Source: a virus | Taxonomy: Duplodnaviria; Heunggongvirae; Uroviricota; Caudoviricetes | DNA length: 64,000 nt | Reading direction: 5' to 3' (one strand) | Virus record (IMG/VR): IMGVR_UViG_3300028887_000066 | Coordinates: 243,550-307,549 of that record | The notes under the pieces: generated by a model | Told to the model about the DNA's origin: nothing | Databases searched by the model: none | What the model saw: only the letters and a program-made list of their open reading frames with translations | Program-made: the position numbers and the translations under genes | Part shown: piece by piece, positions 1 through 64,000 of the stretch | How the letters are laid out: the number at the start of each line of letters is the position of its first letter | Position numbering within the stretch: position 1 is the stretch's first letter

Positions 1-669
1 TGCCATCATATCAAGGTATTTCTGTCTGAGACTAAAGAGTTTGGTATATATTCTACCCATGAATTCCCTCGGAACATGGTCATACCATGATAAATAATTT
101 GTACCGTCGTCATCGGGTATGTTTACTTCATACAAATACTGCCCCTTATCAAAATTCAAATCATTCAATAACTGTATCTTTTTCTTGATACGATCAATCT
201 GAAACTGATATTTCTTCGCCCCAATACCATAGCTACGATTCATTTTCAATGTCATTTCGGATACGCCGTTCTCCAATGCCTCGATAAGCCCTGTTACATT
301 GTTGCTGAAATACATATCAAGATCATTACGTATCTCTTCTATAATAGATTTCCATTCTTTTCCGCCATACTTGGCCTTGTCTATATAATCATATATATCA
401 TATGATGAATTTAGCTGTATGTCACCATTATTTATATCTACATTTGATGTAATGGTGGCATAACTCTTGCCTATTTCATAATCAGACGTAATATATGTAC
501 CCCATCCGAACACTTGTGAACCTGCACCCGTACCAAGAAATTTCTTATGGTTGAATTTGTCAAAATTGGCACTTGAACCGTGGTATCCCATAATCTCCCC
601 AACGGCCTCTAATACACGTCCCTTGACCATTTCCTTCAATTCTTTTCTCGTTATCCTTTTCATACCCAT
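1..669 (-). CDS. partial CDS: 5' end at ATG 669, 3' end beyond the window start; N-terminal ~220 aa with possible H-Y-E ADP-ribosyltransferase-like motifs and the shared N-terminal leader
   Basis: Reverse complement of 1-669 is one open frame with no stops (MGMKRITRKELKEMVKGRVLEAV..YHGSSANFDKF..GTGAGSQVFGWGTYITSDYEIGKSYA..). It is missing from the ORF track because it runs off the window. Motifs HGS, G-x-G-x-Y, S-x-Y resemble PARP/Alt-type ARTs. Confidence 0.45.
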   Translation of the reverse strand, partial: MGMKRITRKELKEMVKGRVLEAVGEIMGYHGSSANFDKFNHKKFLGTGAGSQVFGWGTYITSDYEIGKSYATITSNVDINNGDIQLNSSYDIYDYIDKAKYGGKEWKSIIEEIRNDLDMYFSNNVTGLIEALENGVSEMTLKMNRSYGIGAKKYQFQIDRIKKKIQLLNDLNFDKGQYLYEVNIPDDDGTNYLSWYDHVPREFMGRIYTKLFSLRQKYLDMMA

Positions 670-726
670 AAATACCTGAAATGGTATAAAAATAGGTGAT
701 TCCAATATAGAAACCACCCAGCTAAA

Positions 727-954
727 TCAGTCTTTATGCTCTTTTTTCCATTTGTAGTAAGCAATGAGGTCGTCGATAAGATTTATCCCACCTTCCATAG
801 CCTCATCCCTAATTACGGATTCCTTGCATTCTTTCAATGTCCAACTGTTTTTCCCTTTCATCGGGGACATTAAGAAAATGCTATCCTCTCCGTTTTCTGC
901 AATTTCCTTATCCAAGAATTCCAACATTGCAGACTGTGCTTCTTTTCTCGTCAT
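727..954 (-). CDS. hypothetical protein (75 aa)
   Basis: ORF with a 4-nt ATGA overlap with the upstream gene; consistent strand and codon usage. Confidence 0.5.
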   Translation of the reverse strand: MTRKEAQSAMLEFLDKEIAENGEDSIFLMSPMKGKNSWTLKECKESVIRDEAMEGGINLIDDLIAYYKWKKEHKD

Positions 955-1706
955 ACCACAAAGTATTTATCGTATTTATCAGGAGCGGCCTCCTTTATCT
1001 TATCAAGATAATACAGATAAAGTTTATTAGTAGTTCGCTCTTTTCCGAATTCATTGAAGAAATCCCTTATTTCATCTTCCGTGGCGAATCTATATAGGGA
1101 GAATGATGGTGAATAATCACCATAATAAGTACATGTTTCTGTACCATCAGAATGCTTATATGGGCTACGTCCGTAAATGGCTCTCGCTGCATGATCAGCA
1201 GGATAGTCAAAACTACGTATAATCATAAATCCCAATGTCTTACAATCCTCTTCCTTATATACTATTGCATCACCGCTTTTAAGTTTTCTTTCTTCGGGTC
1301 TATTTTTGTTACATCCAGCTGATTTAAACCATTCAACACCATCCAATGTCACTGTCGTCACATCTGTGTAATGTTCATTAATAGGTGTTAAAACGGGTGT
1401 TTCCTTTTTAGAGCTGGCGCAATCATCCTTTTTTTCAACGTTTGCGCCAGTATATGTATTTCCCGTTTCTTTATTTTCTTTGGCTTCCCCTGTATATACA
1501 GATTCATCCTCATATATTCCGACACCAAGCCTGCATAGCACTTTTATTGAGTCCCTGCCTTTTTCGACAAGGTTTGCTATCATCGTGTCAAATCCCTCTA
1601 CCTTATTAGGCATTTTGCCATATTCATCAAGAATGTCAAACAAGGTGTTTATTGTACTGAGCTTATTCCTGATATGCTCATTTATGCTTTCTCTATCCTT
1701 CGCCAT
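951..1706 (-). CDS. hypothetical protein (251 aa)
   Basis: Long ORF, operon-packed with its neighbours. Confidence 0.6.
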   Translation of the reverse strand: MAKDRESINEHIRNKLSTINTLFDILDEYGKMPNKVEGFDTMIANLVEKGRDSIKVLCRLGVGIYEDESVYTGEAKENKETGNTYTGANVEKKDDCASSKKETPVLTPINEHYTDVTTVTLDGVEWFKSAGCNKNRPEERKLKSGDAIVYKEEDCKTLGFMIIRSFDYPADHAARAIYGRSPYKHSDGTETCTYYGDYSPSFSLYRFATEDEIRDFFNEFGKERTTNKLYLYYLDKIKEAAPDKYDKYFVV

Positions 1707-2061
1707 TTTCCTTCTTTTCTAATCTTCCGAATAATAACGCACCATCATCAGTGCCTCGTGATGTATATATTTCAAATCTGTCTCCCACTTTACCGTTAGG
1801 CTCTTTCGGTGGGAAGACGAACATTATATTGTCCCCGTTATCAAGCTTTCCGTAATAGAACGGCATCCTAAAAGAACCATCAGGCTCACCAGTAATTACC
1901 CCATGAGAACCCACAGTCGGACACGTTTTTGTTGCCCTCTCATGTTCCTTTATGAGTTTTGACATTTTCATCAAACTAAAATATGAAATACATTCACCTA
2001 AAGTTTCAGAAAATTCTGGATGAAGCTCCAACAGTTTTCTTAAATCATCTAATTGCTTCAT
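1693..2061 (-). CDS. hypothetical protein (122 aa); ends in a TAG stop
   Basis: ORF; its stop codon is TAG (RC of 1693-1695). Confidence 0.55.
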   Translation of the reverse strand: MKQLDDLRKLLELHPEFSETLGECISYFSLMKMSKLIKEHERATKTCPTVGSHGVITGEPDGSFRMPFYYGKLDNGDNIMFVFPPKEPNGKVGDRFEIYTSRGTDDGALLFGRLEKKENGEG

Positions 2062-2489
2062 TATTTAAAACTATCTACAAACTTGTTTATTTTTCCTATC
2101 AACTCATCATTCGCCTTGTTTTCTATGAGGGCATTAAGAATGTCCTCTGATTCAAAATATGTGAGTTGAATGCTGCGCACGGTTTCAGTTGGTCGGTTCC
2201 CAAGAAGCTCATTTATCTGTTGCTGATCAGAAACAGGCAATTCAGTAATATCCGTCAAAAAGAGAACCCTGATATATTCACCGCCTTTAACACAATTGAA
2301 CAAATTCTCCAATACCCACAGACTGTATGACTTACTGAGTTTTACCCACTCGCCTACTTTTGGCTTCTTTTCACAAACCCCTTCATTGAACATTTGAAAC
2401 GCCGCATTTTCTGTATTAACGCAGAAACACGATTTATCAAACACAAGCACTATGGCTTCATTGAAGTCAGTATTAAATTCTGTATGCAT
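2061..2489 (-). CDS. hypothetical protein (142 aa)
   Basis: ORF lying directly downstream of the promoter at 2508-2544. Confidence 0.6.
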   Translation of the reverse strand: MHTEFNTDFNEAIVLVFDKSCFCVNTENAAFQMFNEGVCEKKPKVGEWVKLSKSYSLWVLENLFNCVKGGEYIRVLFLTDITELPVSDQQQINELLGNRPTETVRSIQLTYFESEDILNALIENKANDELIGKINKFVDSFK

Positions 2490-2507
2490 AATTTTAACTT
2501 AATTTTA

Positions 2508-2544
2508 TTGCAAATATAAGTTTTTATTCTGACATGGCAAAATA
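2508..2544 (-). promoter_or_regulatory. Bacteroidetes-type promoter (-33 TTTGCCA .. 19 nt .. -7 TATATTTG) driving 2061-2489
   Basis: On the minus strand: caaatata (2511-2518) = TAtaTTTG and tggcaaaa = TTTGCCA -33 element. Confidence 0.6.
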
Positions 2545-2547
2545 ATC

Positions 2548-2733
2548 CTACTCATTATCTTCCATCGGCTCAATCATATTAAGGAATTTCCTTAATTTTG
2601 ACTTGTTTGTATGAGCGTCTGTTTTTGCCATAGTTCCATTATACTTGGCCGCCGTTCCTTTCGGATATGACGCATTATATCCGTTTCTGAACAAACGCCT
2701 CCATAAATTACCCTTAAAACTATTTCTTTGCAT
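2548..2733 (-). CDS. hypothetical small basic protein (61 aa)
   Basis: ORF filling the gap between neighbouring genes. Confidence 0.35.
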   Translation of the reverse strand: MQRNSFKGNLWRRLFRNGYNASYPKGTAAKYNGTMAKTDAHTNKSKLRKFLNMIEPMEDNE

Positions 2734-3688
2734 CTTTCAATAATAATTTAAGCAGTTTCTGTTTCTCTTTGTCCGATAAATTGTCGGCGATTTCTGAAAC
2801 CTTACTTTTTTTCTTTGTAGGTTTTGTCTTTTTCACTACAACTGTTTTATAGCTATTATAAGCATCTACTAACTCTTTCTCTTTGCCCAATGTCTTGAAA
2901 AACATATAGTAATTTGAGTTATGGAAACCCGTTACCTCATACTCACCAATATTTTCCTCTGGCGGAATCAGCCTGTCGATTTTTTGCTTCTTGAAAAACT
3001 TCACTACTTCATCAATATATCTGTCCAAATCAATATACTTTAATGAACCGATACATGAAAATCTGAAACTACCCCCGCTATTCAACCAACGACAATTCTC
3101 ACCATTGTTAATGCGCCCACAAAAACCATCATAAATAAGACTACTGTTATCCCTCCAACAATACCACAAACCATCATCCTTCAATATGTTTTCACGTTCC
3201 ATATTGTTTTCCGAATTCACACGCTGTCTGATAGCCAATGATTTTTTATACTTTATTAGATCAAGCTTGAAAATATTCCCGCAAAAATTGCATATATTTG
3301 GTAATCCATCTTTATAGGCTCCATTTATACTTGAAATCAACGTTTCACCCAATTCATATTTGATGTCAAGCAATATCTCTTCACCTTCATATGTAACTCC
3401 GTCGATTTTCTTAAAATCGAAATACGGGCCACCCTCATCCAATTCCTTTTCATTTACAAATCTTCTTCCGCATCCAGCCGAAAACATTTCATCCCATGTC
3501 CCCCATATTTTATTTTCGACCTCCATACCGTATTTTATTTCGGGTGATTCGTCATCATCAGTAATGAGTATGGTAATTGAATTTATACGAGCCTTGTCAC
3601 CATAACATTCTCTTTTATAAGTCCATGAACCTGCCTTAAACAAGAATTGATCACCAAGTTTAAATTTTGTTTTAACCTTTCGCTCCAT
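2720..3688 (-). CDS. hypothetical protein (322 aa)
   Basis: Long ORF. Confidence 0.65.
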   Translation of the reverse strand: MERKVKTKFKLGDQFLFKAGSWTYKRECYGDKARINSITILITDDDESPEIKYGMEVENKIWGTWDEMFSAGCGRRFVNEKELDEGGPYFDFKKIDGVTYEGEEILLDIKYELGETLISSINGAYKDGLPNICNFCGNIFKLDLIKYKKSLAIRQRVNSENNMERENILKDDGLWYCWRDNSSLIYDGFCGRINNGENCRWLNSGGSFRFSCIGSLKYIDLDRYIDEVVKFFKKQKIDRLIPPEENIGEYEVTGFHNSNYYMFFKTLGKEKELVDAYNSYKTVVVKKTKPTKKKSKVSEIADNLSDKEKQKLLKLLLKDAKK

Positions 3689-4049
3689 TTCGTCTTTTTA
3701 TCATATTTTCTAACTCTTTCCTGAACTTATCAAGTGGCTGACATTTTTCCAAAAAGAAATCCTTATTCCTATTATTGACAATATCATCAACTTCCCCCAA
3801 CACCTCTTCATCCGTTATCTCTCCTTTGTCATTCATTTCTTCTAACATAACAAAATATTGATGAAGCTTATAGTAGTCATTTGAACGCAGCTTGTATATG
3901 TCATTTCCGATTTTCACAAACCACCCAATATCGGCCGTAACCATTAACGGGAAATTTAATTCACGGGCAATATTCAAATGCCATGATGAATACATCCCTG
4001 TGCTGCTTCCTGAAAATTCAATATCCAATTTATTCATATATCTTATCAC
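3672..4049 (-). CDS. hypothetical protein (125 aa)
   Basis: ORF. Confidence 0.55.
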   Translation of the reverse strand: MIRYMNKLDIEFSGSSTGMYSSWHLNIARELNFPLMVTADIGWFVKIGNDIYKLRSNDYYKLHQYFVMLEEMNDKGEITDEEVLGEVDDIVNNRNKDFFLEKCQPLDKFRKELENMIKRRNGAKG

Positions 4050-4317
4050 CTATTTTTAAGACAAAATATTTAACACCTTTCTCTGCTCCCCATTCCTCTT
4101 TTCCTTCTTGGTATTCAATACCATTAAGGGTAAATGTCATCCTGCGGCTATAATCGCCTTTTTTTGGATAGCCTAATGTGAATTGCACATGTGTGTACTC
4201 TTTGCCGATAAGACGTTTTTTCCAATAATCGTTATAGACTCTGTATTCCTCTTTTTTGACACCACTCTCTATAAGTCTATACCATTTTTCCTTGAGGCTT
4301 AAATACAATATTTTCAT
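4030..4317 (-). CDS. ASCH/DUF3850-like small beta-barrel protein (95 aa)
   Basis: MKILYLSLKEKWYRLIESGVKKEEYR.. resembles ASCH-family N-termini (M-K-x-hydrophobic..G-x-K-x-x-E-x-R). Confidence 0.4.
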   Translation of the reverse strand: MKILYLSLKEKWYRLIESGVKKEEYRVYNDYWKKRLIGKEYTHVQFTLGYPKKGDYSRRMTFTLNGIEYQEGKEEWGAEKGVKYFVLKIGDKIYE

Positions 4318-4535
4318 TCCATATAACTTTCTACATAAAAATTCTCAACAAACGTATCATTCTTCAAGTCCTCATAAGCGTCATCAATTGTGTCAAAACG
4401 GCATTTGCATACGTGATGGCTTGTAAGGTTTACGAAACAATATTTGTTGGTGCTTTCATCTAACATTATTTCACAGATTCTTACGCTACCGTCTTTCCTT
4501 CTAACGGTTATTCTCTCGACTTTCCTCTTCAACAT
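4314..4535 (-). CDS. hypothetical protein (73 aa)
   Basis: ORF, operon-packed. Confidence 0.45.
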   Translation of the reverse strand: MLKRKVERITVRRKDGSVRICEIMLDESTNKYCFVNLTSHHVCKCRFDTIDDAYEDLKNDTFVENFYVESYME

Positions 4536-5299
4536 TCACTTTCCCCTTTCCAATAGCAATATAGACATGAATTTTTACATTGGGATGGTTTCTTCCCAGT
4601 AATTAATTCTTTTTTATTCTTAGGGCAACAGCAGGAGCCTCTTTGCCCTTTCTTCCCCTCAAGTGTTATAATACCCGTGAGACCCAAAATATCAACATCC
4701 TTCTGTGATAGGCACGGAGTCGATTCATAACCATATTCTCCACACGTCTCCAATGTGGCATTAAATGTTTCACATACAGACATTAACAGATTATGTACAT
4801 CATTTATCGTCTTTTTATCTGCATTGAATGTGTCATATGGTAGTTTCAGCCCCTTATCAATAAAACGCTTTTTTACGTGATCATACATATCAAGACAAGA
4901 CCACCTGACTCTCGTGATACCTAACGGCAAAAATTTTTCGATAATCTTTATTGCCAATTTAATTCCCTTTTCGGTAGGAATCACAGGATCAACCCTCAAC
5001 ACTATATGTGAGACGGGGAAACCATTCATAATCAATTCTGACAGCTTCCTATATGTTGTTTCATAATCAGGCACAAACGGTTCGACTACAGTACCTCCGT
5101 AACCTGTGCATGTACAATGTAGGATTATCTTATCCTTATGTTCTATTAATTTTTCTGATAACTTATCAGTTATCCTTTTCGTTATGATAATGTTACCGTT
5201 ATATAATCGGTCAAACACACTAAGGTCGAAGCTTATTTCTCCCGCCTCGGTAGTGCCAAAATACTGACTTCTATCCATTCTTTCCGTGAATTTTATCAT
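4529..5299 (-). CDS. Cys-rich protein with C-terminal CX3CX2C (CKNSCLYC); DUF1848-like
   Basis: C-terminal ..GSCCCPKNKKEL..CKNSCLYCYW; a radical-SAM-like cysteine triad placed unusually at the C-terminus. Confidence 0.45.
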   Translation of the reverse strand: MIKFTERMDRSQYFGTTEAGEISFDLSVFDRLYNGNIIITKRITDKLSEKLIEHKDKIILHCTCTGYGGTVVEPFVPDYETTYRKLSELIMNGFPVSHIVLRVDPVIPTEKGIKLAIKIIEKFLPLGITRVRWSCLDMYDHVKKRFIDKGLKLPYDTFNADKKTINDVHNLLMSVCETFNATLETCGEYGYESTPCLSQKDVDILGLTGIITLEGKKGQRGSCCCPKNKKELITGKKPSQCKNSCLYCYWKGESEC

Positions 5300-5435
5300 G
5301 TTCCTTCATTGCCGCCTGAATATTCGACTTGACGCACCATATGGATTTATAGTCGCCATATTCGCTGATTATCTCATCAAGGATTTCAATCTGCCTTGCT
5401 TTTTTCTGATATTCTTCGGGTGTCATAACAATGAA

Positions 5436-5744
5436 TTAATCGTTAATGTTAAGTTTCTTCTCCAAATATACCTCAAAATCATTTGAAATTACATCGGCCA
5501 TACCGCAGTTATCATCGATACTTTCATCCAAGTCAATGCCGAATATTTCTTTCAAATAAAAATCAATGTTGTCCCCGAATAGGCAAGACAACTGAAAAAC
5601 AATGCTTTCCGCATCAAGCCGTTCATAGTATTTCTTATCCTCATCGACGAGACGCTTATAAAGTACATCAAAATCGATGTTTACCTCATCTTCAATAATA
5701 CGCTTAATAAAATACTTCATTGTTAAAATGTTAATAAACCACAC
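5436..5744 (-). CDS. hypothetical acidic protein (102 aa)
   Basis: ORF. Confidence 0.5.
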   Translation of the reverse strand: MWFINILTMKYFIKRIIEDEVNIDFDVLYKRLVDEDKKYYERLDAESIVFQLSCLFGDNIDFYLKEIFGIDLDESIDDNCGMADVISNDFEVYLEKKLNIND

Positions 5745-5826
5745 CTTAAATATACGAGAAAAAATTGTTATGATCTATTTATAGAAATGAGCGTATCAAA
5801 GTTAGTAAAAAGAAAAAATATATATT

Positions 5827-6492
5827 ATGGCGGATAAAAAATCAGACATTATTGTTGCCGTAGTCGCAGGACATGGTAAACAGGTTCAAGGAAAATGGTC
5901 TCCTAAGATAGAAAAAGGTATGGACATACCATCATTTCTCACTGAAGGCGGGCGTTTCAGGGAATGGAAATACGCGAGAGTCGTAGCTGACGATATTGTG
6001 ACAATACTCAAATCATACGGATATGACGCAAGGCTTATAGTTCCTGAAGATGATGATGTTACGTTAGGTGAAAGAGTGAGACGTGTGAATGCGCTTTGCA
6101 CGAAATACGGCGCAGGAAAAGTCCTTATGCTCGAAATTCACGCAAACGCCGTTGGATACGGCGATAAATGGGAATCTGCAAACGGTTGGGAGTGTTATAC
6201 TACTGTAGGTAAAACTAAATCCGACACATTAGCAGAATACCTCTATAAAAGGGCTGAAAAGAACTTCCCAAAAGACATAAAAATAAGAAAGGATCTTACT
6301 GATGGTGACTGTGATAAAGAAATGAATTTCTATGTGATTAGAAAAGTGAATTGTCCAGCCATCCTTAGTGAAAACTTCTTCTATACAAATAAAAAAGACC
6401 TTGAATATATGTCATCAGATGCAGGAATACACGCAGTGGTAAGGACACATGTGGAAGGTACTATCGATTACATCAATTCATTGAAAAAATAA
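5827..6492 (+). CDS. N-acetylmuramoyl-L-alanine amidase (Amidase_3 family); likely endolysin
   Basis: VVAGHGK.., LEIHANAVGYGD, ILSENFFYTN motifs typical of the Amidase_3 / CwlV-AmiC fold. Confidence 0.85.
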   Translation: MADKKSDIIVAVVAGHGKQVQGKWSPKIEKGMDIPSFLTEGGRFREWKYARVVADDIVTILKSYGYDARLIVPEDDDVTLGERVRRVNALCTKYGAGKVLMLEIHANAVGYGDKWESANGWECYTTVGKTKSDTLAEYLYKRAEKNFPKDIKIRKDLTDGDCDKEMNFYVIRKVNCPAILSENFFYTNKKDLEYMSSDAGIHAVVRTHVEGTIDYINSLKK

Positions 6493-6496
6493 AAAT

Positions 6497-6530
6497 AATG
6501 GGAGTGTTTTTTCCGCTCCCATTATTTTTT
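6497..6530 (+). terminator. Rho-independent (bidirectional) terminator after the amidase gene
   Basis: 8-bp stem aatgggag/ctcccatt, then a T-run attatttttt. Confidence 0.7.
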
Positions 6531-6857
6531 ATCTTCCGTCATATGTTCTATTTCTAACGATTCAAATGAATAGGCATTGACACCATCAAAAGCCTTTTTT
6601 AAATGCTGCATTATGATGGCCCATTTACTATCCGCACGTCCCCTTATCTCATCCTGTTTTCCAACTTTTTGCCAAATATTCATTGCAGCTTTTATATGGG
6701 CCATTGCTTTGTCACAATTGTTGTAAAGCTGATTAGGTTCTGCATTACGCATATGGTTCCCCTCATTAACTATTTTTTTAACAGACGCTTTTATTATCTC
6801 ATGTAATTCTGATTCCTTTATTTTCATTGTATTTTTCATTTTTATTTTAATCCCCAA
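6522..6857 (-). CDS. hypothetical protein carrying the shared N-terminal leader (KESELHEIIKASVKKIVNE)
   Basis: ORF; N-terminal motif shared with 15744-16358, 19880-20695 and 21265-21909. Confidence 0.55.
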   Translation of the reverse strand: MGIKIKMKNTMKIKESELHEIIKASVKKIVNEGNHMRNAEPNQLYNNCDKAMAHIKAAMNIWQKVGKQDEIRGRADSKWAIIMQHLKKAFDGVNAYSFESLEIEHMTEDKK

Positions 6858-6860
6858 ACA

Positions 6861-7145
6861 TTATTTTTCTGTACATATTTCCAAAATATCTTCAGCCATT
6901 GATTTCGCCAAATTTTTCGGTAATCTAAAATCGCTGAACTTATGTCCATACATACTGAAATATATACTTATATATTTCTCATCATTATCTAATGAATATT
7001 CTATGTTTTCATCACCATAGAAATCATTTTCCTTTAATATATTTGAACCATGCGTAAGGTTCTCTCCATCTTGGGTATGCAAGGTTTCTTTCGTTTTCAT
7101 ACGCTTCTCTCTCAAATGATATATTCCTGTAGGCTTTATGCCCAT
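6861..7145 (-). CDS. hypothetical protein (94 aa; start uncertain, overlaps 7024-7362)
   Basis: ORF. Confidence 0.35.
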   Translation of the reverse strand: MGIKPTGIYHLREKRMKTKETLHTQDGENLTHGSNILKENDFYGDENIEYSLDNDEKYISIYFSMYGHKFSDFRLPKNLAKSMAEDILEICTEK

Positions 7146-7362
7146 TTAAATATACAAAAAGTTTAATCAGCCATTCAATTCCATACCATATATAGAAAAA
7201 TATGTATAACATGTATTTCATCTGTTCCGTATGAATTGTTTCATGATTAATGTCATACTCATTCAATTCCCTTTTCGCATCGCTTCTTACAAACAGCACA
7301 CCAAAAAGGTTTATTGCCAAATAACCTTTAAATGGTATTATTTTGTTCTTAACTATTTTCAT
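7024..7362 (-). CDS. small membrane-associated protein with HExxH motif (NHETIH); putative metallopeptidase-like
   Basis: HETIH plus a hydrophobic segment; assignment speculative. Confidence 0.4.
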   Translation of the reverse strand: MKIVKNKIIPFKGYLAINLFGVLFVRSDAKRELNEYDINHETIHTEQMKYMLYIFFYIWYGIEWLIKLFVYLNGHKAYRNISFEREAYENERNLAYPRWREPYAWFKYIKGK

Positions 7363-7375
7363 CTTCTTTCTTGTC

Positions 7376-7386
7376 TTTATCTTTGT
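7376..7386 (+). promoter_or_regulatory. plus-strand -7 box TATCTTTG about 35 nt upstream of the 7420 start
   Basis: tatctttg at 7378-7385 matches the TAnnTTTG consensus. Confidence 0.45.
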
Positions 7387-7419
7387 AATAAATACTTAGG
7401 AAAAAGTATTTATAGACGT

Positions 7420-9174
7420 ATGAAAAAGATAACAATTACTGAATCACAATACAAAAAACTCAAGAAAAACATACTTGAGGGAATCGATTGGTCTAAAAAC
7501 CCAAACGGTACTATTAACATGTCAGTAAATCAGGACATGACAGATAAGGCTAATAGCGGCATGAATAGTGTAGATACCCGTGTATTCGGCAGTAAAAACA
7601 ATGTACTACATGGCGATAATACAGGACATTGGGCAACACATTCACTCTATCAGAACGCCACATCAAAACAGGCTGCAATACAATACTATACGAATGTAGT
7701 TAATTTTGTAAAAAATGGAAGGCAAGGCCAATTAGATGTGCCAGAAAACGTTGAGCCTAAGACTGTTACGGCTGTTAATAAATGGTTTTCAGAGGGTAGA
7801 TCAGACAGATGGATTATTGATGCTGCCACTAAGTCAATCGCCCGTATTCAACAAGAGGCTAACCCATATATAAGCACATTAAACAGAGTGACTTCTACAA
7901 ATTCGGATAAAGTGGCAAGATATACTACGGGTACGGTTACGGGGACTGACGTAAAATATATAGCCCTCTTTACGATGACTGACTTCAATTTTAGTGACGC
8001 TATAAAACACGGTAATGTAAGGCAAAACGGAAACATCGATTCTATCCTTGGTATTACGAAGAGTGAAAGGGAAAAAGGTGACAAGGGTACTGACTATGCC
8101 AATATAGATGTGACATACGATAATAAATATACCCCTGATATTGCCCAAAACTTCTCGCTTAAAAATGTACAGGATGGCCATTATAAACAGCAATACGGAT
8201 TAGGTGATGATAATGGTTATTCAAGTGTTTCCCAGTTCTTGGATAAATCGGTTAATTATGCCGCTTATGCCTTGAAGCAGGAAAACTACCATCCAGATTT
8301 CATTGTCGCACCGCCAAGCTCATCCAAATTCAACCAATACTATTGTACAAATCTCAGTAATAAGTTAGGCGTACCATTTAGACAGGATTTCTTTATAAGG
8401 AATTTGATCAATGTGAAATTCGATAATGGGAGAGACACGCAAGCGATGCTTGAAAAAGGCTTTTCACAGAAGGATATAATGGATTTTGAAAATCAGGTGA
8501 AAAATGTGGCTTACAAAGAGATAGCTTATTTCGTATCTGAACCTATCAGGGAATTAGTCTATTCAAACCAAGCCTTATTCTCAAATATATCATTGGCATT
8601 ACATAGCAGGGAAAAAACACCGATAAATGAGGTATTTGACTGTTTAATGATTTATGTATATAGAACAATAATAAATGCCATTCAGTCAGGCAATGATATA
8701 GTGGAAAAACATCTTGTCCATAATTTTATGGCAAAACAAAACAAGCTGTATCAGAAAAAATACGATTCAACACATATATTTACCCAAATAGTACAGCTTA
8801 TCAATTTGAAAATAGGCAAAAAAGTATTCAATGAGTATATGAAAAAGACATTACAATTAGTAAGACAATACTCAAATACATTGAAAGAGAATGGCTATGC
8901 ACTTCGTTTTGATACGAAAAGAGTCAAAGTAACACAATTCCAAAAGCAATTCCGACCATTCTTGCACAATGTATACATCATTGCTGACAATTACATGAAC
9001 AATGGTGAGCTTATGAAGCAATACAGGAATGCAAAGTTCCTTATATTTGACGAGGATATTAACAGCGGGGCCACCCTCAAACTCTGTATTGATGCCTTAG
9101 AGGAAAAAATACCAGATGCCAACGAAAAGAATATAATGTGTCTTGTAAACGCCTATTCCGCTAAAGGATGGTAA
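7420..9174 (+). CDS. large hypothetical protein (584 aa); C-terminal region has a phosphoribosyltransferase-type motif (FLIFDEDINSGATLK) and a ComF-like D-F-I-V-A-P-P-S-S-S segment
   Basis: Start refined to ATG 7420 (MKKITITESQYKKLKKNILEG). FLIFDEDINSGATL fits the type I PRTase PRPP-binding loop hhhhDDxxxTGxT. Confidence 0.65.
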   Translation: MKKITITESQYKKLKKNILEGIDWSKNPNGTINMSVNQDMTDKANSGMNSVDTRVFGSKNNVLHGDNTGHWATHSLYQNATSKQAAIQYYTNVVNFVKNGRQGQLDVPENVEPKTVTAVNKWFSEGRSDRWIIDAATKSIARIQQEANPYISTLNRVTSTNSDKVARYTTGTVTGTDVKYIALFTMTDFNFSDAIKHGNVRQNGNIDSILGITKSEREKGDKGTDYANIDVTYDNKYTPDIAQNFSLKNVQDGHYKQQYGLGDDNGYSSVSQFLDKSVNYAAYALKQENYHPDFIVAPPSSSKFNQYYCTNLSNKLGVPFRQDFFIRNLINVKFDNGRDTQAMLEKGFSQKDIMDFENQVKNVAYKEIAYFVSEPIRELVYSNQALFSNISLALHSREKTPINEVFDCLMIYVYRTIINAIQSGNDIVEKHLVHNFMAKQNKLYQKKYDSTHIFTQIVQLINLKIGKKVFNEYMKKTLQLVRQYSNTLKENGYALRFDTKRVKVTQFQKQFRPFLHNVYIIADNYMNNGELMKQYRNAKFLIFDEDINSGATLKLCIDALEEKIPDANEKNIMCLVNAYSAKGW

Positions 9175-9443
9175 AAATCATACAGTTTCTTGAAGAAAGA
9201 TGTATTACCATATATTTCAGACATTAAATCATCCTGAAAATAGGAGTAGTCGTCAATACATTCGTTTCCGAACATGTCAGTATCATAACGGTATGATTTG
9301 ACAAAATCGGAAACGATTTTTTTCGCCTCTTTACGAAAGAGCTTCAAATCTTTTCCTTCTATAGTAAATTCATCAGTAGCCTTCTCTTCGATTCCCTCAA
9401 GGCACTCTTTGATCAATTCCCTTTTATTCAATTTTTTTCCCAT
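9153..9443 (-). CDS. hypothetical protein (start refined to internal Met)
   Basis: The promoter-like caaagata box at 9459-9466 lies inside the longer ORF, so Met at 9443 is preferred. Confidence 0.45.
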   Translation of the reverse strand: MGKKLNKRELIKECLEGIEEKATDEFTIEGKDLKLFRKEAKKIVSDFVKSYRYDTDMFGNECIDDYSYFQDDLMSEIYGNTSFFKKLYDFYHPLAE

Positions 9444-9490
9444 TTGTCTCTTGTTTTGACATCGCAAAGATAGGATTTTATTTTCACATG

Positions 9491-9522
9491 AACAAAAAAA
9501 CATTCACTTTTTCAAGTGAATG
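9491..9522 (-). terminator. Rho-independent terminator closing the leftward tRNA transcription unit
   Basis: 9-bp perfect hairpin cattcactt/aagtgaatg followed (minus sense) by TTTTTTTG. Confidence 0.7.
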
Positions 9523-9534
9523 CTATGATATTAG

Positions 9535-9616
9535 ACTCCGTAGTTGGATTTGAACCAACGTGTGCAACGCAAATGGTTTTGCAGACCATCCCTATCGACC
9601 CCTCAGGCATACGGAG
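9535..9616 (-). tRNA. tRNA, type II-like (13-nt variable arm), apparent anticodon GCA (Cys)
   Basis: Manual fold: acceptor CTCCGTA/TACGGAG, anticodon stem ATGGT/ACCAT with loop CTGCAAA, variable arm TTGCGTTGCACAC, T-arm GTTGG-TTCAAAT-CCAAC. Confidence 0.55.
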
Positions 9617-10035
9617 GTAAAAATTCTAAAACATTACGTTTCATTCGGCGAAACCGTATAACGCTTGTTTTTAATGAACAAGTGATGAAACTTATCCGAC
9701 GTATCGGAAAGGACAAACCATTTGTACGTTTTCCATCAGCCGTAACGCTTTAGGAGGATTTCCTGGTAATCTTGCTCGGTTTCATTAAGCATCCTCGGGC
9801 CCAACTACATTCCCTATTCCACCTTTACCGTCTACACCGTGGTCAAATGGAAAAAACCACGATATGCTTCTCTCTTAACGTCTTTTCTAGGATAGACCTG
9901 AGTTTTTCGAACCGCTCCTCCTGCATCTGTCCTGATATGTTTGACAGCACCCATATAAAACTTCGGAGGAGGCAAACTATATAAATATACGCACTCCCTA
10001 GAACACCTACACTGATGTTGTGTAGCCCTATCGTG

Positions 10036-10107
10036 CGGCCTATGCAGGGATCGAACCCGCGACGTTTCCTTTTAGGGAGGACTGCTCTGCCACTGAGCTA
10101 ATAGACC
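10036..10107 (-). tRNA. candidate amber suppressor tRNA (anticodon CUA)
   Basis: Manual fold: acceptor GGTCTAT/ATAGGCC, D-arm GCTC-AGTGGCA-GAGC, anticodon stem GTCCT/AGGAA with loop CCCTAAA (positions 34-36 = CTA, A37), T-arm GCGGG-TTCGATC-CCTGC. C33 instead of U33 is atypical. Confidence 0.5.
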
Positions 10108-10147
10108 TTTCAATTAGGGAGCATTGTATCTCCCCGATTGTTTTTGC

Positions 10148-10185
10148 ATTGCAAAGATAAGGCATTTTATTGGAATGGCCAAATT
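10148..10185 (-). promoter_or_regulatory. Bacteroidetes-type promoter (TTTGGCCAT..20 nt..TATCTTTG) reading leftward into the suppressor tRNA
   Basis: caaagata (10151-10158) and tggccaaa (10176-10183) on plus = -7 and -33 on the minus strand. Confidence 0.65.
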
Positions 10186-10204
10186 TCTTTGCAAAAATGT
10201 TCAT

Positions 10205-10531
10205 TCAAAGAATTTCGACTACTTTTCCGTAGATGTTATTCCGACTTATTACCCCATTGGCGTGACCGTGATTGTTGCCGATCAAATACCTGTCACCAGG
10301 TTTTACCGACCATATCAAATGAAGATAATAGTGTCCGTTCACCTTACATAGTACAATATCGCGTTTCTTTAATTCAGTAGCATCATTCACGGGAATACAA
10401 ATTACAGGCTGCTTTGATTTCAGAATAGGCAACATACTATTACCTATACCAGTGATTTTAGCTACTTTCCCCTGTCTTAATGCTTCAGCGGAATACTTAT
10501 TCTCAAACCCTTCATATTCAACATTCCACAT
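10205..10531 (-). CDS. S24-family (LexA/UmuD-like) serine peptidase domain protein, no DNA-binding domain
   Basis: GNSMLP (Ser nucleophile motif) and a downstream Lys (LCKVNG); 108 aa standalone catalytic domain. Confidence 0.6.
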   Translation of the reverse strand: MWNVEYEGFENKYSAEALRQGKVAKITGIGNSMLPILKSKQPVICIPVNDATELKKRDIVLCKVNGHYYLHLIWSVKPGDRYLIGNNHGHANGVISRNNIYGKVVEIL

Positions 10532-11192
10532 AATCTAAGGTTTTAATCAAGTGCCACAATGACATTATACTTTCAACGTAGTTTTTCTTTTGTGTTTCCA
10601 TACTGTATGTATCACCCGTACCACCGTGTGTAGAGCCAAAATTGAATTTTATCTCCTCAGGCTTTCCGTAATCTGGATTTTTCGGATTTTCATTCTCATT
10701 ATGCAAGAATTCACGATACTCATTCTTAGTGCAGGTTTTATAGGCGTAACAATACTCATTATGACTTAAAAGATACAGTGTGTGTTCCGACACTTGCTTG
10801 TAGATGTCTTTTTTGTCCCTGTTTTTTCTGTCATAACAGTAGATGGATATAGGCATATCGTTATTTTCTTCATAACTTTGATATGTTCCGAAACGACCAT
10901 TACGCTCTTTTAGCACTTTCTGAAATGTGTCCCTTTTTCTTACAACAAAGTCGTCATCACTATAATTTAGAACATTCTTAAATGGCTCTAATTCTGAATA
11001 AAAAGTATTTGAGTACCCTCTGTTCTTCAGCATTTTTTCGCACTTATTAACCTGTTCTGTGATGTACTTCAATGCTTCATCCTCACTGAGGTTGTGCTTT
11101 ATACAGTAATAAACTACATGTGTGTGGTGATATACGTCCCACTTTCTCTCGGTCATCCAATTTTTCAGGAAAATATAACTATTGTTTTTCAT
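10518..11192 (-). CDS. hypothetical protein (224 aa)
   Basis: ORF. Confidence 0.6.
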   Translation of the reverse strand: MKNNSYIFLKNWMTERKWDVYHHTHVVYYCIKHNLSEDEALKYITEQVNKCEKMLKNRGYSNTFYSELEPFKNVLNYSDDDFVVRKRDTFQKVLKERNGRFGTYQSYEENNDMPISIYCYDRKNRDKKDIYKQVSEHTLYLLSHNEYCYAYKTCTKNEYREFLHNENENPKNPDYGKPEEIKFNFGSTHGGTGDTYSMETQKKNYVESIMSLWHLIKTLDYVEC

Positions 11193-11421
11193 AATTTTAA
11201 TCGTATTTGTAAAAAGTAATTATTGTTTTTAATGTGTGATCAATTTTTAACTGAAAAATCAATCGAAAAAAGCAAAATCCCATTTCAAAATACGATTATC
11301 GGATAACCACGGATTTTAGTAACCTACCATTTCTGTCTTTTCATAAATTCAGACGTTTTTTAATTAATGATTATTTTCTTTAGAATTAACATTACAAATA
11401 TACAAATCGTTTTGCATATTG

Positions 11422-11493
11422 TAGGCCGCGCAGGGGTCGAACCTGCCATCTTCTGATCCAGAGTCAGACGTGTTACCACTACACCAGCAGCCT
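11422..11493 (-). tRNA. tRNA-Gln (anticodon CUG)
   Basis: Manual fold: acceptor AGGCTGC/GCGGCCT, D-stem GTGT/ACAC, anticodon stem TCTGA/TCAGA, loop CTCTGGA, T-arm GCAGG-TTCGACC-CCTGC. Confidence 0.8.
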
Positions 11494-11503
11494 GTTTATT
11501 GAG

Positions 11504-11577
11504 TAGGGACGAAGAGGGTCAAACTCTTACCTTTTGGTTCAAAGCCAAATGTGCAGAAGTCGCTACACCACATCCCT
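11504..11577 (-). tRNA. tRNA-Gln (anticodon UUG), atypical D-loop
   Basis: Acceptor AGGGATG/CGTCCCT, anticodon stem TTTGG/CCAAA with loop CTTTGAA, T-arm AAGAG-TTTGACC-CTCTT; the D-loop lacks GG. Confidence 0.5.
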
Positions 11578-11719
11578 ATAAAATACTACGGATAAAATAT
11601 ATGACTTACCTCGGCGGGCCGCATACTCGACCACTTCACCACCTACCAGATCTGTCCTCGTTTAGTATGATAAGAGAGTATGGCAACTTATAATCAAATA
11701 TATTGATCAGTAGTATTAG

Positions 11720-11792
11720 TACGCCTAACAGGATTCGAACCCGTATAAAACACTTTAGAAGAGTGTTGCCTAATCCATTCGGCCACAGGCGC
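11720..11792 (-). tRNA. tRNA-Arg (anticodon UCU)
   Basis: Anticodon stem ACACT/AGTGT, loop CTTCTAA, T-arm ACGGG-TTCGAAT-CCTGT, acceptor GCGCCTG/TAGGCGT. Confidence 0.75.
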
Positions 11793-11798
11793 GTTTTG

Positions 11799-11870
11799 TA
11801 CCCCGACCCAGAATCGAACTGGAAACTAAATCTTAGGAGGATTTTGTTATATCCATTTAACTATCAGGGC
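11799..11870 (-). tRNA. tRNA-Arg (anticodon CCU)
   Basis: D-stem GTTA/TAAC, anticodon stem AAATC/GATTT, loop CTCCTAA, T-arm TCCAG-TTCGATT-CTGGG. Confidence 0.7.
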
Positions 11871-11885
11871 TTTAACATTGTTTAG

Positions 11886-11972
11886 TAGCGCGTATGGGAT
11901 TCGAACCCATGAGGGCGTTTTATGCCCACTACATTGAAAGTGTAGCGACCTAGACCACTAGTCCAACGCGCC
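11886..11972 (-). tRNA. tRNA with Glu anticodon UUC but an 18-nt stem-loop variable arm (type II architecture)
   Basis: Acceptor GGCGCGT/ACGCGCT, anticodon stem CTACA/TGTAG with loop CTTTCAA, variable arm TGGGCATAAAACGCCCTC (GGGC/GCCC stem), T-arm ATGGG-TTCGAAT-CCCAT. Confidence 0.55.
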
Positions 11973-11980
11973 ATATATTG

Positions 11981-12054
11981 TAGCGGTAGCGAGGCTCAAA
12001 CTCGCAATCTCCACATTGAGAGTGTGGTGACTTAATCAGTTCGTCTATACCGCC
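11981..12054 (-). tRNA. tRNA-Glu (anticodon CUC)
   Basis: Acceptor GGCGGTA/TACCGCT, anticodon stem CCACA/TGTGG with loop CTCTCAA, T-arm GCGAG-TTTGAGC-CTCGC. Confidence 0.65.
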
Positions 12055-12203
12055 ATAAATGATACCTGAACAGTTGCAACTTCTTTTCCTATGCAGACAC
12101 TTTACTATGGACTGTTGTTGTCTCTTACGTAACGCTCTACAGTCTAAACGGTCATTCTCCGCAGGCAATATGCAAGAATCAGATATTCAAGTATCGTATT
12201 TCG

Positions 12204-12240
12204 CTGCAAATATAAGATTAATTTTTCAATTGGCCAAATA
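12204..12240 (-). promoter_or_regulatory. Bacteroidetes-type promoter (TTTGGCCAA..20 nt..TATATTTG) heading the leftward tRNA operon
   Basis: caaatata 12207-12214 and ttggccaaa 12230-12238; the tRNA array and its terminator (9491-9522) lie downstream. Confidence 0.65.
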
Positions 12241-12618
12241 TTTCATCGTAAATCTTCGCCTCAAATTTATAGCGGTTCCGCTGTCTTTCCATTTATTGCA
12301 ACGTACAAACGCTATGTCAAAATCTGAAAAATCCGTCATTGCAGAATCACGTTCCTCGTCTGTTTTGAAACCACCAACTTTATTCTTGATAGCGTAATTA
12401 TAATTCATTGGCTGTTCATTCATATGGAATACTGTTGTTTTCTCTTCCATACCACATTCTACAAGATAATTCTGTGCCATTATATCAACCCCGTGATAGT
12501 CGCCGACAACAAATATTGCCTCTTTGTCATTGTCAATTACTTTATTGATCATCGGCTTGTAGAATTCATTAAATTCTTTAACAGTTACATCCCTATGTCC
12601 ACTTATGAAATATTTCAT
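12226..12618 (-). CDS. SLOG/DprA-like Rossmann protein (DUF2493/YspA-like)
   Basis: MKYFISGHRDVT .. IFVVGDYHGVD matches the xxSGsRdxt .. vvsGGArGvD pattern. Confidence 0.5.
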   Translation of the reverse strand: MKYFISGHRDVTVKEFNEFYKPMINKVIDNDKEAIFVVGDYHGVDIMAQNYLVECGMEEKTTVFHMNEQPMNYNYAIKNKVGGFKTDEERDSAMTDFSDFDIAFVRCNKWKDSGTAINLRRRFTMKYLAN

Positions 12619-12913
12619 CCTAAAATCATTTTTCGCAAATATACAAAAACCGAGAGCAAATCCATTTTTATGAATCTGTTCTCGGTCTAAATTTCTGTCA
12701 GGACGTTCTTATATTAAACACTGTACTTACAATCTACGTATTAAATAAAAGATCAAGAGACGACAGGCGACCGAGAAATTGTTCTCTCTGCTGCCTACAT
12801 TCTTGCTCTTGTTCTCTTCTATTTTTCAAAACGTAAATCATAACACGTATGTTCTATTTCTTTTTATAAATATACTACTTTTCCAAAAAATAACAATAAA
12901 AAATGAAAAAAAA

Positions 12914-13306
12914 TTATCTTCCTCCTCTTTTAATGCCGTGATTATGACCATTTGGCCTTATGTTCGGACGATGATTGAAATTACCCTGTCTATGTTGATA
13001 ATGGTTCCCGTTATAATAATGATGTCGCGGTCTTGGAGGCGGTAATGGTCTTGTATAAATCCTTGGAGACGAGTAACGCCTGATATTTGTTCGGTGATCA
13101 AACGGGACAATGTACGTGTGCCAACCGTTATTCCTCCATACCCTGTAATATGGCACATTATGTATGTAGACTATTGGTGCGCCCGTCAGATAATTATAGA
13201 ATGAATATTCAAAATATGTATCCCCAACCACTGCTTCCCCCGCTGTCACACATGACGTAAGCGTTAAAGAAAGCATTAACAATAATGAAGCAATTAATTT
13301 TCTCAT
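12914..13306 (-). CDS. lipoprotein (signal peptide + lipobox LTSC) with Pro/His/Arg-rich C-terminal tail
   Basis: MRKLIASLLLMLSLTLTSC..; tail RPLPPPRPRHHYYNGNHYQHRQG. Confidence 0.6.
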   Translation of the reverse strand: MRKLIASLLLMLSLTLTSCVTAGEAVVGDTYFEYSFYNYLTGAPIVYIHNVPYYRVWRNNGWHTYIVPFDHRTNIRRYSSPRIYTRPLPPPRPRHHYYNGNHYQHRQGNFNHRPNIRPNGHNHGIKRGGR

Positions 13307-13316
13307 AACCCTTAAC

Positions 13317-14936
13317 TTATTTTACATATAAATATCTTTTAATTTCCCCTTTTAACGTCTTGGAAAATGGTTTGCCATAAATAATAAAAGACGAAATTTG
13401 CTCATTTACTGGCAATTTACCATTTATTTTTTTCCTTTCATCATCAATAAGACGGCTCATTTCAGATAAATCTTCAAGGGTCTTGAATCTTTTAGCGGAA
13501 GGATAAACAATAGCTTTAAGCCTATTCTCATTTTTGTCAAGATATACAATGGACTCGCTTATAATGCCACTACTGTTAATGATCTCCTCTATTTCTTTGG
13601 GGTTGATGTTTTTCCCGTCATTTTTAATTATGAGATCACTTCTTCCCTCAAGAAATAGATTACCATCCTCGTCAAAATAGCCTACATCGCCTGTTCTCAT
13701 CCATCCATTGTCAAACACCTCATCCGTAGCTTGTTCATTTCCGTAATATCCGAGCATTACATTATCGCCCATCACATATATTTGGTTTCCATCCCTTACC
13801 TCTATCTGCATCCTGGGAGCCGTTTTCCCACAAGAACGAAATATATGTTCGTTTTGATCACTATATGTGATGATAGGTGAGCATTCAGTCATCCCGTATC
13901 CGACTGTAAACGGTATGTGATAGTCAATTAAAGCTCTTTCCACTTCTGCATCCAATTCAGCACCACCTATTATAATTTCATAGAAATTGCCCCCTAAAGC
14001 CGTCTTTATGACACGGCCTATGAGTTTATCCGCCAATGGTTTAAAAAGCCTGTAGAATGGCTTAAAATAAGTTTTATGGATATATTTGAATATATTATCC
14101 CTAATAAGCGTTTCGATTAATAACGGGACGACAATTACTATGCATGGTTTGGTTTTTTTGAATGTGGACAGCATATTTTTTACCGTTAAAGGTTGAGTCA
14201 TGAAATGTACATTTACCCCAAATACAATAGCCCCAAGAAAATCATACATTATACCATACATATGGGCCAACGGTAATAATGAAACTACATTATCTCCAGT
14301 TTTTAACATATGTACCACTTCTAATGCAAACGCTAAATTTGATGATAATGCCCGTGACGGTATCATTACGCCTTTTGGAGAGGACATTGTACCGCTTGTA
14401 TAGTTTATTGAAATTAGCTCGTCAGGTGAATAGTGGTGTATTTTATCACAGAATTCTTCAGCGGTACACCCCTCAAGCTTCATACTACCTATTACATATG
14501 GGAGTTTATTTTCACCTGAAAATAGGAGGCTGAAATCATCCAATGAGTAAACGGCTGACAGTTTTCCGAAACACTCAAGACTATTCTGCATTTCATCCCA
14601 AATCGCTTCTGATATGAATAGGACTTTTGAATCCGAATGCTCTATAAGATGGGTAATCTTATCTGTCGTAAATTCATGCAGAATAGGCACGGCAACAGTT
14701 CCATATGTAGTAGTAGCGAGATATGTTATCCCCCAATTTATTGAGTTCATTCCACAAATAGCCACTTTATCACCCTTTTTAATGTTCAGGCAATCAAACG
14801 CAAACCATAATTGCCGTATACCATAAGCTACATCAGAATAATTAAAAGAACGAATGGGATAATCCGTCATAGATGGAATATCCCAAAACTTTTTGAATGA
14901 TTCTGCTATGTATTGTGAATAGGTAAGGTTATTCAT
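13317..14936 (-). CDS. AMP-dependent synthetase/ligase (long-chain acyl-CoA synthetase-like)
   Basis: AMP-binding motif YTSGTMSSPKGV, GYGMTE, and hinge TGDVGYFDEDGNLFLEGRSDLIIKNDG. Confidence 0.85.
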   Translation of the reverse strand: MNNLTYSQYIAESFKKFWDIPSMTDYPIRSFNYSDVAYGIRQLWFAFDCLNIKKGDKVAICGMNSINWGITYLATTTYGTVAVPILHEFTTDKITHLIEHSDSKVLFISEAIWDEMQNSLECFGKLSAVYSLDDFSLLFSGENKLPYVIGSMKLEGCTAEEFCDKIHHYSPDELISINYTSGTMSSPKGVMIPSRALSSNLAFALEVVHMLKTGDNVVSLLPLAHMYGIMYDFLGAIVFGVNVHFMTQPLTVKNMLSTFKKTKPCIVIVVPLLIETLIRDNIFKYIHKTYFKPFYRLFKPLADKLIGRVIKTALGGNFYEIIIGGAELDAEVERALIDYHIPFTVGYGMTECSPIITYSDQNEHIFRSCGKTAPRMQIEVRDGNQIYVMGDNVMLGYYGNEQATDEVFDNGWMRTGDVGYFDEDGNLFLEGRSDLIIKNDGKNINPKEIEEIINSSGIISESIVYLDKNENRLKAIVYPSAKRFKTLEDLSEMSRLIDDERKKINGKLPVNEQISSFIIYGKPFSKTLKGEIKRYLYVK

Positions 14937-14942
14937 TTTAAT

Positions 14943-15158
14943 TTATCCAATTCGGTCAAGCATATCATTATAATTGAACCATATGGCAAAAACCACCGCC
15001 ACTATCATTACTACGTCATTTACCCCAGGGATAAACATTACGACAGTAGACAGCTTTGCAAAGCTTTCCATTTCGTGTCGTTTCAAATATGGTAACAAAC
15101 CCCTCAATACGACAAATGGGGCTAAATATAATAGACTACAAATTAAAAAGATACCCAT
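14943..15158 (-). CDS. small membrane protein; possibly the frameshifted C-terminal tail of the upstream FNT gene
   Basis: 71-aa hydrophobic ORF overlapping the end of the FNT ORF by 16 nt in another frame. Confidence 0.3.
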   Translation of the reverse strand: MGIFLICSLLYLAPFVVLRGLLPYLKRHEMESFAKLSTVVMFIPGVNDVVMIVAVVFAIWFNYNDMLDRIG

Positions 15159-15742
15159 TTCAAACCAAGTTTGTTAATCATTAAGCTTCCAATCGCGTTA
15201 CCAAATACCCACATAATTAGCTGCGGGCAGAAAAAATCACCGTTCATAGCCATATATCCATAGTTTGCTATACAGTGATCAAAGCCGCATAATATAAAAC
15301 ACATTACGGGAAGGATAATGGTTATTGGATGCTGTTTCCATTTATACCCGTCTACGGCAATATACATCATTGCGCCGCACCCAATAGACCTTATTAGTGC
15401 TTGATACCATAATTCGGAATATTTAGCGGCTAATATACTACTTGTTGTTAATGTAATTCCTGAGAAATTGGCGAATACCCAGCAAATAACCCCAATACCA
15501 ATAAAATTAAGTAAAAGCATTGGTAATAATTGGAATAATGGGTATGTCCAATTCATTTTCATGTATCCGACTTTCCCCGTATACAAGTTAGCACCCTGTA
15601 TTACGACGGTAAGAAGACCTAAACTAAACAAGAATGAGCCTAATATATGGCTTTCAACGGCAACAAATGCTATGCACCCGAATCCTATAAGCACTCCAGC
15701 CAATAGGGACTTCAATATGAATTCTAAAATCTTCTTTGGCAT
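15143..15742 (-). CDS. formate/nitrite transporter (FNT) family channel (short, 199 aa)
   Basis: Multi-TM protein with the FNT signature FILCGFDHCIANYGYMA (compare GFEHSIANM). Confidence 0.65.
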   Translation of the reverse strand: MPKKILEFILKSLLAGVLIGFGCIAFVAVESHILGSFLFSLGLLTVVIQGANLYTGKVGYMKMNWTYPLFQLLPMLLLNFIGIGVICWVFANFSGITLTTSSILAAKYSELWYQALIRSIGCGAMMYIAVDGYKWKQHPITIILPVMCFILCGFDHCIANYGYMAMNGDFFCPQLIMWVFGNAIGSLMINKLGLKWVSF

Positions 15743-15743
15743 T

Positions 15744-16358
15744 TTACTTAACTTTTACTCTTGCCCTGAAATCTTCTATACAAGCATCGATATTATAATG
15801 TACGTCATTGTAATTTCCGACACCATATTTCCTCGCATACTTATTATCTTCTTCCTCATTGTTTCCAAGGGCTTCCTTACGCTGTCTGTCAAATGTGTTT
15901 CCCTTTGTCGGGATATAGCCTCTGAATTTGCTTCCATCCCAATAGACCATGAAAATTACGGGTATTTCCCAATCACCGCCCGCACTAACAATAACGTATG
16001 GCATACCATTATAATCTCTCAAATCGCCAATGTAATCCACATTTTCTGGATCCCATTTTACTTTGGAAATATCATTGAACAAGTCTTTAAGGCTATTCTT
16101 ATGCTCTTTCTTCCAACACTGATTTCTAATGATATTTACAATATCCTTCCATTTAATCTTGCCATTTGCCTCATATTCAACCTCAATGGCGACTTTCTCA
16201 ACATGTTCAGTAAATTCAGTCGGGGTTATTTTAACCCCTGTCCTTCCGCTGCTTGGGAGTTCTACATCCATGTTAACATATTTGTTTTTATTTTCTTTCA
16301 GAACACGCTTAATGGACTCTCTCACTAAGCCTCTCAATTCAGATTCCCTTATCTTCAT
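15744..16358 (-). CDS. hypothetical protein with the shared N-terminal leader (MKIRESELRGLVRESIKRVLKE)
   Basis: ORF; leader motif. Confidence 0.6.
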   Translation of the reverse strand: MKIRESELRGLVRESIKRVLKENKNKYVNMDVELPSSGRTGVKITPTEFTEHVEKVAIEVEYEANGKIKWKDIVNIIRNQCWKKEHKNSLKDLFNDISKVKWDPENVDYIGDLRDYNGMPYVIVSAGGDWEIPVIFMVYWDGSKFRGYIPTKGNTFDRQRKEALGNNEEEDNKYARKYGVGNYNDVHYNIDACIEDFRARVKVK

Positions 16359-17116
16359 TACTCAGACATTTCTTTTTTGCTTTTCTTATACTTCTCCCTT
16401 GGTTTTGGACAAAGTTTTACCAATTTACTGTGCCACTCATTCCAAACGGGCTTGTATTTAACCTTAAAATCATCCCATTTAAAGCCATTTTCAAGGTCTG
16501 TAAAAATATCAGTATATAATGGACGTGCAACATAAAAATCTGTAATAAGCCCGTTTTCGGCAATTTGGCAGGCATACATAAGAAGCCTTATTGAATGAAA
16601 TAGGCTCTTCGCACCACATCTCATGTCCAAATCCTTCTTCACTGTCATTTTTTTCTTCGCTTTTGCAAATGAATTGTTTGACACGCTTCCAAACGACTCA
16701 CGTAGCAACCATTTATTTAACTTGAAGTATTGCCTGTAATCAGCTATTGTCTTTTTATTGTCATCCGTATTATACAACACCTCGTTAGTAAGAAGAATGG
16801 CCTCCAATGCAAAAGGCGTATGCTCATTTATCATATCGATGAAATCACTTTCTCTCACTACTTGCACGTCCGTCTTTGGTACATCCATCATTTCAATGGT
16901 AAATTGATGCAATCGAATATCACATTTTTCATTATCAAATACGCCATCCTGATCAATAAAGTCGGTATCATCAGCTACAACGATAGCCATATCACGATCC
17001 GATTCCTTTGTCATTGTGCCATAAACGGCGGAACCGCGTGAAAACATCGTAAGTCTTTCATTATCTACAAATAACTTTGCTACGCAATCCGCTACATCAT
17101 TACAATTTACTGTCAT
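16358..17116 (-). CDS. nucleotidyltransferase-fold (Pol-beta superfamily) protein
   Basis: GSAVYGTMTKESDRDMAIVV = G-S-x3-G-x5-S-D-x-D; exact subfamily (MNT, OAS/CD-NTase-like) undetermined. Confidence 0.45.
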   Translation of the reverse strand: MTVNCNDVADCVAKLFVDNERLTMFSRGSAVYGTMTKESDRDMAIVVADDTDFIDQDGVFDNEKCDIRLHQFTIEMMDVPKTDVQVVRESDFIDMINEHTPFALEAILLTNEVLYNTDDNKKTIADYRQYFKLNKWLLRESFGSVSNNSFAKAKKKMTVKKDLDMRCGAKSLFHSIRLLMYACQIAENGLITDFYVARPLYTDIFTDLENGFKWDDFKVKYKPVWNEWHSKLVKLCPKPREKYKKSKKEMSE

Positions 17117-17133
17117 ATTTATCGTTTTCTTTT

Positions 17134-17634
17134 CTACTTTTCTTCACCATTATTCAATGTACTGTACAAATCATTGTATGCCTCTGTCATTTTTTCTTTA
17201 AATGTCTTCAGGAAGGTGTCTTTATCTATTTCTTCCGCACTATCCATTATTTCCTTAATAGTTTCCTCCCCTCGATAAAACACCTTGATTTGTTCATAGT
17301 TATCATAGAAGAAATATGTTTCGTCGGCATAATCAGCGACGTTGCCATTAACGGCTATGCAAGTGATTATAATATCATATTCATCTTCACCTAAAGACCC
17401 TTTCCAAGGTCTTTTGCTAACCCAAGGATCTGGAAAATTTTCAGGTACATATATGTACTTCCCTTCCAAATCCAATGGTGTATTGTCATAGCCGAACTTA
17501 AAATATCTTCCTTTTAGAAATTTAATCAGGCCACCCATCTGAAGATTTTTAATCTTATTCCTAAGTTCGGAAACCTCATCCAACTTTTTACTTATTTCCT
17601 CTTTAAGTGTTCTGATTTCTTCTTCTGTATTCAT
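17134..17634 (-). CDS. hypothetical protein with N-terminal coiled coil (166 aa)
   Basis: ORF. Confidence 0.55.
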   Translation of the reverse strand: MNTEEEIRTLKEEISKKLDEVSELRNKIKNLQMGGLIKFLKGRYFKFGYDNTPLDLEGKYIYVPENFPDPWVSKRPWKGSLGEDEYDIIITCIAVNGNVADYADETYFFYDNYEQIKVFYRGEETIKEIMDSAEEIDKDTFLKTFKEKMTEAYNDLYSTLNNGEEK

Positions 17635-17637
17635 AAA

Positions 17638-17868
17638 CTAAAGATTTTCAATTATTTTTAACGGACACCATTTCGGTCTTTCATAGATGAATTTTTTCTT
17701 TTTCTTGTTATAAACCATAGGGGTTTCCCTTCCCTTAAAATAGCAAATCCTTATAGGCTTATCTTCCGTACCATCACTTGCGTCCTCTTTACGCTTTACA
17801 AAGGAAAACCTGCATTTGGTACATGTAACAGGCAGCTCCTTGAAATTTGTCTCGTATATGATTTTCAT
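17638..17868 (-). CDS. small Cys-containing (zinc-ribbon-like) protein
   Basis: CTKC .. WCP; 76 aa. Confidence 0.4.
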   Translation of the reverse strand: MKIIYETNFKELPVTCTKCRFSFVKRKEDASDGTEDKPIRICYFKGRETPMVYNKKKKKFIYERPKWCPLKIIENL

Positions 17869-17881
17869 TAATTACAGGAAG

Positions 17882-18355
17882 TTATTTATTTCTTTCCCTG
17901 TAATTAAATACTTGTTTTTTGATTCCTTCACGCCTCATTATGGAACATAATATCGTAAGATCTCCGAAATTATTACATTCTCTATATTCGGATTTTTTGA
18001 TCAATGAAATTTCATCCGTCTCTTCATCCCATTCCAATAACCCCCAGTTATCACCCAATTCGTCAGGTTTTATTATTCCTTTCGGGGCTAAATAATATCT
18101 ATAGTTTCCGACAGAGTATTTTTTAAACTGTTCATTACGGCTTTTTTTCTTGCTGTCTTTCTTGAAATCCGCCCTTGACGTTTTAACCTCAATAATGGTT
18201 GATTGCCATCCAGAAGTACCGTATACATCAGTACATTCCATTCCCTGCGTTATAATTTCGACGGCAACGTATTTTATAGACCAATAGTACATGCTCTGCA
18301 TGAACTCAGCCCCTTTTTTACAAAGCCTGTAATGTAATGAATTAGTTTTTGACAT
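17882..18355 (-). CDS. PD-(D/E)XK nuclease-fold protein (MmcB/DUF1052-like)
   Basis: YVAVEIITQGMECTDVYG .. STIIEVKTS gives the D .. E-V-K catalytic arrangement. Confidence 0.5.
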   Translation of the reverse strand: MSKTNSLHYRLCKKGAEFMQSMYYWSIKYVAVEIITQGMECTDVYGTSGWQSTIIEVKTSRADFKKDSKKKSRNEQFKKYSVGNYRYYLAPKGIIKPDELGDNWGLLEWDEETDEISLIKKSEYRECNNFGDLTILCSIMRREGIKKQVFNYRERNK

Positions 18356-18440
18356 TAAAATCTTGTTATCTTAGACAAATATACAATAAAAATGGAAGGC
18401 TCTTGAGAGTCTTCCATATAAAAACACCGTATTAGTGGAT

Positions 18441-18842
18441 TCAACGATTTTTTAAAACCTCGACCTTTATTAAAATAACTCCGAGCCTGTGTGCCGCAAT
18501 TTTTCCAAAGGCCCCGTATGTAAGGTCAAGCCTGTTAGGGTGCTTATTGGCAAAGCCTCCCCTGTCTGTGACTTTTACGATTACCGACTTACCGTTTTGT
18601 ATGTTAGTAACCTTTAGTCTCGTGCCAAATGGGAAATCCTTATGTGCTGCGCAAGTCATAGCATTCATATTGAATACGTCTCCATTTGCAGTATACCTAC
18701 GTCCCTTGTAAGTATTTCCGTAGTACGTGGCATCCCATTTTCCCTCTTTGACAATAATAGAATTGCTCCCCTTGTCGTTTGCCTGTGAATTAACGCTAAC
18801 TGTACCAAGCATAAACAAGAGCAAAATTAAAATTTGCTTCAT
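18441..18842 (-). CDS. secreted RlpA-like double-psi beta-barrel (lytic transglycosylase-type) protein
   Basis: Signal peptide; ATYYG..RYTANGDVF..MTCAAHKDFPFGTRLKVTNIQNGKSVIVKVTDRG matches the RlpA DPBB domain. Confidence 0.75.
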   Translation of the reverse strand: MKQILILLLFMLGTVSVNSQANDKGSNSIIVKEGKWDATYYGNTYKGRRYTANGDVFNMNAMTCAAHKDFPFGTRLKVTNIQNGKSVIVKVTDRGGFANKHPNRLDLTYGAFGKIAAHRLGVILIKVEVLKNR

Positions 18843-18987
18843 AAAACGTAAAATTTTTGGAGCTGTTATCTGCCCCCATAGTTATTATTATGCACGGCTA
18901 TCCACATGCCGTGTTTCCTTGTGGTTCAGAACAAACCAAAAACGGTACGTTTATAAATATACAAAATTTTAACTTTTTTTGATCATA

Positions 18988-19245
18988 TTAAGGTTTTTCT
19001 TTGAGTTTTTTAACTAATAAATCCTTGATATTCCCATATGTACGACATCTGACAATTTCAATATTTTTTATTTTAATACCAAGTTTATTTTCACACTCCA
19101 AAGCCGTTTCCATTACTTTTAAGGAATCCAACCCAAGATCATTAAGTAATGAAATATCATCGTTAATTTCTATTTTATTTTCTTTGATCTCCGATTTAAA
19201 TATAGTTTTCAATAAATCGTCAACCTTTTCCTCAAATTCATTCAT
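18988..19245 (-). CDS. acyl carrier protein
   Basis: DLGLDSLKVMETALECENKLGI contains the phosphopantetheine-attachment DLGxDSL motif; start set to Met19 to avoid overlap. Confidence 0.8.
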   Translation of the reverse strand: MNEFEEKVDDLLKTIFKSEIKENKIEINDDISLLNDLGLDSLKVMETALECENKLGIKIKNIEIVRCRTYGNIKDLLVKKLKEKP

Positions 19246-19258
19246 TGGATATAAAAAA

Positions 19259-19801
19259 TTATTCTGCTGTGCTAACTTCATATACTTTGTTTTTACCACC
19301 CTTTTCGGGCTTCATACAAGGAATAAACGCCATTTTCAATGCGTCATAATTCTTGATGTATGTAAAATTGTCAATATATATTGCATCAAACTTGTTTCCG
19401 ATAAAATTTTCAGGTCTTGTCATTACACTTACCTTTATAATATGCCCCTTGTACTGAAGCGTCATGTTCTTTTGGTTCATCCTGATTATTTTAATTGGCT
19501 CAGGATATTCATCTAAAACGCCTTTCAAAGCATCCATCACGGCTTTTGCGGCAGGCAATGAATGGTTCACATGGGCAATATTAAATTCATCTTTTTCATT
19601 GTTTATAATATCGTAAGCCATTTTAGCCACTAATGCCGTTGTCATTCCCGTCTGTCTACTTGAATCGAATGACATTGGGGCATTCTCCCATGCAAGCAAT
19701 AAGCATCGTTGAAGGTCTGACGGGTAGAATTTGCTTTTCTTTCGTGTCTTTTTATCAATAATAGTTACATACTTTTCAATAAATTCCAATATATTCATCA
19801 T
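19259..19801 (-). CDS. hypothetical protein with degenerate P-loop-like motif (SRQTGMTTAL)
   Basis: ORF. Confidence 0.5.
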   Translation of the reverse strand: MMNILEFIEKYVTIIDKKTRKKSKFYPSDLQRCLLLAWENAPMSFDSSRQTGMTTALVAKMAYDIINNEKDEFNIAHVNHSLPAAKAVMDALKGVLDEYPEPIKIIRMNQKNMTLQYKGHIIKVSVMTRPENFIGNKFDAIYIDNFTYIKNYDALKMAFIPCMKPEKGGKNKVYEVSTAE

Positions 19802-19879
19802 TAAACATTTTTATAAAAATACAAATAAAAAACGGCAAGGAAACAAAAAGTTATCCTTGCCGACATTTGAATTTTAGCG

Positions 19880-20695
19880 TTATCTATTAAAAGCAGTTAT
19901 CAATTGTTTCAGTAACCATTGCCCTCTTTGGTTCTGTCCTATTTCTTGTCTTAACTGGGCTATTATTGTCTCTATTTTATCATCATCAGGATTATCATAA
20001 TCACCCAAAACTGTCCTCGCAATTGCAGGTATTTTATGCTCTTGGTTATACGCCCATTTCAAATTACTTAATTTACTGAATGGTATCCAAGCAGCCACGT
20101 CTATCTCACCTACCTCACAATTCGCCGTAGATGTCGGATATTGGTCTGTTGTACCATTGACTATGGCTGTAAAACATACGTTAATATCCTTATTGTTGGA
20201 ATTGGTAGAGTATTGGTTTATCCTATTTATATCAATTTTAACGCCTGTTTCCTCATACACCTCACGTGCAATGCCCATTTCAAGTGTCTCATATTGTTTC
20301 ATACCGTTTTTCCCTATGGTATGAGCCATATCAAGGTATCCACCAGGAACGGCAAACAAACCGTTTCCTCCGTGTGCCTTCGGCCCTCTTTTAACCGCCA
20401 ACACGCACCATTCATCATTCTTATTTTTACAGAATGCATAAATGGACATACTCGTATTACGACTTACATAGAAAACCTGACCACCACGCCTTACGGCAAA
20501 ATTATTTTTAGTCTTTGCCCATTCATCACCAAATTTTGTATTAGGATCGTATTCCAATGACACTATATTATTAGGATCTCTTGGGTCATATGGCAATCTG
20601 TTTCTATGCGCTTCCTGTAATCCTTTCTTAATGGATTCTTTTATATGCTGTCTTAATTCTGTTTCCGTTAGTCTCATACAAGTAAATACCTTCAA
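19880..20695 (-). CDS. NUDIX hydrolase with ~100-aa N-terminal extension carrying the shared leader
   Basis: Nudix box GIAREVYEETGVKI (GX5EX7REUXEEXGU); N-terminus MRLTETELRQHIKESIKKGLQE. Confidence 0.8.
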   Translation of the reverse strand: MKVFTCMRLTETELRQHIKESIKKGLQEAHRNRLPYDPRDPNNIVSLEYDPNTKFGDEWAKTKNNFAVRRGGQVFYVSRNTSMSIYAFCKNKNDEWCVLAVKRGPKAHGGNGLFAVPGGYLDMAHTIGKNGMKQYETLEMGIAREVYEETGVKIDINRINQYSTNSNNKDINVCFTAIVNGTTDQYPTSTANCEVGEIDVAAWIPFSKLSNLKWAYNQEHKIPAIARTVLGDYDNPDDDKIETIIAQLRQEIGQNQRGQWLLKQLITAFNR

Positions 20696-20777
20696 AGTGC
20701 AAAAAATGCACTATAAAACGGCAATTAACCATTTATAGTGCATCAAACACAAACAATATCATGAACAACAAAAAACA

Positions 20778-21164
20778 CTATCGTGCCATTTTTACTAAGA
20801 TATTTCTCTTGACCTTTGACGGAATGTTTGCCTCATCATCAAGAATACGTTTCACAATGCTGTATGCTTCACCATACATTTCAGCGGTGGCATCTTCAAT
20901 TTTTTGCCCAGCACGAGGATCAGTACCGTTACGATACCCATACATATACAAATACCCGTCCATAAGATTAAGCTTCAAACTGTGAAGCCAAGGTGACTCG
21001 TTGTTACCATTATCATTCTTCCAACGATGGTAGTTTGCAAAATTAATACTCCGAAGACCTCGCATTTTCATCAAATCCTTCAATGATGCGCGAAGCTCAA
21101 TTTTCCGATAATCCAAAGATTTCTTCTTTCCGAACATGTTCTTAAAATTTTCTAAAAAACTCAT
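20778..21164 (-). CDS. hypothetical protein (128 aa)
   Basis: ORF. Confidence 0.55.
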   Translation of the reverse strand: MSFLENFKNMFGKKKSLDYRKIELRASLKDLMKMRGLRSINFANYHRWKNDNGNNESPWLHSLKLNLMDGYLYMYGYRNGTDPRAGQKIEDATAEMYGEAYSIVKRILDDEANIPSKVKRNILVKMAR

Positions 21165-21264
21165 ATGATTTATATTTGAAACTATATTGTCTCTCTCACC
21201 CTAAATATACAACATTTTTTCCTATTTAAAGCTATTTATTATAATAAAAAACACTTTTTCAAAA

Positions 21265-21909
21265 ATGAAATTGACAGAAAAACTATTAAGAGAATCTATA
21301 AAGAGAGTTATCAAGGAATACCTTGACTATTCGCCTGCCGACCTTGGTCTTAGTTGGGATGATGAAGAAGACCCGATGGCACAATCAGACGCAGAATATG
21401 ATGAATTCATGGATAAATATATGAAGGATAACCCAAACGAGTTTGAAAAAGAATTTGGTAGTCTTGAAAAACCATCTGAGACAAACAATGAAACTATCGA
21501 TACAAATGATATGCCATTTGAATCCAAGGAATTAAACGAGGCACAACTCAGAGCTATGGTAAGAGAGCAAGTGGAGAAGTTAATTAAGGAAAACTATCCA
21601 TTAGGCGCACAATATGACCCACGCGCACCTTGGAATCAGGCTCCTGATGTTACAAATAAGGTGACAGTCGATGGTACTGCATATTACGGCAATGATGAGA
21701 CGGAAGAAGATAAGGCAATACCATTCAGTGTCGAAGTAGAAGCATACGGAGAATATGAGGATGATTGGGATGAAGACGGACGCTCATCATATTTTGTCCC
21801 ATCTGATGATAATGACTATATAAGTCTCGTCAGACAAAGTGGTCAAGTACCTGATACAATAGATGGTGGTTTTACATTAGTGGATATTGATATTGATTCT
21901 GTAAATTGA
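21265..21909 (+). CDS. acidic hypothetical protein with the shared N-terminal leader (MKLTEKLLRESIKRVIKEYL)
   Basis: Plus-strand ORF, Asp/Glu-rich. Confidence 0.6.
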   Translation: MKLTEKLLRESIKRVIKEYLDYSPADLGLSWDDEEDPMAQSDAEYDEFMDKYMKDNPNEFEKEFGSLEKPSETNNETIDTNDMPFESKELNEAQLRAMVREQVEKLIKENYPLGAQYDPRAPWNQAPDVTNKVTVDGTAYYGNDETEEDKAIPFSVEVEAYGEYEDDWDEDGRSSYFVPSDDNDYISLVRQSGQVPDTIDGGFTLVDIDIDSVN

Positions 21910-21956
21910 TCATTATAATAGCGGTAAGGAAAAAACACCATACCGCTATTATTGTA

Positions 21957-22469
21957 CTATGCTATAAATTTTTTTACCTCGTCCGAAAGGGTCTTTCCAT
22001 CAACATTATTGAGCTTTCCCTTTACATATTTGATACAGAGTCCCATATGTTGTTTTGGCATCGCATTTGTAAACCCGTTCTCATTCATATAGTTTCCAAT
22101 TTCAAGACGCATTTCGTCAAGAGTCGCAGCCTTTGGTAAGAATCCCTGAATTATTGCAATCTCTTTTTCCTCTTTTTCAGCAAGTTCAGGACGGTTTCCT
22201 GTTTTATATGCAATTACAGACTGTTGCCTCTCTTTGATCATCTTATTAAGTATGGAAAGCTTATCTTCATCCGAAATCTCTTTCTTACCATCAATTTCTA
22301 CAAGTTTCTTAACGCCTTGCTCTGATGTTCTGAACTCAATGAATTTAGCCTTAATGAGCTTGTAAACAGCCAATTCCTCTTTCTTTCCACCGACATCAAC
22401 CGTTTTGTCATTTAATGCTTGACTTATTTCCTTTGTCTTTCCTAAAATAAGTTTATCTATATCAATCAT
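21957..22469 (-). CDS. GatB/YqeY domain protein
   Basis: LAEKEEKEIAIIQGFLPKAATLDEMRLEI .. MGLCIKYVKGKLNNVDGKTLSDEVKKFI matches the YqeY family layout. Confidence 0.7.
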   Translation of the reverse strand: MIDIDKLILGKTKEISQALNDKTVDVGGKKEELAVYKLIKAKFIEFRTSEQGVKKLVEIDGKKEISDEDKLSILNKMIKERQQSVIAYKTGNRPELAEKEEKEIAIIQGFLPKAATLDEMRLEIGNYMNENGFTNAMPKQHMGLCIKYVKGKLNNVDGKTLSDEVKKFIA

Positions 22470-22489
22470 AACTTTAACTAAAATTTATT

Positions 22490-23248
22490 TTACTTATACT
22501 TTTCTTCCGTTGTGACCATTTCATAACTGGCCGCATTTACAAAATTCTTAAACATAAACACATTGGTAAGTCTTTCCCCAAGATAACCACCTATCCTGTA
22601 TTGGTATGATTCCTCAGTTCCTGGATATACTTTTCCTTCACAATATTTGTCTTTATTGTCTTCGATTCTTTTTTTAATGTCAGTGCCTACAATTTCCACA
22701 TACTTATTCAAAACCCCGAAAACAAAATCACAATACTTGATGAAATCGTCTTTCTTCATTATAAACATGTTGCATGGGATAAATACTTGTGACTTCATTG
22801 CATTATCAAAAGCATTCAAGTAATCCTGAAAATGTTCACTTATAATGGTACGGCAAATATTCAAGTCTTCAATATTATGGCAAGCACTGTAGTTACCAAG
22901 CATATCTGTTCCAAATACTAATCTTCCTGCTGTAATCACATCAATTGTCTTAAACCATTCATCAATGTCAGGTATATTGTCCATAAACGAAAAATATTTC
23001 CTATAATGGCAGAAACCGACATAATCTTTCAGAGGAAGATTTTCATATACCCATTTGTAATGCCAAAATTCCGAATAGAATTTTTCATCCATTGGCAAAT
23101 CGACCTGATCACAAAAATAAGATTTAAGTTTATATTCATCCACCCCCCCCCTAATGGTGCTGAGTACCTTATAGGCATCATTTGTGACACTTGGTATAAA
23201 TTCTTTGTATGTACAAATGAAAATGTCTAAATTTCTATTATCCTTCAT
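22490..23248 (-). CDS. putative glycosyltransferase (DUF4422-like)
   Basis: FCHYRKYF .. RIGGYLGERL resemble DUF4422 GT-like proteins of Bacteroidales; weak. Confidence 0.35.
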   Translation of the reverse strand: MKDNRNLDIFICTYKEFIPSVTNDAYKVLSTIRGGVDEYKLKSYFCDQVDLPMDEKFYSEFWHYKWVYENLPLKDYVGFCHYRKYFSFMDNIPDIDEWFKTIDVITAGRLVFGTDMLGNYSACHNIEDLNICRTIISEHFQDYLNAFDNAMKSQVFIPCNMFIMKKDDFIKYCDFVFGVLNKYVEIVGTDIKKRIEDNKDKYCEGKVYPGTEESYQYRIGGYLGERLTNVFMFKNFVNAASYEMVTTEEKYK

Positions 23249-24359
23249 TAATCGGTATTTCGTATGTAGAAATGTTATCCTCTACAATATAATTCTCATT
23301 GATGCTTGTTACAACATGCGGGTTAGCAAGATAACTGTCAATAGGACGCTTGATTTTTTTATAGTAAAGGAAATTCTCAGGATGCATAACATCCATATAT
23401 GTGCGGTATACCATAATACCAATATCTTCTGCCGTGCGAGTCTCCTTATATTTTTCTTGCCTATCAAAACCGTAGTCATCAATATTGAATTTCTTTTCCA
23501 ATTTGAGTGCGAGTTCAACCCGTTGTTCTGGCGTATCAATCGGAACACCATTTTCCACTTCACATTTAACGGCCTTTGCTATATCCTCATAATAGACATT
23601 ATGACTATAGTCACGCACCCAAGAATCAAAATATTCAATATATTGTTCCTTACCGTCGAAATTAACCTTACACCATTTATGTGCCTTTGAGTCAAAACAG
23701 TTAGCCAGATCTTCCCAACAAAAATATGATTCGAAATCACTTGCATAATAATAACTGTTTTTGTGTGATTCCTCGCTGCTCCATTCACTTATGAATTTAA
23801 TTTCGCCATTTTCAAGAACAGGCTCTATATTTGTAAAACCACGAAGAGTCTTTATGTTAGTAACATTCCTGTCTTTCAAAAAACGCATCAGTAAATCAAT
23901 GGGGTCGAACAAATCCTGTAGATGCAAATCACAATGGAAATTCATATGCCCCCAATTTAAACGGTCAAATATTTCCCGCCTAATATCTTTGGCGATAAAA
24001 TCTTTTCTGTTCTGACTTAATCGGTTATAACCGTGTGTTGCGATTTCGCCTGAATGCATTGCAGCATATGTATGACGGCCAAGCCCATAATGGAATGACA
24101 ACCATATAAGATCATCTACCTTAGATGTCGGCAATACTTTTAATGGGGCAGACTTCTTACGACGTTTCTTCAAAAACTCCCTGAACTCAGCGACTAATTG
24201 ATGATATTCCTCAGAGTCAAAATCTACATTGAAATATTCGTCTTCTCGTTCATTTTTCAACCCTATTGCATATCGATACGACATCCATACTAAATCTTCC
24301 GCATACATGTCGTCAAAATCATTCTTTTTCTTCTTAGTCATTATTTTCTGTTTTTTCAA
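23238..24359 (-). CDS. hypothetical protein (373 aa)
   Basis: Long ORF. Confidence 0.6.
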   Translation of the reverse strand: MKKQKIMTKKKKNDFDDMYAEDLVWMSYRYAIGLKNEREDEYFNVDFDSEEYHQLVAEFREFLKKRRKKSAPLKVLPTSKVDDLIWLSFHYGLGRHTYAAMHSGEIATHGYNRLSQNRKDFIAKDIRREIFDRLNWGHMNFHCDLHLQDLFDPIDLLMRFLKDRNVTNIKTLRGFTNIEPVLENGEIKFISEWSSEESHKNSYYYASDFESYFCWEDLANCFDSKAHKWCKVNFDGKEQYIEYFDSWVRDYSHNVYYEDIAKAVKCEVENGVPIDTPEQRVELALKLEKKFNIDDYGFDRQEKYKETRTAEDIGIMVYRTYMDVMHPENFLYYKKIKRPIDSYLANPHVVTSINENYIVEDNISTYEIPINEG

Positions 24360-24822
24360 CGATGACCAATGCGTGTCTTATAATCTCCCCGTTCATCTTA
24401 TAACCCACTTTATATATGTTAGAAATGCAATTATCGGAAACATCGCCACTGTTTGAGGTGGATACGGCATTATGTATGTCAGGATTGAATTCATCGCCGA
24501 TAGAGCCATATGCTTCGACTCCACATTCTTTCAGTACATTAAATAATTTACTGTAAATCAACTTTATACCTTCACCGTCTGACCCCATTTTATGTGCCAT
24601 TTCACAATCATCGATGACAGTAATTAAAGATAAGATTATTTCTTTTCCTGCCGTATTCCGTATGGTTTCAATTTCCTTCGCCTTTCTCTTCTTGTAGTTA
24701 TCAAATTCGGCTAAAAGCCTAACATACATATCTTGGTAGTCAGGCTGCTTAACCTCTTCATCATTAACTATAACAGGCTGCTCATTTTCAACAGGCATGT
24801 TATTCAACATTGTCTTTAGCAT
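24334..24822 (-). CDS. grpE: GrpE nucleotide-exchange factor
   Basis: LLAEFDNYKKRKAKE .. DEFNPDIHNAV .. GYKMNGEIIRHALVIV align with GrpE's AEFENYRKR and FDP..HEAV..GY..R..RPA.V motifs. Confidence 0.8.
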   Translation of the reverse strand: MLKTMLNNMPVENEQPVIVNDEEVKQPDYQDMYVRLLAEFDNYKKRKAKEIETIRNTAGKEIILSLITVIDDCEMAHKMGSDGEGIKLIYSKLFNVLKECGVEAYGSIGDEFNPDIHNAVSTSNSGDVSDNCISNIYKVGYKMNGEIIRHALVIVEKTENND

Positions 24823-25132
24823 CGGTCTTATTTTCTTTCTCCTCTTCGTAATCGTAAACTTTCTTTAAAAAGTTGGCGACTTCTTGCATTTTCGTATAAT
24901 CACTTGGTTTTAATATTACCTCGCCAAAATCACCATATTTCGACCTATAGCCAAATATATACTTGATACCAAGCCATAGTCTCTTGAAAAATGGCAATGT
25001 ATTCAAATGAAACGATGCATATACACAAGGATAACTATCGTTTTCGTAGTCAGTCCAATAATTCATTAATATCTGATCAGCTACGTCTCCACAAGAGCAT
25101 AAAAACAAAATATTTCTTTCGTCGTCTCTCAT
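24800..25132 (-). CDS. hypothetical protein (110 aa)
   Basis: ORF. Confidence 0.5.
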   Translation of the reverse strand: MRDDERNILFLCSCGDVADQILMNYWTDYENDSYPCVYASFHLNTLPFFKRLWLGIKYIFGYRSKYGDFGEVILKPSDYTKMQEVANFLKKVYDYEEEKENKTDAKDNVE

Positions 25133-25138
25133 ATTTTT

Positions 25139-25444
25139 TTAATTTGGAATGCCAATTGTTACATAAAATACATCATCAACTACATCATTGTCTATTTTTA
25201 CGACAAATGCGTTAGGAAAACGAAGCTCAATTTGGAACATCATTTTGGCTAATGCCTCAAAATAATTACTCCAAATACCACGCCCGTTCAAACCTCCTGC
25301 AATGACAAAGCTGTCATAGCCATTATCCGTGGTCGTAAAACTATCCTCAAGTACAGTTAGTGTACCTCCATCGTGACACACCTTTGTGCAATCAATCTTA
25401 GAGATAGCTTTTTGAATAATCTCAATAATCTTGTTACCTTCCAT
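25139..25444 (-). CDS. hypothetical protein (101 aa)
   Basis: ORF. Confidence 0.5.
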   Translation of the reverse strand: MEGNKIIEIIQKAISKIDCTKVCHDGGTLTVLEDSFTTTDNGYDSFVIAGGLNGRGIWSNYFEALAKMMFQIELRFPNAFVVKIDNDVVDDVFYVTIGIPN

Positions 25445-25449
25445 ATTTC

Positions 25450-25776
25450 TTATTTAGTTTTTAATCCTAACTGATAATTTAATATTTTTTTAATATCATT
25501 TACATCTTCAATATATCCTTCAAACATTGATTCCCATTCGTAGACAGACATAAAAAACATTTCCACCTTAATTTGCATCCCATATTTGTCTGGTATAAAC
25601 ACCCATAAACGATATTTTGCCGTCCACCAACTACTGCCAATAGGCTTTTCCATATCTTGAAAATCTTTTGTTTCCCAAATGCCAATATTTACCCCATGTC
25701 CAGTATAAGTGAAAATACCAAAATTATCATCAAGTATTTTTATAATTGTATTTCTTATTTCATCGTATTTTCCCAT
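25450..25776 (-). CDS. hypothetical protein (108 aa)
   Basis: ORF. Confidence 0.5.
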   Translation of the reverse strand: MGKYDEIRNTIIKILDDNFGIFTYTGHGVNIGIWETKDFQDMEKPIGSSWWTAKYRLWVFIPDKYGMQIKVEMFFMSVYEWESMFEGYIEDVNDIKKILNYQLGLKTK

Positions 25777-26143
25777 AATTATCTATTTTATAAGCTGTAG
25801 GATCCCAATAGTCAATATCAGGCATTTGTGGTCTGTATTTTTCTTTGAATTTCTCGAATTCTTCGATAAAGACCTGTTCACTTATTTCATATCTTCTGAA
25901 AAACGAATCATATTGTATTGTTTGGTAAAGTATGAAAAAAGTGCCTCCCGATACTTTATAGTCATAGAATCTTGCATATTTCTTATGTCCTAAACCGTTA
26001 GTGTTGGCCTTAATATAGAACTTCTTATTACAAAAATCCTGAAACTCTAACACCTTCTTATTCATCTTGTTTTTTTGATATGAAATACAACTCACAACTA
26101 TGACAACAACACATAAGATTCCTAAAATTAAAGCCAAACACAT
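25760..26143 (-). CDS. hypothetical protein with N-terminal TM helix (127 aa)
   Basis: ORF. Confidence 0.5.
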   Translation of the reverse strand: MCLALILGILCVVVIVVSCISYQKNKMNKKVLEFQDFCNKKFYIKANTNGLGHKKYARFYDYKVSGGTFFILYQTIQYDSFFRRYEISEQVFIEEFEKFKEKYRPQMPDIDYWDPTAYKIDNYGKIR

Positions 26144-26172
26144 AACGTTACCTCCTTTTCTTCTATAGTGAA

Positions 26173-26514
26173 CTATTCACGCTGATTATAATTCTTTTCT
26201 ACGTATTCCCACAATTTTTCATCTGTTGAAAGGTCTATGGGTGTACCGTCCTTTTCCCAAGCAAAATATTCCTTTTCTTCATTTCCGCTTTTCTTGCTCT
26301 TCTCCAACAGACGAGGAGCATCATACAACGCCCACGAAATCCAATCCCATCCATCTTCTCCGTAGGCTTCTGTAAATGCCAATGCCTGCAACGCCCAATA
26401 TGACTTGCACAATTCAGTGTCAATAATGTCAATTCCGAGCTTTCTCAATGTTTCAATATCATTATCCGTTTTGCGGATAGTATCAAGCACCTCTTTGAAT
26501 TTCTCTAATTTCAT
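26173..26514 (-). CDS. hypothetical protein (113 aa)
   Basis: ORF. Confidence 0.5.
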   Translation of the reverse strand: MKLEKFKEVLDTIRKTDNDIETLRKLGIDIIDTELCKSYWALQALAFTEAYGEDGWDWISWALYDAPRLLEKSKKSGNEEKEYFAWEKDGTPIDLSTDEKLWEYVEKNYNQRE

Positions 26515-27026
26515 GCCTTAATATATTTAGTATCTACAAACTTAGTGAGCCAAACTCCATTGTTACTCAAATAAAACTTGTTTCCGTCGTTATGCATCGT
26601 TTTTGCGTCAATTACCAATACAATTGGCTTACCGTGCCTCTTTCCTACATTAATGGCAGTATCCGCATCAGCGGACAAATGTACATGCAGCCTTGTTCCG
26701 CTGTTTATTCCGCTTTTCATAATGGAATCCAAAAAACGTGTAGCCGTACCGTGATATAATGTATCAGGAGGTGTCATTTCCTTCAATTCCACATTAACTT
26801 CCACACTATGCCCTTGTCTTGCACGGATATATTTTCTGTCTTCAGAATACTCAAATCGTTTTTTGTTGTTAGTTTCAACGATTTCATCAAGTATTTCAGG
26901 TGTATAGCCGTGATTTCTTAACAAATCATCAACCTCACGCCAACCATGCTCGTCAAATTTATACTCTTTATCGTGTCTGAGAAGAAAAGCTAATTCCTTA
27001 CCTTTTTCAATTACTATATTTTTCAT
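26511..27026 (-). CDS. kptA: RNA 2'-phosphotransferase (Tpt1/KptA family)
   Basis: LRHDKEYKFDEHGW..KKRFEYS..IRARQGHSVEV..LYHGTATRFLDSI..RLHVHLSADADTAINVGKRHGKPIVLVIDA..GVWLT match Tpt1 conserved blocks. Confidence 0.85.
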   Translation of the reverse strand: MKNIVIEKGKELAFLLRHDKEYKFDEHGWREVDDLLRNHGYTPEILDEIVETNNKKRFEYSEDRKYIRARQGHSVEVNVELKEMTPPDTLYHGTATRFLDSIMKSGINSGTRLHVHLSADADTAINVGKRHGKPIVLVIDAKTMHNDGNKFYLSNNGVWLTKFVDTKYIKA

Positions 27027-27750
27027 TTTTGCCCAAATTTTTTACGGCATTTTCGCCATTTAACACAAATTCATATTCCGTTTTTTTAATTTCCGAAAAC
27101 CCCATACTTTTAGCCTTGGAAAGAAAATCATCTTTATCTTTCTCATTGATGTGGATTGTCGTACCTGTAACTTCAGAAAATATTTGGCCTACTTCCTCTG
27201 CATCACAGACTATTTTGACATTTCTATTTTTATCCATAGACGAGAATAACGATACAAACATTGCATTTTCATAACGTCCATTTTCATCTTTTGTGATATT
27301 TGTAGTCAATATTTTCTTCTCAATATCAGACAACTCACCAAAACCCAAATATGTATGGTACTCATTCACCTTTTCAAAAGTATCGGCATTGTATATGAAA
27401 TTCCTACATATCTTCTGACCGCTATTCAGGAAATTGATCAATATTTCTGTTCCATTCTTTGTCGCTTCGTCTTTATTCCTTGCCCAAAGTACGACATTAG
27501 CCTCAAATGGTGAATTCACTATTAGTGTGGGGTATGGGTAGTCATAGGAACCCATCAGTCTTGTCTCCTGTTCAATCTTATCAAAAATGACAACAAACAA
27601 AAACTCATCATTCACCTTGTCTTTAACCTCATATTCTTGTATATAGCCAACGCCAACACGTTTCACCATTTCTTCGGCTAACTCCATTGTGCTGAATGCT
27701 TCATTCACATCATAGTGAAATCCCTCATATCTTACAGTATAAACTTTCAT
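27007..27750 (-). CDS. hypothetical protein (start at MKVYTV)
   Basis: ORF. Confidence 0.55.
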   Translation of the reverse strand: MKVYTVRYEGFHYDVNEAFSTMELAEEMVKRVGVGYIQEYEVKDKVNDEFLFVVIFDKIEQETRLMGSYDYPYPTLIVNSPFEANVVLWARNKDEATKNGTEILINFLNSGQKICRNFIYNADTFEKVNEYHTYLGFGELSDIEKKILTTNITKDENGRYENAMFVSLFSSMDKNRNVKIVCDAEEVGQIFSEVTGTTIHINEKDKDDFLSKAKSMGFSEIKKTEYEFVLNGENAVKNLGKNEKYSN

Positions 27751-27771
27751 AAGACAAATATACAAAACTTT

Positions 27772-28452
27772 TTATTCGGAATAGCAATATACCAATGTCA
27801 AATGATTCATGTGAACCACTTTCTTAGCTTTTTCAATATCTAAGCCCATCTCATCTATCTTTTTATCATACTCCCATCTGTTAAATGGTTTCGTAATTAG
27901 ATGAATTCCTGTTCTTGTTTTAAAATGTGTAAGTACATTTTCATTATACGATGGTGAACATTGGCAAATAACAGACTTGTATCTTTCAATCTTATCCATA
28001 TCGATGATTTCTCCGTCTTTTACACAATCATCAATGTCGATTACCCATTTTTTATCATCCCTCTCAAGATATTTTCCAGAACAACTGTTGAATATCTTCC
28101 ACGGACGACGAAAATCTGAGCATCCTACACGCCTTATGAGTTCCTGCGCCGTATTTATCATTACTTGCTTACCGTCTTTTATATTAACAGAGCCATATGC
28201 CCTCATTCTCATTACGTCACATAACAGAATAATCTCAGGCATAGCCTTACGCAATTCCTCAATACTTTGAATGTAGTAGTTTTTAAAATGAACGTTAACG
28301 GCTGAAAGATTCGGGTTATCCTTTCCTCTTCTCATTACCTCTATCACATAGTATTTCGGGGTAAAATTCCTGTTATAATTTATTGTTTCTGGAATTCCAT
28401 TATCTCTTAAAAAATCCTCGTATGCCTTAAAATTATCAACTTTCATAAACAA
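27772..28452 (-). CDS. hypothetical protein (226 aa)
   Basis: ORF. Confidence 0.55.
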   Translation of the reverse strand: MFMKVDNFKAYEDFLRDNGIPETINYNRNFTPKYYVIEVMRRGKDNPNLSAVNVHFKNYYIQSIEELRKAMPEIILLCDVMRMRAYGSVNIKDGKQVMINTAQELIRRVGCSDFRRPWKIFNSCSGKYLERDDKKWVIDIDDCVKDGEIIDMDKIERYKSVICQCSPSYNENVLTHFKTRTGIHLITKPFNRWEYDKKIDEMGLDIEKAKKVVHMNHLTLVYCYSE

Positions 28453-28502
28453 ATTTTATTTTATGCAAAGATACAGAAAAAAATTGGACTGACAAAATAT
28501 TA

Positions 28503-30635
28503 TCAATCCAATTTCTCCAAAACAGTTCCTATAACAGTCCTAACCCCTAAGTCAAATTTTACAGTATATGACTTATTTTTTTCATTATAATGTATTATTT
28601 CACCAGTTCCAAAAAACTTATGCTTTACCATATCACCAACAGACAATTCATCATTCGCCTCAGAAAAACTGATTTTCCCAAACCTGTTTTTACCAAATTT
28701 ATCCTTTGGTTGGTTTAATTTTGTGATTAATTCATCATCTATCTCTTCAAGAAAACGCGACGGCTCTTTGTCTCTTTTAGTTATGAAATTAAATCCTCCC
28801 GACTCACTTAAATACAGTTTATCCATTGCGCGAGTTACAGCTACATAGAATATACGTCGTTCCTCTTCCAAGCCATCTGCCTGCATTTCTCTCATGGCTC
28901 TCGAATTTGGGAAAATACCTTCATTAAGCCCACAGACGAATACCACAGGAAATTCAAGCCCCTTACTTTGATGAATTGTCATCAGTTTTATTGCATCCGT
29001 ATCTGAGGTTTTGTCCATGTTAGTAAACAATGACATATCCTGCAAATACCTGTCAAGCCCTAAATCTTCCTCATGTTCATTTGATTTCTCATAATCTTTT
29101 ACCGATGAAATCAATTCGCCTATATTCTCAATACGTTCTTCATCTGAATCATTGGAATACAGTTTCTTCAAACCACTTTTATCCAGGACTTCAGAAAGTA
29201 TATCAGAAATATGCTTTTTGTCTTTATACGCTCTACCCCATTCAATAAGTTCAACGAATTTGACAATCTGCTCCTTGTTAAACTCCTTGTCTTTAATATG
29301 TTTCTTCAAAGATTCATACATTGTTGTTTTTTCTTTTTGGGAAAGTATTTTTAGTTTTTCCAACGAAACTTTGCCAAACTTCCTTGACGGTACATTAATA
29401 ATACGGCTAAACGCTATATCATCACCATTTGCGATAACACGCAAATATGACATCACATCCTTAATTTCCTTTCTATCATAAAACCTTACTCCACCCCATA
29501 TAATATATGGTATATTGGATTTTAACAGTTCCTGTTCTATTGGCCTTGACAAATATGATGCCCTGTACAACACCGCAAAATCAGTATTTTTCCTTTTATC
29601 TGATTTTTTTAACTTGTTTATTTCTTTCAGAATCCATGATGCCTCGTCCTGATCAGTATAGGCATGATAGTAAACAGGTAGTTCACCATCCTTTCTTTCC
29701 GTAACCAAATTTTTCTTTAATTGCCTCTCATTATTTTTGATTACACAATTCGCAACATCAAGAATCGGTTTTGTTGAGCGATAATTCTGATTTAATACAA
29801 CGTCTTTTTTACTTTTGAAATCTACGAACATCTGAGGCTTACTACCCCTGAACCCATATATGCTCTGACAATCGTCACCGACACAGAATATATTTCCACT
29901 TGCTTTTCCTAACAAATTTATAAGTTTCCAATCGACGGCATTGCAATCCTGCGTCTCATCTACCATTATGTATTGGAAAAACGACCATCTGTCATATGCA
30001 TCTTTATATTTCTGCAAAACATAGAGTCCGAAAAATATTAGATCATCAAAATCAAGATAATATGACTTACGTTGCTCTATAATATATTTTATAACAGGGT
30101 CGTTACTGTTCATTGTGTCCTTATCCATTACAATGTCGCCTATATAAGATGATTTTGACTTATATTCAGCCACTTTTTCCAATAACTGATATTCTGTCAT
30201 GTCGTCTTTGTCAATATGCAACTCATCCATCACCTTTTTAGCCATATCCTTTGAATCTATCTCATCTAGGATAATGAAATTTTTAGGATACCCTAAATGA
30301 TATATTTCGTTTCTTAGAATTTTGACACAGAGGCTATGAATGGTACATATAAAATCCGTGGCAACATCAGAATCAATGAGTTTTGAAACTCTATTCTTCA
30401 TTTCTTGTGCGGCTTTATTCGTAAAAGTTATGCACAATACATTAGCGGGTGATACCCCAAGGTTCTGTATTATATGGGCATATCTTGAAACAAGGGTCTT
30501 GGTTTTCCCTGCTCCAGCCCCTGCAATTGCCCGAACCTTACCTTCTGTGGCGTTTACGGCCTCTTTTTGCCTGTTATTGAGACCATTAAAAATGCCATCT
30601 GATTTGTTATTGCTATTCCGTTTCATTTTTCCCAA
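28503..30635 (-). CDS. UvrD/PcrA/Rep-family superfamily 1 DNA helicase
   Basis: LNNRQKEAV..AGAGAGKTKTLVSRYAHII (Walker A), later Q/III/IV/V/VI helicase motifs, 710 aa. Confidence 0.9.
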   Translation of the reverse strand: MGKMKRNSNNKSDGIFNGLNNRQKEAVNATEGKVRAIAGAGAGKTKTLVSRYAHIIQNLGVSPANVLCITFTNKAAQEMKNRVSKLIDSDVATDFICTIHSLCVKILRNEIYHLGYPKNFIILDEIDSKDMAKKVMDELHIDKDDMTEYQLLEKVAEYKSKSSYIGDIVMDKDTMNSNDPVIKYIIEQRKSYYLDFDDLIFFGLYVLQKYKDAYDRWSFFQYIMVDETQDCNAVDWKLINLLGKASGNIFCVGDDCQSIYGFRGSKPQMFVDFKSKKDVVLNQNYRSTKPILDVANCVIKNNERQLKKNLVTERKDGELPVYYHAYTDQDEASWILKEINKLKKSDKRKNTDFAVLYRASYLSRPIEQELLKSNIPYIIWGGVRFYDRKEIKDVMSYLRVIANGDDIAFSRIINVPSRKFGKVSLEKLKILSQKEKTTMYESLKKHIKDKEFNKEQIVKFVELIEWGRAYKDKKHISDILSEVLDKSGLKKLYSNDSDEERIENIGELISSVKDYEKSNEHEEDLGLDRYLQDMSLFTNMDKTSDTDAIKLMTIHQSKGLEFPVVFVCGLNEGIFPNSRAMREMQADGLEEERRIFYVAVTRAMDKLYLSESGGFNFITKRDKEPSRFLEEIDDELITKLNQPKDKFGKNRFGKISFSEANDELSVGDMVKHKFFGTGEIIHYNEKNKSYTVKFDLGVRTVIGTVLEKLD

Positions 30636-31479
30636 GTAACTTATCCTCTATTATCTTATATTCATTCGTCAGATGTTTGATCAATCTTGGCTTTCCTAAA
30701 TTATCATAGTATTCCTTAACCATCTCACAACCAATAAAATTCCTATTCGTTTTGATACAGGCTACGCCAGTAGTAAAGCCGCCGCCAAACGGGTCAAAAA
30801 CCAAGTCGCCATCAACGCTCCAACTGAGTATATGGTCAATTGCCAATTGTAATGGAAATGCCGCATTATGTCTAAATTCTTTATCACCGTCCTTAGATAC
30901 GTTATTCTGCTTCCATATATTATTCCTTACGCTGAATTCAGGTACTGGATTAATGAACTTTTTCTTTGAATTAACCAAATCACCTTTTTGATTCCTTTGG
31001 CTCTGCTGTCCAAAATTAGTATGCCCAAACCATTTATTAGGTTTATCTTTAATTAATGTGTAATCAGTCCTTGGTTTACCCTTACAAAAGACAAACATAT
31101 ATTCAAATATTTGGCTGTATCGTCGGCTATTCGGTTTTACGGGAAATGAACTTGTATCTTTTTCCCATATCATTGTGTCTAAAATCTTAAAGCCTATCTC
31201 TTTGAAATATAACGCCTGTTTAAATGATGTTCCTGTTTCAGAGCCGTCTATAACCGCATCATTGCATATCCAAACAATACAGCATCCATCATTCATTACC
31301 TTATACAAATGATCAGCAACATCTTTGAAAATTTCAAAATTCCATTCATCACCAACACCTTGATATGATCTTAAATTGTCATATGGAGGGGATGTTACGA
31401 CTAAATCTGCCTTGATGCCTCTTTCTATCATTTCATCCATTACATCAATGCAGTTCCTGTTAAAAATATTAATAACCAC
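30613..31479 (-). CDS. DNA methyltransferase (N6-adenine/N4-cytosine, beta class), orphan
   Basis: VVTSPPYDNLRSYQ (S/DPPY motif); no adjacent restriction endonuclease recognised. Confidence 0.85.
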   Translation of the reverse strand: MVINIFNRNCIDVMDEMIERGIKADLVVTSPPYDNLRSYQGVGDEWNFEIFKDVADHLYKVMNDGCCIVWICNDAVIDGSETGTSFKQALYFKEIGFKILDTMIWEKDTSSFPVKPNSRRYSQIFEYMFVFCKGKPRTDYTLIKDKPNKWFGHTNFGQQSQRNQKGDLVNSKKKFINPVPEFSVRNNIWKQNNVSKDGDKEFRHNAAFPLQLAIDHILSWSVDGDLVFDPFGGGFTTGVACIKTNRNFIGCEMVKEYYDNLGKPRLIKHLTNEYKIIEDKLLGKNETE

Positions 31480-31579
31480 TAACCATATAGTTTTTGCTTC
31501 AAAATTATTTTACCTTACAAATATACAAAAAAGGTCAGGAAAGAAAAATCCCGACCTTAATTAGAAATATCTATTCAAA

Positions 31580-32404
31580 TTAGTTTCTCTTGATGTTCCA
31601 CATCTTATCCGCTGACGCATCGAACAATACATCGATATTAGCACCGTTTTTCTTTTCGATAATATCCCAGGCACGCAATTGGATGTATTGTGATGGGTTC
31701 AAGTTCATTTCAGCCATATACGTCTTATCCGCGATAGCACGTTGTCTTTCGGCTTCTGCACGGGCCTTCTCGGACAAGATACGTTGCTCCTGTGTCTTCT
31801 TGGCCTGAATGACTGCCGCCGTCTTATCCATTTCTTTCTTCATATCATCATTAGGCTTTGCCTTACCAATAATGACGCTGTTTACATTTACAGGGAACGG
31901 CTTCTTTTCCGACAGTTTCGCAATGTAATTTTGCATATGCTGCTCCATCAACACTTGTACGCTGTCCGTAACACTACGATTACTCATAAGGTCAAACGGG
32001 GAATAATTGCCGACAAGATTATAGAAATGGCTCACAAACTCCTTATGGATGTTGTTCTTATACCAATCAGTACCATAGTTCTGAATCAATACGGGGGATT
32101 TTCCCTTTTCCACTTGTAAGATAATCTGAATGTCAAAGTCAAGCTGCGTATTGTCATTACTGTAAGCGTCCTCAATATGCTCGTCATGGGCAATAGGAGT
32201 GATCTTCACATATACAACATCAGTTGTCCACGCACACCAAGTTAAACCTGATTGCACAGGTGTCTCATCAACTCCGCCATGTCCAAAGAACCACGGCTTC
32301 ATAATCAGTACACCTTCTTCATCGGCATCAGGACTTGCACCTGTACATCCAGTAAACACCATCATAGATGCAAACAGCATCATTAAACACAAAAATTTCT
32401 TCAT
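31580..32404 (-). CDS. SPFH/band-7 (HflK/C-like) domain lipoprotein
   Basis: Lipobox MMVFTGC; C-terminal AEAERQRAIADKTYMAEMN .. coiled-coil typical of the SPFH family. Confidence 0.55.
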   Translation of the reverse strand: MKKFLCLMMLFASMMVFTGCTGASPDADEEGVLIMKPWFFGHGGVDETPVQSGLTWCAWTTDVVYVKITPIAHDEHIEDAYSNDNTQLDFDIQIILQVEKGKSPVLIQNYGTDWYKNNIHKEFVSHFYNLVGNYSPFDLMSNRSVTDSVQVLMEQHMQNYIAKLSEKKPFPVNVNSVIIGKAKPNDDMKKEMDKTAAVIQAKKTQEQRILSEKARAEAERQRAIADKTYMAEMNLNPSQYIQLRAWDIIEKKNGANIDVLFDASADKMWNIKRN

Positions 32405-32419
32405 TTCTTTATTTTTTTT

Positions 32420-32785
32420 TTAGTCGTTTAAATATCTGTGAATAATATCGTCATCAATATTGGCCAATATATCGTTAGCCCCATAATACTCTATTGCTTC
32501 ATCAACATCAACGTGTTCAAGCCAATCGCTTATTATCCAAGTGTCCTCTATATAGTCTTCAATATCATCCTTATCTATTGTGTTAAGTAATTCCTTTGCC
32601 CCAATACGCTCAACGCATTCTTCAGCATCAGGGAATTCGGTTTCATAAGGATAGACAAAGCCATTTCCTCTTGCTAATTTTTCGATTAGCCTTTCCTTGT
32701 CAGGCAATATGAGGTTATCTATCAATTCTTCTACATATTCTGGGCGCATTGCCCCGCATGGATAGTATTTTTCTGTTTCTTTCAT
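32420..32785 (-). CDS. acidic hypothetical protein (121 aa)
   Basis: ORF. Confidence 0.5.
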   Translation of the reverse strand: MKETEKYYPCGAMRPEYVEELIDNLILPDKERLIEKLARGNGFVYPYETEFPDAEECVERIGAKELLNTIDKDDIEDYIEDTWIISDWLEHVDVDEAIEYYGANDILANIDDDIIHRYLND

Positions 32786-33756
32786 TTCAAATCGATAATC
32801 TTAATTGGGTTCAAATCATATGAACTTGGGGTAATGACTACTTGGTCATCCTTTAGCAAGACATTTTTCGAATACGATTCAGCAGGATAGAGATACGTCT
32901 TAACCTTGTCTGATTTCTCAAGATACTTGATAAAATGTGCGCCGAATGCAACGTCCTTGATATTATTTTCCTCAATTACCTTTTCAAGGTATTCAAATAC
33001 ACCATCTTCTATACCTTTTTCGCTTCTTCCGTGTGCCATTAATGGAAGCAATACATAGTTATGAATCTTACTTCCGTACTTTTTACGGATTTCAAGGAAA
33101 TCGTCAACGCTTTCTTTATCCGAAATAAGATGATGCGTCATAACGTGACAATTACCCTTTTCAAAAAGCCCATCAATGGCATCGAATGCATATTTACGCA
33201 AAGCCTTATTACCAAGTGACACAGCAACACCTCCTACATACTTTGATGTCGCGGTTAGAATCTCATTTGCCTTTTCATAGTATATTGAGTCGGGCTTATT
33301 CCATGAAGCAAGGATAACACCATTAGTAGTATAATTTGGCACTACGTTTGTCTCATATACAGTTTTAAGGAATTCGCATATCATCATATGTTCCAAAGGT
33401 TCTCCTTCACTTCCTATCGCAATTTGGAATGGCTTAGATGTTAGGCATATTCCGTCTTCTGTTAAAGTGTCGGTATAAGTATCCATCCACTTTCTCCACG
33501 TTTCACAAACGTTTTCGTAATGTTTTGCATCAGGATTCGCGGAGACGTAGCAAAAACTACAACGTCCAGTGCGGCAAACGGGCCCTAAAGAAACGTCATA
33601 GAACTCGCTGTACCCTAATGGAAGCTCCATAACGTCGCCTTCATCGAAACGATAAGTCTTCAAATTATGCCACAACGCCCTGTAATTATACTCTTTGTTT
33701 ACACGAAGCTTTAGACCTACCCATTTGTCTTTACTAAGTTTTTTAATGTATTGCAT
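32782..33756 (-). CDS. radical-SAM-like protein with non-canonical CX4CX2C cluster motif
   Basis: CRTGRCSFC plus a GSEGEP (GGEP-like SAM motif) region. Confidence 0.45.
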   Translation of the reverse strand: MQYIKKLSKDKWVGLKLRVNKEYNYRALWHNLKTYRFDEGDVMELPLGYSEFYDVSLGPVCRTGRCSFCYVSANPDAKHYENVCETWRKWMDTYTDTLTEDGICLTSKPFQIAIGSEGEPLEHMMICEFLKTVYETNVVPNYTTNGVILASWNKPDSIYYEKANEILTATSKYVGGVAVSLGNKALRKYAFDAIDGLFEKGNCHVMTHHLISDKESVDDFLEIRKKYGSKIHNYVLLPLMAHGRSEKGIEDGVFEYLEKVIEENNIKDVAFGAHFIKYLEKSDKVKTYLYPAESYSKNVLLKDDQVVITPSSYDLNPIKIIDLK

Positions 33757-33784
33757 TTCAAATTTTATTTAATAGTTCCAAATC

Positions 33785-34219
33785 TTAATGTCTGTAATCA
33801 TTCCATTTAGAATCGTCTCTTGCCTCCTCTGAAACATCACATGCGTCAGCAAAATGATCTTCAATGTCAACCCAATAAAGACCTATGAGTCTCTTTTCAA
33901 TGGTCTCTTTGTTCATATTACAGAACTCTTCCCAATCTTCCTGTGACGGGTCTGAATAATAGCCTCCTCCCCAAGAATATGTATGGTACTCACCGCGAAT
34001 AAGTGCCTCGTCAAGTCCGCAGACATCACACACCATTTCCCATTCCCAACGGCCACGCTCAGAATACACCCAATCCCAATTGATTTCCTCGATGTTAATA
34101 CAATCTCCAGTATCCTTGAGATTATCGTAGTATTCCGCATTGCTCTTTTCCATTACAAACACCTCAGATGAACTATTCGTAATGACATCTGAAAAACTTT
34201 TAATCCCTTTAACTACCAT
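33785..34219 (-). CDS. acidic hypothetical protein; paralog of 34560-35039 (shared SDVITNSSSEVF N-terminus)
   Basis: FSDVITNSSSEVFV versus KTDVITNSSTEVFC. Confidence 0.55.
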   Translation of the reverse strand: MVVKGIKSFSDVITNSSSEVFVMEKSNAEYYDNLKDTGDCINIEEINWDWVYSERGRWEWEMVCDVCGLDEALIRGEYHTYSWGGGYYSDPSQEDWEEFCNMNKETIEKRLIGLYWVDIEDHFADACDVSEEARDDSKWNDYRH

Positions 34220-34227
34220 TTTTTCAA

Positions 34228-34587
34228 TTATCTTAAAACAAATTCAACTTTAAAGTCTTCGGTGCTATTACACTGAGCCTGATCTTTCAAATAATTATCA
34301 AGCCCTATTATCTGCATTCTGTATGTCATGAAATCATAGTCAAAATCCCTCATGTATACCTCGACAGTAAGCCCGTTTTGCTTTTCTACAAATACAATAT
34401 ACTTTGGCTCTTCTATTCCTATAAGGGAACGCCCTGTCTTTATACTACCGACTATCTGATAATACATCAGGGTATCCCTTGATAGTGTAATTTCTTCGTA
34501 TATAGAATTAAGACATTTAATGTTATTGTCTAAAGTCATTAACCAAACATTTATCTTATTTAACCGTAACAATAGCCCATATCCCAA
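34228..34587 (-). CDS. hypothetical protein (119 aa)
   Basis: ORF. Confidence 0.5.
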   Translation of the reverse strand: MGYGLLLRLNKINVWLMTLDNNIKCLNSIYEEITLSRDTLMYYQIVGSIKTGRSLIGIEEPKYIVFVEKQNGLTVEVYMRDFDYDFMTYRMQIIGLDNYLKDQAQCNSTEDFKVEFVLR

Positions 34588-35039
34588 ATAGATGACATCT
34601 TTTGTATCTTTTTAGCTGCATTAATAACCTTTGGGTCATTCTTGTATTCGTCCTTGACAATCACATCAACACCAGTTATCGATGGTGTATATTCGGTGTA
34701 TTCATCATGTGAACGTGCAATGGAGAGGATTTCATCATACGGAATATGCTCCAGCAAATAATTCTCTTGCTCATGATATGAAAGGTTTTCATAGTCACTT
34801 GTATCAACACTGACATTATTCCTTAACCACTCAAGGCAATCATCCTCTATCATATCCGTTTCAATACGATACTTGAAATCGAACACATCGTCTGCTGTAA
34901 GATTACTGCCACCCAGTTCAAAAATCGCGTTAATGATGTCTTTGATAGTGCTTATTCCATCATCATTATAGATGCAAAAGACTTCCGTAGAAGAATTAGT
35001 TATTACATCTGTCTTACTTTTCAAAAACTTAATAAACAT
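34560..35039 (-). CDS. acidic hypothetical protein; paralog of 33785-34219
   Basis: Shared N-terminal motif. Confidence 0.55.
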   Translation of the reverse strand: MFIKFLKSKTDVITNSSTEVFCIYNDDGISTIKDIINAIFELGGSNLTADDVFDFKYRIETDMIEDDCLEWLRNNVSVDTSDYENLSYHEQENYLLEHIPYDEILSIARSHDEYTEYTPSITGVDVIVKDEYKNDPKVINAAKKIQKMSSIWDMGYCYG

Positions 35040-35066
35040 CGGTACTTAAAAATTTAAAAACGTTAT

Positions 35067-35891
35067 TTAACCACAGAAATATACAATTCTTATTTTACTT
35101 GTATCAGTATATCCATATATTTCATCAACAATGTGATAAACACTATTGATCTCATGTTGCACACAGAGTATATCCCAAAAGTCCTCCTCAAAAAGATAAT
35201 CCAATGACGGAACATAACCTTCATCTTCATCGTCCTTCTTTTTCCTCTTTCTTTTCGGAGGTTCTAATGACGGATTTTTCTGTAACTTCATTATAAAGTC
35301 AAGCTTATCGTTCAAATCCTTGAAATTCGTGTGGTTTATGGATTCAACAAGACTTGCTCTGAATTTTTCGACAAGTTTATCCCTTGCGCCTTGCCATTCA
35401 CTGAGCAATACACTTGTATGCCCCCATGTATACTCTCCATCACCTAATTCCTTCCGCAGTTCGTCCGATATATCATCAGGATAGCCTCTATTGGCAAAGC
35501 CATAGTCATTTCCCCACGTATCATTTAAGAATGTGTCACGAATAACTCCACCATTATCAGCAAACATGACGTGTTTTTTCAACTTCAGCTCCTCTTTGGT
35601 TTCATCATCCTTGTATATGCCGCTCTTGTCATTCTCATAGGAATATCCGTAACGTATATCACTATACCACTTTACCAATTCCCATCTACATGGAACATCT
35701 TTTTCATTAACCTCCTCATATACGGGATTATGGTTTTCATTAGAAATAACCTTAATATATTTATGATAACCTTTTTCCCATCCTGAATAATAACAGCCTG
35801 GCTTTAAATCTTTGGAAATGTTACTGAAATCAACTCTTCCCTCTAAGGTTTTTCTGTTTATCTCAATATATCTGTGAACATAAACACTCAT
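35067..35891 (-). CDS. hypothetical protein (274 aa)
   Basis: ORF. Confidence 0.55.
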   Translation of the reverse strand: MSVYVHRYIEINRKTLEGRVDFSNISKDLKPGCYYSGWEKGYHKYIKVISNENHNPVYEEVNEKDVPCRWELVKWYSDIRYGYSYENDKSGIYKDDETKEELKLKKHVMFADNGGVIRDTFLNDTWGNDYGFANRGYPDDISDELRKELGDGEYTWGHTSVLLSEWQGARDKLVEKFRASLVESINHTNFKDLNDKLDFIMKLQKNPSLEPPKRKRKKKDDEDEGYVPSLDYLFEEDFWDILCVQHEINSVYHIVDEIYGYTDTSKIRIVYFCG

Positions 35892-35899
35892 ATTTCCAT

Positions 35900-36895
35900 C
35901 TATTTTTTATTTTCATTATTTTCTTCATCAAATGGATCAGGCATTTCTCTCCATTCACCGTTTTCATCTTTATAACGGTCTATTACCTGATTTTTATGAT
36001 TATTTTCGTAACATTCATTACAATATGGACACATCCATCCATATGGGCTTGTTATTACATCGGCATCCTTTCCGCAGTCAATGCAAATATGTTCACTCAT
36101 TCCCTCATATTTCCCTATCAACTGATACATTTCCCTTGATGCTGATCCGCAATATAGGCAAAAACGCCCCCACTTTTCCTTGATTTGCATTATTCTGAAC
36201 GAATAGAGCATCTTGTCTTTTTTTAACTGTTTCCTCATATCGACAAGTAGTTGTTTTCCAAATCTCTTATACCATCCAGGACATTCTCCTTTCATTGCAT
36301 CAATTTCTGTATAAGTTGGAATACAATGGAACAGTTGCAAAACATAATCATTCAAAAAGTCGGCAAATCTTATCTTAAATCTTAACCACTTGTTTACTGT
36401 GTGGTTAAATATATAAAACTTTTGCTCACCTATTATTGTATCGTCAATGAATACAATATTAAAATTGACATTGCCATTATTCTCATAAAAACCAATCTTA
36501 TGAAGCCCTGTATACTGTTCTGTTATTTCATACAGATTTATTTTTTTGATTACTTTATCCTTATAATATAGACTGACTACTCCATTGTTCATTACATAGC
36601 CATAAAGTAATACACCGTCTTTTTTAATATCGGCAGATAAGTTCTTATATGTATATTCTGATTCTTTCCATTCTTTTTTATTATACAGATGGCAACAGAC
36701 ACAACCTATTGCCTTTTTGTAATTGTCTGTATGATATTGATGCAGTTTCCAATTATTATAGTGTTTTCCCGTCCACCTGTTTCTTGGATAGAGAAACGGG
36801 TATTTCAAACAAAGATAAGTGGATTCAACAGGTTTCCAAATCTTACGCTTTAGCCACTTTTCAACCCTATTGATCAAATTATTTTTATTTTCCAT
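35900..36895 (-). CDS. hypothetical protein with C-terminal Cys4 zinc-ribbon (CIDCG..CPYCNEC)
   Basis: ORF; Cys motifs. Confidence 0.55.
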   Translation of the reverse strand: MENKNNLINRVEKWLKRKIWKPVESTYLCLKYPFLYPRNRWTGKHYNNWKLHQYHTDNYKKAIGCVCCHLYNKKEWKESEYTYKNLSADIKKDGVLLYGYVMNNGVVSLYYKDKVIKKINLYEITEQYTGLHKIGFYENNGNVNFNIVFIDDTIIGEQKFYIFNHTVNKWLRFKIRFADFLNDYVLQLFHCIPTYTEIDAMKGECPGWYKRFGKQLLVDMRKQLKKDKMLYSFRIMQIKEKWGRFCLYCGSASREMYQLIGKYEGMSEHICIDCGKDADVITSPYGWMCPYCNECYENNHKNQVIDRYKDENGEWREMPDPFDEENNENKK

Positions 36896-37013
36896 TAAAG
36901 CTAAAATTATTCATTACAAATATACAAAAAAATGTGGTGATCGTTTAAGATAACCACATTTAATTTTCCATATTATACCCGTTCTGATATAATTTAATAT
37001 TTTTTGCAACAGT

Positions 37014-37847
37014 TTATATTCGATCGGGTATAAATTTGACAATCTTACCGTTTTCTATTGTAAATAATTGTTTACAGTCAAGACAGGCAAAATACTTATC
37101 GATTATTGGCTCCGCAAGTTTATCCGTATACCCATTTGCATATATTTCTTTTTCCATTTCGTATGAAATACGCTGTGAATGCCCGAAAACTTGATACCAC
37201 CCTCTGAATTCATAACTATAGGGTGTTAGCTCATCCCAATGCGCCCAAATAAACGAGCCATACGGATAACGCCCGCCGCGTGATCTCGATACTGTACCAA
37301 GTGGGGCGATAATACTGTCAATATTATCTGACAATGCCTTATTTAGTGTATCGGCAATATCAGGAATATTAGCAGGCTTTTTGAATATTTTTGGGAGTTT
37401 GTCGTACTTTTGCCGTGTATTAACGTATTCTATCCATTTTTTCAATAAACAACTGTGAGAAAATAAGAATTTCTGCCCATCCTGTTCAGTGTACCATATT
37501 AGACTAAACTTCGACATGTTTTCATGAAACATTGCCCTGATGTCGTCAAGATGTTTATAATCAGTACGACAAGCAGGCATATCGTCGCTTATATAGGGGC
37601 CGAAATCGTGATTTCCTAACAATAATAGCACATTATCAGGAAATTTGTCCTTAAAATCAAGTATTTCTTCAAAATTGGCTATAGCATCTTCTTTTGTTAT
37701 ACCTTCCCAAGGATATGGATCCAAATAATCCCCAAGAAAAACCACAAACGCATTAGAATGTTCTTTAACATATTCTACCACAGGTTTCCAAAATGTGCGG
37801 CCATGTACATCAGGGACTATAATTATCTTTCTTTCTTTACTGTTCAT
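37014..37847 (-). CDS. calcineurin-like metallophosphoesterase (PPP/ApaH-lambda phosphatase-like)
   Basis: VPDVHG, FLGDYLD and GNHD motifs. Confidence 0.85.
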   Translation of the reverse strand: MNSKERKIIIVPDVHGRTFWKPVVEYVKEHSNAFVVFLGDYLDPYPWEGITKEDAIANFEEILDFKDKFPDNVLLLLGNHDFGPYISDDMPACRTDYKHLDDIRAMFHENMSKFSLIWYTEQDGQKFLFSHSCLLKKWIEYVNTRQKYDKLPKIFKKPANIPDIADTLNKALSDNIDSIIAPLGTVSRSRGGRYPYGSFIWAHWDELTPYSYEFRGWYQVFGHSQRISYEMEKEIYANGYTDKLAEPIIDKYFACLDCKQLFTIENGKIVKFIPDRI

Positions 37848-38676
37848 TATTTAAATTATATTTTTTCTTCAATATTTCCAAAGCCTTCAAAGCTTCATCT
37901 GTTTTTTCGTTTACCCTCCAATAATAATCAAGGTTATATGGTCTATTATTCCCATTATCGGCGCATACTCCACGGAATTTTCTATAGATAAATTCTTCCA
38001 ATGATTTAGTAACGTAATGCTTCAGTTTTACGTTATTGTATGAATAAACCCTGTTAAATGGTGATTGAGGGCTTATTTCCTGAAAATCTGCATTATAGGT
38101 TTTTCCCCTCGTAAGGCAATTATGTGGATTACCAATATAAAATCCTTCCCCTTTAACAAAGGATTTAATATGTACGTTTTCATCATCACCCGCCCAAAAC
38201 CTTATCTTCTTTTTCACAGGTTCAGGAAACCTTTCAATTACAGGTGCTTTCTCATAATAGTATTTTCCGTTATCCCCATATGTCTCCCAATTGACAAATA
38301 CGGCAGTGGCATCCGTACAATTCTTTTCTACAGCTTCAAAATAGTCAGAAACATTAGAATATTTTTCATGATTAAAATCAAAATACTCATCACAATCTAT
38401 CACACCTATCCAATCGTATTCATTTTTTTTAGCGAATGCATTGAGAAACATATTATATGCCGTCAATTGAAACGTCTTGGCCCCTTTGAAATTCGGGAGA
38501 ACTGATACTTTACCTTCAGTAATCCTACTTTTCAATGGTTCAATTATGGAAATGTCTTCTTTATCGTTATTATCAAATATCCAAATTTTATGAAACCCGA
38601 TATTCAAATGATAATCGACCCAATCTCGTATTGTCAAATTCTCATTTTTCGCCACACATAATAAATCTACCTTCAT
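37837..38676 (-). CDS. putative GT-A fold glycosyltransferase
   Basis: N-terminal DWVDYHLNIGFHKIWIFDNN plus a DxD-like IDCDEY; family uncertain. Confidence 0.5.
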   Translation of the reverse strand: MKVDLLCVAKNENLTIRDWVDYHLNIGFHKIWIFDNNDKEDISIIEPLKSRITEGKVSVLPNFKGAKTFQLTAYNMFLNAFAKKNEYDWIGVIDCDEYFDFNHEKYSNVSDYFEAVEKNCTDATAVFVNWETYGDNGKYYYEKAPVIERFPEPVKKKIRFWAGDDENVHIKSFVKGEGFYIGNPHNCLTRGKTYNADFQEISPQSPFNRVYSYNNVKLKHYVTKSLEEFIYRKFRGVCADNGNNRPYNLDYYWRVNEKTDEALKALEILKKKYNLNNEQ

Positions 38677-38681
38677 AATCG

Positions 38682-39479
38682 TCAGTCATATTGTTTGTAA
38701 TCATCGGCTTTAAGCCCGTATTTTTCATATAGCGGCCAATGATAATTATCGGCATTTTTCGCCTGAATAGCTAAATTCTTTTTTACATAGGCGCGTCTTA
38801 TTCCTAATATACTGCCTTCCGTATAATGCCTTACTAAGCTTTCATCAGTCGGCCCAAAGTCATTTTCCTGAAATGATGTTAAAAATGTCAATGCATTCTG
38901 ATCAAGGCTATACATCCCAGCACTCCAATTAGCGTCTAACGTTTCATCATATGAATAATAATATTCATTTATCTTTTTTGTCACGTTAGCTTCTATAATT
39001 TTATGCTTTTCTATCGTAGGGCATATCTTGTCAAAAAGAACGATGTTGTAACCAACAGGAAAATTAAGCAATGCACCTTTTATGTAATCCAATGAATACA
39101 AAAAACGCATATCATCCTCAAAACAGATTATCCTTTTGTATTCGAATAATTTTGCGTCTTGATGTATCATATAGTGGTTAAATGCTGCGTCCATTGCGTA
39201 TGCCAATTTCGGGGCCTCCCTATTCCAAAATATCGGCATAACCGTCATTAGCATATTATGTTTTAAAGGGGCATCTACAGTTTTTACAATTTCAACCTTA
39301 CCTGTTTGATAAATTCCTACACGCTTGAATTCATTTAATATCTTCGTAAGTCTTTCAGGTCTTTTAGTATACCATAGAACGTAAAACCTATCAAATAAGC
39401 CATCCCATAATTTAGTAAGTTCCTCCACTTTCGTACCCATACGCAGGATAGTTTCTATATTCTGATGGCTTCGCATCAA
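38682..39479 (-). CDS. hypothetical protein (possibly GT25-like glycosyltransferase)
   Basis: ICFEDDMRF resembles the GT25 ILEDDV motif; weak. Confidence 0.3.
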   Translation of the reverse strand: MMRSHQNIETILRMGTKVEELTKLWDGLFDRFYVLWYTKRPERLTKILNEFKRVGIYQTGKVEIVKTVDAPLKHNMLMTVMPIFWNREAPKLAYAMDAAFNHYMIHQDAKLFEYKRIICFEDDMRFLYSLDYIKGALLNFPVGYNIVLFDKICPTIEKHKIIEANVTKKINEYYYSYDETLDANWSAGMYSLDQNALTFLTSFQENDFGPTDESLVRHYTEGSILGIRRAYVKKNLAIQAKNADNYHWPLYEKYGLKADDYKQYD

Positions 39480-39873
39480 TTATCTGAATATTTGCTCCGC
39501 AACGAGGACATGACACGGAACTTGCAAGACTATCGTCTTCATCATTGTCAACATCCCCTATTACCTCTGAACGCATAAAATCCGCACCCCATATGATATG
39601 ACTATTACATTGCGGGCATAAGCCATGATAACCATGTTCAGTTTTCCCTAATTCGTCATCTATGGACTCATTGTAAAATGCATAATTTTCTTTCTCTTCA
39701 TCATCACAAAGAGTAACTATTTCAATTGTCCCACAATTAGGACATCTGAATACTATGCAGTCATCATCTTCAAACGAATTATCCCTTTCTAAAATTGAAT
39801 CGCACCTCATACAACGAGGGCTATTAAATGACTTGTTTTTTACCATTACCAAAAAATAACCTATAAAATACAA
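39412..39873 (-). CDS. multi zinc-ribbon protein
   Basis: Four CxxC pairs (CMRC, CPNC, CPQC, CPRC). Confidence 0.5.
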   Translation of the reverse strand: MYFIGYFLVMVKNKSFNSPRCMRCDSILERDNSFEDDDCIVFRCPNCGTIEIVTLCDDEEKENYAFYNESIDDELGKTEHGYHGLCPQCNSHIIWGADFMRSEVIGDVDNDEDDSLASSVSCPRCGANIQIIDAKPSEYRNYPAYGYESGGTY

Positions 39874-40063
39874 AAAATAATATTGAAAAGACCATTATCA
39901 ATAATGCAGCGGCATAAGGTAATACCAATATACCAAATACCCACCACCAAGATAAGGCTATAAGCCCGCTTGTTTTCAATAACACCATAAAAACAAATAT
40001 AATGCAAGATAAAACCAATGATACTACTGCTATATTTGTTATTTTCTCATTAGCTCCGATCAT
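39824..40063 (-). CDS. small membrane protein (79 aa)
   Basis: Two hydrophobic helices. Confidence 0.4.
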   Translation of the reverse strand: MIGANEKITNIAVVSLVLSCIIFVFMVLLKTSGLIALSWWWVFGILVLPYAAALLIMVFSILFFVFYRLFFGNGKKQVI

Positions 40064-40344
40064 TTCCTAAACAATTCAATTATGAAACCACATAACGACT
40101 TACTATGGTTAATATTTTTAACAAACATTCCATCAATAACTTCTGAACCTATTGATAAACACGGGCCACCTGGCGGATCAACCGCAACTATCTCGTCTTT
40201 ATTTGTCGGGGAATACGTTAATCCCATTGTAGGTAAATCCGTGATTAGCAAATACTTATTGTCTACTATATACTTTAATTTTGCATTGATACCATCCCTG
40301 TTGTACAGTATAATATCATTACCATCCAAATATCCCAATACCAT
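40060..40344 (-). CDS. hypothetical protein (94 aa)
   Basis: ORF. Confidence 0.45.
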   Translation of the reverse strand: MVLGYLDGNDIILYNRDGINAKLKYIVDNKYLLITDLPTMGLTYSPTNKDEIVAVDPPGGPCLSIGSEVIDGMFVKNINHSKSLCGFIIELFRK

Positions 40345-40347
40345 AAA

Positions 40348-41100
40348 CTATTCCATTCTTATACACTCATATATCGAAATTCTCTCGTTTTCCTTCAATG
40401 GTAAAATAAACCTGTCGTAAAATTCCATTACCCATTCAAATTGGTTTATTGTATCTTCAAGTTCTACCCATCCAGTTTTTTCGCTAAGAAATGCATATCC
40501 CCAAAACGAAGTATTACTAAGAACATAATTCTCTCTACTACCATACGTCGAAAAATATGCCTTTCTATTTTTCATATTTTCATATATGATTTTTTCCTCC
40601 TCCGTATTTGCCTTCTTACCTTCCATTACAGAATCCCAAGCAAACTCATACGTTTCCTTATTAGCTAAATGTATCTTATCCCACGCAATTTCATTTTTTG
40701 TACAGGAAAATACCTCTTCTCCGTTTTTATTGATCAATGGAACGGCAAAATTTTTTCCTAAACGACACGAATCATATTTTCCATTAGGATTCTTATCTGA
40801 TACGGCATCACCTGTTTCCTCGTCAATGTCATACCCTTCCGTTATATCAACAAAAAAATCGACATCACTCTGTTCCTTATATATTTTCAATTGCTCTTCA
40901 GCTAATGGGTAATTAGGATCCGTAGGCTCAAGTTTCAAAAGCATCTCTTCATAGAATTTAATATATTTCTGCCTAAGTTTACCTGCATTCTTGAATTGCA
41001 ATACGGTATATTGTTCTACTTTTTTATTGGAATCATATTCCTTTATCAGTTCATCAGGATTCTCACCGACTACCACTAATGTAAAATGTCTGTTATTCAC
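40348..41100 (-). CDS. hypothetical protein (250 aa)
   Basis: ORF. Confidence 0.55.
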   Translation of the reverse strand: MNNRHFTLVVVGENPDELIKEYDSNKKVEQYTVLQFKNAGKLRQKYIKFYEEMLLKLEPTDPNYPLAEEQLKIYKEQSDVDFFVDITEGYDIDEETGDAVSDKNPNGKYDSCRLGKNFAVPLINKNGEEVFSCTKNEIAWDKIHLANKETYEFAWDSVMEGKKANTEEEKIIYENMKNRKAYFSTYGSRENYVLSNTSFWGYAFLSEKTGWVELEDTINQFEWVMEFYDRFILPLKENERISIYECIRME

Positions 41101-41130
41101 TTATTCATATTCTTTTTCAATCTATTATTT

Positions 41131-41325
41131 TTAACCCCATTGGAACACGGCCGCCCAAAACAATGCCATAATTATAACAAGGATATTCTTGATTCTTGCC
41201 TTATCCTTATCCACAGTATCCAAGCCATTTCCGTATGGGTTAATTTTTGAACTTATATATTCGGCAAACATAATATTCACCCAAAAAAATGTTGCGGCTA
41301 ATGCCACTACTAAACAAAAATACAT
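41131..41325 (-). CDS. small membrane protein (64 aa)
   Basis: Hydrophobic ORF just downstream of a promoter-like caaatata box at 41346. Confidence 0.4.
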   Translation of the reverse strand: MYFCLVVALAATFFWVNIMFAEYISSKINPYGNGLDTVDKDKARIKNILVIIMALFWAAVFQWG

Positions 41326-41396
41326 ACTTTATTTTCTTTTACTACAAATATACATTTTTTCAACCAAAAAACTATATTTCTTAAAAGAAACAGACA

Positions 41397-42227
41397 TTGA
41401 CAATGGCTAACAGCAAACATATAAAATATAAGGCAGACGGTACGCCATATTACAGCTACTATAAAAAAAAATTAGGCAGACCGAAAAAACGTGGGCCGAA
41501 ATCGAAAAAGTATATACCAGTAAAGAAGAGGAACTATCAAAAATGGGACTTCAAGATATTAAGATTCGATTTCAAGAAACAAGTGGAATATATCGGGCAG
41601 TATCATGATTATGGGGAGGTGACAGAAAAAATGAATTCCCTGCTTGAAGAAAATAAAAAAATAGAAATCCCTGTAAAATTCATAAACAATAAAAGAAAAA
41701 ATCCATCACATTATGAATATGAAGGGGAATATGTTGTCTTAAAAAGAATAAGGGATAAAAACACGCAGACAAACGAATCAATGCTCAGAGACGAATACGG
41801 GAGATTTGTAAAGCATATCACAACATCTGAAAATTGGTTTATATATGAGAAATTCCCGTATTACAAGGAAGAAACGTTTTGGGTATACGGTTATAACCCG
41901 AAAACCGACAGAAAAACAATAAAATGGATATACTCCAATTTTATTTCAAACTTCATTGAAAACACATATGATATTGTTCAAGTATATCTTTACAATAATA
42001 AAGTAATATTCAGATACCCTGAGAACAAATTAAATTTTATTATCACAAAAAATATATCGGATGGGATACGTGTCTATAACTTTTTGCAGGATAAATACAA
42101 AAAAAATAAACAAGTTATATTCACAGGTTTTATCACGAAACATTCTGACAGGACGATGGAAACAATATCCCTGCTTAAAGAAAAAACAGGATGGGACATT
42201 ACGAAAATATACAGAAGGCATACATGA
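41397..42227 (+). CDS. AT-hook (GRPKKRGPK) DNA-binding protein on the opposite strand
   Basis: Lys/Tyr-rich, with the AT-hook GRPKKRGPKSKK near the N-terminus. Confidence 0.55.
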   Translation: MTMANSKHIKYKADGTPYYSYYKKKLGRPKKRGPKSKKYIPVKKRNYQKWDFKILRFDFKKQVEYIGQYHDYGEVTEKMNSLLEENKKIEIPVKFINNKRKNPSHYEYEGEYVVLKRIRDKNTQTNESMLRDEYGRFVKHITTSENWFIYEKFPYYKEETFWVYGYNPKTDRKTIKWIYSNFISNFIENTYDIVQVYLYNNKVIFRYPENKLNFIITKNISDGIRVYNFLQDKYKKNKQVIFTGFITKHSDRTMETISLLKEKTGWDITKIYRRHT

Positions 42228-42266
42228 AATAGGCAACCGTTTTAAATACGACTGCCTATTTTCTTA
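42227..42266. terminator. bidirectional hairpin between convergent genes
   Basis: aaataggca .. tgcctattt 9-bp stem followed by a T-rich run. Confidence 0.55.
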
Positions 42267-42532
42267 TAGTTTTCCTTGTTAGAGGTTTTTATCCCGCGTA
42301 ACATCCAATCAGTAGAATAATCAAGCCTATTAGAAATCAATAGTATTATTTCACAACTTGGTAATGGAAAGCCGCCAGTTCTCTTGTCCTTATTGAAAAG
42401 CCTGTTTATTTTTGAACTGTCAGGCAAACCAAGAGATAATGAGAAACGTCGAACATTCCCCCCAAAATTTTCATCTATTATAGTCTTAATACGCCTGTTA
42501 ATATCAGGCAATTCATTCAATGCATATTTCAT
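42242..42532 (-). CDS. XRE-family helix-turn-helix transcriptional regulator
   Basis: IKTIIDENFGGNVRRFSLSLGLPDSSKINRLFN .. DWMLRG is the typical Bacteroidales HTH_XRE layout. Confidence 0.6.
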   Translation of the reverse strand: MKYALNELPDINRRIKTIIDENFGGNVRRFSLSLGLPDSSKINRLFNKDKRTGGFPLPSCEIILLISNRLDYSTDWMLRGIKTSNKENYKKIGSRI

Positions 42533-42603
42533 ATATCTTAAAAAACCTTTCCTGTTTTCTTATAATAAATAAAACATTTTTCAAAATTTTCAAGATTTGT
42601 TAA

Positions 42604-42650
42604 TAAAAAAATTGAGGCTATCAGGAAAATTCCCAATAGCCTCAAAAAAA
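42604..42650. terminator. bidirectional rho-independent terminator downstream of 42651-44006
   Basis: 10-bp stem ttgaggctat/atagcctcaa flanked by A/T runs. Confidence 0.7.
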
Positions 42651-44006
42651 TCACTCAATGGTTATACCTATCTTTTTCACGTACTCAGCAACAAGCTTTT
42701 TCATGAACTGTTCACCATTGAATCCCGCTTCAAGGAACTTGAGCAAGTATGGGCTGTATCCTGACATAAAGACGTTACCATCCTTATCCACCTCAGGACA
42801 GGTCTTATTCCTTGAATTCAGATTCCACCAAACAATTTTCGTCTTAAAGCCGTTTTGTTGGAAGATGCGCATTGTCTCGTCCTTTGACTGTTTTGAACCA
42901 CAGTCAAATTCCATGTCACTGAGGACGACCAACCACTCAGGGGCGTTTTTAGCATCAAGACCCTTCAACAGACGCATTACAGCCGCAAAATCTGTATTAC
43001 TGCAATCACCCGTGTACATCGAGGCAATTTCGCGCTCATATTGGTTCTTGCAATGGCTAAGATTCTGACGATGCGTCCTTACACCCCATCCATAAGAAGT
43101 AACCTCATTTTCGACACCAAGCTCAAGCAATTGAGGATTGGACGAGAAAGAGACCACCTTGTTAGGTGCATATGTAGAACACTTTGAAAGGTAATGCCCG
43201 ATAGCAATAGCCTTTCCATAGGAATCATTACCATCCTGCATAGAGCCTGACGAGTCGATAACAGGAATCCAACTTCCACTGATTTTCTCTATCTTGTCGA
43301 AGAAAAGATCTGGATCAATCTTAGTACGATTCTTATAGATGTCATACACGGTCGTAGTGGAAATCTTCATTTCCTTCTTGCCATCCTTGACATCGGCAAG
43401 GTACTTCTCAAAACGGGCCTTTGTATCCTCCTTTTTGAGGAAACGCTGATAATATTTGATCAACGCAAGCGAAGGAACATGCTCGAACTCAATTTCCTCT
43501 GTGTTCTTACGGGATAATTTGTTTTCCACGGTATCACACTTGATGAACTTGCCATACTGCTGCTTATTCATACCCCAATACTTTGCAATCTCACGGGCGA
43601 CCATCAGATTCTTTGAGGAATAACGTGGCATCCACTTCTTAGCAAGCTCATTACCCTTCTTGATTTCATCCTTCAAGTAATCAAGTGCCTCATTAAAAGC
43701 TGCCGTACCATGAAACATAGTCCAAACATCATCAAAACGTCCTGCCAACACCATATCAGTAATGGAGACATGCGCCTGCTTCATCAATTCACGTCCAAGG
43801 TCACGCTTTCCAAGACCGTATCGTGGGTCACGGACAAACATTGCGAATGCCTTTTCAAAAGCTGACGTACCTATACGTACCTCATCAACATGCTTCTGAA
43901 AATACTCTGTCATAAACAGCAAGTCCAACAGTGGATTCAATGTAGACTTGTAGGAAACATCACCGTTTTCTGTCAACTTCTGGTTGAAAATTTCTTCTAA
44001 ATTCAT
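42651..44006 (-). CDS. von Willebrand factor A (MIDAS) domain protein, DUF2828-like
   Basis: MIDAS motif VIDSSGSM (DxSxS) around residue 250. Confidence 0.65.
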   Translation of the reverse strand: MNLEEIFNQKLTENGDVSYKSTLNPLLDLLFMTEYFQKHVDEVRIGTSAFEKAFAMFVRDPRYGLGKRDLGRELMKQAHVSITDMVLAGRFDDVWTMFHGTAAFNEALDYLKDEIKKGNELAKKWMPRYSSKNLMVAREIAKYWGMNKQQYGKFIKCDTVENKLSRKNTEEIEFEHVPSLALIKYYQRFLKKEDTKARFEKYLADVKDGKKEMKISTTTVYDIYKNRTKIDPDLFFDKIEKISGSWIPVIDSSGSMQDGNDSYGKAIAIGHYLSKCSTYAPNKVVSFSSNPQLLELGVENEVTSYGWGVRTHRQNLSHCKNQYEREIASMYTGDCSNTDFAAVMRLLKGLDAKNAPEWLVVLSDMEFDCGSKQSKDETMRIFQQNGFKTKIVWWNLNSRNKTCPEVDKDGNVFMSGYSPYLLKFLEAGFNGEQFMKKLVAEYVKKIGITIE

Positions 44007-44047
44007 ATTCTCTGACTTTTTAGCAAGGTTATTATTTCAAATTAACA

Positions 44048-44085
44048 CTGCAAAGATACGACTATTTTTTGAATTGGCCAAATAA
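44048..44085 (-). promoter_or_regulatory. Bacteroidetes-type promoter (TTTGGCCAA..20 nt..TATCTTTG) for 42651-44006
   Basis: caaagata 44051-44058 and ttggccaaa 44075-44082. Confidence 0.65.
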
Positions 44086-44101
44086 AACGATAAAAATATT
44101 A

Positions 44102-44725
44102 TCAATCCCACCAATAATCAGTATATCGCTCCCTCACTTTGTAATATATATGTCGTGCTTTTGCCATATAATATTCATGATCATAGTTTCCGCTTTTGAA
44201 AATATTAGACTCTAACAGGGCTTTATTTAAGAAACGCTTTGCATTCCTCTTATTCACATATGGGCCGTCATAGCGATAAATTAATTTATCTGTCTTTATT
44301 TCAGAAAGACCCATATTTGAATCACCTACCTGTTTCACAGGCCCATACTCAACGTTCCCGTCATAATGGAAATAATCTGTTTCATTATTGAGTACATGAA
44401 TGCAATGTTTCGCCCATTTCAAGGAACGCATAATTTCATTATATTGCTCATCAACCATTAGCTGATGATGCTTAAACCAATGCAATTGTTTATCTATTTG
44501 CCTCTCTTCAAGCTCAAGAATGAAACCCCCATCCCAAGGATATGTCACAAACGCTTGTTTGATCAATCTCCAATGATACTTATTGAAATTACAATAGAAC
44601 CAATGATACATTGTTCTGTATGCCGACTTTGGTTTATCCCAAATGTACCATAGTATATTGTCGTCTATCCAATCACATACCTTGTTGGACTTACATTTTT
44701 TGTACCACCAATCGCTTATTTTCAT
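44102..44725 (-). CDS. Trp-rich hypothetical protein (207 aa)
   Basis: ORF. Confidence 0.55.
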   Translation of the reverse strand: MKISDWWYKKCKSNKVCDWIDDNILWYIWDKPKSAYRTMYHWFYCNFNKYHWRLIKQAFVTYPWDGGFILELEERQIDKQLHWFKHHQLMVDEQYNEIMRSLKWAKHCIHVLNNETDYFHYDGNVEYGPVKQVGDSNMGLSEIKTDKLIYRYDGPYVNKRNAKRFLNKALLESNIFKSGNYDHEYYMAKARHIYYKVRERYTDYWWD

Positions 44726-44844
44726 AAAATTTAATCTTTTTTAGTGTATGTAACGACTTTACGGCTTAATGCCACACAAACAATCACCAATCCGAGCCAA
44801 TGCCAAAAATCAGTGAAGAAAAATTCGCATAAATATTTTGCTAT
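44710..44844 (-). CDS. small hydrophobic ORF (about 44 aa) missed by the 60-aa track
   Basis: MEIAKYLCEFFFTDFWHWLGLVIVCVALSRKV..; its stop overlaps the downstream start. Confidence 0.3.
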
Positions 44845-44853
44845 TTCCATAAT

Positions 44854-45651
44854 TTATCTTTTTGGTATAATGTTCAATTGATCAAAATATTCGTTAGTAA
44901 ACAATTCAGCATAATGGGCTTTCCATATGCTCCTTTCATATGAAACAGGTTCACCTTTTATTGTCGTGTTAAATGTTTCTGTTTCCTTGTATACGATACG
45001 CCCGTACTTCTTTCCATTATCCAACGCATTCCAATCGACATCCTTCTCATTGTTCAACAATTCAATTTGTTCATCGGCTTTCAAACCCACAAGTCTTTTA
45101 TGCGGAAGATATGTCTGTGCAGTCTGTTGTTTTGAATTACGCAGACAATCGTTCTGTCGATAAAGCAACCACGCAAATACGTCATTATATGTCGGTACTG
45201 TCCATACTTTGCAATCAAATTGTACAATAGGTTCAGATGCTATGATTTGTTTCAAATCATTATTTGAACATGGGACATTACATACTCTAAGTATGTTTAA
45301 TTGATTAAACTTAGCCGTTGCCAATGACGCTATTATCGACTGCATCTTACATAGTCTGAAACCGAAAAATGAATCACTTTCAGGTGTGTCAAAATCGGTA
45401 ATTACAAGACTAATCTCATCAGACTGTACATACGCTGTCTTACAGCCCTGTATTTCCTTACAAAGATATTCAGCCGTCTCATTCATCATACGGATAAATT
45501 CATCGTCAAACGGACGTTCAAAACGCTTTTTGACAAGTTTTGAAAATGAGCGTCCATCAATATGTGCCAGTACATACGAATTTGGCGTAAGTCTATAATC
45601 ATAGATGGATTTATAATACTCCATCCTTTCCTTTAGATTATTAAATTGCAT
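44854..45651 (-). CDS. Thg1-like protein (tRNA-His guanylyltransferase family, 3'-5' nucleotide addition)
   Basis: YVLAHIDGRSFSKLVKKRFERPFDDEFIRMM .. AYVQSDEISLV .. LATAKFN match Thg1 catalytic blocks (RIDGRxF, SDE); start refined to Met at 45651. Confidence 0.8.
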   Translation of the reverse strand: MQFNNLKERMEYYKSIYDYRLTPNSYVLAHIDGRSFSKLVKKRFERPFDDEFIRMMNETAEYLCKEIQGCKTAYVQSDEISLVITDFDTPESDSFFGFRLCKMQSIIASLATAKFNQLNILRVCNVPCSNNDLKQIIASEPIVQFDCKVWTVPTYNDVFAWLLYRQNDCLRNSKQQTAQTYLPHKRLVGLKADEQIELLNNEKDVDWNALDNGKKYGRIVYKETETFNTTIKGEPVSYERSIWKAHYAELFTNEYFDQLNIIPKR

Positions 45652-45753
45652 ATGTTTTTTAATTAATACATTGCAAATATACGGCAAAAAAATAGAACCA
45701 CCAAAATATTTCATTGATGGTTCTATCCATGATTATGAAAAAAGTAAAAAACA

Positions 45754-47628
45754 TTAAACCTCTTCTGCTTTCTGAGTACCCCCTGTAAATCCTGAGAAAA
45801 TATCATTCAGGGGATTTCCATCACCTTGTGGATTACTTCCTTGATACATCTTCTGGGTAATCGGATACCAAGTTTGCTCAAGCTCTTTCTGACAAGTTTC
45901 TACAAGACTGACATCTTTTGCCTCAATCGCCTTCTTTAAAGCCTCAATCTTTGGTGTAAGAGTGTTCTTATCATCATCGGTAAGTTTATCACCCATTTCC
46001 TCCATAGATTTTTCAATAGCAAAAATCAAACCGTCAGCATTGTTTAGTTTATCGGCGTTTTCCTTCTTTTTTCTGTCAGCCTCCGCATTTGCCTCTGCTT
46101 CAGCTTTCATACGCTCGATTTCTTCATCGGTAATACTGCTTTTTGATTCAATAGTGATATGCTGTTCCTTATTAGTCGCTTTATCAACAGCAGTTACACT
46201 CAAAACCCCATTAACATCCATATCAAAAGTGACTTCAATCTGAGGCACACCTTTTCTTGCGGGAGCAATCCCATCAAGATTAAAAATACCTATTGTTTTG
46301 TTGTCTACGGCCATTGGACGATTGCCTTGTAGTACCTTTATTTGTACACCTGGCTGATTATCCTGTGCTGTACTGAAAGTTTGTGATTTTTTGGTAGGTA
46401 TCGTTGTATTAGCCTCAATGATGTTCGTCATAACACCCCCTATTGTCTCGATGCCTAAATTCAATGGTGTCACATCAAGTAACAAAACATCCTTATTATC
46501 ACCAGCGATAATTGAACCTTGAACCGCAGCACCAAGAGCTACAATCTCATCAGGATTGACATTTTTAATAAGCTGAACCCCAAATTCCTTCGTGAGCATT
46601 TCCTGAACATAAGGAATTCGTGTAGAACCACCTACGAGAATAATACCAGTAAGTTCATTCGCCATAATGCCTGAATTTGATAAAGCTGTTTTACCACAAC
46701 CTATAACCTTTTTGATTTCATTTGAAATGAGTTTTTCAAATTTGGCACGTGTAACACTGATATTCAAATGCTGTGGAACCCCGTCTTTAGCGGTAATGTA
46801 TGGAATATTAATATCTGTTGTGGTACTATTTGAAAGCTCCATTTTAGCTTTTTCAGCGGCCTCCACGACACGTGTCATTGCCATAGGATCAACAGAAAGG
46901 TCGATACCTGTATCACTTTTAAATGAATTAACAATGTCGTCACACAAAAGCTTAGTAAGGTCTGAACCTCCACAATACACATCACCATACGAACTCAATA
47001 TCTCAACAACACCATCAGAAATGTCGGCAATGGAGAAATCCAATGTTGAGCCACCGTAATCGGCAACCATATATTTACCACCTTTAGCCATATCAATGCC
47101 AGAAGCAAGAATTGCCGCTGTAGGTTCTGCGACGATACGACGTACATTTAGTCCAGCAATTTGACCAGCTTTAATGGTGGCTTCACGTGCTTCATTATCG
47201 AACATAGCAGGTACGGTAATAACAGCCTCTGTAACCTCCTCCCCAAGATAATCTTCTGCTGTCTTCTTTAATTTTTGAAGTATCATTGCGGAAATTTCTT
47301 CAGGGGAATACTCCCTATCACCAATTGCAATTCTTGGGTAGCCATTAACGTTTTTCACATCATACTCAATATGAGCGAAATTGTCTTTTACATTCTCATA
47401 AGTACCACCCATGAAACGTTTAATAAGAACTACTGTATTCTTGGGGTTGGTGATTGCTTGACGTTGTGCCGAAGCCCCGACCTTGCGTGTTCCGTCTTTA
47501 TCAAAAAATACTACAGACGGAGTTGTCCTATTTCCTTCATCATTGACAATAATCACTGGGCTATTACCCTCCATTACAGAGACTTCGCTAAGGGTACTAC
47601 CCAAATCAATTCCAATAATCTTTCCCAT
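45754..47628 (-). CDS. dnaK: Hsp70 chaperone DnaK
   Basis: [18 protein letters not shown] .. [11 protein letters not shown] .. full-length 624 aa with a C-terminal EEV-like tail. Confidence 0.95.
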
Positions 47629-47654
47629 TTTTACTTTTATTGTTTTTGATAAAA

Positions 47655-48056
47655 TTAGTTGAACAAATTTTTGACTTTTTCAAACTTATTCTTTAACTCA
47701 TTATTCTCGTTCTGATACTTCTTCAAGATATTCTCAAGCTCCTTGATCTTTGCATCCTTTTCATCAATTAACAACTGCAATTTAGTCACATCTACATCAT
47801 TGGTCTTGTTATTCTCCTTTCCTATTTGAGGTGTTGCTTTTTCATCTTTCAGAACCTTACCGTCTTTCACCTCTTTTTCCTCATGTTCAACCAATTTGCC
47901 ATTCTTATACGTGTTATTCACATAATGGTAATATGATTTGCCGTTGTCATTTTCATTTTTCTTTACTTCTTTCTCAGTCTTTTCAAAGCTATTGTCAAGC
48001 TCTTTCATCAATTCATCGGCTTCCTCAAAGAAAGTCTTAAAAAACTCATTAAACAT
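47655..48056 (-). CDS. coiled-coil Lys/Glu-rich hypothetical protein
   Basis: Start refined to MFNEFFK to abut the upstream gene. Confidence 0.5.
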
Positions 48057-48060
48057 ATTA

Positions 48061-48597
48061 TTAATTATTTTTTTCTTCTTTGTTATTTTCACTATTGTTA
48101 TTAACAACTTCCGTGCCAGATAGTTTTTCAACAATAATTTTACTACCTTCAAATGCCATAATGACAAATTTGTCAGAATTTACTAACATTTTGTCAGAAT
48201 ATACCATTATTTGCTGCTCCTTGCCGTCAAGTTCAATAGTTCCGAGATAGTAGTTTCCATTTACTCTCGTTTCGATAATCCCGATTTTGTTCTTGAATAC
48301 AGAATCAACATCCGTAAACCGATTTTCAACGGTCTCTATCTTTTTTTTTAGCCTGTAATGATATAATAATGATTGTAAGCCTAAAAGTAATACTGCGATA
48401 ACCGCTAATATCAAATAAAAATTCATATTAAACAAACTATTAATACCCAATGCCGCCCATGATGAAAAAACAAGCCCGAATAAAACATCTATCTTTACAA
48501 AACGCATATAAACATCACTATACATTCTATAGTTAATAAACAGCATACTATAGAACAATGTGGTCAGCAATGTGAACAATACTTCATTAGGCATCAT
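48061..48597 (-). CDS. membrane-anchored hypothetical protein (178 aa)
   Basis: Three N-terminal TM helices. Confidence 0.5.
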   Translation of the reverse strand: MMPNEVLFTLLTTLFYSMLFINYRMYSDVYMRFVKIDVLFGLVFSSWAALGINSLFNMNFYLILAVIAVLLLGLQSLLYHYRLKKKIETVENRFTDVDSVFKNKIGIIETRVNGNYYLGTIELDGKEQQIMVYSDKMLVNSDKFVIMAFEGSKIIVEKLSGTEVVNNNSENNKEEKNN

Positions 48598-49327
48598 TTT
48601 CTCCGATTATCAATTCTTTCGCATATGGCAAACTTTCAACCCACTTACAGAATTCACCCCAATCTTCCTTCAGCTTATGATGCTTTCTTTGATGGTACAT
48701 TGTCTGCAACTGTTTATAGTTCGTCGATACCCGCACAAACAATTCAGCACCCATAGGGCAATTGGAAATAATGAGCATGAATGCCGTATATACAGTATCC
48801 TCGTATCCGATGGTCTTAATAGAATTCTCGCCATTCTTGAACTCCCAACTTGAAGGTCTGAATTCGACTATATGGTTATATTGATTTACAAGCGTCTGCA
48901 TCGTCTGTATGTTACTGTTCAAGACATACTTATTGCAACACTTGCTGAAATTCATCTTCGTAATCCTATGCATCATTGATGATGACGACACATAATCAAA
49001 CCAATGATAACGCTGCATCTGCTTTGTGATATATTGGCTGTATTTCATATCAACAGATACTCTGATTCCTGTCAGATAGTTATCATGACACTTAACATTC
49101 TTGCTATTATTACTTGCCTCTACAAGTTTTTTTGCCCTGTCAAGACTTTTTTCAAACTCTTCATCAGTATATTCTACAGGTTCAAGTCTCATCGCATTCC
49201 TACATGCGATTACAGATTCCTTGAGATCATATACTTTTGTATTTCTAAACTCTAACATGTAAACATTTGTTTTTCTATTTTTTATAAACATTAGCCCCGA
49301 CTCCGCCAAGAATAACAAATTCAGCAT
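48587..49327 (-). CDS. hypothetical protein (246 aa)
   Basis: ORF. Confidence 0.55.
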   Translation of the reverse strand: MLNLLFLAESGLMFIKNRKTNVYMLEFRNTKVYDLKESVIACRNAMRLEPVEYTDEEFEKSLDRAKKLVEASNNSKNVKCHDNYLTGIRVSVDMKYSQYITKQMQRYHWFDYVSSSSMMHRITKMNFSKCCNKYVLNSNIQTMQTLVNQYNHIVEFRPSSWEFKNGENSIKTIGYEDTVYTAFMLIISNCPMGAELFVRVSTNYKQLQTMYHQRKHHKLKEDWGEFCKWVESLPYAKELIIGENDA

Positions 49328-50384
49328 TTTTGAAATCGGACAATGTTTTACTATTGGTATAGCTCATCGAACTCCTTAAATAGGAGTCCATATTCTCAAT
49401 CCAATGTGACACAGGATACTTAACCTCAACGGGTTTGCAAATACCTTCAGACACTTTTGATCCGTCACCTCCCGTAATCATTTGCATTGAGCGGTGCGAC
49501 ATACCAGAATACATCCTATAAGGCGTAAGTGTATCCTTTATTGATACATCAAGATTGTATAATTCATCAGGGAAATATCCGATGTCTAAAGTAAAATCTT
49601 CTTCTGACATACAATATAGGACTTTGCCACAAGCTTCTTCACACTCAGCAAATAATTTCCCTATCATTACGGCATCAGCACCTAATGCAAGAGCTTTATT
49701 GATGTCATCATACCATTCAATTCCGCCGTCCAATATAATTTTAGTATACTCGCAATGGCAATCCTTGTCAAACTTAATGTATTTTTTCTTTTCTTCTATT
49801 AACTCATCCACCAACGATGCGGCAGGAAAATGAATACCTAACGCACAACTACTTGTGCATCTACTACCGCCACCGATAGAAACACGTATCCAATCCACAC
49901 AAGCTTCACATAATTCACTGTAAATGTGAGGATTAGCAATATTACCCGTCATAACCTCCACTCTTTCGCCATATGAATTCTTAATACGTTTACACACATT
50001 AAGAAGTTTCCTCATATGCCCATTTGCAAGATCAATACAGATGTATTTCTTTTCAAAACCCGTATCCTCATATTCTGAGAATTCTTCTGCTTCAGATAAT
50101 GACAAAGATACAAATGTTTCATCGGCAAGGTTAATTCTCTCTTCCAAGCTAAGTCTCTGTTGAACTGAACGTGGGATAACGGGTGTTAATTTGTTCTCTA
50201 TCCATTTAGTATAATTGAATTCGTCAGTAACAGCCGCCATCGGAGCCACAAAAATAGGATAGCTTTCTCTCCCACAAATTTTCGTGAATGGGTTTACGTC
50301 TTTTCTGCTATCGATTTCTGTAATACTCGCAGGGATAATAGCCACATCTTTCAGGCTATAGCAAATTTTGTTCAATTTACTCAT
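49275..50384 (-). CDS. IMP dehydrogenase/GMP reductase family protein (GuaC-like, no CBS domains)
   Basis: ICIDLANGH, GNIANPHIYSELCEACVDWIRVSIGGGSRCTSS (catalytic Cys loop), ILDGGIEWYDDINKALALGADAVMIG. Confidence 0.75.
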   Translation of the reverse strand: MSKLNKICYSLKDVAIIPASITEIDSRKDVNPFTKICGRESYPIFVAPMAAVTDEFNYTKWIENKLTPVIPRSVQQRLSLEERINLADETFVSLSLSEAEEFSEYEDTGFEKKYICIDLANGHMRKLLNVCKRIKNSYGERVEVMTGNIANPHIYSELCEACVDWIRVSIGGGSRCTSSCALGIHFPAASLVDELIEEKKKYIKFDKDCHCEYTKIILDGGIEWYDDINKALALGADAVMIGKLFAECEEACGKVLYCMSEEDFTLDIGYFPDELYNLDVSIKDTLTPYRMYSGMSHRSMQMITGGDGSKVSEGICKPVEVKYPVSHWIENMDSYLRSSMSYTNSKTLSDFKNAEFVILGGVGANVYKK

Positions 50385-50475
50385 TTCTGTATAAATTTCA
50401 ATCAAAATAAATATACAAAAAATTAGGGATACACAATACTGCATACCCCTTTAATGACTTTCTCTGATCAATGAT

Positions 50476-50811
50476 TTACTTCTTATCTTTGTCATCATCA
50501 AGCTCAACTTCAACTTCGTCATCAAGCATCTTCTTTGCCTTCTCAAGATACTCTTTTGACTTTTCATAACCATCTGCGTCCTGCATGTATGTGATATACT
50601 CATTCAGCTTCTGTGCAATCTTGGACTTATCGTCAGCCACATCCTTGATGCTGTTGATTGTTTCATCGGCCTTACGCCTTGATTCATATGCCATTTCCTC
50701 CGCATTGTCAATAGCATCATCCAAGGTACGACGTACACGCTTCTCACGGAATGAGAACGTTTCTGCCAATACACCCTTTACTCCTTTTACAATAAAATCA
50801 ATTCTTTTCAT
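50476..50811 (-). CDS. acidic coiled-coil hypothetical protein
   Basis: ORF. Confidence 0.5.
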   Translation of the reverse strand: MKRIDFIVKGVKGVLAETFSFREKRVRRTLDDAIDNAEEMAYESRRKADETINSIKDVADDKSKIAQKLNEYITYMQDADGYEKSKEYLEKAKKMLDDEVEVELDDDKDKK

Positions 50812-50824
50812 TTTTATTAAACGT

Positions 50825-51304
50825 TTAATTAATCTTTATCCAATATTTTTGTTTGAAATTTACTTTTCTCACTTTTACACAACAATAATCGGTTTTGATT
50901 AAATATCTTCTACCGATATTTACCGTACCTTGGTCTGAAATAGTGAAAGATGAAACACTGGTAGATGGGATATATCTCTGTCCATATGGATAATGATACC
51001 ACCAATTTTTTGCTGTTGTTCCCTGTGTCCAAATAGTACCAAAACTCTCCTCTATTGCCTTTTTAACACCATTATCAATATAATCGGTAATTGTCATAGA
51101 TACTTGGTCAGCACAGATGGATGAGTTGGCATCACTTCTTGTTGTAGTAATACATGTAGCATCACCGCCATAATAAGAAGTTACTCCTACAGCAAGGTCA
51201 GATGCTTTTATGGTACAGCAATAGCTATCGACATAATCATCGTGTGACGCATTACACGTAGCAGAAATTCTTTCTTTTAACTCTTCCTCATTTTTGTATA
51301 ACAT
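50825..51304 (-). CDS. Cys/Tyr-rich hypothetical protein
   Basis: ORF. Confidence 0.5.
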   Translation of the reverse strand: MLYKNEEELKERISATCNASHDDYVDSYCCTIKASDLAVGVTSYYGGDATCITTTRSDANSSICADQVSMTITDYIDNGVKKAIEESFGTIWTQGTTAKNWWYHYPYGQRYIPSTSVSSFTISDQGTVNIGRRYLIKTDYCCVKVRKVNFKQKYWIKIN

Positions 51305-51308
51305 TATA

Positions 51309-52010
51309 TTAACTTTTTTTCATATCGAATATGATAGGACTATAAGCAACTTCGTATTTTTCATTAAGTATCGATGCATTAGCTATTTTAATTCCTTCAT
51401 ATTCTGTTATTTTTTTAAGAGGCGAAGAATGAATATGCCCAAAAAACACGTATTTTGGTTTCCTGTCCAACACGTATTTAGCAAGTACCTCATTTCCAAA
51501 ATTCCTACCATTTACGTCGCCTTCAGTAGCCATTCCACCATTTAAAATATCAGGGGCATCGTGTGTAACAAGAATGTCAAGCCCATATGGTATGAAATCA
51601 TAGTATCTCTCCAAATTATCCCGTGTAAACGGCCATCTTGGTAAAGGTTTACAATATGGGCAACCAAAAATCTTATATACTACGCCATCATTCTTGAAAT
51701 CAAATTCCTCATTATCAAGATATATGAGACGGTTATCCTTAATATTTGAAAGCCATTCGTTTTTCTGTTTGTTGCTAATTCCTTCCAAGAAAAACGAATG
51801 ATTTCCCGCTATCATTACTACCTTAGATTCAGAATTCCTATATGGCAATTTATTTATCCAATCAGAGAATGTGGTATTTAGCCATTCTTTATGAAACTGT
51901 CTGCTCTGATTCCATACAGGTTCGCCATCACCACACATGATCAAAAGATCAAATTCTTCTTTAATTGGTATCAAATTTCCATGTAAATCACTTATTACAA
52001 TAACTTTCAT
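51309..52010 (-). CDS. calcineurin-like metallophosphoesterase
   Basis: VISDLHGN, MCGDGE, AGNHSF, GHIH motifs. Confidence 0.85.
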   Translation of the reverse strand: MKVIVISDLHGNLIPIKEEFDLLIMCGDGEPVWNQSRQFHKEWLNTTFSDWINKLPYRNSESKVVMIAGNHSFFLEGISNKQKNEWLSNIKDNRLIYLDNEEFDFKNDGVVYKIFGCPYCKPLPRWPFTRDNLERYYDFIPYGLDILVTHDAPDILNGGMATEGDVNGRNFGNEVLAKYVLDRKPKYVFFGHIHSSPLKKITEYEGIKIANASILNEKYEVAYSPIIFDMKKS

Positions 52011-52035
52011 ATCCTAAATATACAGAAAATACGTT

Positions 52036-52329
52036 TTAGTATTCAATAGTGTAAAGTATGTCACCGAATGAGGTCTCTCCTCTCCTGATATACTTTCCAT
52101 CAATATTAAACATTATCATCCCATAAGGAGATTCACCAAAACGTATATACTTGTTAGAATCGATATTACCGACTATTCTTCCATAGCCTGACTCACCTTC
52201 CCTAATACGGTTAGAGGAATCGATGTTGTATAATATTTGACCATACGGTGAAAACCCTCTTCTGATGTATTTTCCATCAAAATTATAGGAAATGTTTCCG
52301 TAGCCTCCTTGTCCTTCTCTGATAATCAT
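52036..52329 (-). CDS. tandem-repeat protein (4 x ~24-aa G-x-S/G-x-Y-G-x-I-x-x-N-I-D-x-x-x-Y-I-R-x-G-E repeats)
   Basis: Repeats visible directly in the translation. Confidence 0.55.
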   Translation of the reverse strand: MIIREGQGGYGNISYNFDGKYIRRGFSPYGQILYNIDSSNRIREGESGYGRIVGNIDSNKYIRFGESPYGMIMFNIDGKYIRRGETSFGDILYTIEY

Positions 52330-52349
52330 ATTTTTTACTTTTAATTACA

Positions 52350-52387
52350 ATGCAAAGATAAGACAATTATTTCAAACGGCCAAATCA
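52350..52387 (-). promoter_or_regulatory. Bacteroidetes-type promoter (TTTGGCCGT..20 nt..TATCTTTG) for 52036-52329
   Basis: caaagata 52353-52360 and cggccaaa 52377-52384. Confidence 0.6.
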
Positions 52388-52855
52388 CCAACAGTCAAAA
52401 TCGGTAATATCGGCGGTTTCTCCGCATATATTACATTTACAATGCACAACATTTCCAAGACCTGTACCCATAAACGAAACAACAGTTCCACCACCTATCG
52501 CACCACGATTTACACCTTCATGACGATGGTTTTCACAGAACTTCAAATAACGGGCATATTCGACCCTAGAAAGCTTATATCCGTATTTGCAGTGTGATTC
52601 ATAATGCTTCTCGAAATTCTCTATGCCATTAGTATCTTCCTCTGTTATCTTTTCGTAGTCAAACGGATCCTTCAAAACCTCATTAGGTTCTTTTCTTACA
52701 AGTTTCTCTTTAATGTAACTCTCATCGACTATGGCAACACCATAACCTCCATTATACATTGCCAATTTATTCTCATCGATCCATATAGCCTTATCACCAT
52801 TATGACAAAGATATACATCACCAAACTGAGCATTTTCAAAAATGTCTTTTTCCAT
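52385..52855 (-). CDS. hypothetical protein with C-terminal Cys cluster
   Basis: ORF. Confidence 0.5.
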   Translation of the reverse strand: MEKDIFENAQFGDVYLCHNGDKAIWIDENKLAMYNGGYGVAIVDESYIKEKLVRKEPNEVLKDPFDYEKITEEDTNGIENFEKHYESHCKYGYKLSRVEYARYLKFCENHRHEGVNRGAIGGGTVVSFMGTGLGNVVHCKCNICGETADITDFDCW

Positions 52856-52861
52856 ATTTTC

Positions 52862-53353
52862 CTAACTATTAAAATTCTGAGTCCATTCCTGACTAAACCA
52901 AACATTATCTGGTATGCCGCCGAAACGTTTTCCCGCCTCCTTGAACATATTTATCAATTCGCGCCCTGTGTAACCGCACAATGTCTTTTCATTCGGCTGA
53001 TTACGGTATGCCACCTTGAATTTCATATTCGGATTTTCTTTGGCACATACATACATGTCAACGATGTTTCTTACAATTGTTTCCTGATCAATGCTTGGGC
53101 GGTAGTTTTTGGTGAGGTCTGTTGTCGGTAGAGCGTATGAATTACCGACTAAACCCTTTCCAACGCCATACTTTGCTCCAAAATACTTATGCGCCGCTGC
53201 TGCTGAACCAGCACCATGACGACCTTCAGGATTACTACCGAACACGAAAATCGTATCGGCGGATGGGCTTATATTGCCTGTATATGTATTCATTTTCAAT
53301 ATTTTTTTAAAGTTACAAAAATTATTCCAATTGTTTAGCGGTTTCAGGGTCAT
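52862..53353 (-). CDS. hypothetical protein with Gly-rich Rossmann-like N-terminus (FVFGSNPEGRHGAGSAAAA)
   Basis: ORF; family not recognised. Confidence 0.5.
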   Translation of the reverse strand: MTLKPLNNWNNFCNFKKILKMNTYTGNISPSADTIFVFGSNPEGRHGAGSAAAAHKYFGAKYGVGKGLVGNSYALPTTDLTKNYRPSIDQETIVRNIVDMYVCAKENPNMKFKVAYRNQPNEKTLCGYTGRELINMFKEAGKRFGGIPDNVWFSQEWTQNFNS

Positions 53354-54002
53354 ATTTTTTATACAACTCTGTCATCCACCACTTAGTTTTGAACTTTACT
53401 TTCGGAAGTCTTTGCCCTTTCATCAACGTTGTGCGTCGGCAAACGACCCCTTCTTTTACATTAGGGTATTGGCAACCTTCCTGAGTCCAGTCATTGTCCT
53501 GAATCGACTTTATAAAGTCTTTTGTTAATTTTCCTCTGTATATCAGTTCTGGTTGTATTATTTCCTTATGTGAATAAAACAGCTCAATTAGGGGTTTAAA
53601 CTCGATATATCCTTTCTTTTTCAAAAATACATCTATCAATGCCAGCCTAAGTTCATCACCGTCTTCATGAAAACCTGCAAAGGAATGGTCTCCATACCAC
53701 TCAAAATAGAATGTGACTTCATCAATGCCATTAAACAGACCCTTCTTTCCTGAATTTTCGGTGACTATTCTTGAAAGCAGGTCAGGGTAGCATGAATTAT
53801 TAAACCATTTAACGGCATCACCAAATTGTTCATCATTTTCATCAAATACTCGCTTACGCGACCCAAACTGTTCAAACGCTTTCCTTTTCGGAGAATATTT
53901 TATGCACACGTTCTGTCCGTCAAGCTTATTGAATGCAGCTATTTCTTCTCCAAGTAATGTTCCATCGTCTTGTATTCTGTTTATACTATCGTAATGCTTC
54001 AT
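53322..54002 (-). CDS. ATP-dependent RNA ligase, Rnl2-like nucleotidyltransferase domain only
   Basis: Motif I FNKLDGQNVCIKY (KxDGxN), motif III-like FYFEWYG, motif IV EGVVCR, motif V KVKFKTK. Confidence 0.7.
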   Translation of the reverse strand: MKHYDSINRIQDDGTLLGEEIAAFNKLDGQNVCIKYSPKRKAFEQFGSRKRVFDENDEQFGDAVKWFNNSCYPDLLSRIVTENSGKKGLFNGIDEVTFYFEWYGDHSFAGFHEDGDELRLALIDVFLKKKGYIEFKPLIELFYSHKEIIQPELIYRGKLTKDFIKSIQDNDWTQEGCQYPNVKEGVVCRRTTLMKGQRLPKVKFKTKWWMTELYKKYDPETAKQLE

Positions 54003-54945
54003 TTTTAAAAGTCCCCTCAATTCTTTTATAGTATTCTGCGTATTTTTCAGATTTGACTATATCTCTAGTCCGCCTTGCAACCCCATAGTCAATATCTATT
54101 ACATCACTAAATGTATGTGTTTCATCCATAATGTAAATTCTTTGGGACAAAAATAACGCCTCAGAAATATCATGCGTTATCATTATAAATGTCCTGTCTA
54201 TTTTTTGATCATAGAATATCTTGAGGAGAATGTCCTGCATTGCAGCCTTTGATGCGATGTCCAATCCTGAAGAATATTCGTCAAGCACAAGAATTTGTGA
54301 ATCGGATGCCAAAGACCTTGCCAATGCGACGCGCTGTAATTGACCTCCTGACAATGGTGGCATTTTTGCCCATTTATCTTCGTGTCCCTTCAACCCCACC
54401 AGATCAATAAGCTCTAATGCTTTCTCTTTTGCCACCTTTTTGTCAATGCCTTTCATCTTCATAGGAAGCATTACATTTTCTAACACACTCATCCATTCAA
54501 AAGACGAATACTGCTGAAATACCGTAGGCACAAACGTTTTGTCAGTATATGGCTTACCATACATCAATACCTCCCCTTCATTTGGCTTTGTCAAACCTGA
54601 TATAATACGACTTAACTGTGTCTTTCCTGAGCCTGATTTACCCATAATGGTAATAAACTGTCCCATACCCTTAAAATCAGGTATCCTAAAATTAAGTTTA
54701 TCAAAAAGTGTGAAATTACCAAACTTTAAAGTAATGTCTTTCAGATTAATGACATCCAACGGCTCACACTCATAAATTCCGTCCATGACAGCTTTTTCAT
54801 TGTTTTCCTCGACAGTTGTAGGCTCAGTATTATTTTGCGCCTCAGAAGGCTTTAAAATGGCTCCTGCGATACTTTCAGATGTGTTATCAACCGTGGATAC
54901 CTTCGTATTTTCAGGTTCCTTGAACAATGTATCAAATTTTCCCAT
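53986..54945 (-). CDS. ABC transporter ATP-binding protein (NitT/TauT-like)
   Basis: Walker A GKSGSGKT, signature LSGGQLQRVALARSL, Walker B ILVLDE. Confidence 0.9.
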   Translation of the reverse strand: MGKFDTLFKEPENTKVSTVDNTSESIAGAILKPSEAQNNTEPTTVEENNEKAVMDGIYECEPLDVINLKDITLKFGNFTLFDKLNFRIPDFKGMGQFITIMGKSGSGKTQLSRIISGLTKPNEGEVLMYGKPYTDKTFVPTVFQQYSSFEWMSVLENVMLPMKMKGIDKKVAKEKALELIDLVGLKGHEDKWAKMPPLSGGQLQRVALARSLASDSQILVLDEYSSGLDIASKAAMQDILLKIFYDQKIDRTFIMITHDISEALFLSQRIYIMDETHTFSDVIDIDYGVARRTRDIVKSEKYAEYYKRIEGTFKNEALR

Positions 54946-54951
54946 AAATTA

Positions 54952-55785
54952 TTATTTATTATACTTGAATGGAAACAGTTTTTTTGAGAAATAAGTAAAC
55001 GCCATATCTTGTAGCGTACCAATTATGATGATTATAAACAAAAGAGCGAATGCTTCTGCCATGTACGATTGCCGTATCATCGTGTTTATCAATGCGCCGA
55101 TTCCGCTAATCGAACCATCTTTATATATCATTTCAGCGATAACCACATATGTATAACTGATCGCCGTCAAATTTATAATATCATTTACTATCCCGCTTGT
55201 TACATATGGAAAATATACATAGCGGAATTTTTGCCACTTATTAGCCCCTAATGTTTGTATTGTTTGTAGATAAACATTATCCTTAACATTACTTGGGTTT
55301 TGTAGGTCGTTAATTTTATTTACCACAGTAGGTATAATATAAATCATAATGGCCACGGTAAGAAACCACGTCTTCATTTCAAATGTCAGTCCCCAAATAA
55401 CGATAAAAATACTTGAAACCGCAGGTAATGGCAAAAATCTTACGCTGTTTATACTTTTTCCAAATAAGATATTGTTAATTGGGTATAATGCCAAGAAAAA
55501 GCCTATCGGTAAAGACAATAGGATGGCATAAACATAACACATAAGGTTAAGTTTTACCGTAAACCAAATATTAGCAAATAAATGATTATCAGTGATAAGA
55601 CCACCAATCGATGTAATTACATTAAACGGGTCTGGAAGCACCTTAGGTGAAACCAATTCAAATGCTGCAATAAAATGCCATAGCATAATGATGATGGTGA
55701 AACCGATAACAGTAATAATGCTGTTATTCAATACACCAAAATCACTATCCCCACCAAATTTGAAGAGTTTTTTGAACAAATTCAT
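54952..55785 (-). CDS. ABC transporter permease
   Basis: Six TM helices, binding-protein-dependent permease topology. Confidence 0.8.
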   Translation of the reverse strand: MNLFKKLFKFGGDSDFGVLNNSIITVIGFTIIIMLWHFIAAFELVSPKVLPDPFNVITSIGGLITDNHLFANIWFTVKLNLMCYVYAILLSLPIGFFLALYPINNILFGKSINSVRFLPLPAVSSIFIVIWGLTFEMKTWFLTVAIMIYIIPTVVNKINDLQNPSNVKDNVYLQTIQTLGANKWQKFRYVYFPYVTSGIVNDIINLTAISYTYVVIAEMIYKDGSISGIGALINTMIRQSYMAEAFALLFIIIIIGTLQDMAFTYFSKKLFPFKYNK

Positions 55786-55982
55786 TATTTATTTCTATTG
55801 ATTAAAATTGTTTCGCCACAATTAGGGCAGTTTATCGAATCTTTGACAACCGTTTCTCTTGCTATTCTGTTAACAAGTTCTTGATCATGTTCATTTATTA
55901 ACGACGACCATAATACAACGGTTATAAATGCCATTACTAAAACTAATAGGATACCTCCTATAACCTGAAACACTGTTTTCAT
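55785..55982 (-). CDS. small membrane protein with CxxC zinc-ribbon
   Basis: TM helix + CPNCGE. Confidence 0.4.
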   Translation of the reverse strand: MKTVFQVIGGILLVLVMAFITVVLWSSLINEHDQELVNRIARETVVKDSINCPNCGETILINRNK

Positions 55983-56054
55983 ATTTTGGAAAATTTGAGG
56001 GAGATGCTTACAATACCCTGAAAAACACCTCCCTCTTTATTATTTATGGAAAAC

Positions 56055-57584
56055 CTATTCGCTCACTAACTGGAAGTCTGTTGTACGATAGTTTTGGTTA
56101 TCACCTACTACACCATCTTCGATAGCTTTCTTCGGGCCGTTTCCTATGATGATAAAACGATTTGCATCAAACCCGTATTCTCTGATGAGGTAATTAGCTA
56201 CTGCCTGCGCACGGCGTTTTGAAAGCTCTACGTTATAGGCTTGATTGCCCGTATTGTCAGTATTTCCAACAATTTTAACACGAGAACCTGCAAACTGCTT
56301 CGCTATGCCAACGAACTCTCTGTCAATAAGTGTTTTCGCATCGTTACTAAGCAAGTCACTATTAACACCAAACTCGATGGTAAGCTTCTTATCGGAAATA
56401 ACCTCCTTATTCACTATTTCCTCTGTAACGGCTGTAAACTTAACACTTGTTTCCGCATCCTGATTACCCTGCACCAATTCAGTATCGCCATCTAATGCCT
56501 CAATAATAGCTGAATTAGACACCTTGCGCCAAGACAAAGGCTTTTTACACAGCCCAAGACCTTCATATGTACGTGCCATTTTAGAATATAGTTCATCGCC
56601 CTTAATACCCGTGTATGAACTATTCAAACCGAAGAAATTAAGTTCATCACCCAATGTGGCATAACGGATATTTTTACTTCCCTCTACGGCAAACTCTGTA
56701 TCAGTACCATATGCCTTTGCAAAAGCGTCTGCTGCAAAATTCACCGCATTTTCATCTGTATTCATCAAATTATTGGCATAAAGCAATGCAGCAACAAGCT
56801 TCTTCAACTTATCCGAATTGTTATCGATGTATGTTTGTTTTGCAATAAGACAGTCACAAATAATATTTGAAGCTTGCTTTGTCGATACAAGTACCTTTGC
56901 TCCAGCAATAGATGCTACGATGTCTTGATCATCGGGAGAAAACACCACTGCCGCATCACATTGTCCAGACTTAAACACTTGTGCCGCATCAAGTCCGCTT
57001 GCTACAACCTTAATATTCACTTTGTCGTTCTTAACACCTTCTCCTGTATTTACCTTGTCATACCCAATACCATTTGTCTCCAAGGTATTCAAGAGCAATG
57101 TATGGGAGGCGGTTCCTTCAGAGCAAGCCACAACCTTACCGATCAAATCACCTACTGTAGAAATATTCTTATTTACTACGATGGCATCCGCTCCACGAGA
57201 CCAATTTGACAGATTAAACAAACGCGCATCAGCCATATCAGAACCCTCACTCATTTCTACAGGTAAGGCATCCGCCGTACAATACAGGACATCAATGTCT
57301 CCATTTCTAAATGCGGCTCGACCTGCCTGAAAATCATCCTGTACAAGAATCTTCAACTTGATTCCGTAGTTCTTGTAGATATAAGAATCCTCATTCGGCT
57401 CAAGTCCGTTGTTTAGATACATGAACGGCATAAAGCCTGCATACGTATTAGTTCCAACGACAATCACGTCCTTATCAGAACTACCACCAAAACCTGTGTA
57501 CTTGGAAATGCCGAAAACGGCTCCTGCAACAATGATAACAATAAGGGCAATCTTTACCCAAGGTCTAACAATCATCTTTGCCAT
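56055..57584 (-). CDS. fusion protein: N-terminal TM anchor, NMT1/TauA-like ABC substrate-binding domain, C-terminal OmpA/MotB peptidoglycan-binding domain
   Basis: C-terminal NTDNTGNQAYNVELSKRRAQAVANYLI is the OmpA-like motif; the central region resembles periplasmic sulfonate/nitrate binding proteins. Confidence 0.7.
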   Translation of the reverse strand: MAKMIVRPWVKIALIVIIVAGAVFGISKYTGFGGSSDKDVIVVGTNTYAGFMPFMYLNNGLEPNEDSYIYKNYGIKLKILVQDDFQAGRAAFRNGDIDVLYCTADALPVEMSEGSDMADARLFNLSNWSRGADAIVVNKNISTVGDLIGKVVACSEGTASHTLLLNTLETNGIGYDKVNTGEGVKNDKVNIKVVASGLDAAQVFKSGQCDAAVVFSPDDQDIVASIAGAKVLVSTKQASNIICDCLIAKQTYIDNNSDKLKKLVAALLYANNLMNTDENAVNFAADAFAKAYGTDTEFAVEGSKNIRYATLGDELNFFGLNSSYTGIKGDELYSKMARTYEGLGLCKKPLSWRKVSNSAIIEALDGDTELVQGNQDAETSVKFTAVTEEIVNKEVISDKKLTIEFGVNSDLLSNDAKTLIDREFVGIAKQFAGSRVKIVGNTDNTGNQAYNVELSKRRAQAVANYLIREYGFDANRFIIIGNGPKKAIEDGVVGDNQNYRTTDFQLVSE

Positions 57585-57632
57585 AAATCTTTAAATTTTT
57601 TTTAATTAATATTAAACTTTTTAACTCTTTTT

Positions 57633-58643
57633 TCAATCAAACCAATTTTCTTTAATTTTCGGTACAGTATTTACAACTTCGGCTTTCTGCATATTTGCCA
57701 TAACATATTCAGGTTTCTTGCTACCAAAATTTGTAAGAATACCGTCAATACCGAACTGATCATACTTTTCAAGTAATGCTGTAGCCTTTTCCGAAACAAT
57801 TTCGTTGTCAAGGTCAATCTCACTCATAATACTACCTGTCTCATTAATAATATCCTCCATTTCTCCAAGTTTTTGAGTAATGTCATAGGACATATTATCC
57901 ATAGCCATAGTAAATGTGTTCAGTTTGTCATCCTGTTTGAGGATACCCATAACACTTGTGAATACCTTGTGCTGCTTCTTAATCATTTCCCATTCCTCAA
58001 CACGCTCATTCACTTCATTCTCGGTGTCTTTGACAGTAAGTTCTGCCGCATACTTCAAATCACCAAGTATCTTGTACCATTTACGTGCATCAGTAAGACG
58101 TTTCTCTTGACGTTTAATAACCCCATCAAGTCTTACTACGGAATGTTCATATACGGCTGCTTCTTGCGCCTTACCCTTTTCTTTGCATAACTGTAAGGCA
58201 AGAGCATCATGCTCCAATTTTTCTTTTTTCTCTTTTAGCCGCCTCTCAGAATCTTTAATAAGTCCATTTAATGAACCCATGTTCCTTTGTATCTCTTTAA
58301 TTTTCTCGTTCATCTTAATAAGATGATGCTTCACAATAGAAATGGGATCCATATCTACTACAATACCCATAATTTTCCTTACGAGCATAAAGTATAATTC
58401 ACTTACAATCTTCCTGATTTTTGGATCAAGAATGCAATACACTATTGCGGCAAGAGCAATACATAAACCAACAAATGTGATGGTATTTGCAAGTAACGAA
58501 TTGAGGAAAATAAGAATTGGGTTCAGGTGCATTATGAGAAAAATACCACCTAATGCCAATAATACCGTTCCTGTAACACTACCAGGCTTTTTAAAGAACG
58601 GAATTTTTGACTCACCTCCGTTATACTGAATAATATCATTCAT
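57633..58643 (-). CDS. membrane-anchored coiled-coil protein
   Basis: Two N-terminal TM helices followed by a long coiled coil. Confidence 0.55.
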   Translation of the reverse strand: MNDIIQYNGGESKIPFFKKPGSVTGTVLLALGGIFLIMHLNPILIFLNSLLANTITFVGLCIALAAIVYCILDPKIRKIVSELYFMLVRKIMGIVVDMDPISIVKHHLIKMNEKIKEIQRNMGSLNGLIKDSERRLKEKKEKLEHDALALQLCKEKGKAQEAAVYEHSVVRLDGVIKRQEKRLTDARKWYKILGDLKYAAELTVKDTENEVNERVEEWEMIKKQHKVFTSVMGILKQDDKLNTFTMAMDNMSYDITQKLGEMEDIINETGSIMSEIDLDNEIVSEKATALLEKYDQFGIDGILTNFGSKKPEYVMANMQKAEVVNTVPKIKENWFD

Positions 58644-58648
58644 AATGT

Positions 58649-59275
58649 TTAATCTTTAAGCGTTTTCTCAATTTTTTCTTTGTCTTCATTAAGTTTTCCA
58701 ACTAAGAATGAAACCGCTAGCTTCATATCCATTTCATTCTTGCTACATTTTGTTTCAGTCTCATCAACATCCTTTCTAAGGACATCGATTTTTGCTGTTA
58801 ACTGTGCGATTTGCTGAGTTATAGATTCGATTTCCTTCTTCTTGTCAACAACTGTAGCACGCACTTTTTCAACATCAGCTAACGCATCCTTTTCCCAATT
58901 TGTTAAACAGGAAATATAATGGTTAATGCTTTCAACCACATGACTCTTTGTTAACTGTGGCGCACCAGCCTTTAGTGACGTAAACGCTGCAAGAAAACGC
59001 ATACTTTCATCAGGAATAATGCTTGTCATATTTACATCATTCACTGCTTGCTTCAGTTCCATGTAGTCAGGGCCAGGAATGTTTTCCTGATCCAAACGCT
59101 CACACAACTTGTCTAACAACACTTGATTTAGTTGTCCTGTTGGTTGCTGAACAGTTGGCTGCTGCACTGTTTGTACGACTGTCGATTGTGGCACGGCTAT
59201 AGTTGAGGTCTCCTGTTTTCCTTCTTCCTCTACAACGAATGCCGATGCCACGGCTTTAAAAAACTTATTTGCCAT
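58649..59275 (-). CDS. hypothetical Gln/Val-rich coiled-coil protein
   Basis: ORF. Confidence 0.5.
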   Translation of the reverse strand: MANKFFKAVASAFVVEEEGKQETSTIAVPQSTVVQTVQQPTVQQPTGQLNQVLLDKLCERLDQENIPGPDYMELKQAVNDVNMTSIIPDESMRFLAAFTSLKAGAPQLTKSHVVESINHYISCLTNWEKDALADVEKVRATVVDKKKEIESITQQIAQLTAKIDVLRKDVDETETKCSKNEMDMKLAVSFLVGKLNEDKEKIEKTLKD

Positions 59276-59322
59276 TATATCTAAAATTTTATTGTTTTTC
59301 TTCTCAAATATACATTTAATTT

Positions 59323-59970
59323 CTAATTGTCAAACCAAAATACGGCGCGTACTTCATACTCTCCTGAAATTTCATAGCCTTTCATAGCACCAACAAGGGC
59401 AACCCATTCCTCATAGTCACCATGCCATCCTTGATCTTCATTATAGAATGTCTCGTTCACAGCTTTTTCCATTTCCTGCGTTGTACACCAATTAGGAGAA
59501 TGCCAATCTGGCCCTGTTACTAATTTCATATCTTTATTATCAGGGTTCGAAATCCATTTTGAATAGCCTTTCTCCACCCACTCATTAGCACTGCTTTCAG
59601 ATGTATAATACAAACTGCTATAGCCATACCTGTCTTCATTCTTATCATAATCTTCATCACTCACCACAATATAAGAATAAGAAAGAATTGTATCACCTGT
59701 AGCATCATCAGGAAAACCCCTATCCTCCAACGGCTCAATATCCCAATTATTCCTTACATCGTTAAGCCTTGCAAACATCCCGTAAACACGGTCAGACCAT
59801 ACAGAATGATAGCCAAACAAATAACATTGCTTCCACTTGTCAGCCTTTTCAATCCAATACTTTTCAGGGGAAATTTCATTCCCTTTATCATCATACTTCG
59901 CCTTGAAAATAATGTGTTTCTTGTCTTTCTTCAGACGACGTTCAAGTTTCAAATGAATATCACATCCCAT
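59323..59970 (-). CDS. hypothetical protein (215 aa)
   Basis: ORF. Confidence 0.55.
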   Translation of the reverse strand: MGCDIHLKLERRLKKDKKHIIFKAKYDDKGNEISPEKYWIEKADKWKQCYLFGYHSVWSDRVYGMFARLNDVRNNWDIEPLEDRGFPDDATGDTILSYSYIVVSDEDYDKNEDRYGYSSLYYTSESSANEWVEKGYSKWISNPDNKDMKLVTGPDWHSPNWCTTQEMEKAVNETFYNEDQGWHGDYEEWVALVGAMKGYEISGEYEVRAVFWFDN

Positions 59971-59983
59971 ATTCTATCTTTAT

Positions 59984-60181
59984 TTAATTTTGTTTATTGT
60001 TAAATTTTTCACATATCTCTCCAAAAGGTAAATTCCATATATCAGTGTTACTTAATAGCCATTCACATATTTCGTGGGAGTATTTTGAATCACCAAATGT
60101 ATGAATAATATCATAGCACAAATCAAAGTTTATACCATATTTGACACAATATTGCACTGTGATTTCATTATAGCCATTCAT
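59984..60181 (-). CDS. hypothetical small protein (65 aa)
   Basis: ORF. Confidence 0.4.
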   Translation of the reverse strand: MNGYNEITVQYCVKYGINFDLCYDIIHTFGDSKYSHEICEWLLSNTDIWNLPFGEICEKFNNKQN

Positions 60182-61044
60182 AGTTTTTTCTGTATTTCAC
60201 GCACATAATCAATGTGTTCCTGAGACATTGGGACACCTGTGAAATTCACATGCAAGAATGCCTCAATTACGTCCTCATCGGTAGTTCCCTCTTCCATTTC
60301 ACCATAAGTAAGCACCTGACTGTTTCTGAAAAGATGCTGTGCGCGATCGGATAAATCAGAATAGTAGTTTCCGTGCATATCCTGGAATTTATCATTAACA
60401 AAGTCAATTATACACCCAAGACGCTGTTTTCCATCGACCACATCAAAGAAACCAACCTCTGAATTTCCATTCTTACACTGTTCCTCCACATACTTAAATG
60501 AACGTTTACGAAGAAGTACCATTCCACAATTTATGGATTGATAAACACTTTCAATGAATAACTGCTTATCTTTCAGTGTCCAACAGAAATCACGCTGATA
60601 GTATAGCTTCTCACCGTTTTTCAAAACATATGGGTTAAAATTACATTCACATGGGCAAATTCCGTTAATTTCGTACTTTTCAGCCTTTCTTCCGACACGG
60701 CCTGATGCCCCAATAAAAAGCATAATACCCTCAAGGTCATAATTGGTGGTGCGAATACGTCTATTCCAAGCCCTATCAGGAAACGGATTAGCCCCAACAT
60801 TAAACAATGAACGTTCAATCTGTGTCTTATCAAGAATAATATCATTAACTTTCCAATAGTCATGAGTTTTCCAATTCACGACAAATTTCCCATCAGGTAA
60901 TATCTTCTTAATGGTGATGTATTCTTTACGGTCAGGATCTCTCGCCAAATCGTCAAGAAAACCACACTTTGTAGTGGCTTCATCACCGACTTTCCATTCT
61001 TTTTCAAGAAATGCCTTAACCATTTCATCTTTCTTCTTTGCCAT
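60178..61044 (-). CDS. DUF262/ParB-like nuclease domain protein (DGQQR-type motif VVDGKQRLG)
   Basis: VVDGKQRLGCIIDF in the C-terminal half; start refined to Met at 61044 because the promoter lies at 61075-61112. Confidence 0.5.
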   Translation of the reverse strand: MAKKKDEMVKAFLEKEWKVGDEATTKCGFLDDLARDPDRKEYITIKKILPDGKFVVNWKTHDYWKVNDIILDKTQIERSLFNVGANPFPDRAWNRRIRTTNYDLEGIMLFIGASGRVGRKAEKYEINGICPCECNFNPYVLKNGEKLYYQRDFCWTLKDKQLFIESVYQSINCGMVLLRKRSFKYVEEQCKNGNSEVGFFDVVDGKQRLGCIIDFVNDKFQDMHGNYYSDLSDRAQHLFRNSQVLTYGEMEEGTTDEDVIEAFLHVNFTGVPMSQEHIDYVREIQKKL

Positions 61045-61074
61045 AACGCTGAACTTGTTTTTCTTTTGATTACA

Positions 61075-61112
61075 ATGCAAAGATAAGGCTTTTTCCCCAA
61101 TTAGCCAAATAA
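61075..61112 (-). promoter_or_regulatory. Bacteroidetes-type promoter (TTTGGCTAA..20 nt..TATCTTTG)
   Basis: caaagata 61078-61085 and tagccaaa 61102-61109. Confidence 0.6.
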
Positions 61113-61113
61113 T

Positions 61114-61626
61114 TCACTTTTTTTCATATGTTGTCTCGTTATAGGCTTTAATAGCCCTATCCACATCGTACCATTGTGGATGTTCTTTAACTTCTTGAAT
61201 AATGTTTTCAAAAATTTTACCATCAACATCAAGCCTACCTCCCTGCCACCATGATTGGATGTCCATAGAAAACCATCCACCATCGTTTTTAGTTCTAACA
61301 AACCAAAGATTATTGTCATCATATACTGGACAAGAACATTCTACAAAATAATCCGTTTCGGTCTCATAAAGCCAATCATGGTTTGGCATTTCGTCATTAT
61401 GCCAATGATCATATAATGATACAAGATTATATATCGGATTATCCTGTGTACATTCATCGTCAGGTACTGTAACCATTATAGATTTTGCTTCTTCGGGTGT
61501 TACAATTCTTTCACACTTGCAAATATAATGCCTTGACGGGCTTGTTTTGCCATCATCAAAGAAATGATAAAATTCACCTACTTTTGGGGTTGGTTTTAGC
61601 TCAATATTCTTATTTTCCATATACAC
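61114..61626 (-). CDS. hypothetical protein (170 aa)
   Basis: ORF. Confidence 0.55.
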   Translation of the reverse strand: MYMENKNIELKPTPKVGEFYHFFDDGKTSPSRHYICKCERIVTPEEAKSIMVTVPDDECTQDNPIYNLVSLYDHWHNDEMPNHDWLYETETDYFVECSCPVYDDNNLWFVRTKNDGGWFSMDIQSWWQGGRLDVDGKIFENIIQEVKEHPQWYDVDRAIKAYNETTYEKK

Positions 61627-61631
61627 TAATT

Positions 61632-62075
61632 TTATTTTAGCAATTCAGGATTATCGTACATGTTTCCCTCTACAACGGCATCCATTTCATCAAGCCACTT
61701 TTGATCAATAGTCTGCCAAATATCCCAAGACTCATCCAACTCAAAAACATTAGCCATCTTGAAACCTCCCTTATTGGGAAGATATTTTACGATTTTCAAC
61801 AACTTTTGCCCGTCGCTTAATACAACGGAAATAATATCCCCGTCATATATCTTAACGAAATTTTTATCAGTTAGCTCCGATAGCATTCCAACTGTGTCAC
61901 TTAACACTTCATATTTTAACCCTGTATTGGTAATAATTACGCCCTTGCCGTCAACTCCCACAATTGGCTGATAATAGCCATAACAAAATGAAAACGAACC
62001 ATCATTATTAGCATAGACGAATTTGCCTCTTACGGTGGGTATGAATTTTTTAAATATATCTGTACTTTTCATCAC
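61632..62075 (-). CDS. hypothetical protein (147 aa)
   Basis: ORF. Confidence 0.5.
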   Translation of the reverse strand: MMKSTDIFKKFIPTVRGKFVYANNDGSFSFCYGYYQPIVGVDGKGVIITNTGLKYEVLSDTVGMLSELTDKNFVKIYDGDIISVVLSDGQKLLKIVKYLPNKGGFKMANVFELDESWDIWQTIDQKWLDEMDAVVEGNMYDNPELLK

Positions 62076-62674
62076 CTGTACAATTTTTCTTCCTTGATCA
62101 AATTATCTATTTCTTTGCAAGTATAAACAGACACATCTTCACCGCTCTTTGCCATTTCCCTTATCTTGGTGGAATGTATTGTGACGGGTTCCTCTATCTT
62201 CAATGTTCCGTAATAATAATTAGAGTATCTTACGGCTTCACATATGTCGTTTCCGTCAAATAAAATTAAGAATTTATTAGACCTCAGCAACTCTTTTGAT
62301 TTAAACCACTTATCATCCAAAAGTTCCAAAAATGTCTCTTCAGTTATTATCCACCAAAATTTATGACCTATCATTTTATCCTCGCCACGAAGAAAATGAG
62401 TAATAAGGTCATAAGTATATTTTGGTCGGATAGTCGCTTCAATATCGTCAACCAACACATTCTCGGAAAGCCCAGAAAACATGTATCGGCACATCTGATA
62501 CCTTTTCCAAAAATCCAAACTTTCAGATTTATTAGGATTCTGATATGCAGGTATGATATGAATATGGTCTATCCCACAAAAATCCATCATGCCACTATTC
62601 AAAACCGCTTCAATACACTTTCTATGTCCTATATGAGGCGGATTAAAACTACCTAAGAATATTGCCCTGCTCAT
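62072..62674 (-). CDS. nicotinate/nicotinamide mononucleotide adenylyltransferase (NadD/NMNAT-like)
   Basis: LGSFNPPHIGH (HxGH nucleotidyltransferase motif) and TIHSTKIRE (ISSTxIR motif). Confidence 0.8.
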   Translation of the reverse strand: MSRAIFLGSFNPPHIGHRKCIEAVLNSGMMDFCGIDHIHIIPAYQNPNKSESLDFWKRYQMCRYMFSGLSENVLVDDIEATIRPKYTYDLITHFLRGEDKMIGHKFWWIITEETFLELLDDKWFKSKELLRSNKFLILFDGNDICEAVRYSNYYYGTLKIEEPVTIHSTKIREMAKSGEDVSVYTCKEIDNLIKEEKLYR

Positions 62675-62997
62675 CCTTCCAACATTTTATTAAGTTCATC
62701 GGCATTTCCGCACCATCCCAGCCCATTCAAACCAAGATAATACGCGCCAAGGTAAAAATCAAATGAATCCAGGTCAAACTTGTTAAGCTGTGGATGGAAT
62801 CTGTATTTAGTGTGGCATACAGGACATTCAAAAATAGCCATAAAGCCGTTATATGTTTCACACCATCCAACAAGCAACGGTTTCTCACCGTGTTTTACTC
62901 CACTGCCATTGCACTCAGGACATACGAACTCAGGGGCATATTCAATATCCTCCCACTGGCTTATCTTCGGTATAATGTCAATAACCTTCTTTTCCAT
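62671..62997 (-). CDS. small zinc-binding protein (CPEC .. CPVC)
   Basis: ORF downstream of the promoter at 63020-63057. Confidence 0.5.
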   Translation of the reverse strand: MEKKVIDIIPKISQWEDIEYAPEFVCPECNGSGVKHGEKPLLVGWCETYNGFMAIFECPVCHTKYRFHPQLNKFDLDSFDFYLGAYYLGLNGLGWCGNADELNKMLEG

Positions 62998-63019
62998 AAT
63001 TTATTTCTTTTTAATTACA

Positions 63020-63057
63020 TTGCAAATATAAGATTAATTTTTCATTTGGCCAAACTA
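63020..63057 (-). promoter_or_regulatory. Bacteroidetes-type promoter (TTTGGCCAA..20 nt..TATATTTG)
   Basis: caaatata 63023-63030 and ttggccaaa 63046-63054. Confidence 0.65.
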
Positions 63058-63106
63058 ATATACATAAAAATGAGCATTCATCCATGCGACAAATGCCCAT
63101 TTAGCC

Positions 63107-63736
63107 TTAGAAAACCGTGTACCAAATTTCAAGCAATTTTTGTTTCCATTTCGGATATGCATATTTCAATATACTCTTTTCATGTCCGAATGCCCATTCA
63201 TACTTTTTAACTTGATTTACAGGTATCCATTTAATATCCTGTACTTCATTTTTCTCTCCGCCTCTTCCATCATCCCAATCATCGAGATTAGGCCCAAGTA
63301 CATATTGGTGTTTTTTACCAAGAAATACCGTATGATGAATAGTCACATTACCGTTATTGCATTCAGAAGGTTCTGTTTGAACAAATACTGCCTTAAATCT
63401 TTCAGGTGGAATAACTTCGACGCATTCCTCCATTGTCTCGCGGGCGATCCCTTGACGTGAATTTTCATTTCTTTCAAGAAAACCACACGGACAGTTCCAA
63501 TAACCTTGAAAATCTGGAGTTCCGCTGCCACGACGATTAGCAAGGACACAATATTTACCGTTTACAACGGCATAAATAAACCCTGCCACAGCACAATACC
63601 TGCCATCATATAATGTTATTGTTTTATCCTTAGGCACGATAAAACTATCATCGTGACATTCAACGGCATTAATGTCGAATGCCTTATATGGTTTATTTCT
63701 CTCCATCATCCAATCTGTTTTAATAGATATGCACAT
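63107..63736 (-). CDS. NUDIX hydrolase
   Basis: Nudix box GFLERNENSRQGIARETMEECVEV. Confidence 0.8.
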   Translation of the reverse strand: MCISIKTDWMMERNKPYKAFDINAVECHDDSFIVPKDKTITLYDGRYCAVAGFIYAVVNGKYCVLANRRGSGTPDFQGYWNCPCGFLERNENSRQGIARETMEECVEVIPPERFKAVFVQTEPSECNNGNVTIHHTVFLGKKHQYVLGPNLDDWDDGRGGEKNEVQDIKWIPVNQVKKYEWAFGHEKSILKYAYPKWKQKLLEIWYTVF

Positions 63737-64000
63737 TTCTCCTGATTACCAAGTGTCTTGCCCCTGTCACAGGAAAGCTTTACACAGTCATGCCACTCAC
63801 GATTTTCGGTAATACGCATACCTGTAAGTTTTACCACGATATTGCTATATGGAAATTTCTCATTCGTTTCCTTATTAGTTACGTCAGCACAAAGATGTGT
63901 TCCAATGCCATAACTATCCTTCATCCGTCCACCAAGCCAATTATGAAGGTCGATAGCCTTATCGATGGTCAATGCATTACTGTACACAATAGACTTAGTA
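63706..64000 (-). CDS. partial CDS (5' end beyond window): C-terminal ~98 aa of a nicotinate/nicotinamide phosphoribosyltransferase (PF04095, Nampt/PncB family)
   Basis: SYGIGTHL .. NIVVKLTGM .. VKLSCDRGKTLGN match the family's C-terminal GIGT .. VVKL .. KLS..GK blocks. The frame is open to the window edge; the track's 63987 start is only a GTG inside the frame. Confidence 0.55.
   Translation of the reverse strand, partial: TKSIVYSNALTIDKAIDLHNWLGGRMKDSYGIGTHLCADVTNKETNEKFPYSNIVVKLTGMRITENREWHDCVKLSCDRGKTLGNQEKCAYLLKQIG

Follow-up and report, generated by a model that had tools for sequence, protein, structure and literature searches.

Introduction

Promoters of the Bacteroidota sigma-A (sigma-ABfr) type carry the same two boxes as the elements described here, -33 TTTG and -7 TAnnTTTG (PMC7366714, PMC9723704), and in the F. 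psychrophilum transcriptome the -7 box lies at -12 to -5 (PMC9723704). The published -33 consensus comprises TTTG only and is weak or undetectable (PMC7366714). Among phage promoters, a part of the P_BfP1E6 family has been described as one from B. fragilis phage that is strong and constitutive (PMC11554821). Our literature search yielded neither an account of a GCCA-extended -33 element nor a structural paper on Bacteroidota sigma-A. Whitaker et al. reportedly used Bacteroides phage promoters as constitutive expression parts in 2017 (P_BfP1E6 family). The early promoters of phage T4 form a phage-wide family that is read by unmodified host polymerase and agrees with the host consensus more closely, and along a longer sequence, than typical host promoters do. 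T4 middle promoters and extended -10 promoters are models for bypassed or replaced -33 recognition.

How do the promoters of a large uncultivated phage compare with these systems? We analysed a 64-kb stretch of such a genome (the window) and consider it probable that its recurrent intergenic motif represents near-consensus strong promoters for host RNA polymerase and sigma-A in an uncultivated phage of ~356 kb with a rumen or gut Bacteroidales host.

A composite promoter-like motif with fixed spacing

The repeated motif is real and probably marks ordinary promoters of the 356-kb phage. The composite pattern TTTGGC-N18-TAnnTTTG is found six times in the window against 0.04 expected, a count that none of 100 shuffles reached, and all six copies are intergenic, lie on the minus strand and have a spacer of exactly 20 nt from TTTG to TA. 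A seventh copy (2509-2542, TTTTGCCAT) is in register, with one substitution (G-to-T) and TTTTG at -33. Looser or partial patterns are also overrepresented in the window: TTTG-N19-21-TAnnTTTG has 12 matches (1.9 expected) and TATMTTTGCA has 10, on the minus strand only (0.87 expected). The initial annotation had listed these seven leftward copies, all of which are present at their positions on the minus strand. It had further called their spacing invariant and their 9-mer TTTGGCCAA nearly so. The spacing stands, as TTTG and TA are 20 nt apart in six copies; the description of the -33 element was overstated, the exact 9-mer occurring in 3/7 copies, TTTGGCCA in 4/7 and TTTGGC in 6/7. With one mismatch permitted, the bare 9-mer is no commoner in the window than chance predicts (24 copies against 22.6); only the composite motif reaches significance. 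A scan with the E. coli-type sigma-70 pattern gave matches in the window not above those in shuffles; independently, it reads 12205-12238 as TTGGCC-17-TATATT and TGGCCA-16-TATATT.

We refer to the seven sites as class A. In 7/7 the -7 element is TAT(A/C)TTTG followed by CA. Each site lies between two minus-strand genes or tRNAs and precedes the next one by 21-152 nt. Counted from the 3' edge of the -7 element, the start codon or tRNA follows after about 21-44 nt, or after 152 nt in the case of the tRNA array. Scores in the following list are upstream scores from a weight matrix trained solely on host upstream regions.

63021-63054, minus strand, class A promoter, TTTGGCCAAATGAAAAATTAATCTTATATTTGCA, score 11.8; start codon at 62997 of a 108-aa protein, then NMN adenylyltransferase-like and YopX-domain genes (Pfam)
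61076-61109, minus strand, class A promoter, TTTGGCTAATTGGGGAAAAAGCCTTATCTTTGCA, score 12.9; ATG at 61044 of a 288-aa protein with a GmrSD_N/DUF262-type domain (Pfam)
52351-52384, minus strand, class A promoter, TTTGGCCGTTTGAAATAATTGTCTTATCTTTGCA, score 10.9; ATG at 52329 of a 97-aa repeat protein, then a metallophosphoesterase
44049-44082, minus strand, class A promoter, TTTGGCCAATTCAAAAAATAGTCGTATCTTTGCA, score 16.8, rank 1 of 100 sites and best fit to the host profile; ATG at 44006 of a 451-aa protein (PHROG 'RNA-binding protein', Pfam DUF2828)
12205-12238, minus strand, class A promoter upstream of a six-tRNA array (11421-12054), score 13.7
10150-10183, minus strand, class A promoter 44 nt upstream of an amber-suppressor tRNA, score 13.8
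2509-2542, minus strand, degenerate class A promoter, TTTTGCCATGTCAGAATAAAAACTTATATTTGCA, score 8.4; ATG at 2489
45672-45705, minus strand, full (-33/-7) promoter, -33 TTTGGTGG at correct spacing, score 9.6; overlaps a terminator-like hairpin, upstream of a Thg1-like gene (Pfam)
28464-28497, minus strand, full promoter, -33 TTTTGTCAG, score 11.3; inside or just past a terminator-like hairpin, upstream of the gene at 27772-28452
9463-9496, minus strand, full promoter, score 9.6; its -33 TTTG is the T-run of the terminator hairpin at 9499-9524; upstream of the gene at 9153-9503
9534-12054, minus strand, eight phage tRNA genes, including a suppressor with anticodon CTA (10035-10107)

Two class A promoters are predicted to transcribe the tRNA region. 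Rfam reported the eight tRNAs only, with no match in the long ORF-free gaps. The search was extended to the flanking 18 kb of the 355,767-bp source contig, so that 82 of ~356 kb were covered, and four further copies of the motif were found there.

Occurrence in other phages and strain variants

In strain variants (95-98% identical), which differ at few positions in all, the sequence between the two boxes and the boxes themselves are conserved with one exception; this segment is identical in such variants at 52351-52384, and the promoter at 61076-61109 reads TATCTTCG in one strain variant. When 20 kb of the window was compared with INPHARED phages by megablast there was no match, and tblastn of the phage helicase gave only distant matches (<40% identity) in phages of unrelated hosts, so that these searches supplied no close known phage for comparison. 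Footprinting of orthologous promoters yielded nothing: the two viral loci encoding relatives of the DUF2828 protein lie in unrelated phages without this promoter type. Unrelated phage contigs hold 70 more promoters of the same architecture, which is also seen in cultured phages of Bacteroides and Riemerella. When one promoter was compared with phage records by BLAST, nearly all matches were to Bacteroides, Riemerella, Prevotella (Lak) and gut Microviridae phages. Other Bacteroidota phages have GTCA, GTAG or GCTA where the sites in the window have GCCA, and in SJC13, a cultured phage of B. thetaiotaomicron, ATTGCAAATTCAAATAAAAGCCGTATCTTTGCA stands in this register.

It could be imagined that the copies are a dispersed repeat, generated by recent duplication of one intergenic cassette and with individual bases unselected, as their likeness is not confined to the boxes and takes in the spacer and the start of the transcribed region (TTTGCAnTGTAAT). 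Yet flanks beyond about -45 to +15 are unrelated, neither extended flanking homology nor target-site duplications were seen among the copies, and by BLAST only the 35-55 nt motif is common to other contigs. Moreover, fixed and variable columns alternate as in a binding site, and unrelated phages and hosts have the same columns fixed. We regard a duplicated cassette as scarcely credible.

The GGCC(A) extension is a feature of host promoters

The same 34-nt pattern occurs in at least 120 bacterial contigs, and among the matches listed 69 of 80 titles (~86%) are Bacteroidota; together with the predominance of Bacteroidota phages in the promoter BLAST this bears out the host phylum proposed initially. 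Similarly, position, strand, spacing and likeness to host promoters agree with the earlier assignment of the core to the Bacteroidota sigma-A type (TTTG / TAnnTTTG). Among the at least 120 genome matches, 15 precede a host tRNA gene by 12-81 nt, a share of 15/120 listed matches as compared with 7/142 unselected host promoters (Fisher p = 0.04). The form TTTTGCCA of the 2509-2542 promoter is also found at host tRNA-Val promoters, and host tRNA promoters that were not chosen by pattern read TTTGGCCAG, TTTTGCCAG, TTTTGTCAG and TTTGGTGGT.

The modal bases of 142 independent host promoters, TTT(T/G)GCCA-TTT-(G/C)-A-tract-G-TAnnTTTGCA, are those of the phage motif position by position, where 'unselected' means promoters of lineages with at least one use of the motif, since the host loci were chosen for one exact match each, and where some MAG contigs could be mis-binned phage or prophage DNA. 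In this profile (n=142) G, C, C and A are the modal bases at the four extension positions. With the host-only upstream matrix all seven copies rank within the top 10 of the 100 TAnnTTTG sites of the window, with scores of 8.4-16.8 and a 99.9th percentile of the null of 7.4. The initial annotation had placed the GGCC extension outside the host consensus and seen in it the possible mark of a phage-specific class or a site for a phage regulator, a view not supported in the light of its presence at the 15 listed host tRNA genes and its modal standing in the 142-promoter profile. On sequence grounds the GGCC(A) extension is not phage-specific: strong promoters of the hosts themselves carry it as well, so that a signal peculiar to the phage need not be invoked.

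Could the extension nevertheless serve as an operator? In three of the seven copies it forms the 8-bp perfect palindrome TTGGCCAA, which could be bound by a phage regulator acting as a dimer, such as the XRE-like product of 42242-42532, or by a phage-modified polymerase, and could thereby define a phage-specific temporal class. GGCC is about twofold depleted across the window yet kept at these sites, and GCCA is more uniform in the seven sites, which had been picked for GCCA, than in the average host promoter. On the other hand, the host tRNA promoters share the extension, modal in the host profile; the proposed dyad symmetry breaks down in the half-sites, of which TTGG is intact in 6/7 copies and CCAA in 3/7; phages of the same architecture use the non-palindromic GTCA, GTAG or GCTA; and the region upstream of the XRE gene holds no second operator-like copy nearby. 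An operator function thus appears very unlikely to us, and the palindrome is, to judge from these comparisons, incidental.

A model for class A promoters

On the reading that we prefer, host polymerase with sigma-A would recognise these sites. Each of them combines four parts, namely a flank rich in A/T on the upstream side, a -33 element of full length, TTT(G/T)GCCA, a spacer of fixed pattern (T-tract, C/G, A-tract) and an extended -7 element (C/T)(T/G)TAT(A/C)TTTGCA. Read as hexamers, TTGGCC-N17-TATmTT (or TGGCCA-N16) would have classical sigma-70-family geometry, and since this spacing fits, GCCA may most simply be the rest of the hexamer touched by sigma region 4. Initiation is expected about 5 nt past TTTG, within the conserved CAnTG. 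By copying the promoter form of host tRNA genes the phage should recruit host polymerase efficiently, and the class A form would drive its tRNA genes, the amber suppressor among them, as well as auxiliary-gene operons. As the analysis covered 82 of ~356 kb, a phage-encoded sigma-A-like factor or RNA polymerase may be present outside the examined 82 kb.

Sites with a -7 element only

A second motif, TGTATATTTR, has 13 matches in the window, on the minus strand only, against 1.18 expected, and is predicted to mark promoters with a -7 element alone (class B):

7147-7156, minus strand, class B
11395-11404, minus strand, class B
12636-12645, minus strand, class B
18376-18385, minus strand, class B
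18954-18963, minus strand, class B
21202-21211, minus strand, class B
27755-27764, minus strand, class B
31518-31527, minus strand, class B
36917-36926, minus strand, class B, TGTATATTTG, directly past a terminator hairpin and T-run
41345-41354, minus strand, class B
50408-50417, minus strand, class B
52015-52024, minus strand, class B
59305-59314, minus strand, class B

The -7-only copies noted earlier near 12640, 31510, 36915, 41345 and 50410 are of this type and the one near 35085 is a weaker variant (TGTATATTTC), while that near 45675 does not belong here, having the -33-like TTTGGTGG. Class B sites have low host-matrix upstream scores, and about half of the TGTATATTTR sites have a terminator hairpin immediately upstream. 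They probably restart transcription inside long runs of genes on the same strand.

Do the two motifs correspond to temporal classes? Full -33/-7 promoters could be early promoters for unmodified host polymerase and TGTATATTTR sites could require a phage factor that replaces or bypasses -33 recognition. Such a division is suggested by 1) the bimodal host-matrix upstream scores, with 10 sites at 8.4 or more and the remainder at 6.2 or less; 2) the tightness and separateness of TGTATATTTR (13 against 1.2 expected), whose 3' context is T or A, not CA; and 3) the clustering of class A at 64-42 kb and 12-2 kb and of class B at 41-13 kb. However, a recognisable -33 element is also missing from most host promoters of Bacteroidota (PMC7366714), hosts likewise prefer G at -1 and T at -3/-4, and no conserved box besides hairpins and T-runs lies upstream of class B sites. 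Temporal classes are in our estimate unlikely, and slightly more doubtful still is the joint reading that classes A and B encode a temporal programme and that the bases at -20 to -17 track host sigma-A. By analogy, the TGTATATTTR family might point to a candidate phage factor bypassing sigma region 4, a Bacteroidota counterpart of sigma appropriation. The putatively lineage-specific bases at -20 to -17, GCCA here and GTCA or GTAG in other phages, might track differences in host sigma-A; if they do, hosts of uncultivated Bacteroidota phages would be predictable from promoters.

Comparison with known systems

The analysis maps promoters across 82 kb of an uncultivated ~356 kb phage and supports a Bacteroidales host. 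Its value is modest, namely a fuller promoter consensus for Bacteroidales, and no new mechanism of regulation emerges from it; with such a consensus, promoters could be predicted, hosts assigned to Bacteroidota phages and expression parts designed more reliably.

Class A resembles the T4 early promoters in the logic of a promoter family and differs in sigma specificity, so that the likeness is an analogy only. Class B sites, compared by sequence alone, are like extended -10 (TGn) promoters and terminator-promoter modules in combining a strong downstream element after TG with the lack of an upstream element, and in often standing directly 3' of a hairpin and T-run; unlike in TGn promoters, TG abuts TA with no base between. 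Bacteroides phage promoters of the Whitaker type reportedly resemble the strongest stable-RNA promoters of the host. Compared with the source of the P_BfP1E6 family, the phage described here has an unrelated genome of ~356 kb and prefers GCCA at -20 to -17. What the phage and rumen or gut Bacteroidales hosts have in common is a conserved block of ~45 nt, consisting of an A-tract, TTT(G/T)GCCA, TTT(C/G), an A-tract, G and TAnnTTTGCA, an architecture of putatively strong sigma-A promoters that is far longer than the published TTTG / TAnnTTTG.

Predicted minus-strand promoters with a fixed -33/-7 architecture

The seven leftward copies of an extended promoter reported in the initial annotation were all found at the positions given there, on the minus strand (class A; 2509-2542, 10150-10183, 12205-12238, 44049-44082, 52351-52384, 61076-61109 and 63021-63054). 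Six exact matches to TTTGGC-N18-TAnnTTTG occur in the window against 0.04 expected, a number reached in 0 of 100 shuffles, and all six lie on the minus strand with a TTTG to TA distance of 20 nt; the seventh copy, TTTTGCCAT at 2509-2542, is in register with them. There are 10 matches in the window to the extended -7 element TATMTTTGCA (0.87 expected), exclusively on the minus strand, and 12 to the general Bacteroidota pattern TTTG-N19-21-TAnnTTTG (1.9 expected). Alignment of the seven copies yields the consensus ATTTGGCCAaTT(G/C)AAAAAttannCTTATmTTTGCAnTGtAAt. To call the upstream element a nearly invariant TTTGGCCAA was slightly generous, as only three copies match the 9-mer exactly, and the bare 9-mer with one mismatch allowed is not enriched in the window (24 found, 22.6 expected). 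All class A sites are situated in gaps between minus-strand genes or tRNAs, in a window that shows strong GC skew and has its genes almost wholly on the minus strand. Four further copies (TTTGGCCG, TTTGGTGG, TTTGGCCAATTC and TTTGGCCAAGTC) are found in 18 kb of flank, giving 11 copies in the 82 kb read of the genome of about 356 kb. The motif is real and its sites are predicted promoters.

Several sites had been listed as carrying the -7 element alone. These do include a separate, tight motif, TGTATATTTR (class B), with 13 matches in the window against 1.2 expected, on the minus strand without exception; however, the copy near 35085 ends in C and matches less well, and that near 45675, preceded at the correct spacing by a -33-like TTTGGTGG, belongs with the full promoters. 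About half of the TGTATATTTR sites are directly preceded by a hairpin and a T-run (for example 31531-31558, 50425-50450 and 36927 onwards). The ten full promoters and this family might represent temporal classes, or differ in their need for a phage factor, although a clear -33 element is absent from most host promoters too and no additional conserved box is seen upstream of the class B sites. One TGTATATTTA copy at 52015-52024 stops just 4 nt ahead of the ATG at 52010; its transcript would be leaderless or near-leaderless, or the site may not be a promoter.

The GGCC(A) extension in host promoters

Is the GGCC(A) extension specific to the phage, as had been proposed? Six lines of evidence from host DNA show that it is not, and this is the central result. 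A 34-nt pattern, TTTGGCCA-N16-TATNTTTGCA, scanned over one genome per bacterial species, matched at least 120 bacterial loci, several MAGs being matched on two or three contigs, and Bacteroidota account for 69 of the 80 titles listed, most of them MAGs of rumen or gut Bacteroidales. A host tRNA gene lies 12-81 nt downstream of 15 of the 120 listed matches, as compared to 7 of 142 unselected host promoters in the same loci (Fisher p = 0.04). Host tRNA promoters that were not picked by the pattern share its register (TTTGGCCAG, TTTTGCCAG, TTTTGTCAG, TTTGGTGGT and TTTGCACAA), and their variants are those at the phage sites 2509-2542, 28464-28497 and 45672-45705. In the ascertained host matches, the unconstrained spacer positions also show the T-tract, C and A-tract.

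For the host profile, every other TAnnTTTGCA site in the host loci (142 sites in 0.88 Mb) was used, with the register fixed from TA; since each locus was taken for its one exact match, the lineages profiled are ones with at least one use of the motif, and some of the MAG contigs could be phage DNA. The profile is A-rich from -30 to -25, followed by T, T, T at -24 to -22 (0.54-0.63), T or G at -21, G at -20 (0.43), C at -19 (0.35), C at -18 (0.39), A at -17 (0.47), T, T, T at -16 to -14, G or C at -13, an A-rich stretch from -12 to -7 and G at -1 (0.62), and thus matches the class A consensus in each column. A weight matrix of the 32 nt upstream of these host sites, from which phage sequence and the -7 element were both excluded, was applied to the flank preceding each of the window's 100 TAnnTTTG sites. 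All seven class A sites rank in the top ten, where they take the first five places, with class A scores of 8.4-16.8 against a null median of -5.3 and 99.9th percentile of 7.4; the remaining three are the full promoters at 28473, 45681 and 9472. Judged from sequence, the phage promoters take the full-length form of the host's own strong promoters. The assignment of the host to Bacteroidota is sound, and within that phylum the host can be placed among rumen or gut Bacteroidales.

The palindromic GGCC had also been offered as a site for a phage regulator. TTGGCCAA is perfectly palindromic in just three copies, the left half-site being intact in six of seven and the right in three of seven, and the variants in related phages and hosts are not palindromic. 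This points to asymmetric recognition and makes an operator for a dimeric regulator unlikely.

How might the extension be read? The -33 element of the literature is TTTG only and is weak or undetectable in genome-wide sets (PMC7366714). The class A sites can be read as hexamers, TTGGCC-N17-TATmTT or TGGCCA/TTGCCA-N16-TATmTT, and a sigma-70 pattern scan independently lists 12205-12238 in the TTGGCC-N17 and TGGCCA-N16 forms. On this reading GCCA would most simply complete the upstream hexamer that sigma region 4 contacts. With the -7 box placed at -12 to -5 (PMC9723704), initiation would fall in the conserved CAnTG. Such near-consensus promoters of the host tRNA type should bind host holoenzyme strongly, and class A sites precede phage tRNA genes, including the amber suppressor, and several auxiliary operons. 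In small numbers of strain variants, the sites at 52360, 44058 and 45681 keep their sequence from -33 to -7 amid differences in nearby bases, and one variant has a changed -7 element at 61085. A phage-encoded sigma factor or polymerase may lie elsewhere in the genome, of which 82 of about 356 kb were read. A modest by-product is an empirical Bacteroidales sigma-A promoter consensus much longer than any found in the literature.

Genomic surroundings

The DnaK-like protein of the window is also encoded on JGI contig Ga0310696_10000012 (355,767 bp, sample 3300031993), of which the window corresponds to about positions 48.3-112.3 kb. A separate ENA assembly of 356,049 bp is identical across the 20.8 kb compared, variants of 95-99% identity are found in other runs, and a megablast of 20 kb of the window finds nothing similar in INPHARED. 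Genes for Hsp70, Thg1, an IMPDH-like protein, RNA ligase, an ABC transporter, a helicase and NAD salvage, together with eight tRNAs, are typical of a jumbo phage auxiliary region. Individual features are:

10035-10107, minus strand, amber-suppressor tRNA (anticodon CTA) with a class A promoter upstream
24334-24822, GrpE-like protein
45754-47628, Hsp70/DnaK-like protein
53986-57584, ABC-transporter components (ATPase, permease, and NMT1-type substrate-binding protein fused to an OmpA domain)

An NAD+ salvage/synthesis cluster occupies 62072-64000 and 5868-10603 of flanking locus L166 at the high-coordinate end, with an isochorismatase-like protein (faint match), NAD synthase, NAPRTase, Nudix and an NMN adenylyltransferase-like protein; two class A-family promoters lie inside it (63021-63054 and L166 near 7711). 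It fits the NAD+ systems reported in gastrointestinal jumbo phages (PMC11662467). About 4.5 kb past the low-coordinate end, a reverse-transcriptase gene (RVT_1, 15260-16348 of flanking locus L168) could be a retron, a diversity-generating retroelement or a group II intron, with class A promoters at its 3' end (about L168 16354) and some 2 kb upstream (about L168 13224).

TAG ends 15 of the 75 window genes, none with convincing read-through, so any TAG recoding would be confined to another genome part, for example late genes. Three ORF-free gaps on the minus strand within or next to the tRNA region, 9617-10034 (418 nt), 11193-11420 (228 nt) and 12619-12913 (295 nt), have no Rfam match at the gathering threshold and could hold unannotated RNAs or long leaders. 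CCGG is absent from the 64 kb, against about 87 expected under a maximal-order Markov model, there are 8 CTAG sites (72 expected), and GGCC, CATG and GATC are each depleted about twofold over positions 1-64000, which looks like strong restriction-site avoidance, most of all for CCGG-type sites. Just past the high-coordinate end lies a gene for a DNA methyltransferase (N6_N4_Mtase, L166 1-538).

The same architecture in other phages

Scanning IMG/VR with the 34-nt pattern returned 39 loci, many on contigs of 150-410 kb and several with many copies, that have only promoter-sized matches in common with the window. Seventy further, non-ascertained promoters in these loci read aaaaa-TTTGG-(T/C)-n-(A/G)-TTT-C-AAAAAA-...-C-G-TAyhTTTGCA at the identical fixed spacing, and the GCCA positions vary by phage (GTCA, GTAG, GCTA, GTGG or CATA). 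Among cultured or deposited phages, BLAST with one 56-nt promoter matched almost solely those of Bacteroides (36), Riemerella (18) and Prevotella (Lak; 10) and gut Microviridae, the matches falling in intergenic DNA that carries no annotation. The counterpart promoter is ATTGCAAATTCAAATAAAAGCCGTATCTTTGCA in Bacteroides phage SJC13 and TTTGGTGGTTAAAAAAATAGTCGTATATTTGCAGTGTTAAT in Riemerella phage GRAP2.

Follow-up and report, generated by a model that had tools for sequence, protein, structure and literature searches.

The window analysed here is a 64,000-nucleotide stretch of a tailed-phage genome (IMG/VR record IMGVR_UViG_3300028887_000066, positions 243,550 to 307,549). The genes that carry the leader peptide described below, and two candidate members, are as follows.

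6522..6827, minus strand: leader protein of 101 aa; leader MKIKESELHEIIKASVKKIVNE at 6762-6827, cargo of 79 aa
15744..16358, minus strand: leader protein of 204 aa; leader MKIRESELRGLVRESIKRVLKE at 16293-16358
19880..20677, minus strand: leader protein of 265 aa with a Nudix hydrolase cargo (PF00293, E=3e-9); leader MRLTETELRQHIKESIKKGLQE at 20612-20677
21265..21909, plus strand: acidic protein of 214 aa in which the leader occurs twice, truncated at the N-terminus as MKLTEKLLRESIKRVIKE (21265-21318) and in full at an internal site as LNEAQLRAMVREQVEKLIKE (21532-21591)
7420..9174, plus strand: possible short-form member of 584 aa; N-terminus MKKITITESQYKKLKKNILEG at 7420-7479
1..669, minus strand: ART-like protein, truncated at the window edge; the complete protein has 346 aa (full gene at 11038-12078 of locus L133); N-terminus MKRITRKELKEMVKGRVLEA / MGMKRITRKELKEMVKGRVLEA

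All six peptide strings cited for a common leader in an earlier sequence-only reading were found in the sequence where that reading had placed them. A leader HMM was built from 136 leaders found elsewhere, with the window sequences excluded. It scored 30.1 bits for 6522-6827(-), 21.7 for 15744-16358(-) and 21.1 for the Nudix protein 19880-20677(-); in 21265-21909 the internal copy (aa 90-109) reached 11.9 bits and the truncated N-terminal copy 7.2 bits. The null consisted of 50 residue-shuffled six-frame windows, whose maximum scores had a median of 5.2 and reached 10.9 at most. Three copies lie far beyond chance and the internal copy of 21265-21909 is marginally above it; the truncated copy is counted from its context only. 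The leader is real for four window proteins, in five copies, which end in VLKE, IVNE, GLQE, VIKE and LIKE. The claim of at least six leader proteins stands for these four, while the 584-aa protein is doubtful and the ART-like protein unsupported. In public gene calls for the same genome (the 355,767-bp contig Ga0310696_10000012 and others), the leader Met is the start of the 204-aa, 265-aa (Nudix), 214-aa and 584-aa proteins.

The gp21 protease of phage T4 cuts after L/I-X-E, and Asp in place of Glu blocks processing (PMC9026906). In the 609 aa of the four strong window cargos there are zero [LI]-x-E sites, against 4.5 expected. The cargo of 6522..6827 is free of such sites and has no known domain, and no Pfam or PHROG match was found for the protein. 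The cargo of 15744..16358, likewise with zero sites, is a globular domain widespread in huge phages; the AlphaFold2 model (pLDDT 93) shows the leader as a helix of its own (residues 5-22), linked to the domain by a coil of 16 residues, and gave no fold match in the PDB. Close orthologues of this protein have a short leader, MKRIIINESQ..EG, and distant homologues are leaderless. The gene shares an ATGA overlap with the stop codon of the ORF upstream and so appears to be co-transcribed with non-structural genes. The Nudix protein has zero [LI]-x-E sites across 243 aa of cargo, and the L009 orthologue bears the canonical leader MKKLVRLTEGDLRKIIKESVRRVLME. In 21265..21909 the protein's five [LI]-x-E sites all fall within its two leader copies, the residues that follow the internal copy are similar to those behind the leader of the Nudix protein (YDPR[AD]P), and a TATTTAT promoter-like motif lies ~33 nt upstream of the gene. 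The internal copy had not been listed in the earlier reading.

The remaining two candidates fail, in the case of the 584-aa protein probably, on motif score and on depletion of cleavage sites. With a short-form HMM, MKKITITESQYKKLKKNILEG was the top window match, yet stayed within the null range (7.1 bits, with the 95% null at 7.3). The cargo of 7420..9174, with a weak phosphoribosyltransferase-like C-terminus, is not depleted of [LI]-x-E (5 observed, 3.0 expected). Orthologues have leader-like N-termini in L047 (MRINLKEEQFKRLAIIKE) and L058 (VYINESKILSLEG), and that of L185 (MTKKITITENKLKSLI) adjoins TerL and portal genes. Membership is doubtful, the points in its favor being only the N-terminal position and these orthologue N-termini. 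The ART-like protein scored 22.4 with ART-PolyVal, below the threshold of 31.2 that its L054 homologue passes at 32.9. It is not supported as a leader member: neither leader HMM gave it a score, its cargo shows no site depletion, and in relatives the ART domain lies inside leaderless proteins of 700-1000 aa.

Beyond the window, uncultivated huge phages (~350-410 kb) of Bacteroidales from rumen and gut carry the leader. A degenerate DNA pattern of the leader of ~37 bits, with about one chance match estimated, matched at least 119 IMG/VR stretches; patterns of 46 and 49 bits matched 35 metagenome contigs and 30 contigs of a genome collection, respectively. The window contig Ga0310696_10000012 is absent from IMG/VR and is not among the 35 metagenome pattern matches or the 120 capsid-protein matches listed. 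Two isolate chromosomes, of Segatella bryantii and Prevotella, have lone leader genes, with no phage head genes within the 8-kb locus around them.

The consensus is M-x-K-K-[LI]-I-R-L-T-E-S-[DE]-L-H-R-I-V-K-E-S-V-x-[RK]-I-L-x-E, an N-terminal helix of 20-27 residues. The start Met lies 5-8 residues before the motif in nearly all pattern matches, and a few residues upstream in all 35 metagenome matches wherever upstream sequence is present. About 150 distinct leaders were found in the IMG/VR loci, each followed by unrelated sequence, and 140 of them, with a Met at most 10 residues upstream, form the N-terminal set; a smaller share of the copies lie within stop-to-stop reading frames or at their very C-terminal end. 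The last residue is Glu in 132/140 copies and the residue two earlier is L/I in 135/140, in agreement with the earlier claim that the leader ends at a T4-type prohead-protease site. Both positions (E20 and L/I18) were free in the search pattern yet are conserved, as are L1 (134/140) and H7 (117/140). Conserved residues use all synonymous codons (Ser4: TCA 49, AGT 44, TCT 15, AGC 11), and selection on the leader is at the level of the peptide rather than the DNA. The upstream non-coding DNA of many leader genes is conserved, and about half of all leader genes have an upstream promoter-like motif, [GAT]ATATTTAT, also found upstream of sheath, tube, TerL, portal, scaffold and capsid genes.

The 126 leader cargos fall into 93 BLAST clusters, mostly orphan families, and at least 90 unrelated cargo families carry the leader in related huge phages. 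Only two Nudix domains, one GNAT and one zinc-ribbon were recognised by Pfam. Most cargos are acidic, with a median pI of 5.6. The leader forms a charged amphipathic helix (LTESDLHRIVKESVNRILKE), predicted at residues 5-22, without the hydrophobic core after a short charged N-region of Sec, Tat or lipoprotein signal peptides, a class that was thereby ruled out. The family is apparently undescribed: literature and database searches agree with the earlier statement that no such leader is on record for Bacteroidota phages, and tblastn of the consensus against 50,697 GenBank phage records gave two chance-level matches (E=9), neither in an internal-protein gene.

Across 122 cargos, 74 [LI]-x-E sites were observed against 112 expected (ratio 0.66, z -4.2, bootstrap 0.53-0.82), whereas the motif is enriched in the control ORFs of the leader loci (ratio 1.29, z +16.6; size-matched controls 1.29) and in the scaffold (ratio 1.83). 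Depletion in the cargos is absent for [LI]-x-D, [LI]-x-K, [LI]-x-Q, V-x-E, A-x-E (ratio 1.08), E-x-[LI], [LI]-E and [LI]-x-x-E. Within the family of 15744, the ratio is 0.56 in proteins with the leader and 0.95 in the leaderless distant homologues. The depletion reads as a signature of proteins selected for surviving the protease, and it bears on the persistence of cargo in the head indirectly.

The prohead protease that had been proposed as a search target was found, as a Peptidase_S77 protein, in the leader-bearing relatives L119, L200 and L185. The identity of the protease to gene 21 of T4-like phages is 30-39%. In L119 the order is portal (PF07230, 1e-66), two leader genes, a gene with a divergent leader, the Peptidase_S77 protease (1.2e-24), an acidic scaffold and the Gp23 capsid protein (2e-72). 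The order is unchanged in L200, with two leader genes, and in the more divergent L185 (protease 50% identical), with five, and the head-module families of all three are PF03420, PF07068 and PF07230. In the T4-like phage PP01 the slot between gp20 and gp21 is held by the core proteins gp67 and gp68. The capsid protein of the relatives has a 60-aa N-terminal domain homologous to the gp23 propeptide, with four [LI]-x-E sites, the last of which (HLIYE/ATAS) is conserved across 119 capsid proteins. A head-module gene is present in 34/119 loci chosen by the leader pattern alone, against ~5% estimated for a random locus; about half of the leader loci do not adjoin recognised virion genes. Some leader genes lie near baseplate-like genes (L001). 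Similarity between leader and scaffold N-terminus is weak (hhalign P=0.0014, HMM rank unremarkable). From these relatives, with 31-60% aa identity in common genes, the window genome would be expected to have a prohead protease and head module of its own.

The leader is probably (at about 0.7) a capsid-targeting propeptide of huge phages with T4-type heads, removed by the prohead protease. This upholds the central proposal of the sequence-only reading through the S77, portal and gp23 genes of the relatives, the leader genes inside their head module and the [LI]-x-E skew, and drops its ART-like cargo. Leader genes would be transcribed together with virion genes, and the amphipathic N-terminal helix of 20-27 residues would dock the attached protein on the scaffolding core during prohead assembly. 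The activated gp21-family (Peptidase_S77) protease would cut after the leader-terminal [LI]-x-E, with a second cut probably after L-T-E near the leader start. It would shred the scaffold, and the cargo would stay intact inside the head, a survival proposed to come from the loss of [LI]-x-E sites from the cargo. [quoted passage not shown] We infer docking, cleavage, virion retention, injection and the same head module in the window genome. The position of the window leader genes among metabolic and auxiliary genes, not virion genes, counts against packaging. So do the apparent co-transcription of the 15744 gene with non-structural genes, the internal and C-terminal leader copies, the weak similarity to the scaffold N-terminus and the lone leader genes of the isolate chromosomes.

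The T4 capsid-targeting sequence (CTS) of IPI, IPII, IPIII and Alt, reportedly described by Mullaney and Black in 1996, by itself brings foreign proteins into the head and is cut off by the prohead protease gp21, and T-even relatives have further proteins with similar leaders (PMC9958956; PMC9026906). Like the T4 sequence, the leader is an N-terminal tag on unrelated non-essential proteins, ends in L/I-x-E, is associated with a gp20/gp21/gp22/gp23-type head module (here seen in relatives), and is joined to host-modifying enzymes and small orphans that vary between related phages. It has no sequence similarity to MKTYQEFIAE, and we therefore regard it as a functional analogue within a homologous head system, not as a homologous peptide. 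The T4 CTS has ~10 aa and a handful of cargos, whereas the leader has 20-27 aa and at least 93 cargo families, and is nearly invariant across phages otherwise diverged in their genes. Conservation far beyond that of the 10-aa T4 sequence hints at an additional or different constraint. The hosts are Bacteroidales, the genomes have more than double the length of T4's, and the leader system is known from sequence alone. The mostly acidic cargos contrast with the basic T4 internal proteins, which also counts against packaging.

The phiKZ-like giants (phiKZ, 201phi2-1, SPN3US) likewise have many internal head proteins processed after Glu by a gp21-related protease, but their propeptides are mostly 100-160 aa, share no common leader and have the motif S/A/G-x-E; in SPN3US the paralogues gp53 and gp54 have an identical 15-aa N-terminus (PMC5694885, PMC10052503). 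The leader, with 20-27 aa, L/I at -2, undepleted A-x-E and a T4-type head (Gp23, S77, acidic scaffold), was not assigned to the phiKZ-like class of S/A/G-x-E propeptides above 100 aa. In phage P1, a ~30-aa N-terminal signal of DarB suffices for loading into a myovirus head and for anti-restriction delivery, but it is known for one protein, with no sequence in common and no many-cargo family reported (PMC9024508). Encapsulin cargo-loading peptides also send diverse cargo into an HK97-fold shell by a short common peptide; they are usually C-terminal, uncleaved, found in cellular nanocompartments and unrelated in sequence, and an encapsulin-type C-terminal peptide was rejected on the start Met at most 10 residues upstream in 140 of ~150 leaders. 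Polymorphic and polyvalent virion-delivered proteins (MuF toxins, ART-PolyVal) similarly combine a conserved trafficking part with variable effectors delivered with DNA, but are large and multidomain, whereas here many separate small genes each have their own short leader.

The leader proteins might instead be expendable parts of the prohead core or its assembly, like T4 gp67, gp68 and gp22, degraded or expelled and not delivered. Leader genes hold the gp67/gp68 slot of T4-like genomes, and cargos are mostly small orphans, often acidic or of low complexity; but the protease motif is specifically rarer than expected in cargo and commoner in scaffold, enzymes (Nudix, GNAT) are ill-suited as scaffold and as many as 93 families would be unusual for structural parts, which leaves this explanation unlikely. 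Even less probable is an uncleaved late-stage docking or localisation tag, directing proteins to the tail or baseplate, the membrane or a phage-built compartment, or marking Hsp70/GrpE clients. Such a tag would suit the amphipathic helix, the Hsp70 and GrpE that the window phage encodes, the leader genes near baseplate-like genes (L001) and the half or so of leader loci away from recognised virion genes. It does not explain the near-invariant terminal [LI]-x-E, the motif-specific cargo depletion that spares the Asp and Val/Ala variants, or the enrichment beside portal, protease and scaffold genes.

That the leader is a low-complexity coincidence, as the sequence-only reading had allowed, or a nucleotide element (recombination cassette, translation enhancer or 5' RNA structure) could be suspected from its lysine- and glutamate-rich, A-rich composition and from the conserved upstream DNA. 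This is refuted by the null model and the codon census: the window copies score 21-30 bits against the shuffled maximum of 10.9 and share only 58% column identity in their DNA alignment, the patterns matched at least 119, 35 and 30 times where about one match or fewer was expected, and conserved residues use synonymous codons freely, including both serine codon families.

With the odds slightly against it, the leader may serve as a universal 'virion secretion signal' in a widespread clade, the uncultivated huge phages of Prevotella and other Bacteroidales, with several to dozens of leader genes per genome and hundreds of unrelated families clade-wide, all preloaded into the head and injected with the DNA. 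If so, a 20-residue motif would suffice for reading the whole first-strike arsenal of anti-defence and host takeover from sequence. On this reading the lone leader genes of the Segatella bryantii and Prevotella chromosomes could be phage genes that the host has taken up, or even decoys of the host that end up inside the progeny of invading phages.

A leader HMM was trained on 136 leaders from other contigs, with the window sequences left out because circularity was to be avoided, and was scanned on the window translated in all six frames. The null consisted of 50 residue-shuffled windows, in which the maximum score had a median of 5.2 and a highest value of 10.9. The following copies of the leader, an N-terminal helix of about 20-27 residues common to unrelated proteins, were scored.

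6522-6827: leader copy, 30.1 bits
15744-16358: leader copy, 21.7 bits
19880-20677: leader copy of the Nudix protein, 21.1 bits
21265-21909: internal leader copy at amino acids 90-109, 11.9 bits
21265-21909: truncated N-terminal leader copy, 7.2 bits

The internal copy is absent from the list of the sequence-only reading, which had claimed at least six leader proteins. All six peptide strings of that list were found where it had placed them, and public gene calls start four of these proteins at the leader Met. The N-terminus of the 584-aa protein starting at 7420 is the best window match of the short-form HMM, yet lies within the null, and the N-terminus of the ART-like protein (1-669) gave no score. 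Judged against the null, the window therefore has four solid leader proteins (five copies), one plausible and one unsupported; the claim of six stands for the four, is just plausible for the 584-aa protein and is unsupported for the ART-like protein. The residues after the leader are alike in the Nudix protein (LPYDPRDPNN, 20612-20560) and in the internal copy of the 21265 protein (AQYDPRAPWN, 21592-21640), which suggests that the leader was duplicated along with a short adjoining segment. A perfect hairpin, GTGCATTTTTTGCAC, is located at about 20700-20715, some 25 nt upstream of the start codon of the Nudix leader gene, and may terminate transcription of the gene before it or have a regulatory role.

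A degenerate DNA pattern for T-E-[ST]-[DE]-L-x3-[IV]-K-E-[SA]-[IV], with about one chance match estimated, matched at least 119 IMG/VR stretches; a 46-bit window-type pattern matched 35 metagenome contigs and a 49-bit pattern 30 contigs of the genome collection. After deduplication, about 150 distinct leader copies were obtained among the matches listed, with the consensus M-(N)-K-K-[LI]-I-R-L-T-E-S-[DE]-L-H-R-I-V-K-E-S-V-x-[RK]-I-L-x-E. The start Met lies at most 10 residues, mostly 5-8, upstream of the motif in 140 of the roughly 150. Every synonymous codon is used for the conserved residues, both serine codon families included, and positions unforced by the search pattern are conserved nevertheless (L1 134/140, H7 117/140, L/I18 135/140, E20 132/140). 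Selection therefore acts on the peptide and not on the DNA, and a nucleotide-level explanation of the leader is ruled out by this codon census. The last two positions form the [LI]-x-E at the leader end, which bears out across the family the L/I/V-x-E ending first read from the window; the leader start also has L-T-E.

The cargo, the part of the protein after the leader, differs from gene to gene. A total of 126 cargos, mainly acidic and with a median of 105 aa, fell into 93 BLAST clusters, and the Pfam-recognised domains were just two Nudix, one GNAT and one zinc ribbon. The Nudix orthologue in the related locus L009 has the leader MKKLVRLTEGDLRKIIKESVRRVLME, a short leader form (MKRIIINESQ..EG) is present on close orthologues of the 15744 protein, and distant homologues of the 15744 domain have no leader whatever. 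Since the leader is kept while the cargo diverges and is lacking in distant homologues, it is regarded as an add-on module. In the AlphaFold2 model of the 15744 protein (53 homologues, pLDDT 93) the leader is predicted as a helix at residues 5-22, followed by a 16-residue coil and a compact domain for which no significant PDB fold match was found; the single-sequence model of the Nudix protein (pLDDT 33) was too poor to use. Some leader copies in stop-to-stop reading frames are internal or C-terminal. Frames barely longer than the leader (33-53 aa), or with the leader a few residues before the stop, were seen in the related loci L022, L030, L057 (7388-8896) and L086 (1730-2665) and may be decayed genes or leader-only peptides.

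T4 gp21 cleaves after L/I-X-E, and processing stops if the Glu is replaced by Asp (PMC9026906). Cleavage by gp21 takes short N-terminal peptides off IPI-III and Alt and 65 residues off gp23, whereas gp22 is cut to pieces (PMC9958956). In the canonical clade, comprising related huge (about 350-410 kb) rumen and gut Bacteroidales phages with the leader and T4-type head genes, the N-terminal 60 aa of the capsid protein form a domain that is homologous to the gp23 propeptide, with NRWDQLGFTEGLP aligned to NKWKPLLEGEGLP. This domain contains four [LI]-x-E sites, the last of which, HLIYE/ATAS, is kept in 119 sequences. Counts of [LI]-x-E were compared with the expectation from within-sequence shuffles.

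Observed/expected ratios of [LI]-x-E and related patterns
122 cargos: [LI]-x-E, 74 observed, 112 expected, ratio 0.66 (bootstrap 0.53-0.82), z -4.2
656 control ORFs from the same loci: [LI]-x-E, ratio 1.29, z +16.6
Size-matched controls: [LI]-x-E, ratio 1.29, z +9.2
Scaffold: [LI]-x-E, ratio 1.83, z +7.0; 2.19 sites per 100 aa versus 0.50 in cargo
Cargo, related patterns: [LI]-x-D 1.11; [LI]-x-K 1.32; [LI]-x-Q 1.37; V-x-E 1.07; A-x-E 1.08; E-x-[LI] 1.23; [LI]-E 0.98; [LI]-x-x-E 0.94

None of the eight related patterns counted is depleted in the cargo. The four strong window cargos (609 aa) contain zero [LI]-x-E versus 4.5 expected, and all five sites of the 21265 protein lie within its two leader copies. 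For the 15744 family the ratio is 0.56 in members with the leader, against 0.95 in the distant homologues that lack one. In the 584-aa and ART-like proteins [LI]-x-E is not depleted, in agreement with their failing the motif test. This pattern is the one expected if leader proteins meet an L/I-x-E-specific protease and have been selected to survive it.

A candidate for such a protease is encoded near leader genes in relatives. The order in the related locus L119 is T4-type portal (PF07230, 1e-66), a 311-aa protein, two consecutive leader genes, a 145-aa protein, a divergent-leader gene, Peptidase_S77 prohead protease (PF03420, 1.2e-24; phrog_207), a 534-aa acidic scaffold-like protein and the Gp23-family major capsid protein (PF07068, 2e-72). 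Locus L200 has the same order from TerL through the capsid protein with two leader genes, and L185, a more divergent relative whose protease is just 50% identical, has five leader genes in the head module. The order in the T4-like phage PP01 is gp20, gp67, gp68, gp21, gp22, gp23; by this comparison the place of the small prohead-core genes is taken by the leader genes. Gene 21 of T4-like phages and cyanomyoviruses shares 30-39% identity with the clade protease. The S77 proteases of L119 (3943-4635, minus strand), L200 (7586-8284, minus strand) and L025 begin in a leader-like manner, with MKKELEIIKE/G or MNKSELQVIKE/G, and their [LI]-x-E near residue 10 coincides in place with the reported LIE-9 autocleavage site of T4 gp21. 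Among the matches listed, the IMG/VR loci picked by the leader pattern alone (mean 8.5 kb) include a head-module gene in 34 of 119 and one of ten virion genes in 55 of 119; the random-locus expectation is about 5% for such a size in a 380-kb genome, a rough estimate for related-phage loci that are not independent.

A promoter-like [GAT]ATATTTAT lies 15-35 nt upstream of roughly half the leader genes, often directly after a hairpin and T-run, and [GAT]ATATTTAT[AT] is also found upstream of sheath, tube, TerL, portal, scaffold and capsid genes (related loci L009-L127). TATTTAT stands upstream of two of five window leader genes (21265, 7420) versus 2 of 93 other ORFs of at least 100 aa. The promoter-like motif was seen in the window upstream of 21265, 7420 and 13306. 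The leader was also considered as a copy of the scaffold N-terminus or of the capsid propeptide; the likeness is weak (hhalign P=0.0014, HMM rank unremarkable) and this origin was set aside.

The window has a GC content of about 36%, codes almost wholly on the minus strand and includes an auxiliary gene set of the huge-phage type (Hsp70, UvrD helicase, ABC ATPase, IMPDH-like enzyme). Exact protein matches assign it to a 355,767-bp contig of a sheep-rumen metagenome (Ga0310696_10000012) and to a 353,808-bp ENA scaffold. Its leader genes lie dispersed between genes of metabolism, and the translation of one of them is coupled to that of a non-structural ORF. The start of the 15744 leader gene overlaps the stop of an upstream 252-aa ORF (ATGA at 16358). 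Further features are listed below.

9534-12054: tRNA cluster of eight genes, with a CTA-anticodon tRNA at 10035-10107 (ARAGORN call tRNA-Pyl), a potential amber suppressor
13317-14936: AMP-binding (acyl-CoA-synthetase-like) enzyme
15143-15742: formate/nitrite-transporter family membrane protein
18988-19299: acyl carrier protein, which with the two preceding genes surrounds the 15744 leader gene
24334-24822: GrpE-like protein (PF01025, public gene table)
45754-47628: Hsp70 (PF00012, 1.5e-202)
60178-61080: GmrSD_N-like domain protein (PF03235, 5.7e-12)
63107-63736: second Nudix-like paralogue, without leader

The CTA-anticodon tRNA suggests TAG recoding in part of the phage genome, and Hsp70 and the GrpE-like protein could be the phage's own chaperone pair. 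A reverse-transcriptase gene (RVT_1) of the same genome, about 5 kb past the left window edge (L133, 15260-16348), is possibly part of a diversity-generating retroelement. No virion genes were found in the approximately 10 kb beyond one window edge.

The window genome is tied to the canonical clade by 15 shared genes (31-60% identity) and by conserved leader-cargo pairs; the best 120 capsid-protein homologues listed share 80% identity or more with the canonical clade, and the window genome is not among them. No relative among GenBank phages was found by megablast of 20 kb of the window or by tblastn of the consensus leader. Lak megaphages are distant, with a homologue (28% identical) of just one cargo. 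Jug phages, which are Bacteroides jumbo phages, differ from the window in their GC content of 27-30%, and the accessible part of their description mentions a prohead protease and no leader (PMC12880540). Genome-collection matches are nearly all rumen MAG contigs binned as Prevotella, Prevotellaceae or Bacteroidales. Lone canonical leader genes occur in two isolate chromosomes, Segatella bryantii DSM 11371 (L150, about 6930-7200, NZ_BPTR01000001.1), where phage-type upstream DNA is kept and a GH2 glycosidase gene adjoins, and Prevotella sp. MA2016 (L155, 5795-6823), where an IS1595 transposase gene adjoins. No phage head genes were found in the 8-kb loci around these two genes, which may be captured genes and a clue to the host.

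The leader is probably a capsid-targeting propeptide, and we place the probability of targeting plus cleavage at roughly 0.7. Set beside the observed sequence statistics, gene neighbourhoods and protease of relatives, the docking, cleavage, retention and injection of cargo that we infer would proceed as follows. The leader helix would dock the cargo onto the scaffolding core while the prohead assembles, the S77 protease would cleave at the terminal [LI]-x-E, the scaffold would be degraded and the cargo would remain inside the head. On the model of Alt and the internal proteins of T4, the cargo might then go into the next host with the DNA; its injection as effectors is proposed with less confidence than targeting plus cleavage.

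The principle is the same as that of the T4 capsid-targeting sequence (CTS). The clade leader is without sequence similarity to the T4 leader, has two to three times its length and hardly varies, and it marks at least 93 cargo families in huge Bacteroidales phages that are uncultivated; conservation this extreme suggests that the leader is more tightly constrained than in T4, or constrained in some further way. CTS-like leaders are carried by further proteins of T-even relatives (PMC9026906), the packaging signal of P1 DarB is N-terminal (PMC9024508), and phiKZ-like phages have long propeptides with an S/A/G-x-E motif (PMC5694885). Literature text searches for the leader peptide and related concepts found no description, in line with the earlier statement that no such leader family is known to be described for Bacteroidota phages.

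Capsid-carried proteins are normally defined by virion proteomics of a cultured phage. If the capsid-targeting reading is correct, one short motif would name the capsid-carried, infection-delivered proteins of uncultivated huge gut and rumen phages. The catalogue of at least 90 orphan families would then be one of candidate anti-defence or host-takeover effectors, and the leader would be a natural packaging tag for engineered protein delivery by Bacteroidales phages. Protease-exposed head proteins of other phages can likewise be sought from sequence alone by the specific shortage of the protease motif that marks the cargo. Capsid targeting of the T4 kind, so far known from a few proteins of enterobacterial phages, would be extended to a far larger scale and to a distant host phylum.

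Follow-up and report, generated by a model that had tools for sequence, protein, structure and literature searches.

According to textbook rules, a long variable arm is in bacteria a feature of the tRNAs for Leu, Ser, Tyr and Sec only. The nematode nev-tRNAs, which are eukaryotic, combine Leu-type bodies with class I anticodons and are charged with Leu (Hamashima et al. 2012, PMC3333845; PMC4300185). Allo-tRNAs, found in metagenomic data, carry a long variable arm and many non-Ser, non-Leu anticodons (PMC5389517), and the selC* tRNA-Cys, which has a long variable arm, U73 and the anticodon GCA, is charged with cysteine and serves in translation (Mukai et al. 2017, PMC5389517; review PMC7609411). 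In phages, tRNAs evade tRNA-targeting defences by changes in the anticodon loop (van den Berg et al. 2023, PMC10264068), and evasion by phage tRNAs is also attributed to Azam et al. 2024 for the PARIS system (as cited within PMC13056530).

Here we analysed a tRNA gene array in a 64-kb stretch of DNA from a huge phage (64,000 nt, referred to as the window), in which two tRNAs with the anticodons UUC and GCA bear such an arm. Sequence comparisons suggest, with a probability of roughly 0.68, that both are working elongators of cognate identity (Glu and Cys) that carry a selected extra arm.

Layout and transcription of the array

ARAGORN and the Rfam model RF00005 recovered eight tRNAs on the minus strand, in the order proposed by the sequence-only reading, with RF00005 scores of 50.9-61.1 bits against a gathering score of 29. 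The array starts with a normal-length tRNA-Glu(CUC) at 11981-12054. It is followed by the long-arm tRNA-Glu(UUC) at 11886-11972 (87 nt, 58.3 bits), for which family membership provides further evidence, and by tRNA-Arg(CCU) at 11799-11870, tRNA-Arg(UCU) at 11720-11792, tRNA-Gln(UUG) at 11504-11577, tRNA-Gln(CUG) at 11422-11493, an amber-suppressor-type tRNA(CUA) at 10036-10107 and the long-arm tRNA-Cys(GCA) at 9535-9616 (82 nt, 51.7 bits).

A single promoter and a terminator had been proposed to bracket the array. The terminator is present directly 3' of the Cys tRNA (9499-9524, minus strand), and its 11-bp stem leads into a T run. The promoter was not confirmed: the sigma-70-like match at 12237-12209 is at chance level (10 sites found, 10.5 expected). 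Nor was a single operon confirmed, the array being broken up on the same strand by two ORFs between 10205 and 11192 (224 aa at 10518-11192; 108 aa at 10205-10531, with a weak Peptidase_S24 match) and by a 419-nt spacer. This spacer gave no sign of a structured RNA by folding (z-score +0.26), and neither an Rfam nor a blastn match. The gaps of the array contain five TAT[AC]TTTG motifs on the minus strand. The one upstream of the first tRNA, TATATTTG at 12207-12214, is a candidate Bacteroidota-type -7 promoter element, and motifs similar to TATATTTG are located at 11695-11702, 11395-11402, 10152-10159 and 9465-9472. The motif is weakly enriched across the whole window (100 found, 83.6 expected), so that its assignment to promoters is putative. 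Overall, the array probably consists of several transcription units.

The tRNA(CUA) has G73 and the anticodon loop CCCUAAA, with C33 in place of U33. Four further contigs (L043, L044, L050 and L051) carry an identical copy, and a homologue in L071 has the same anticodon loop. Recoding of TAG in the window was considered and rejected, since reading TAG as sense fuses no ORFs and TAG terminates 15 of the 78 ORFs.

Structure of the two long-arm tRNAs

The long variable arms claimed for the UUC and GCA tRNAs (18 and 13 nt) are real. RF00005 accepts both tRNAs over the full model (positions 1-71) and without non-standard pairs, and in the covariance-model alignment the additional nucleotides of the two fall within the variable region, which shows that the arms are not mis-folds. 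The acceptor, anticodon and T stems, described as clean, are indeed intact at 7, 5 and 5 bp. Both are thus bona fide 7/5 cloverleaf tRNAs in which an arm of class II appearance is joined to a class I anticodon, a combination that is unusual. The arm of Glu(UUC) at 11911-11928 (minus strand; U-GGGC-AUAAAAC-GCCC-UC) has a 4-bp stem, a 7-nt loop and Ser-type geometry. That of Cys(GCA) at 9560-9572 (minus strand; U-UGC-GUU-GCA-CAC) has a 3-bp stem, with one unpaired nucleotide on its 5' side and three on its 3' side, which corresponds to Tyr-type geometry.

Conservation in related strains and distant phages

Relatives reached by way of the embedded ORF were near-identical strains and one divergent ORF accompanied by identical tRNAs, which documents constraint without covariation. 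Among strains of about 97% identity, the tRNAs differ at 3 positions in a total of ~605 nt, compared to 3.4% in the embedded ORF and ~4.7% in intergenic sequence. The only change in the Glu(UUC) of strain L043 is one extra A in the variable loop, at 11922, and one strain carries a U33-to-C33 variant of the Cys tRNA. In L051, the four tRNAs that this contig covers (both Gln, the CUA tRNA and the long-arm Cys) are identical, while the neighbouring ORF is strongly diverged; its version there has 213 aa, and a 213-aa homologue (P0002) is 55% identical. The array tRNAs therefore appear to be under purifying selection. Searches of the region against GenBank phages returned nothing by megablast and only generic tRNA-Arg matches by distant blastn.

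The long-arm Glu(UUC) belongs to a much larger family, which we defined by a Glu-type D-arm (GACUAG..GGUC), the anticodon UUC and a 15-20-nt variable-arm hairpin with a covarying stem. A pattern with the exact anticodon stem gave 0 viral matches and a looser one gave 2, whereas anchoring on the D-arm retrieved the family, with 43 further loci in a metagenome scan. The window tRNA could be aligned to 35 further distinct members, among which L081 is closest to it, and its GGGC/GCCC stem coincides in position with the covarying helix. The 36 distinct aligned sequences have 35 distinct variable regions, all of which form hairpins of 3-7 bp. Their mean folding energy is -5.24 kcal/mol compared to -0.66 for shuffled sequences, and strands combined from different members pair at only 47% of positions. 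In the helix, pairs changed on both sides at 4 of 5 positions in alignment A3 and at 3 of 5 in A2. Pairing over the whole structure reaches 98.4% (A3) and 97.3% (A2), compared to 73.9% and 76.0% in shuffles, of which none in 500 reached the observed value, and it drops to 23-51% when the structure is slid. Covariation of the variable-arm stem equals that of the other tRNA stems in strength, and this pattern of paired substitutions indicates that the helix is kept by selection.

The family is widespread within tRNA gene arrays of phage genomes and metagenomic contigs, and it extends to cultured enterobacterial phages. Citrobacter phage Tr1 has a copy (57 bits) that is unannotated in its GenBank record. 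Five Klebsiella phage records contain a member, annotated as tRNA-Glu in four of them, and in Klebsiella phage KP13-26 the long-arm tRNA is the sole tRNA-Glu among 24 annotated tRNAs in the 18-kb stretch examined. A search of 5,426 complete E. coli genomes for the long-arm Glu of the cultured phages found no match.

These data also bear on whether the arm is a near-neutral insertion, tolerated at the most permissive site of a tRNA and kept helical because an unpaired insert would misfold the molecule. Expanded variable regions occur in many isotypes of phage arrays (Asn, Thr, Lys, Met, Trp, Pro, Asp, Ile and His), the long-arm loci derive from unrelated phages, and the variable region of short phage tRNA-Cys measures 4-6 nt and that of Lak-A1 11 nt, which suggests a continuum. 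However, an arm without benefit should be easily lost, and the Glu family, although so deeply diverged that acceptor stems are completely different, always retains 15-20 nt with a stem of usually 4-6 bp, from metagenomic contigs to cultured phages. We therefore consider an essentially neutral arm unlikely.

Identity elements of Glu(UUC)

A further alternative is that the two tRNAs have switched identity, as the sequence-only reading considered. In that case the arm would recruit SerRS, LeuRS or TyrRS, such that GAA or UGY is read as a different amino acid and either recoded or used to damage a proteome. Class I anticodons on long-arm tRNAs, the Ser-like and Tyr-like geometry of the arms and the precedents of nev-tRNAs (PMC3333845) and bacterial allo-tRNAs (PMC5389517) are in line with this idea. 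For the UUC tRNA, the body argues against it. With G1.U72, A73, the D-arm GACU/AGUGGUCUA/GGUC, U13.G22 and the anticodon loop CUUUCAA, it matches the common phage tRNA-Glu, apart from a hairpin that interrupts the variable loop. Normal-length phage tRNA-Glu share G1.U72, A73, the D-arm GACUAG..GGUC with U13.G22, and the T-arm; one of them (L054) has an identical D-arm and a variable region of only 4 nt. The directly upstream Glu(CUC) likewise has G1.U72, A73 and a similar anticodon stem.

Bacterial tRNA-Ser identity relies on G73, C72, G2-C71, R4-Y69, C11-G24, a large variable region and G30-C40 (PMC9976931). The UUC tRNA agrees in G2-C71, G4-C69 and the large variable region, but has A73, U72, A11-U24 and C30-G40. 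Of the elements specifying tRNA-Leu (A73, tertiary core interactions, A20a and a large variable region; PMC9976931), it shares A73 and the large variable region, while position 20a would be C by our numbering of the D-loop AGUGGUCUA. The Ser-type geometry of the arm and these two Leu determinants make mischarging formally possible. Membership in a large conserved family, and the examined 18 kb of KP13-26, where a long-arm tRNA is the only Glu among the annotated tRNAs, speak against it.

Charging by GluRS is not guaranteed by E. coli rules either. The augmented D-helix required there comprises U11-A24, the U13-G22:A46 triple and the absence of nucleotide 47, the first and the last of which are major determinants for GluRS (PMC9976931). 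The anticodon loop of the UUC tRNA conforms to tRNA-Glu identity and U13.G22 is present, but pair 11:24 is A-U and the variable region has 18 nt. Since A11-U24 also occurs in the normal-length Glu(CUC) neighbour and in other phage tRNA-Glu, the E. coli rules may not transfer to the host of this phage.

Identity and possible ancestry of Cys(GCA)

The major determinants of bacterial CysRS are U73 and G34-C35-A36, complemented by the pairs G2-C71 and C3-G70 (PMC9976931, Table 1). The GCA tRNA has U73, the GCA anticodon and C3-G70; its pair 2:71 is U-A instead of G2-C71, and pair 1:72 is C-G. The anticodon arm is of the Cys type (loop CUGCAAA), while the D-arm CCUGAGGGGUCGAUAGG is Tyr-like. It falls into a less tightly knit group of long-arm phage tRNA-Cys in which these major determinants persist: in a sample of ten, nine have U73 and all have GCA. 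Compared to the Ser set, U73, G72, U2-A71 and C4-G69 deviate, and of the Tyr set (A73, G34, U35) only G34 is shared, the other two positions being U73 and C35.

It had been pointed out that GCA is one base away from the Tyr anticodon. As a statement on ancestry this has some merit, whereas the present determinants are those of Cys. Over the D-region, identity to a phage tRNA-Tyr amounts to 90%, and the best matches among GenBank phages are annotated as tRNA-Tyr, which also counts in favour of mischarging. Cys(GCA) resembles the tRNA-Tyr of Acinetobacter phage BS46 and Agrobacterium phage Atu_ph07 in U8-G9, the D-arm, G26, the T-stem and the 13-nt variable arm with its Tyr geometry and CAC end. 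Where bacterial-type class II tRNA-Tyr has A73 and U35, it carries U73 and C35, and its anticodon stem, with U31:A39, is of the Cys type. A derivation from tRNA-Tyr thus has some merit, judged by these resemblances.

Codon meaning and RNA repair context

When the phage Hsp70 was aligned with 99 homologues, 16 of the 17 GAA columns fell on a conserved Glu, and both TGT columns on a conserved Cys. Where tested, in this protein, GAA and TGT carry their standard meanings. GAA accounts for about 5% of all codons, so that mischarging would harm the phage itself. Together with the identity elements described above, this makes a switch of identity very improbable.

AGA and AGG make up 59% of Arg codons. 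Genes for Tpt1, an RNA ligase, a Thg1-like enzyme and a YqeY-like protein are present in the window. No aminoacyl-tRNA synthetase was detected by Pfam among 60 of the 62 ORFs of at least 150 aa; the other two, which overlap (52385-52855 and 52862-53353), were scanned against PHROGs only. The anticodon-nuclease context that had been put forward is plausible in view of the Glu, Arg and Gln pairs for NNR codons in the array and of Tpt1, the RNA ligase and the Thg1-like enzyme, and the RNA repair enzymes fit a conflict over tRNA integrity.

Another alternative is that the long-arm tRNAs are chiefly something other than decoders: decoys, sponges or dedicated substrates. Their partner would be a protein that binds tRNA, whether an anticodon nuclease or toxin of the host or a repair enzyme of the phage, and the arm would be the recognition handle. 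A normal-length Glu(UUC) accompanies the long-arm Glu(UUC) in 16 of the 23 larger arrays, and this redundancy hints at a specialised, even non-decoding role. The repair genes would fit as well, as would C33 in the suppressor tRNA and in the Cys tRNA of one strain, which is odd for efficient decoding. On the other hand, acceptor, anticodon and T-arm features and the aminoacylation determinants are fully conserved, no protein partner common to the long-arm loci was found, the tRNA is the only UUC reader seen in the window, and a family member is the single Glu tRNA of the KP13-26 stretch examined. A decoy or substrate role is hence quite unlikely in our view.

Proposed role and comparison with known systems

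We favour the view that both tRNAs are cognate elongators. A stable hairpin would have been added at the variable-region site where Leu, Ser and Tyr tRNAs bear their long arm, as an adaptive add-on and not as an identity switch. Host GluRS and CysRS would charge the two tRNAs, which would read GAA and UGY during infection, and the array would supply readers of the NNR codons (Glu, Arg, Gln) heavily used by the AT-rich genome. As to the purpose of the arm, we tentatively suggest that it may alter how tRNA-binding proteins perceive the tRNA, for instance in escape from a nuclease or toxin or in discrimination from host tRNA. A more speculative version is a shape-based counter-defence, in which the class II shape might hide selected tRNAs, Glu above all and also Cys, Asn, Thr, Lys and others, from host tRNA-targeting nucleases or toxins while synthetases and the ribosome still accept them; this version is similarly doubtful. 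If true, it would be a second route of evasion, distinct from anticodon-loop mutation.

We found no description in the literature of phage 7/5 tRNAs with a class I anticodon and a long arm, and the long-arm tRNA-Glu family was apparently undescribed before. It challenges the generality of the long-arm rule and of the shortened variable loop as a major determinant for E. coli GluRS, as do the similar Cys, Asn, Thr and Lys tRNAs, and it suggests an unexplored layer of phage-host conflict or tRNA engineering. Charging, decoding and nuclease sensitivity are directly testable, because Klebsiella and Citrobacter phages with a member of the family are in culture. As a practical consequence, at least one GenBank record, that of Citrobacter phage Tr1, lacks annotation of its long-arm tRNA.

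The array is of the same kind as those phage tRNA arrays that stand in for host tRNAs under attack by immune nucleases, and the window has repair enzymes and C33 loop variants in addition. The mechanism of PMC10264068 acts through the anticodon loop; here, by contrast, an entire arm is added in the variable region, a change that does not feature in that study. The two tRNAs share with nev-tRNAs a class II shape and a class I anticodon (Gly and Ile in nematodes; PMC3333845, PMC4300185), but their bodies are Glu- or Cys-type, and body comparisons and the Hsp70 codon test point to cognate charging. The long arm also links them to allo-tRNAs, which differ in their 8/4 or 9/3 architecture, Sec-like D-arms and Ser identity elements (G73/U73; PMC5389517); both window tRNAs are 7/5, with all pairs standard. 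selC* tRNA-Cys has an 8/4 acceptor/T arrangement with a bulge and a longer anticodon stem, and is bacterial and linked to selB*/cysS*, whereas the window Cys tRNA is canonical 7/5, phage-encoded and without selB* or cysS* neighbours. Nevertheless, both combine a long arm with U73 and the anticodon GCA, and the cysteinylation of selC* shows that Cys identity tolerates a long arm.

The source phage and its tRNA array

The metagenomic contig to which the window belongs (JGI sample 3300031993) is 355,767 bp long, and near-identical contigs of 353-356 kb are present in ENA and Logan, which identifies the source as a huge phage. No close relatives were found among GenBank phages, and GC content is 35.9%. 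The phage Hsp70 is ~70% identical to a protein set that includes Bacteroidales DnaK, and the 5' half of the window Cys tRNA shows 90% identity to tRNA-Cys of the Prevotella megaphage Lak-A1, so that a Bacteroidales host is likely. Hsp70/DnaK (45754-47628) and GrpE (24334-24822) are both phage-encoded. The window additionally carries an acyl-CoA-ligase-like enzyme, close to which a PP-binding protein is encoded, a formate/nitrite-transporter-like protein, and ABC transporter and OmpA/NMT1 components (13317-14936, 15143-15742, 53986-57584).

On the minus strand, two independent tools (ARAGORN and Rfam RF00005) agreed with the sequence-only reading on the positions and order of eight tRNAs: Glu-CUC, UUC, Arg-CCU, Arg-UCU, Gln-UUG, Gln-CUG, CUA, and GCA. 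Their RF00005 scores are 50.9-61.1 bits, the gathering score being 29. That reading had assigned long variable (V) arms to the UUC tRNA (11886-11972, minus; V region U-GGGC-AUAAAAC-GCCC-UC, 18 nt) and to the GCA tRNA (9535-9616, minus; U-UGC-GUU-GCA-CAC, 13 nt). Covariance-model alignment bore this out by placing all extra nucleotides within the variable region, the remaining stems of both being canonical with 7 bp in the acceptor and 5 bp in the T-stem. Both are genuine tRNAs. A G1.U72 wobble together with A73 is common to four of the eight (both Glu and both Arg; 11720-12054).

The proposal of a single operon with one promoter and one terminator held only for the terminator, which is clear (9499-9524). 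The sigma-70-like promoter match was no better than chance level, and the array is split by two ORFs and a 419-nt spacer. Five TAT[AC]TTTG motifs, which we take to be the Bacteroides-type -7 element, are located in the array gaps; since their enrichment across the whole window is weak, several transcription units are likely, not proven. In the 142-nt gap between Arg-UCU and Gln-UUG (11578-11719), where neither tRNA tool called a tRNA, a stretch resembling a D-arm (GGUGAAGUGGUCGAG) is found together with a TATATTTG motif; the gap may represent a tRNA remnant with an internal promoter.

Codon meaning was assessed by comparing the phage Hsp70 with 99 homologues that are 65-72% identical to it. 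GAA codons fell on Glu-conserved columns 16 times out of 17, and TGT codons on Cys columns two times out of two; in this protein, both codons have their standard meaning. GAA makes up ~5% of all window codons, and AGA and AGG together account for 59% of Arg codons. The array thus provides three NNR-codon pairs in heavy use by this AT-rich genome. The long-arm tRNA is the sole UUC reader seen within the window, and charging it with an amino acid other than Glu would damage the phage's own proteins.

Identity determinants of the UUC tRNA

We dissected all tRNAs in the fetched loci and found that the UUC tRNA agrees with normal-length phage tRNA-Glu, which has 4-nt variable loops, in G1.U72, A73, U8-G9, the D-arm GACU-AGUGGUCUA-GGUC with U13.G22, and the T-arm AUGGG-UUCGAAU-CCCAU. 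In one comparison locus (L054), the identical D-arm accompanies a V region of only AAGC. Tested against the bacterial identity sets of Giege and Eriani (PMC9976931), the UUC tRNA has U34, U35, C36, and A37, which are strong determinants for Glu. Of the seven Ser determinants, four (G73, C72, C11-G24, G30-C40) are absent, and the features shared with Leu are A73 and the large variable region. The suggestion of an identity-switched tRNA is therefore not upheld for UUC, which is of the Glu type with an arm inserted.

Conservation of the arm in a metagenomic family

Metagenomes were scanned for the UUC tRNA D-arm, a CTTTCA anticodon-loop start (UUC), and a long gap preceding the T-loop. This yielded 43 loci, most of them inside tRNA arrays, the largest with 23 genes; a few contigs named their source as activated sludge or human gut. 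The alignment took in 36 distinct family sequences. These contain 35 distinct V sequences, all of which form 3-7-bp hairpins, with a mean fold energy of -5.24 kcal/mol compared to -0.66 kcal/mol for shuffles. Each V-stem position shows three to six pair types, and chimeric arms mixing 5' and 3' strands were complementary at only 47% of positions. In the two register-consistent alignments, A3 and A2, a pair-counting tool identified four of five and three of five V-helix pairs, respectively, as altered on both sides. Whole-structure pairing reached 98.4% and 97.3%, compared to 73.9% and 76.0% in shuffles (0/500 reached the observed values) and 23-51% after sliding. By these measures, support for the family V-arm equals that for the acceptor and anticodon stems. 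The hairpins, as compared with shuffles, and the pairs changed on both sides argue that the arm of the Glu(UUC) family is maintained by selection. On average, it comprises 17 nt with a stem of ~5 bp, mostly one unpaired nucleotide per side, and frequently a GAAA cap, a geometry matching the tRNA-Ser arms of the same loci, unlike Leu or Tyr arms. One long-arm Glu subgroup retains G1.U72 in 16 of 17 members.

Constraint among strain variants

Two strain variants (L043 and L044) are ~97% identical to the window; divergence is 3.4% in the 224-aa ORF embedded in the array (10518-11192) and ~4.7% in intergenic DNA. All eight tRNAs together (~605 nt) hold three differing positions: an additional A in the Glu tRNA V-loop, which leaves the stem unchanged, a T-loop position in Arg-UCU, and position 33 of the Cys tRNA (U33 to C33). 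A further contig carries a 213-aa version of the ORF, the length found in a 55%-identical homologue (P0002), and its Gln, Gln, Sup, and Cys tRNAs are identical. So few differences, compared to ORF and intergenic divergence, show the window tRNAs to be under strong purifying selection.

U33 is near-universal in tRNAs; of the 588 distinct tRNAs sampled, 18 have C33. Besides the Cys tRNA of one strain (L044 1780-1861), C33 is found in the CUA suppressor (10036-10107; loop CCCUAAA) of all contigs examined and in its homologue on another fetched contig (L071, 4822). The 419-nt spacer between suppressor and Cys tRNA (9617-10035, minus) has two differing positions between the ~97%-identical strains and varies less than all neighbouring features. 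A fold signal was absent from it (z = +0.26), and neither Rfam nor blastn gave a match. With TAG read as sense, it contains a 100-codon open frame with three in-frame TAGs (ATG ~9954, TGA ~9736), which could be a small TAG-recoded gene beside its suppressor, or chance.

Identity and ancestry of the GCA tRNA

Viral sequences were scanned for Cys tRNAs irrespective of V length. Of the 36 loci found, six carry a long-arm tRNA-Cys, with a total tRNA length of 84-93 nt by ARAGORN. In 185,579 species genomes, only three long-arm Cys matches were found, all on 10-40 kb MAG contigs. Across the whole sample, U73 is present in 9/10 long-arm members and GCA in 10/10; these are major CysRS determinants (PMC9976931), and work on selC* tRNA-Cys has described CysRS enzymes able to use long-arm substrates (PMC5389517, PMC7609411).

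It had been proposed that the GCA tRNA, whose anticodon is one base away from Tyr GUA, could be switching identity. Like tRNA-Tyr of the cultured phages Acinetobacter BS46 and Agrobacterium Atu_ph07, it has U8-G9, G26, a V region ending in CAC, and an identical T-stem. Its D-arm is 90% identical to phage tRNA-Tyr compared to 80% for the best short Cys, and its V-arm geometry (13 nt, 3 bp, one unpaired nucleotide 5' and three 3') is of the Tyr type. Against a Tyr origin count the Cys-type anticodon arm AUGGU-CUGCAAA-ACCAU and the other long-arm Cys members, which are nearer to short Cys. In bacteria, U35C and A73U are all that separates the identity set of Tyr from that of Cys, so that a completed switch from Tyr to Cys, or else a mosaic origin, is as plausible as V-loop expansion of a tRNA-Cys. 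Whichever ancestry applies, the present determinants match the Cys set; the proposal survives as possible ancestry. The tRNA is odd in having C1-G72 and U2-A71.

A 451-aa DUF2828/DUF7788 protein (42651-44006, minus; PHROG 850, 'RNA-binding protein') shares 24% identity with a gene immediately downstream of a long-arm tRNA-Cys on a viral contig unrelated to the window phage (L020, 2186-3782). It could be tRNA-binding.

Long-arm tRNAs in cultured phages and other isotypes

Citrobacter phage Tr1 carries a Glu family member, an 86-nt gene scoring 57 bits against RF00005, whose sequence had no match among 5,426 complete E. coli genomes. The gene (OR515479.1 104970-105055; L102 2985-3070) is absent from the GenBank annotation. 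Five records of Stephanstirmvirinae Klebsiella phages contain the family, four of which annotate a plain tRNA-Glu. In an 18-kb stretch of phage KP13-26, the one tRNA-Glu among 24 annotated tRNAs is the long-arm form, and an 85-nt tRNA-Asn is also present.

V-hairpins occur in further class-I isotypes of the same arrays, namely Asn, Thr, Lys, Met, Trp, Pro, Asp, Ile, and His; 17 of 22 bystander tRNAs with a V region of at least 9 nt form hairpins. Long variable arms are also carried by Lys(UUU) (L054 552-638, 87 nt), Thr(AGU) (L047 878-970, 93 nt), Asn(GUU) in Tr1 and KP13-26 (L102 1716-1798 and L104 8197-8281, 83-85 nt), and His(GUG) (L103 2892-2974, 83 nt), which adjoins a long-arm Glu in the uncultured 462-kb phage LR756500.1. 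Rfam tRNA matches of 99-118 nt at 39-43 bits in other phage arrays (L081 1512-1629, L104 3287-3385, L106 3404-3507) are tRNA-like genes with still larger insertions.

tRNA repair genes and a possible role of the arm

Of the 23 arrays that have six or more tRNAs, 16 encode long-arm and normal-length Glu(UUC) on the same strand. The phages carrying long-arm loci are unrelated to one another, and no partner protein was common to these loci. On its minus strand, the window encodes a Tpt1/KptA RNA 2'-phosphotransferase (26511-27026), an RNA ligase (53322-54020), a Thg1-family 3'-5' nucleotidyltransferase (44854-45714), a YqeY/GatB-tail-like protein (21957-22469), and a weak Pol-beta-type nucleotidyltransferase match together with two metallophosphoesterases (16358-17116, 37014-37847, 51309-52010). 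T4 Pnkp and Rnl1 act against PrrC and are a precedent for tRNA repair; by analogy, this gene set makes it appear that the phage contends with tRNA damage.

Taken together, the coexistence of both Glu(UUC) forms, the other isotypes with V-hairpins, the unrelatedness of the phages, and the repair genes suggest a specialised role of the arm. Decoding of their cognate codons by Glu and Cys tRNAs bearing a selected extra arm is the best-supported mechanism. The arm might serve shape-based evasion of tRNA-binding defence proteins or discrimination from host tRNA, or be a tolerated insertion. Our literature search found no description of long-arm class-I tRNAs with a canonical 7/5 structure in phages. 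The nearest known systems are selC* tRNA-Cys, allo-tRNAs, and the nev-tRNAs of nematodes, each of which differs from the window tRNAs in defining features.
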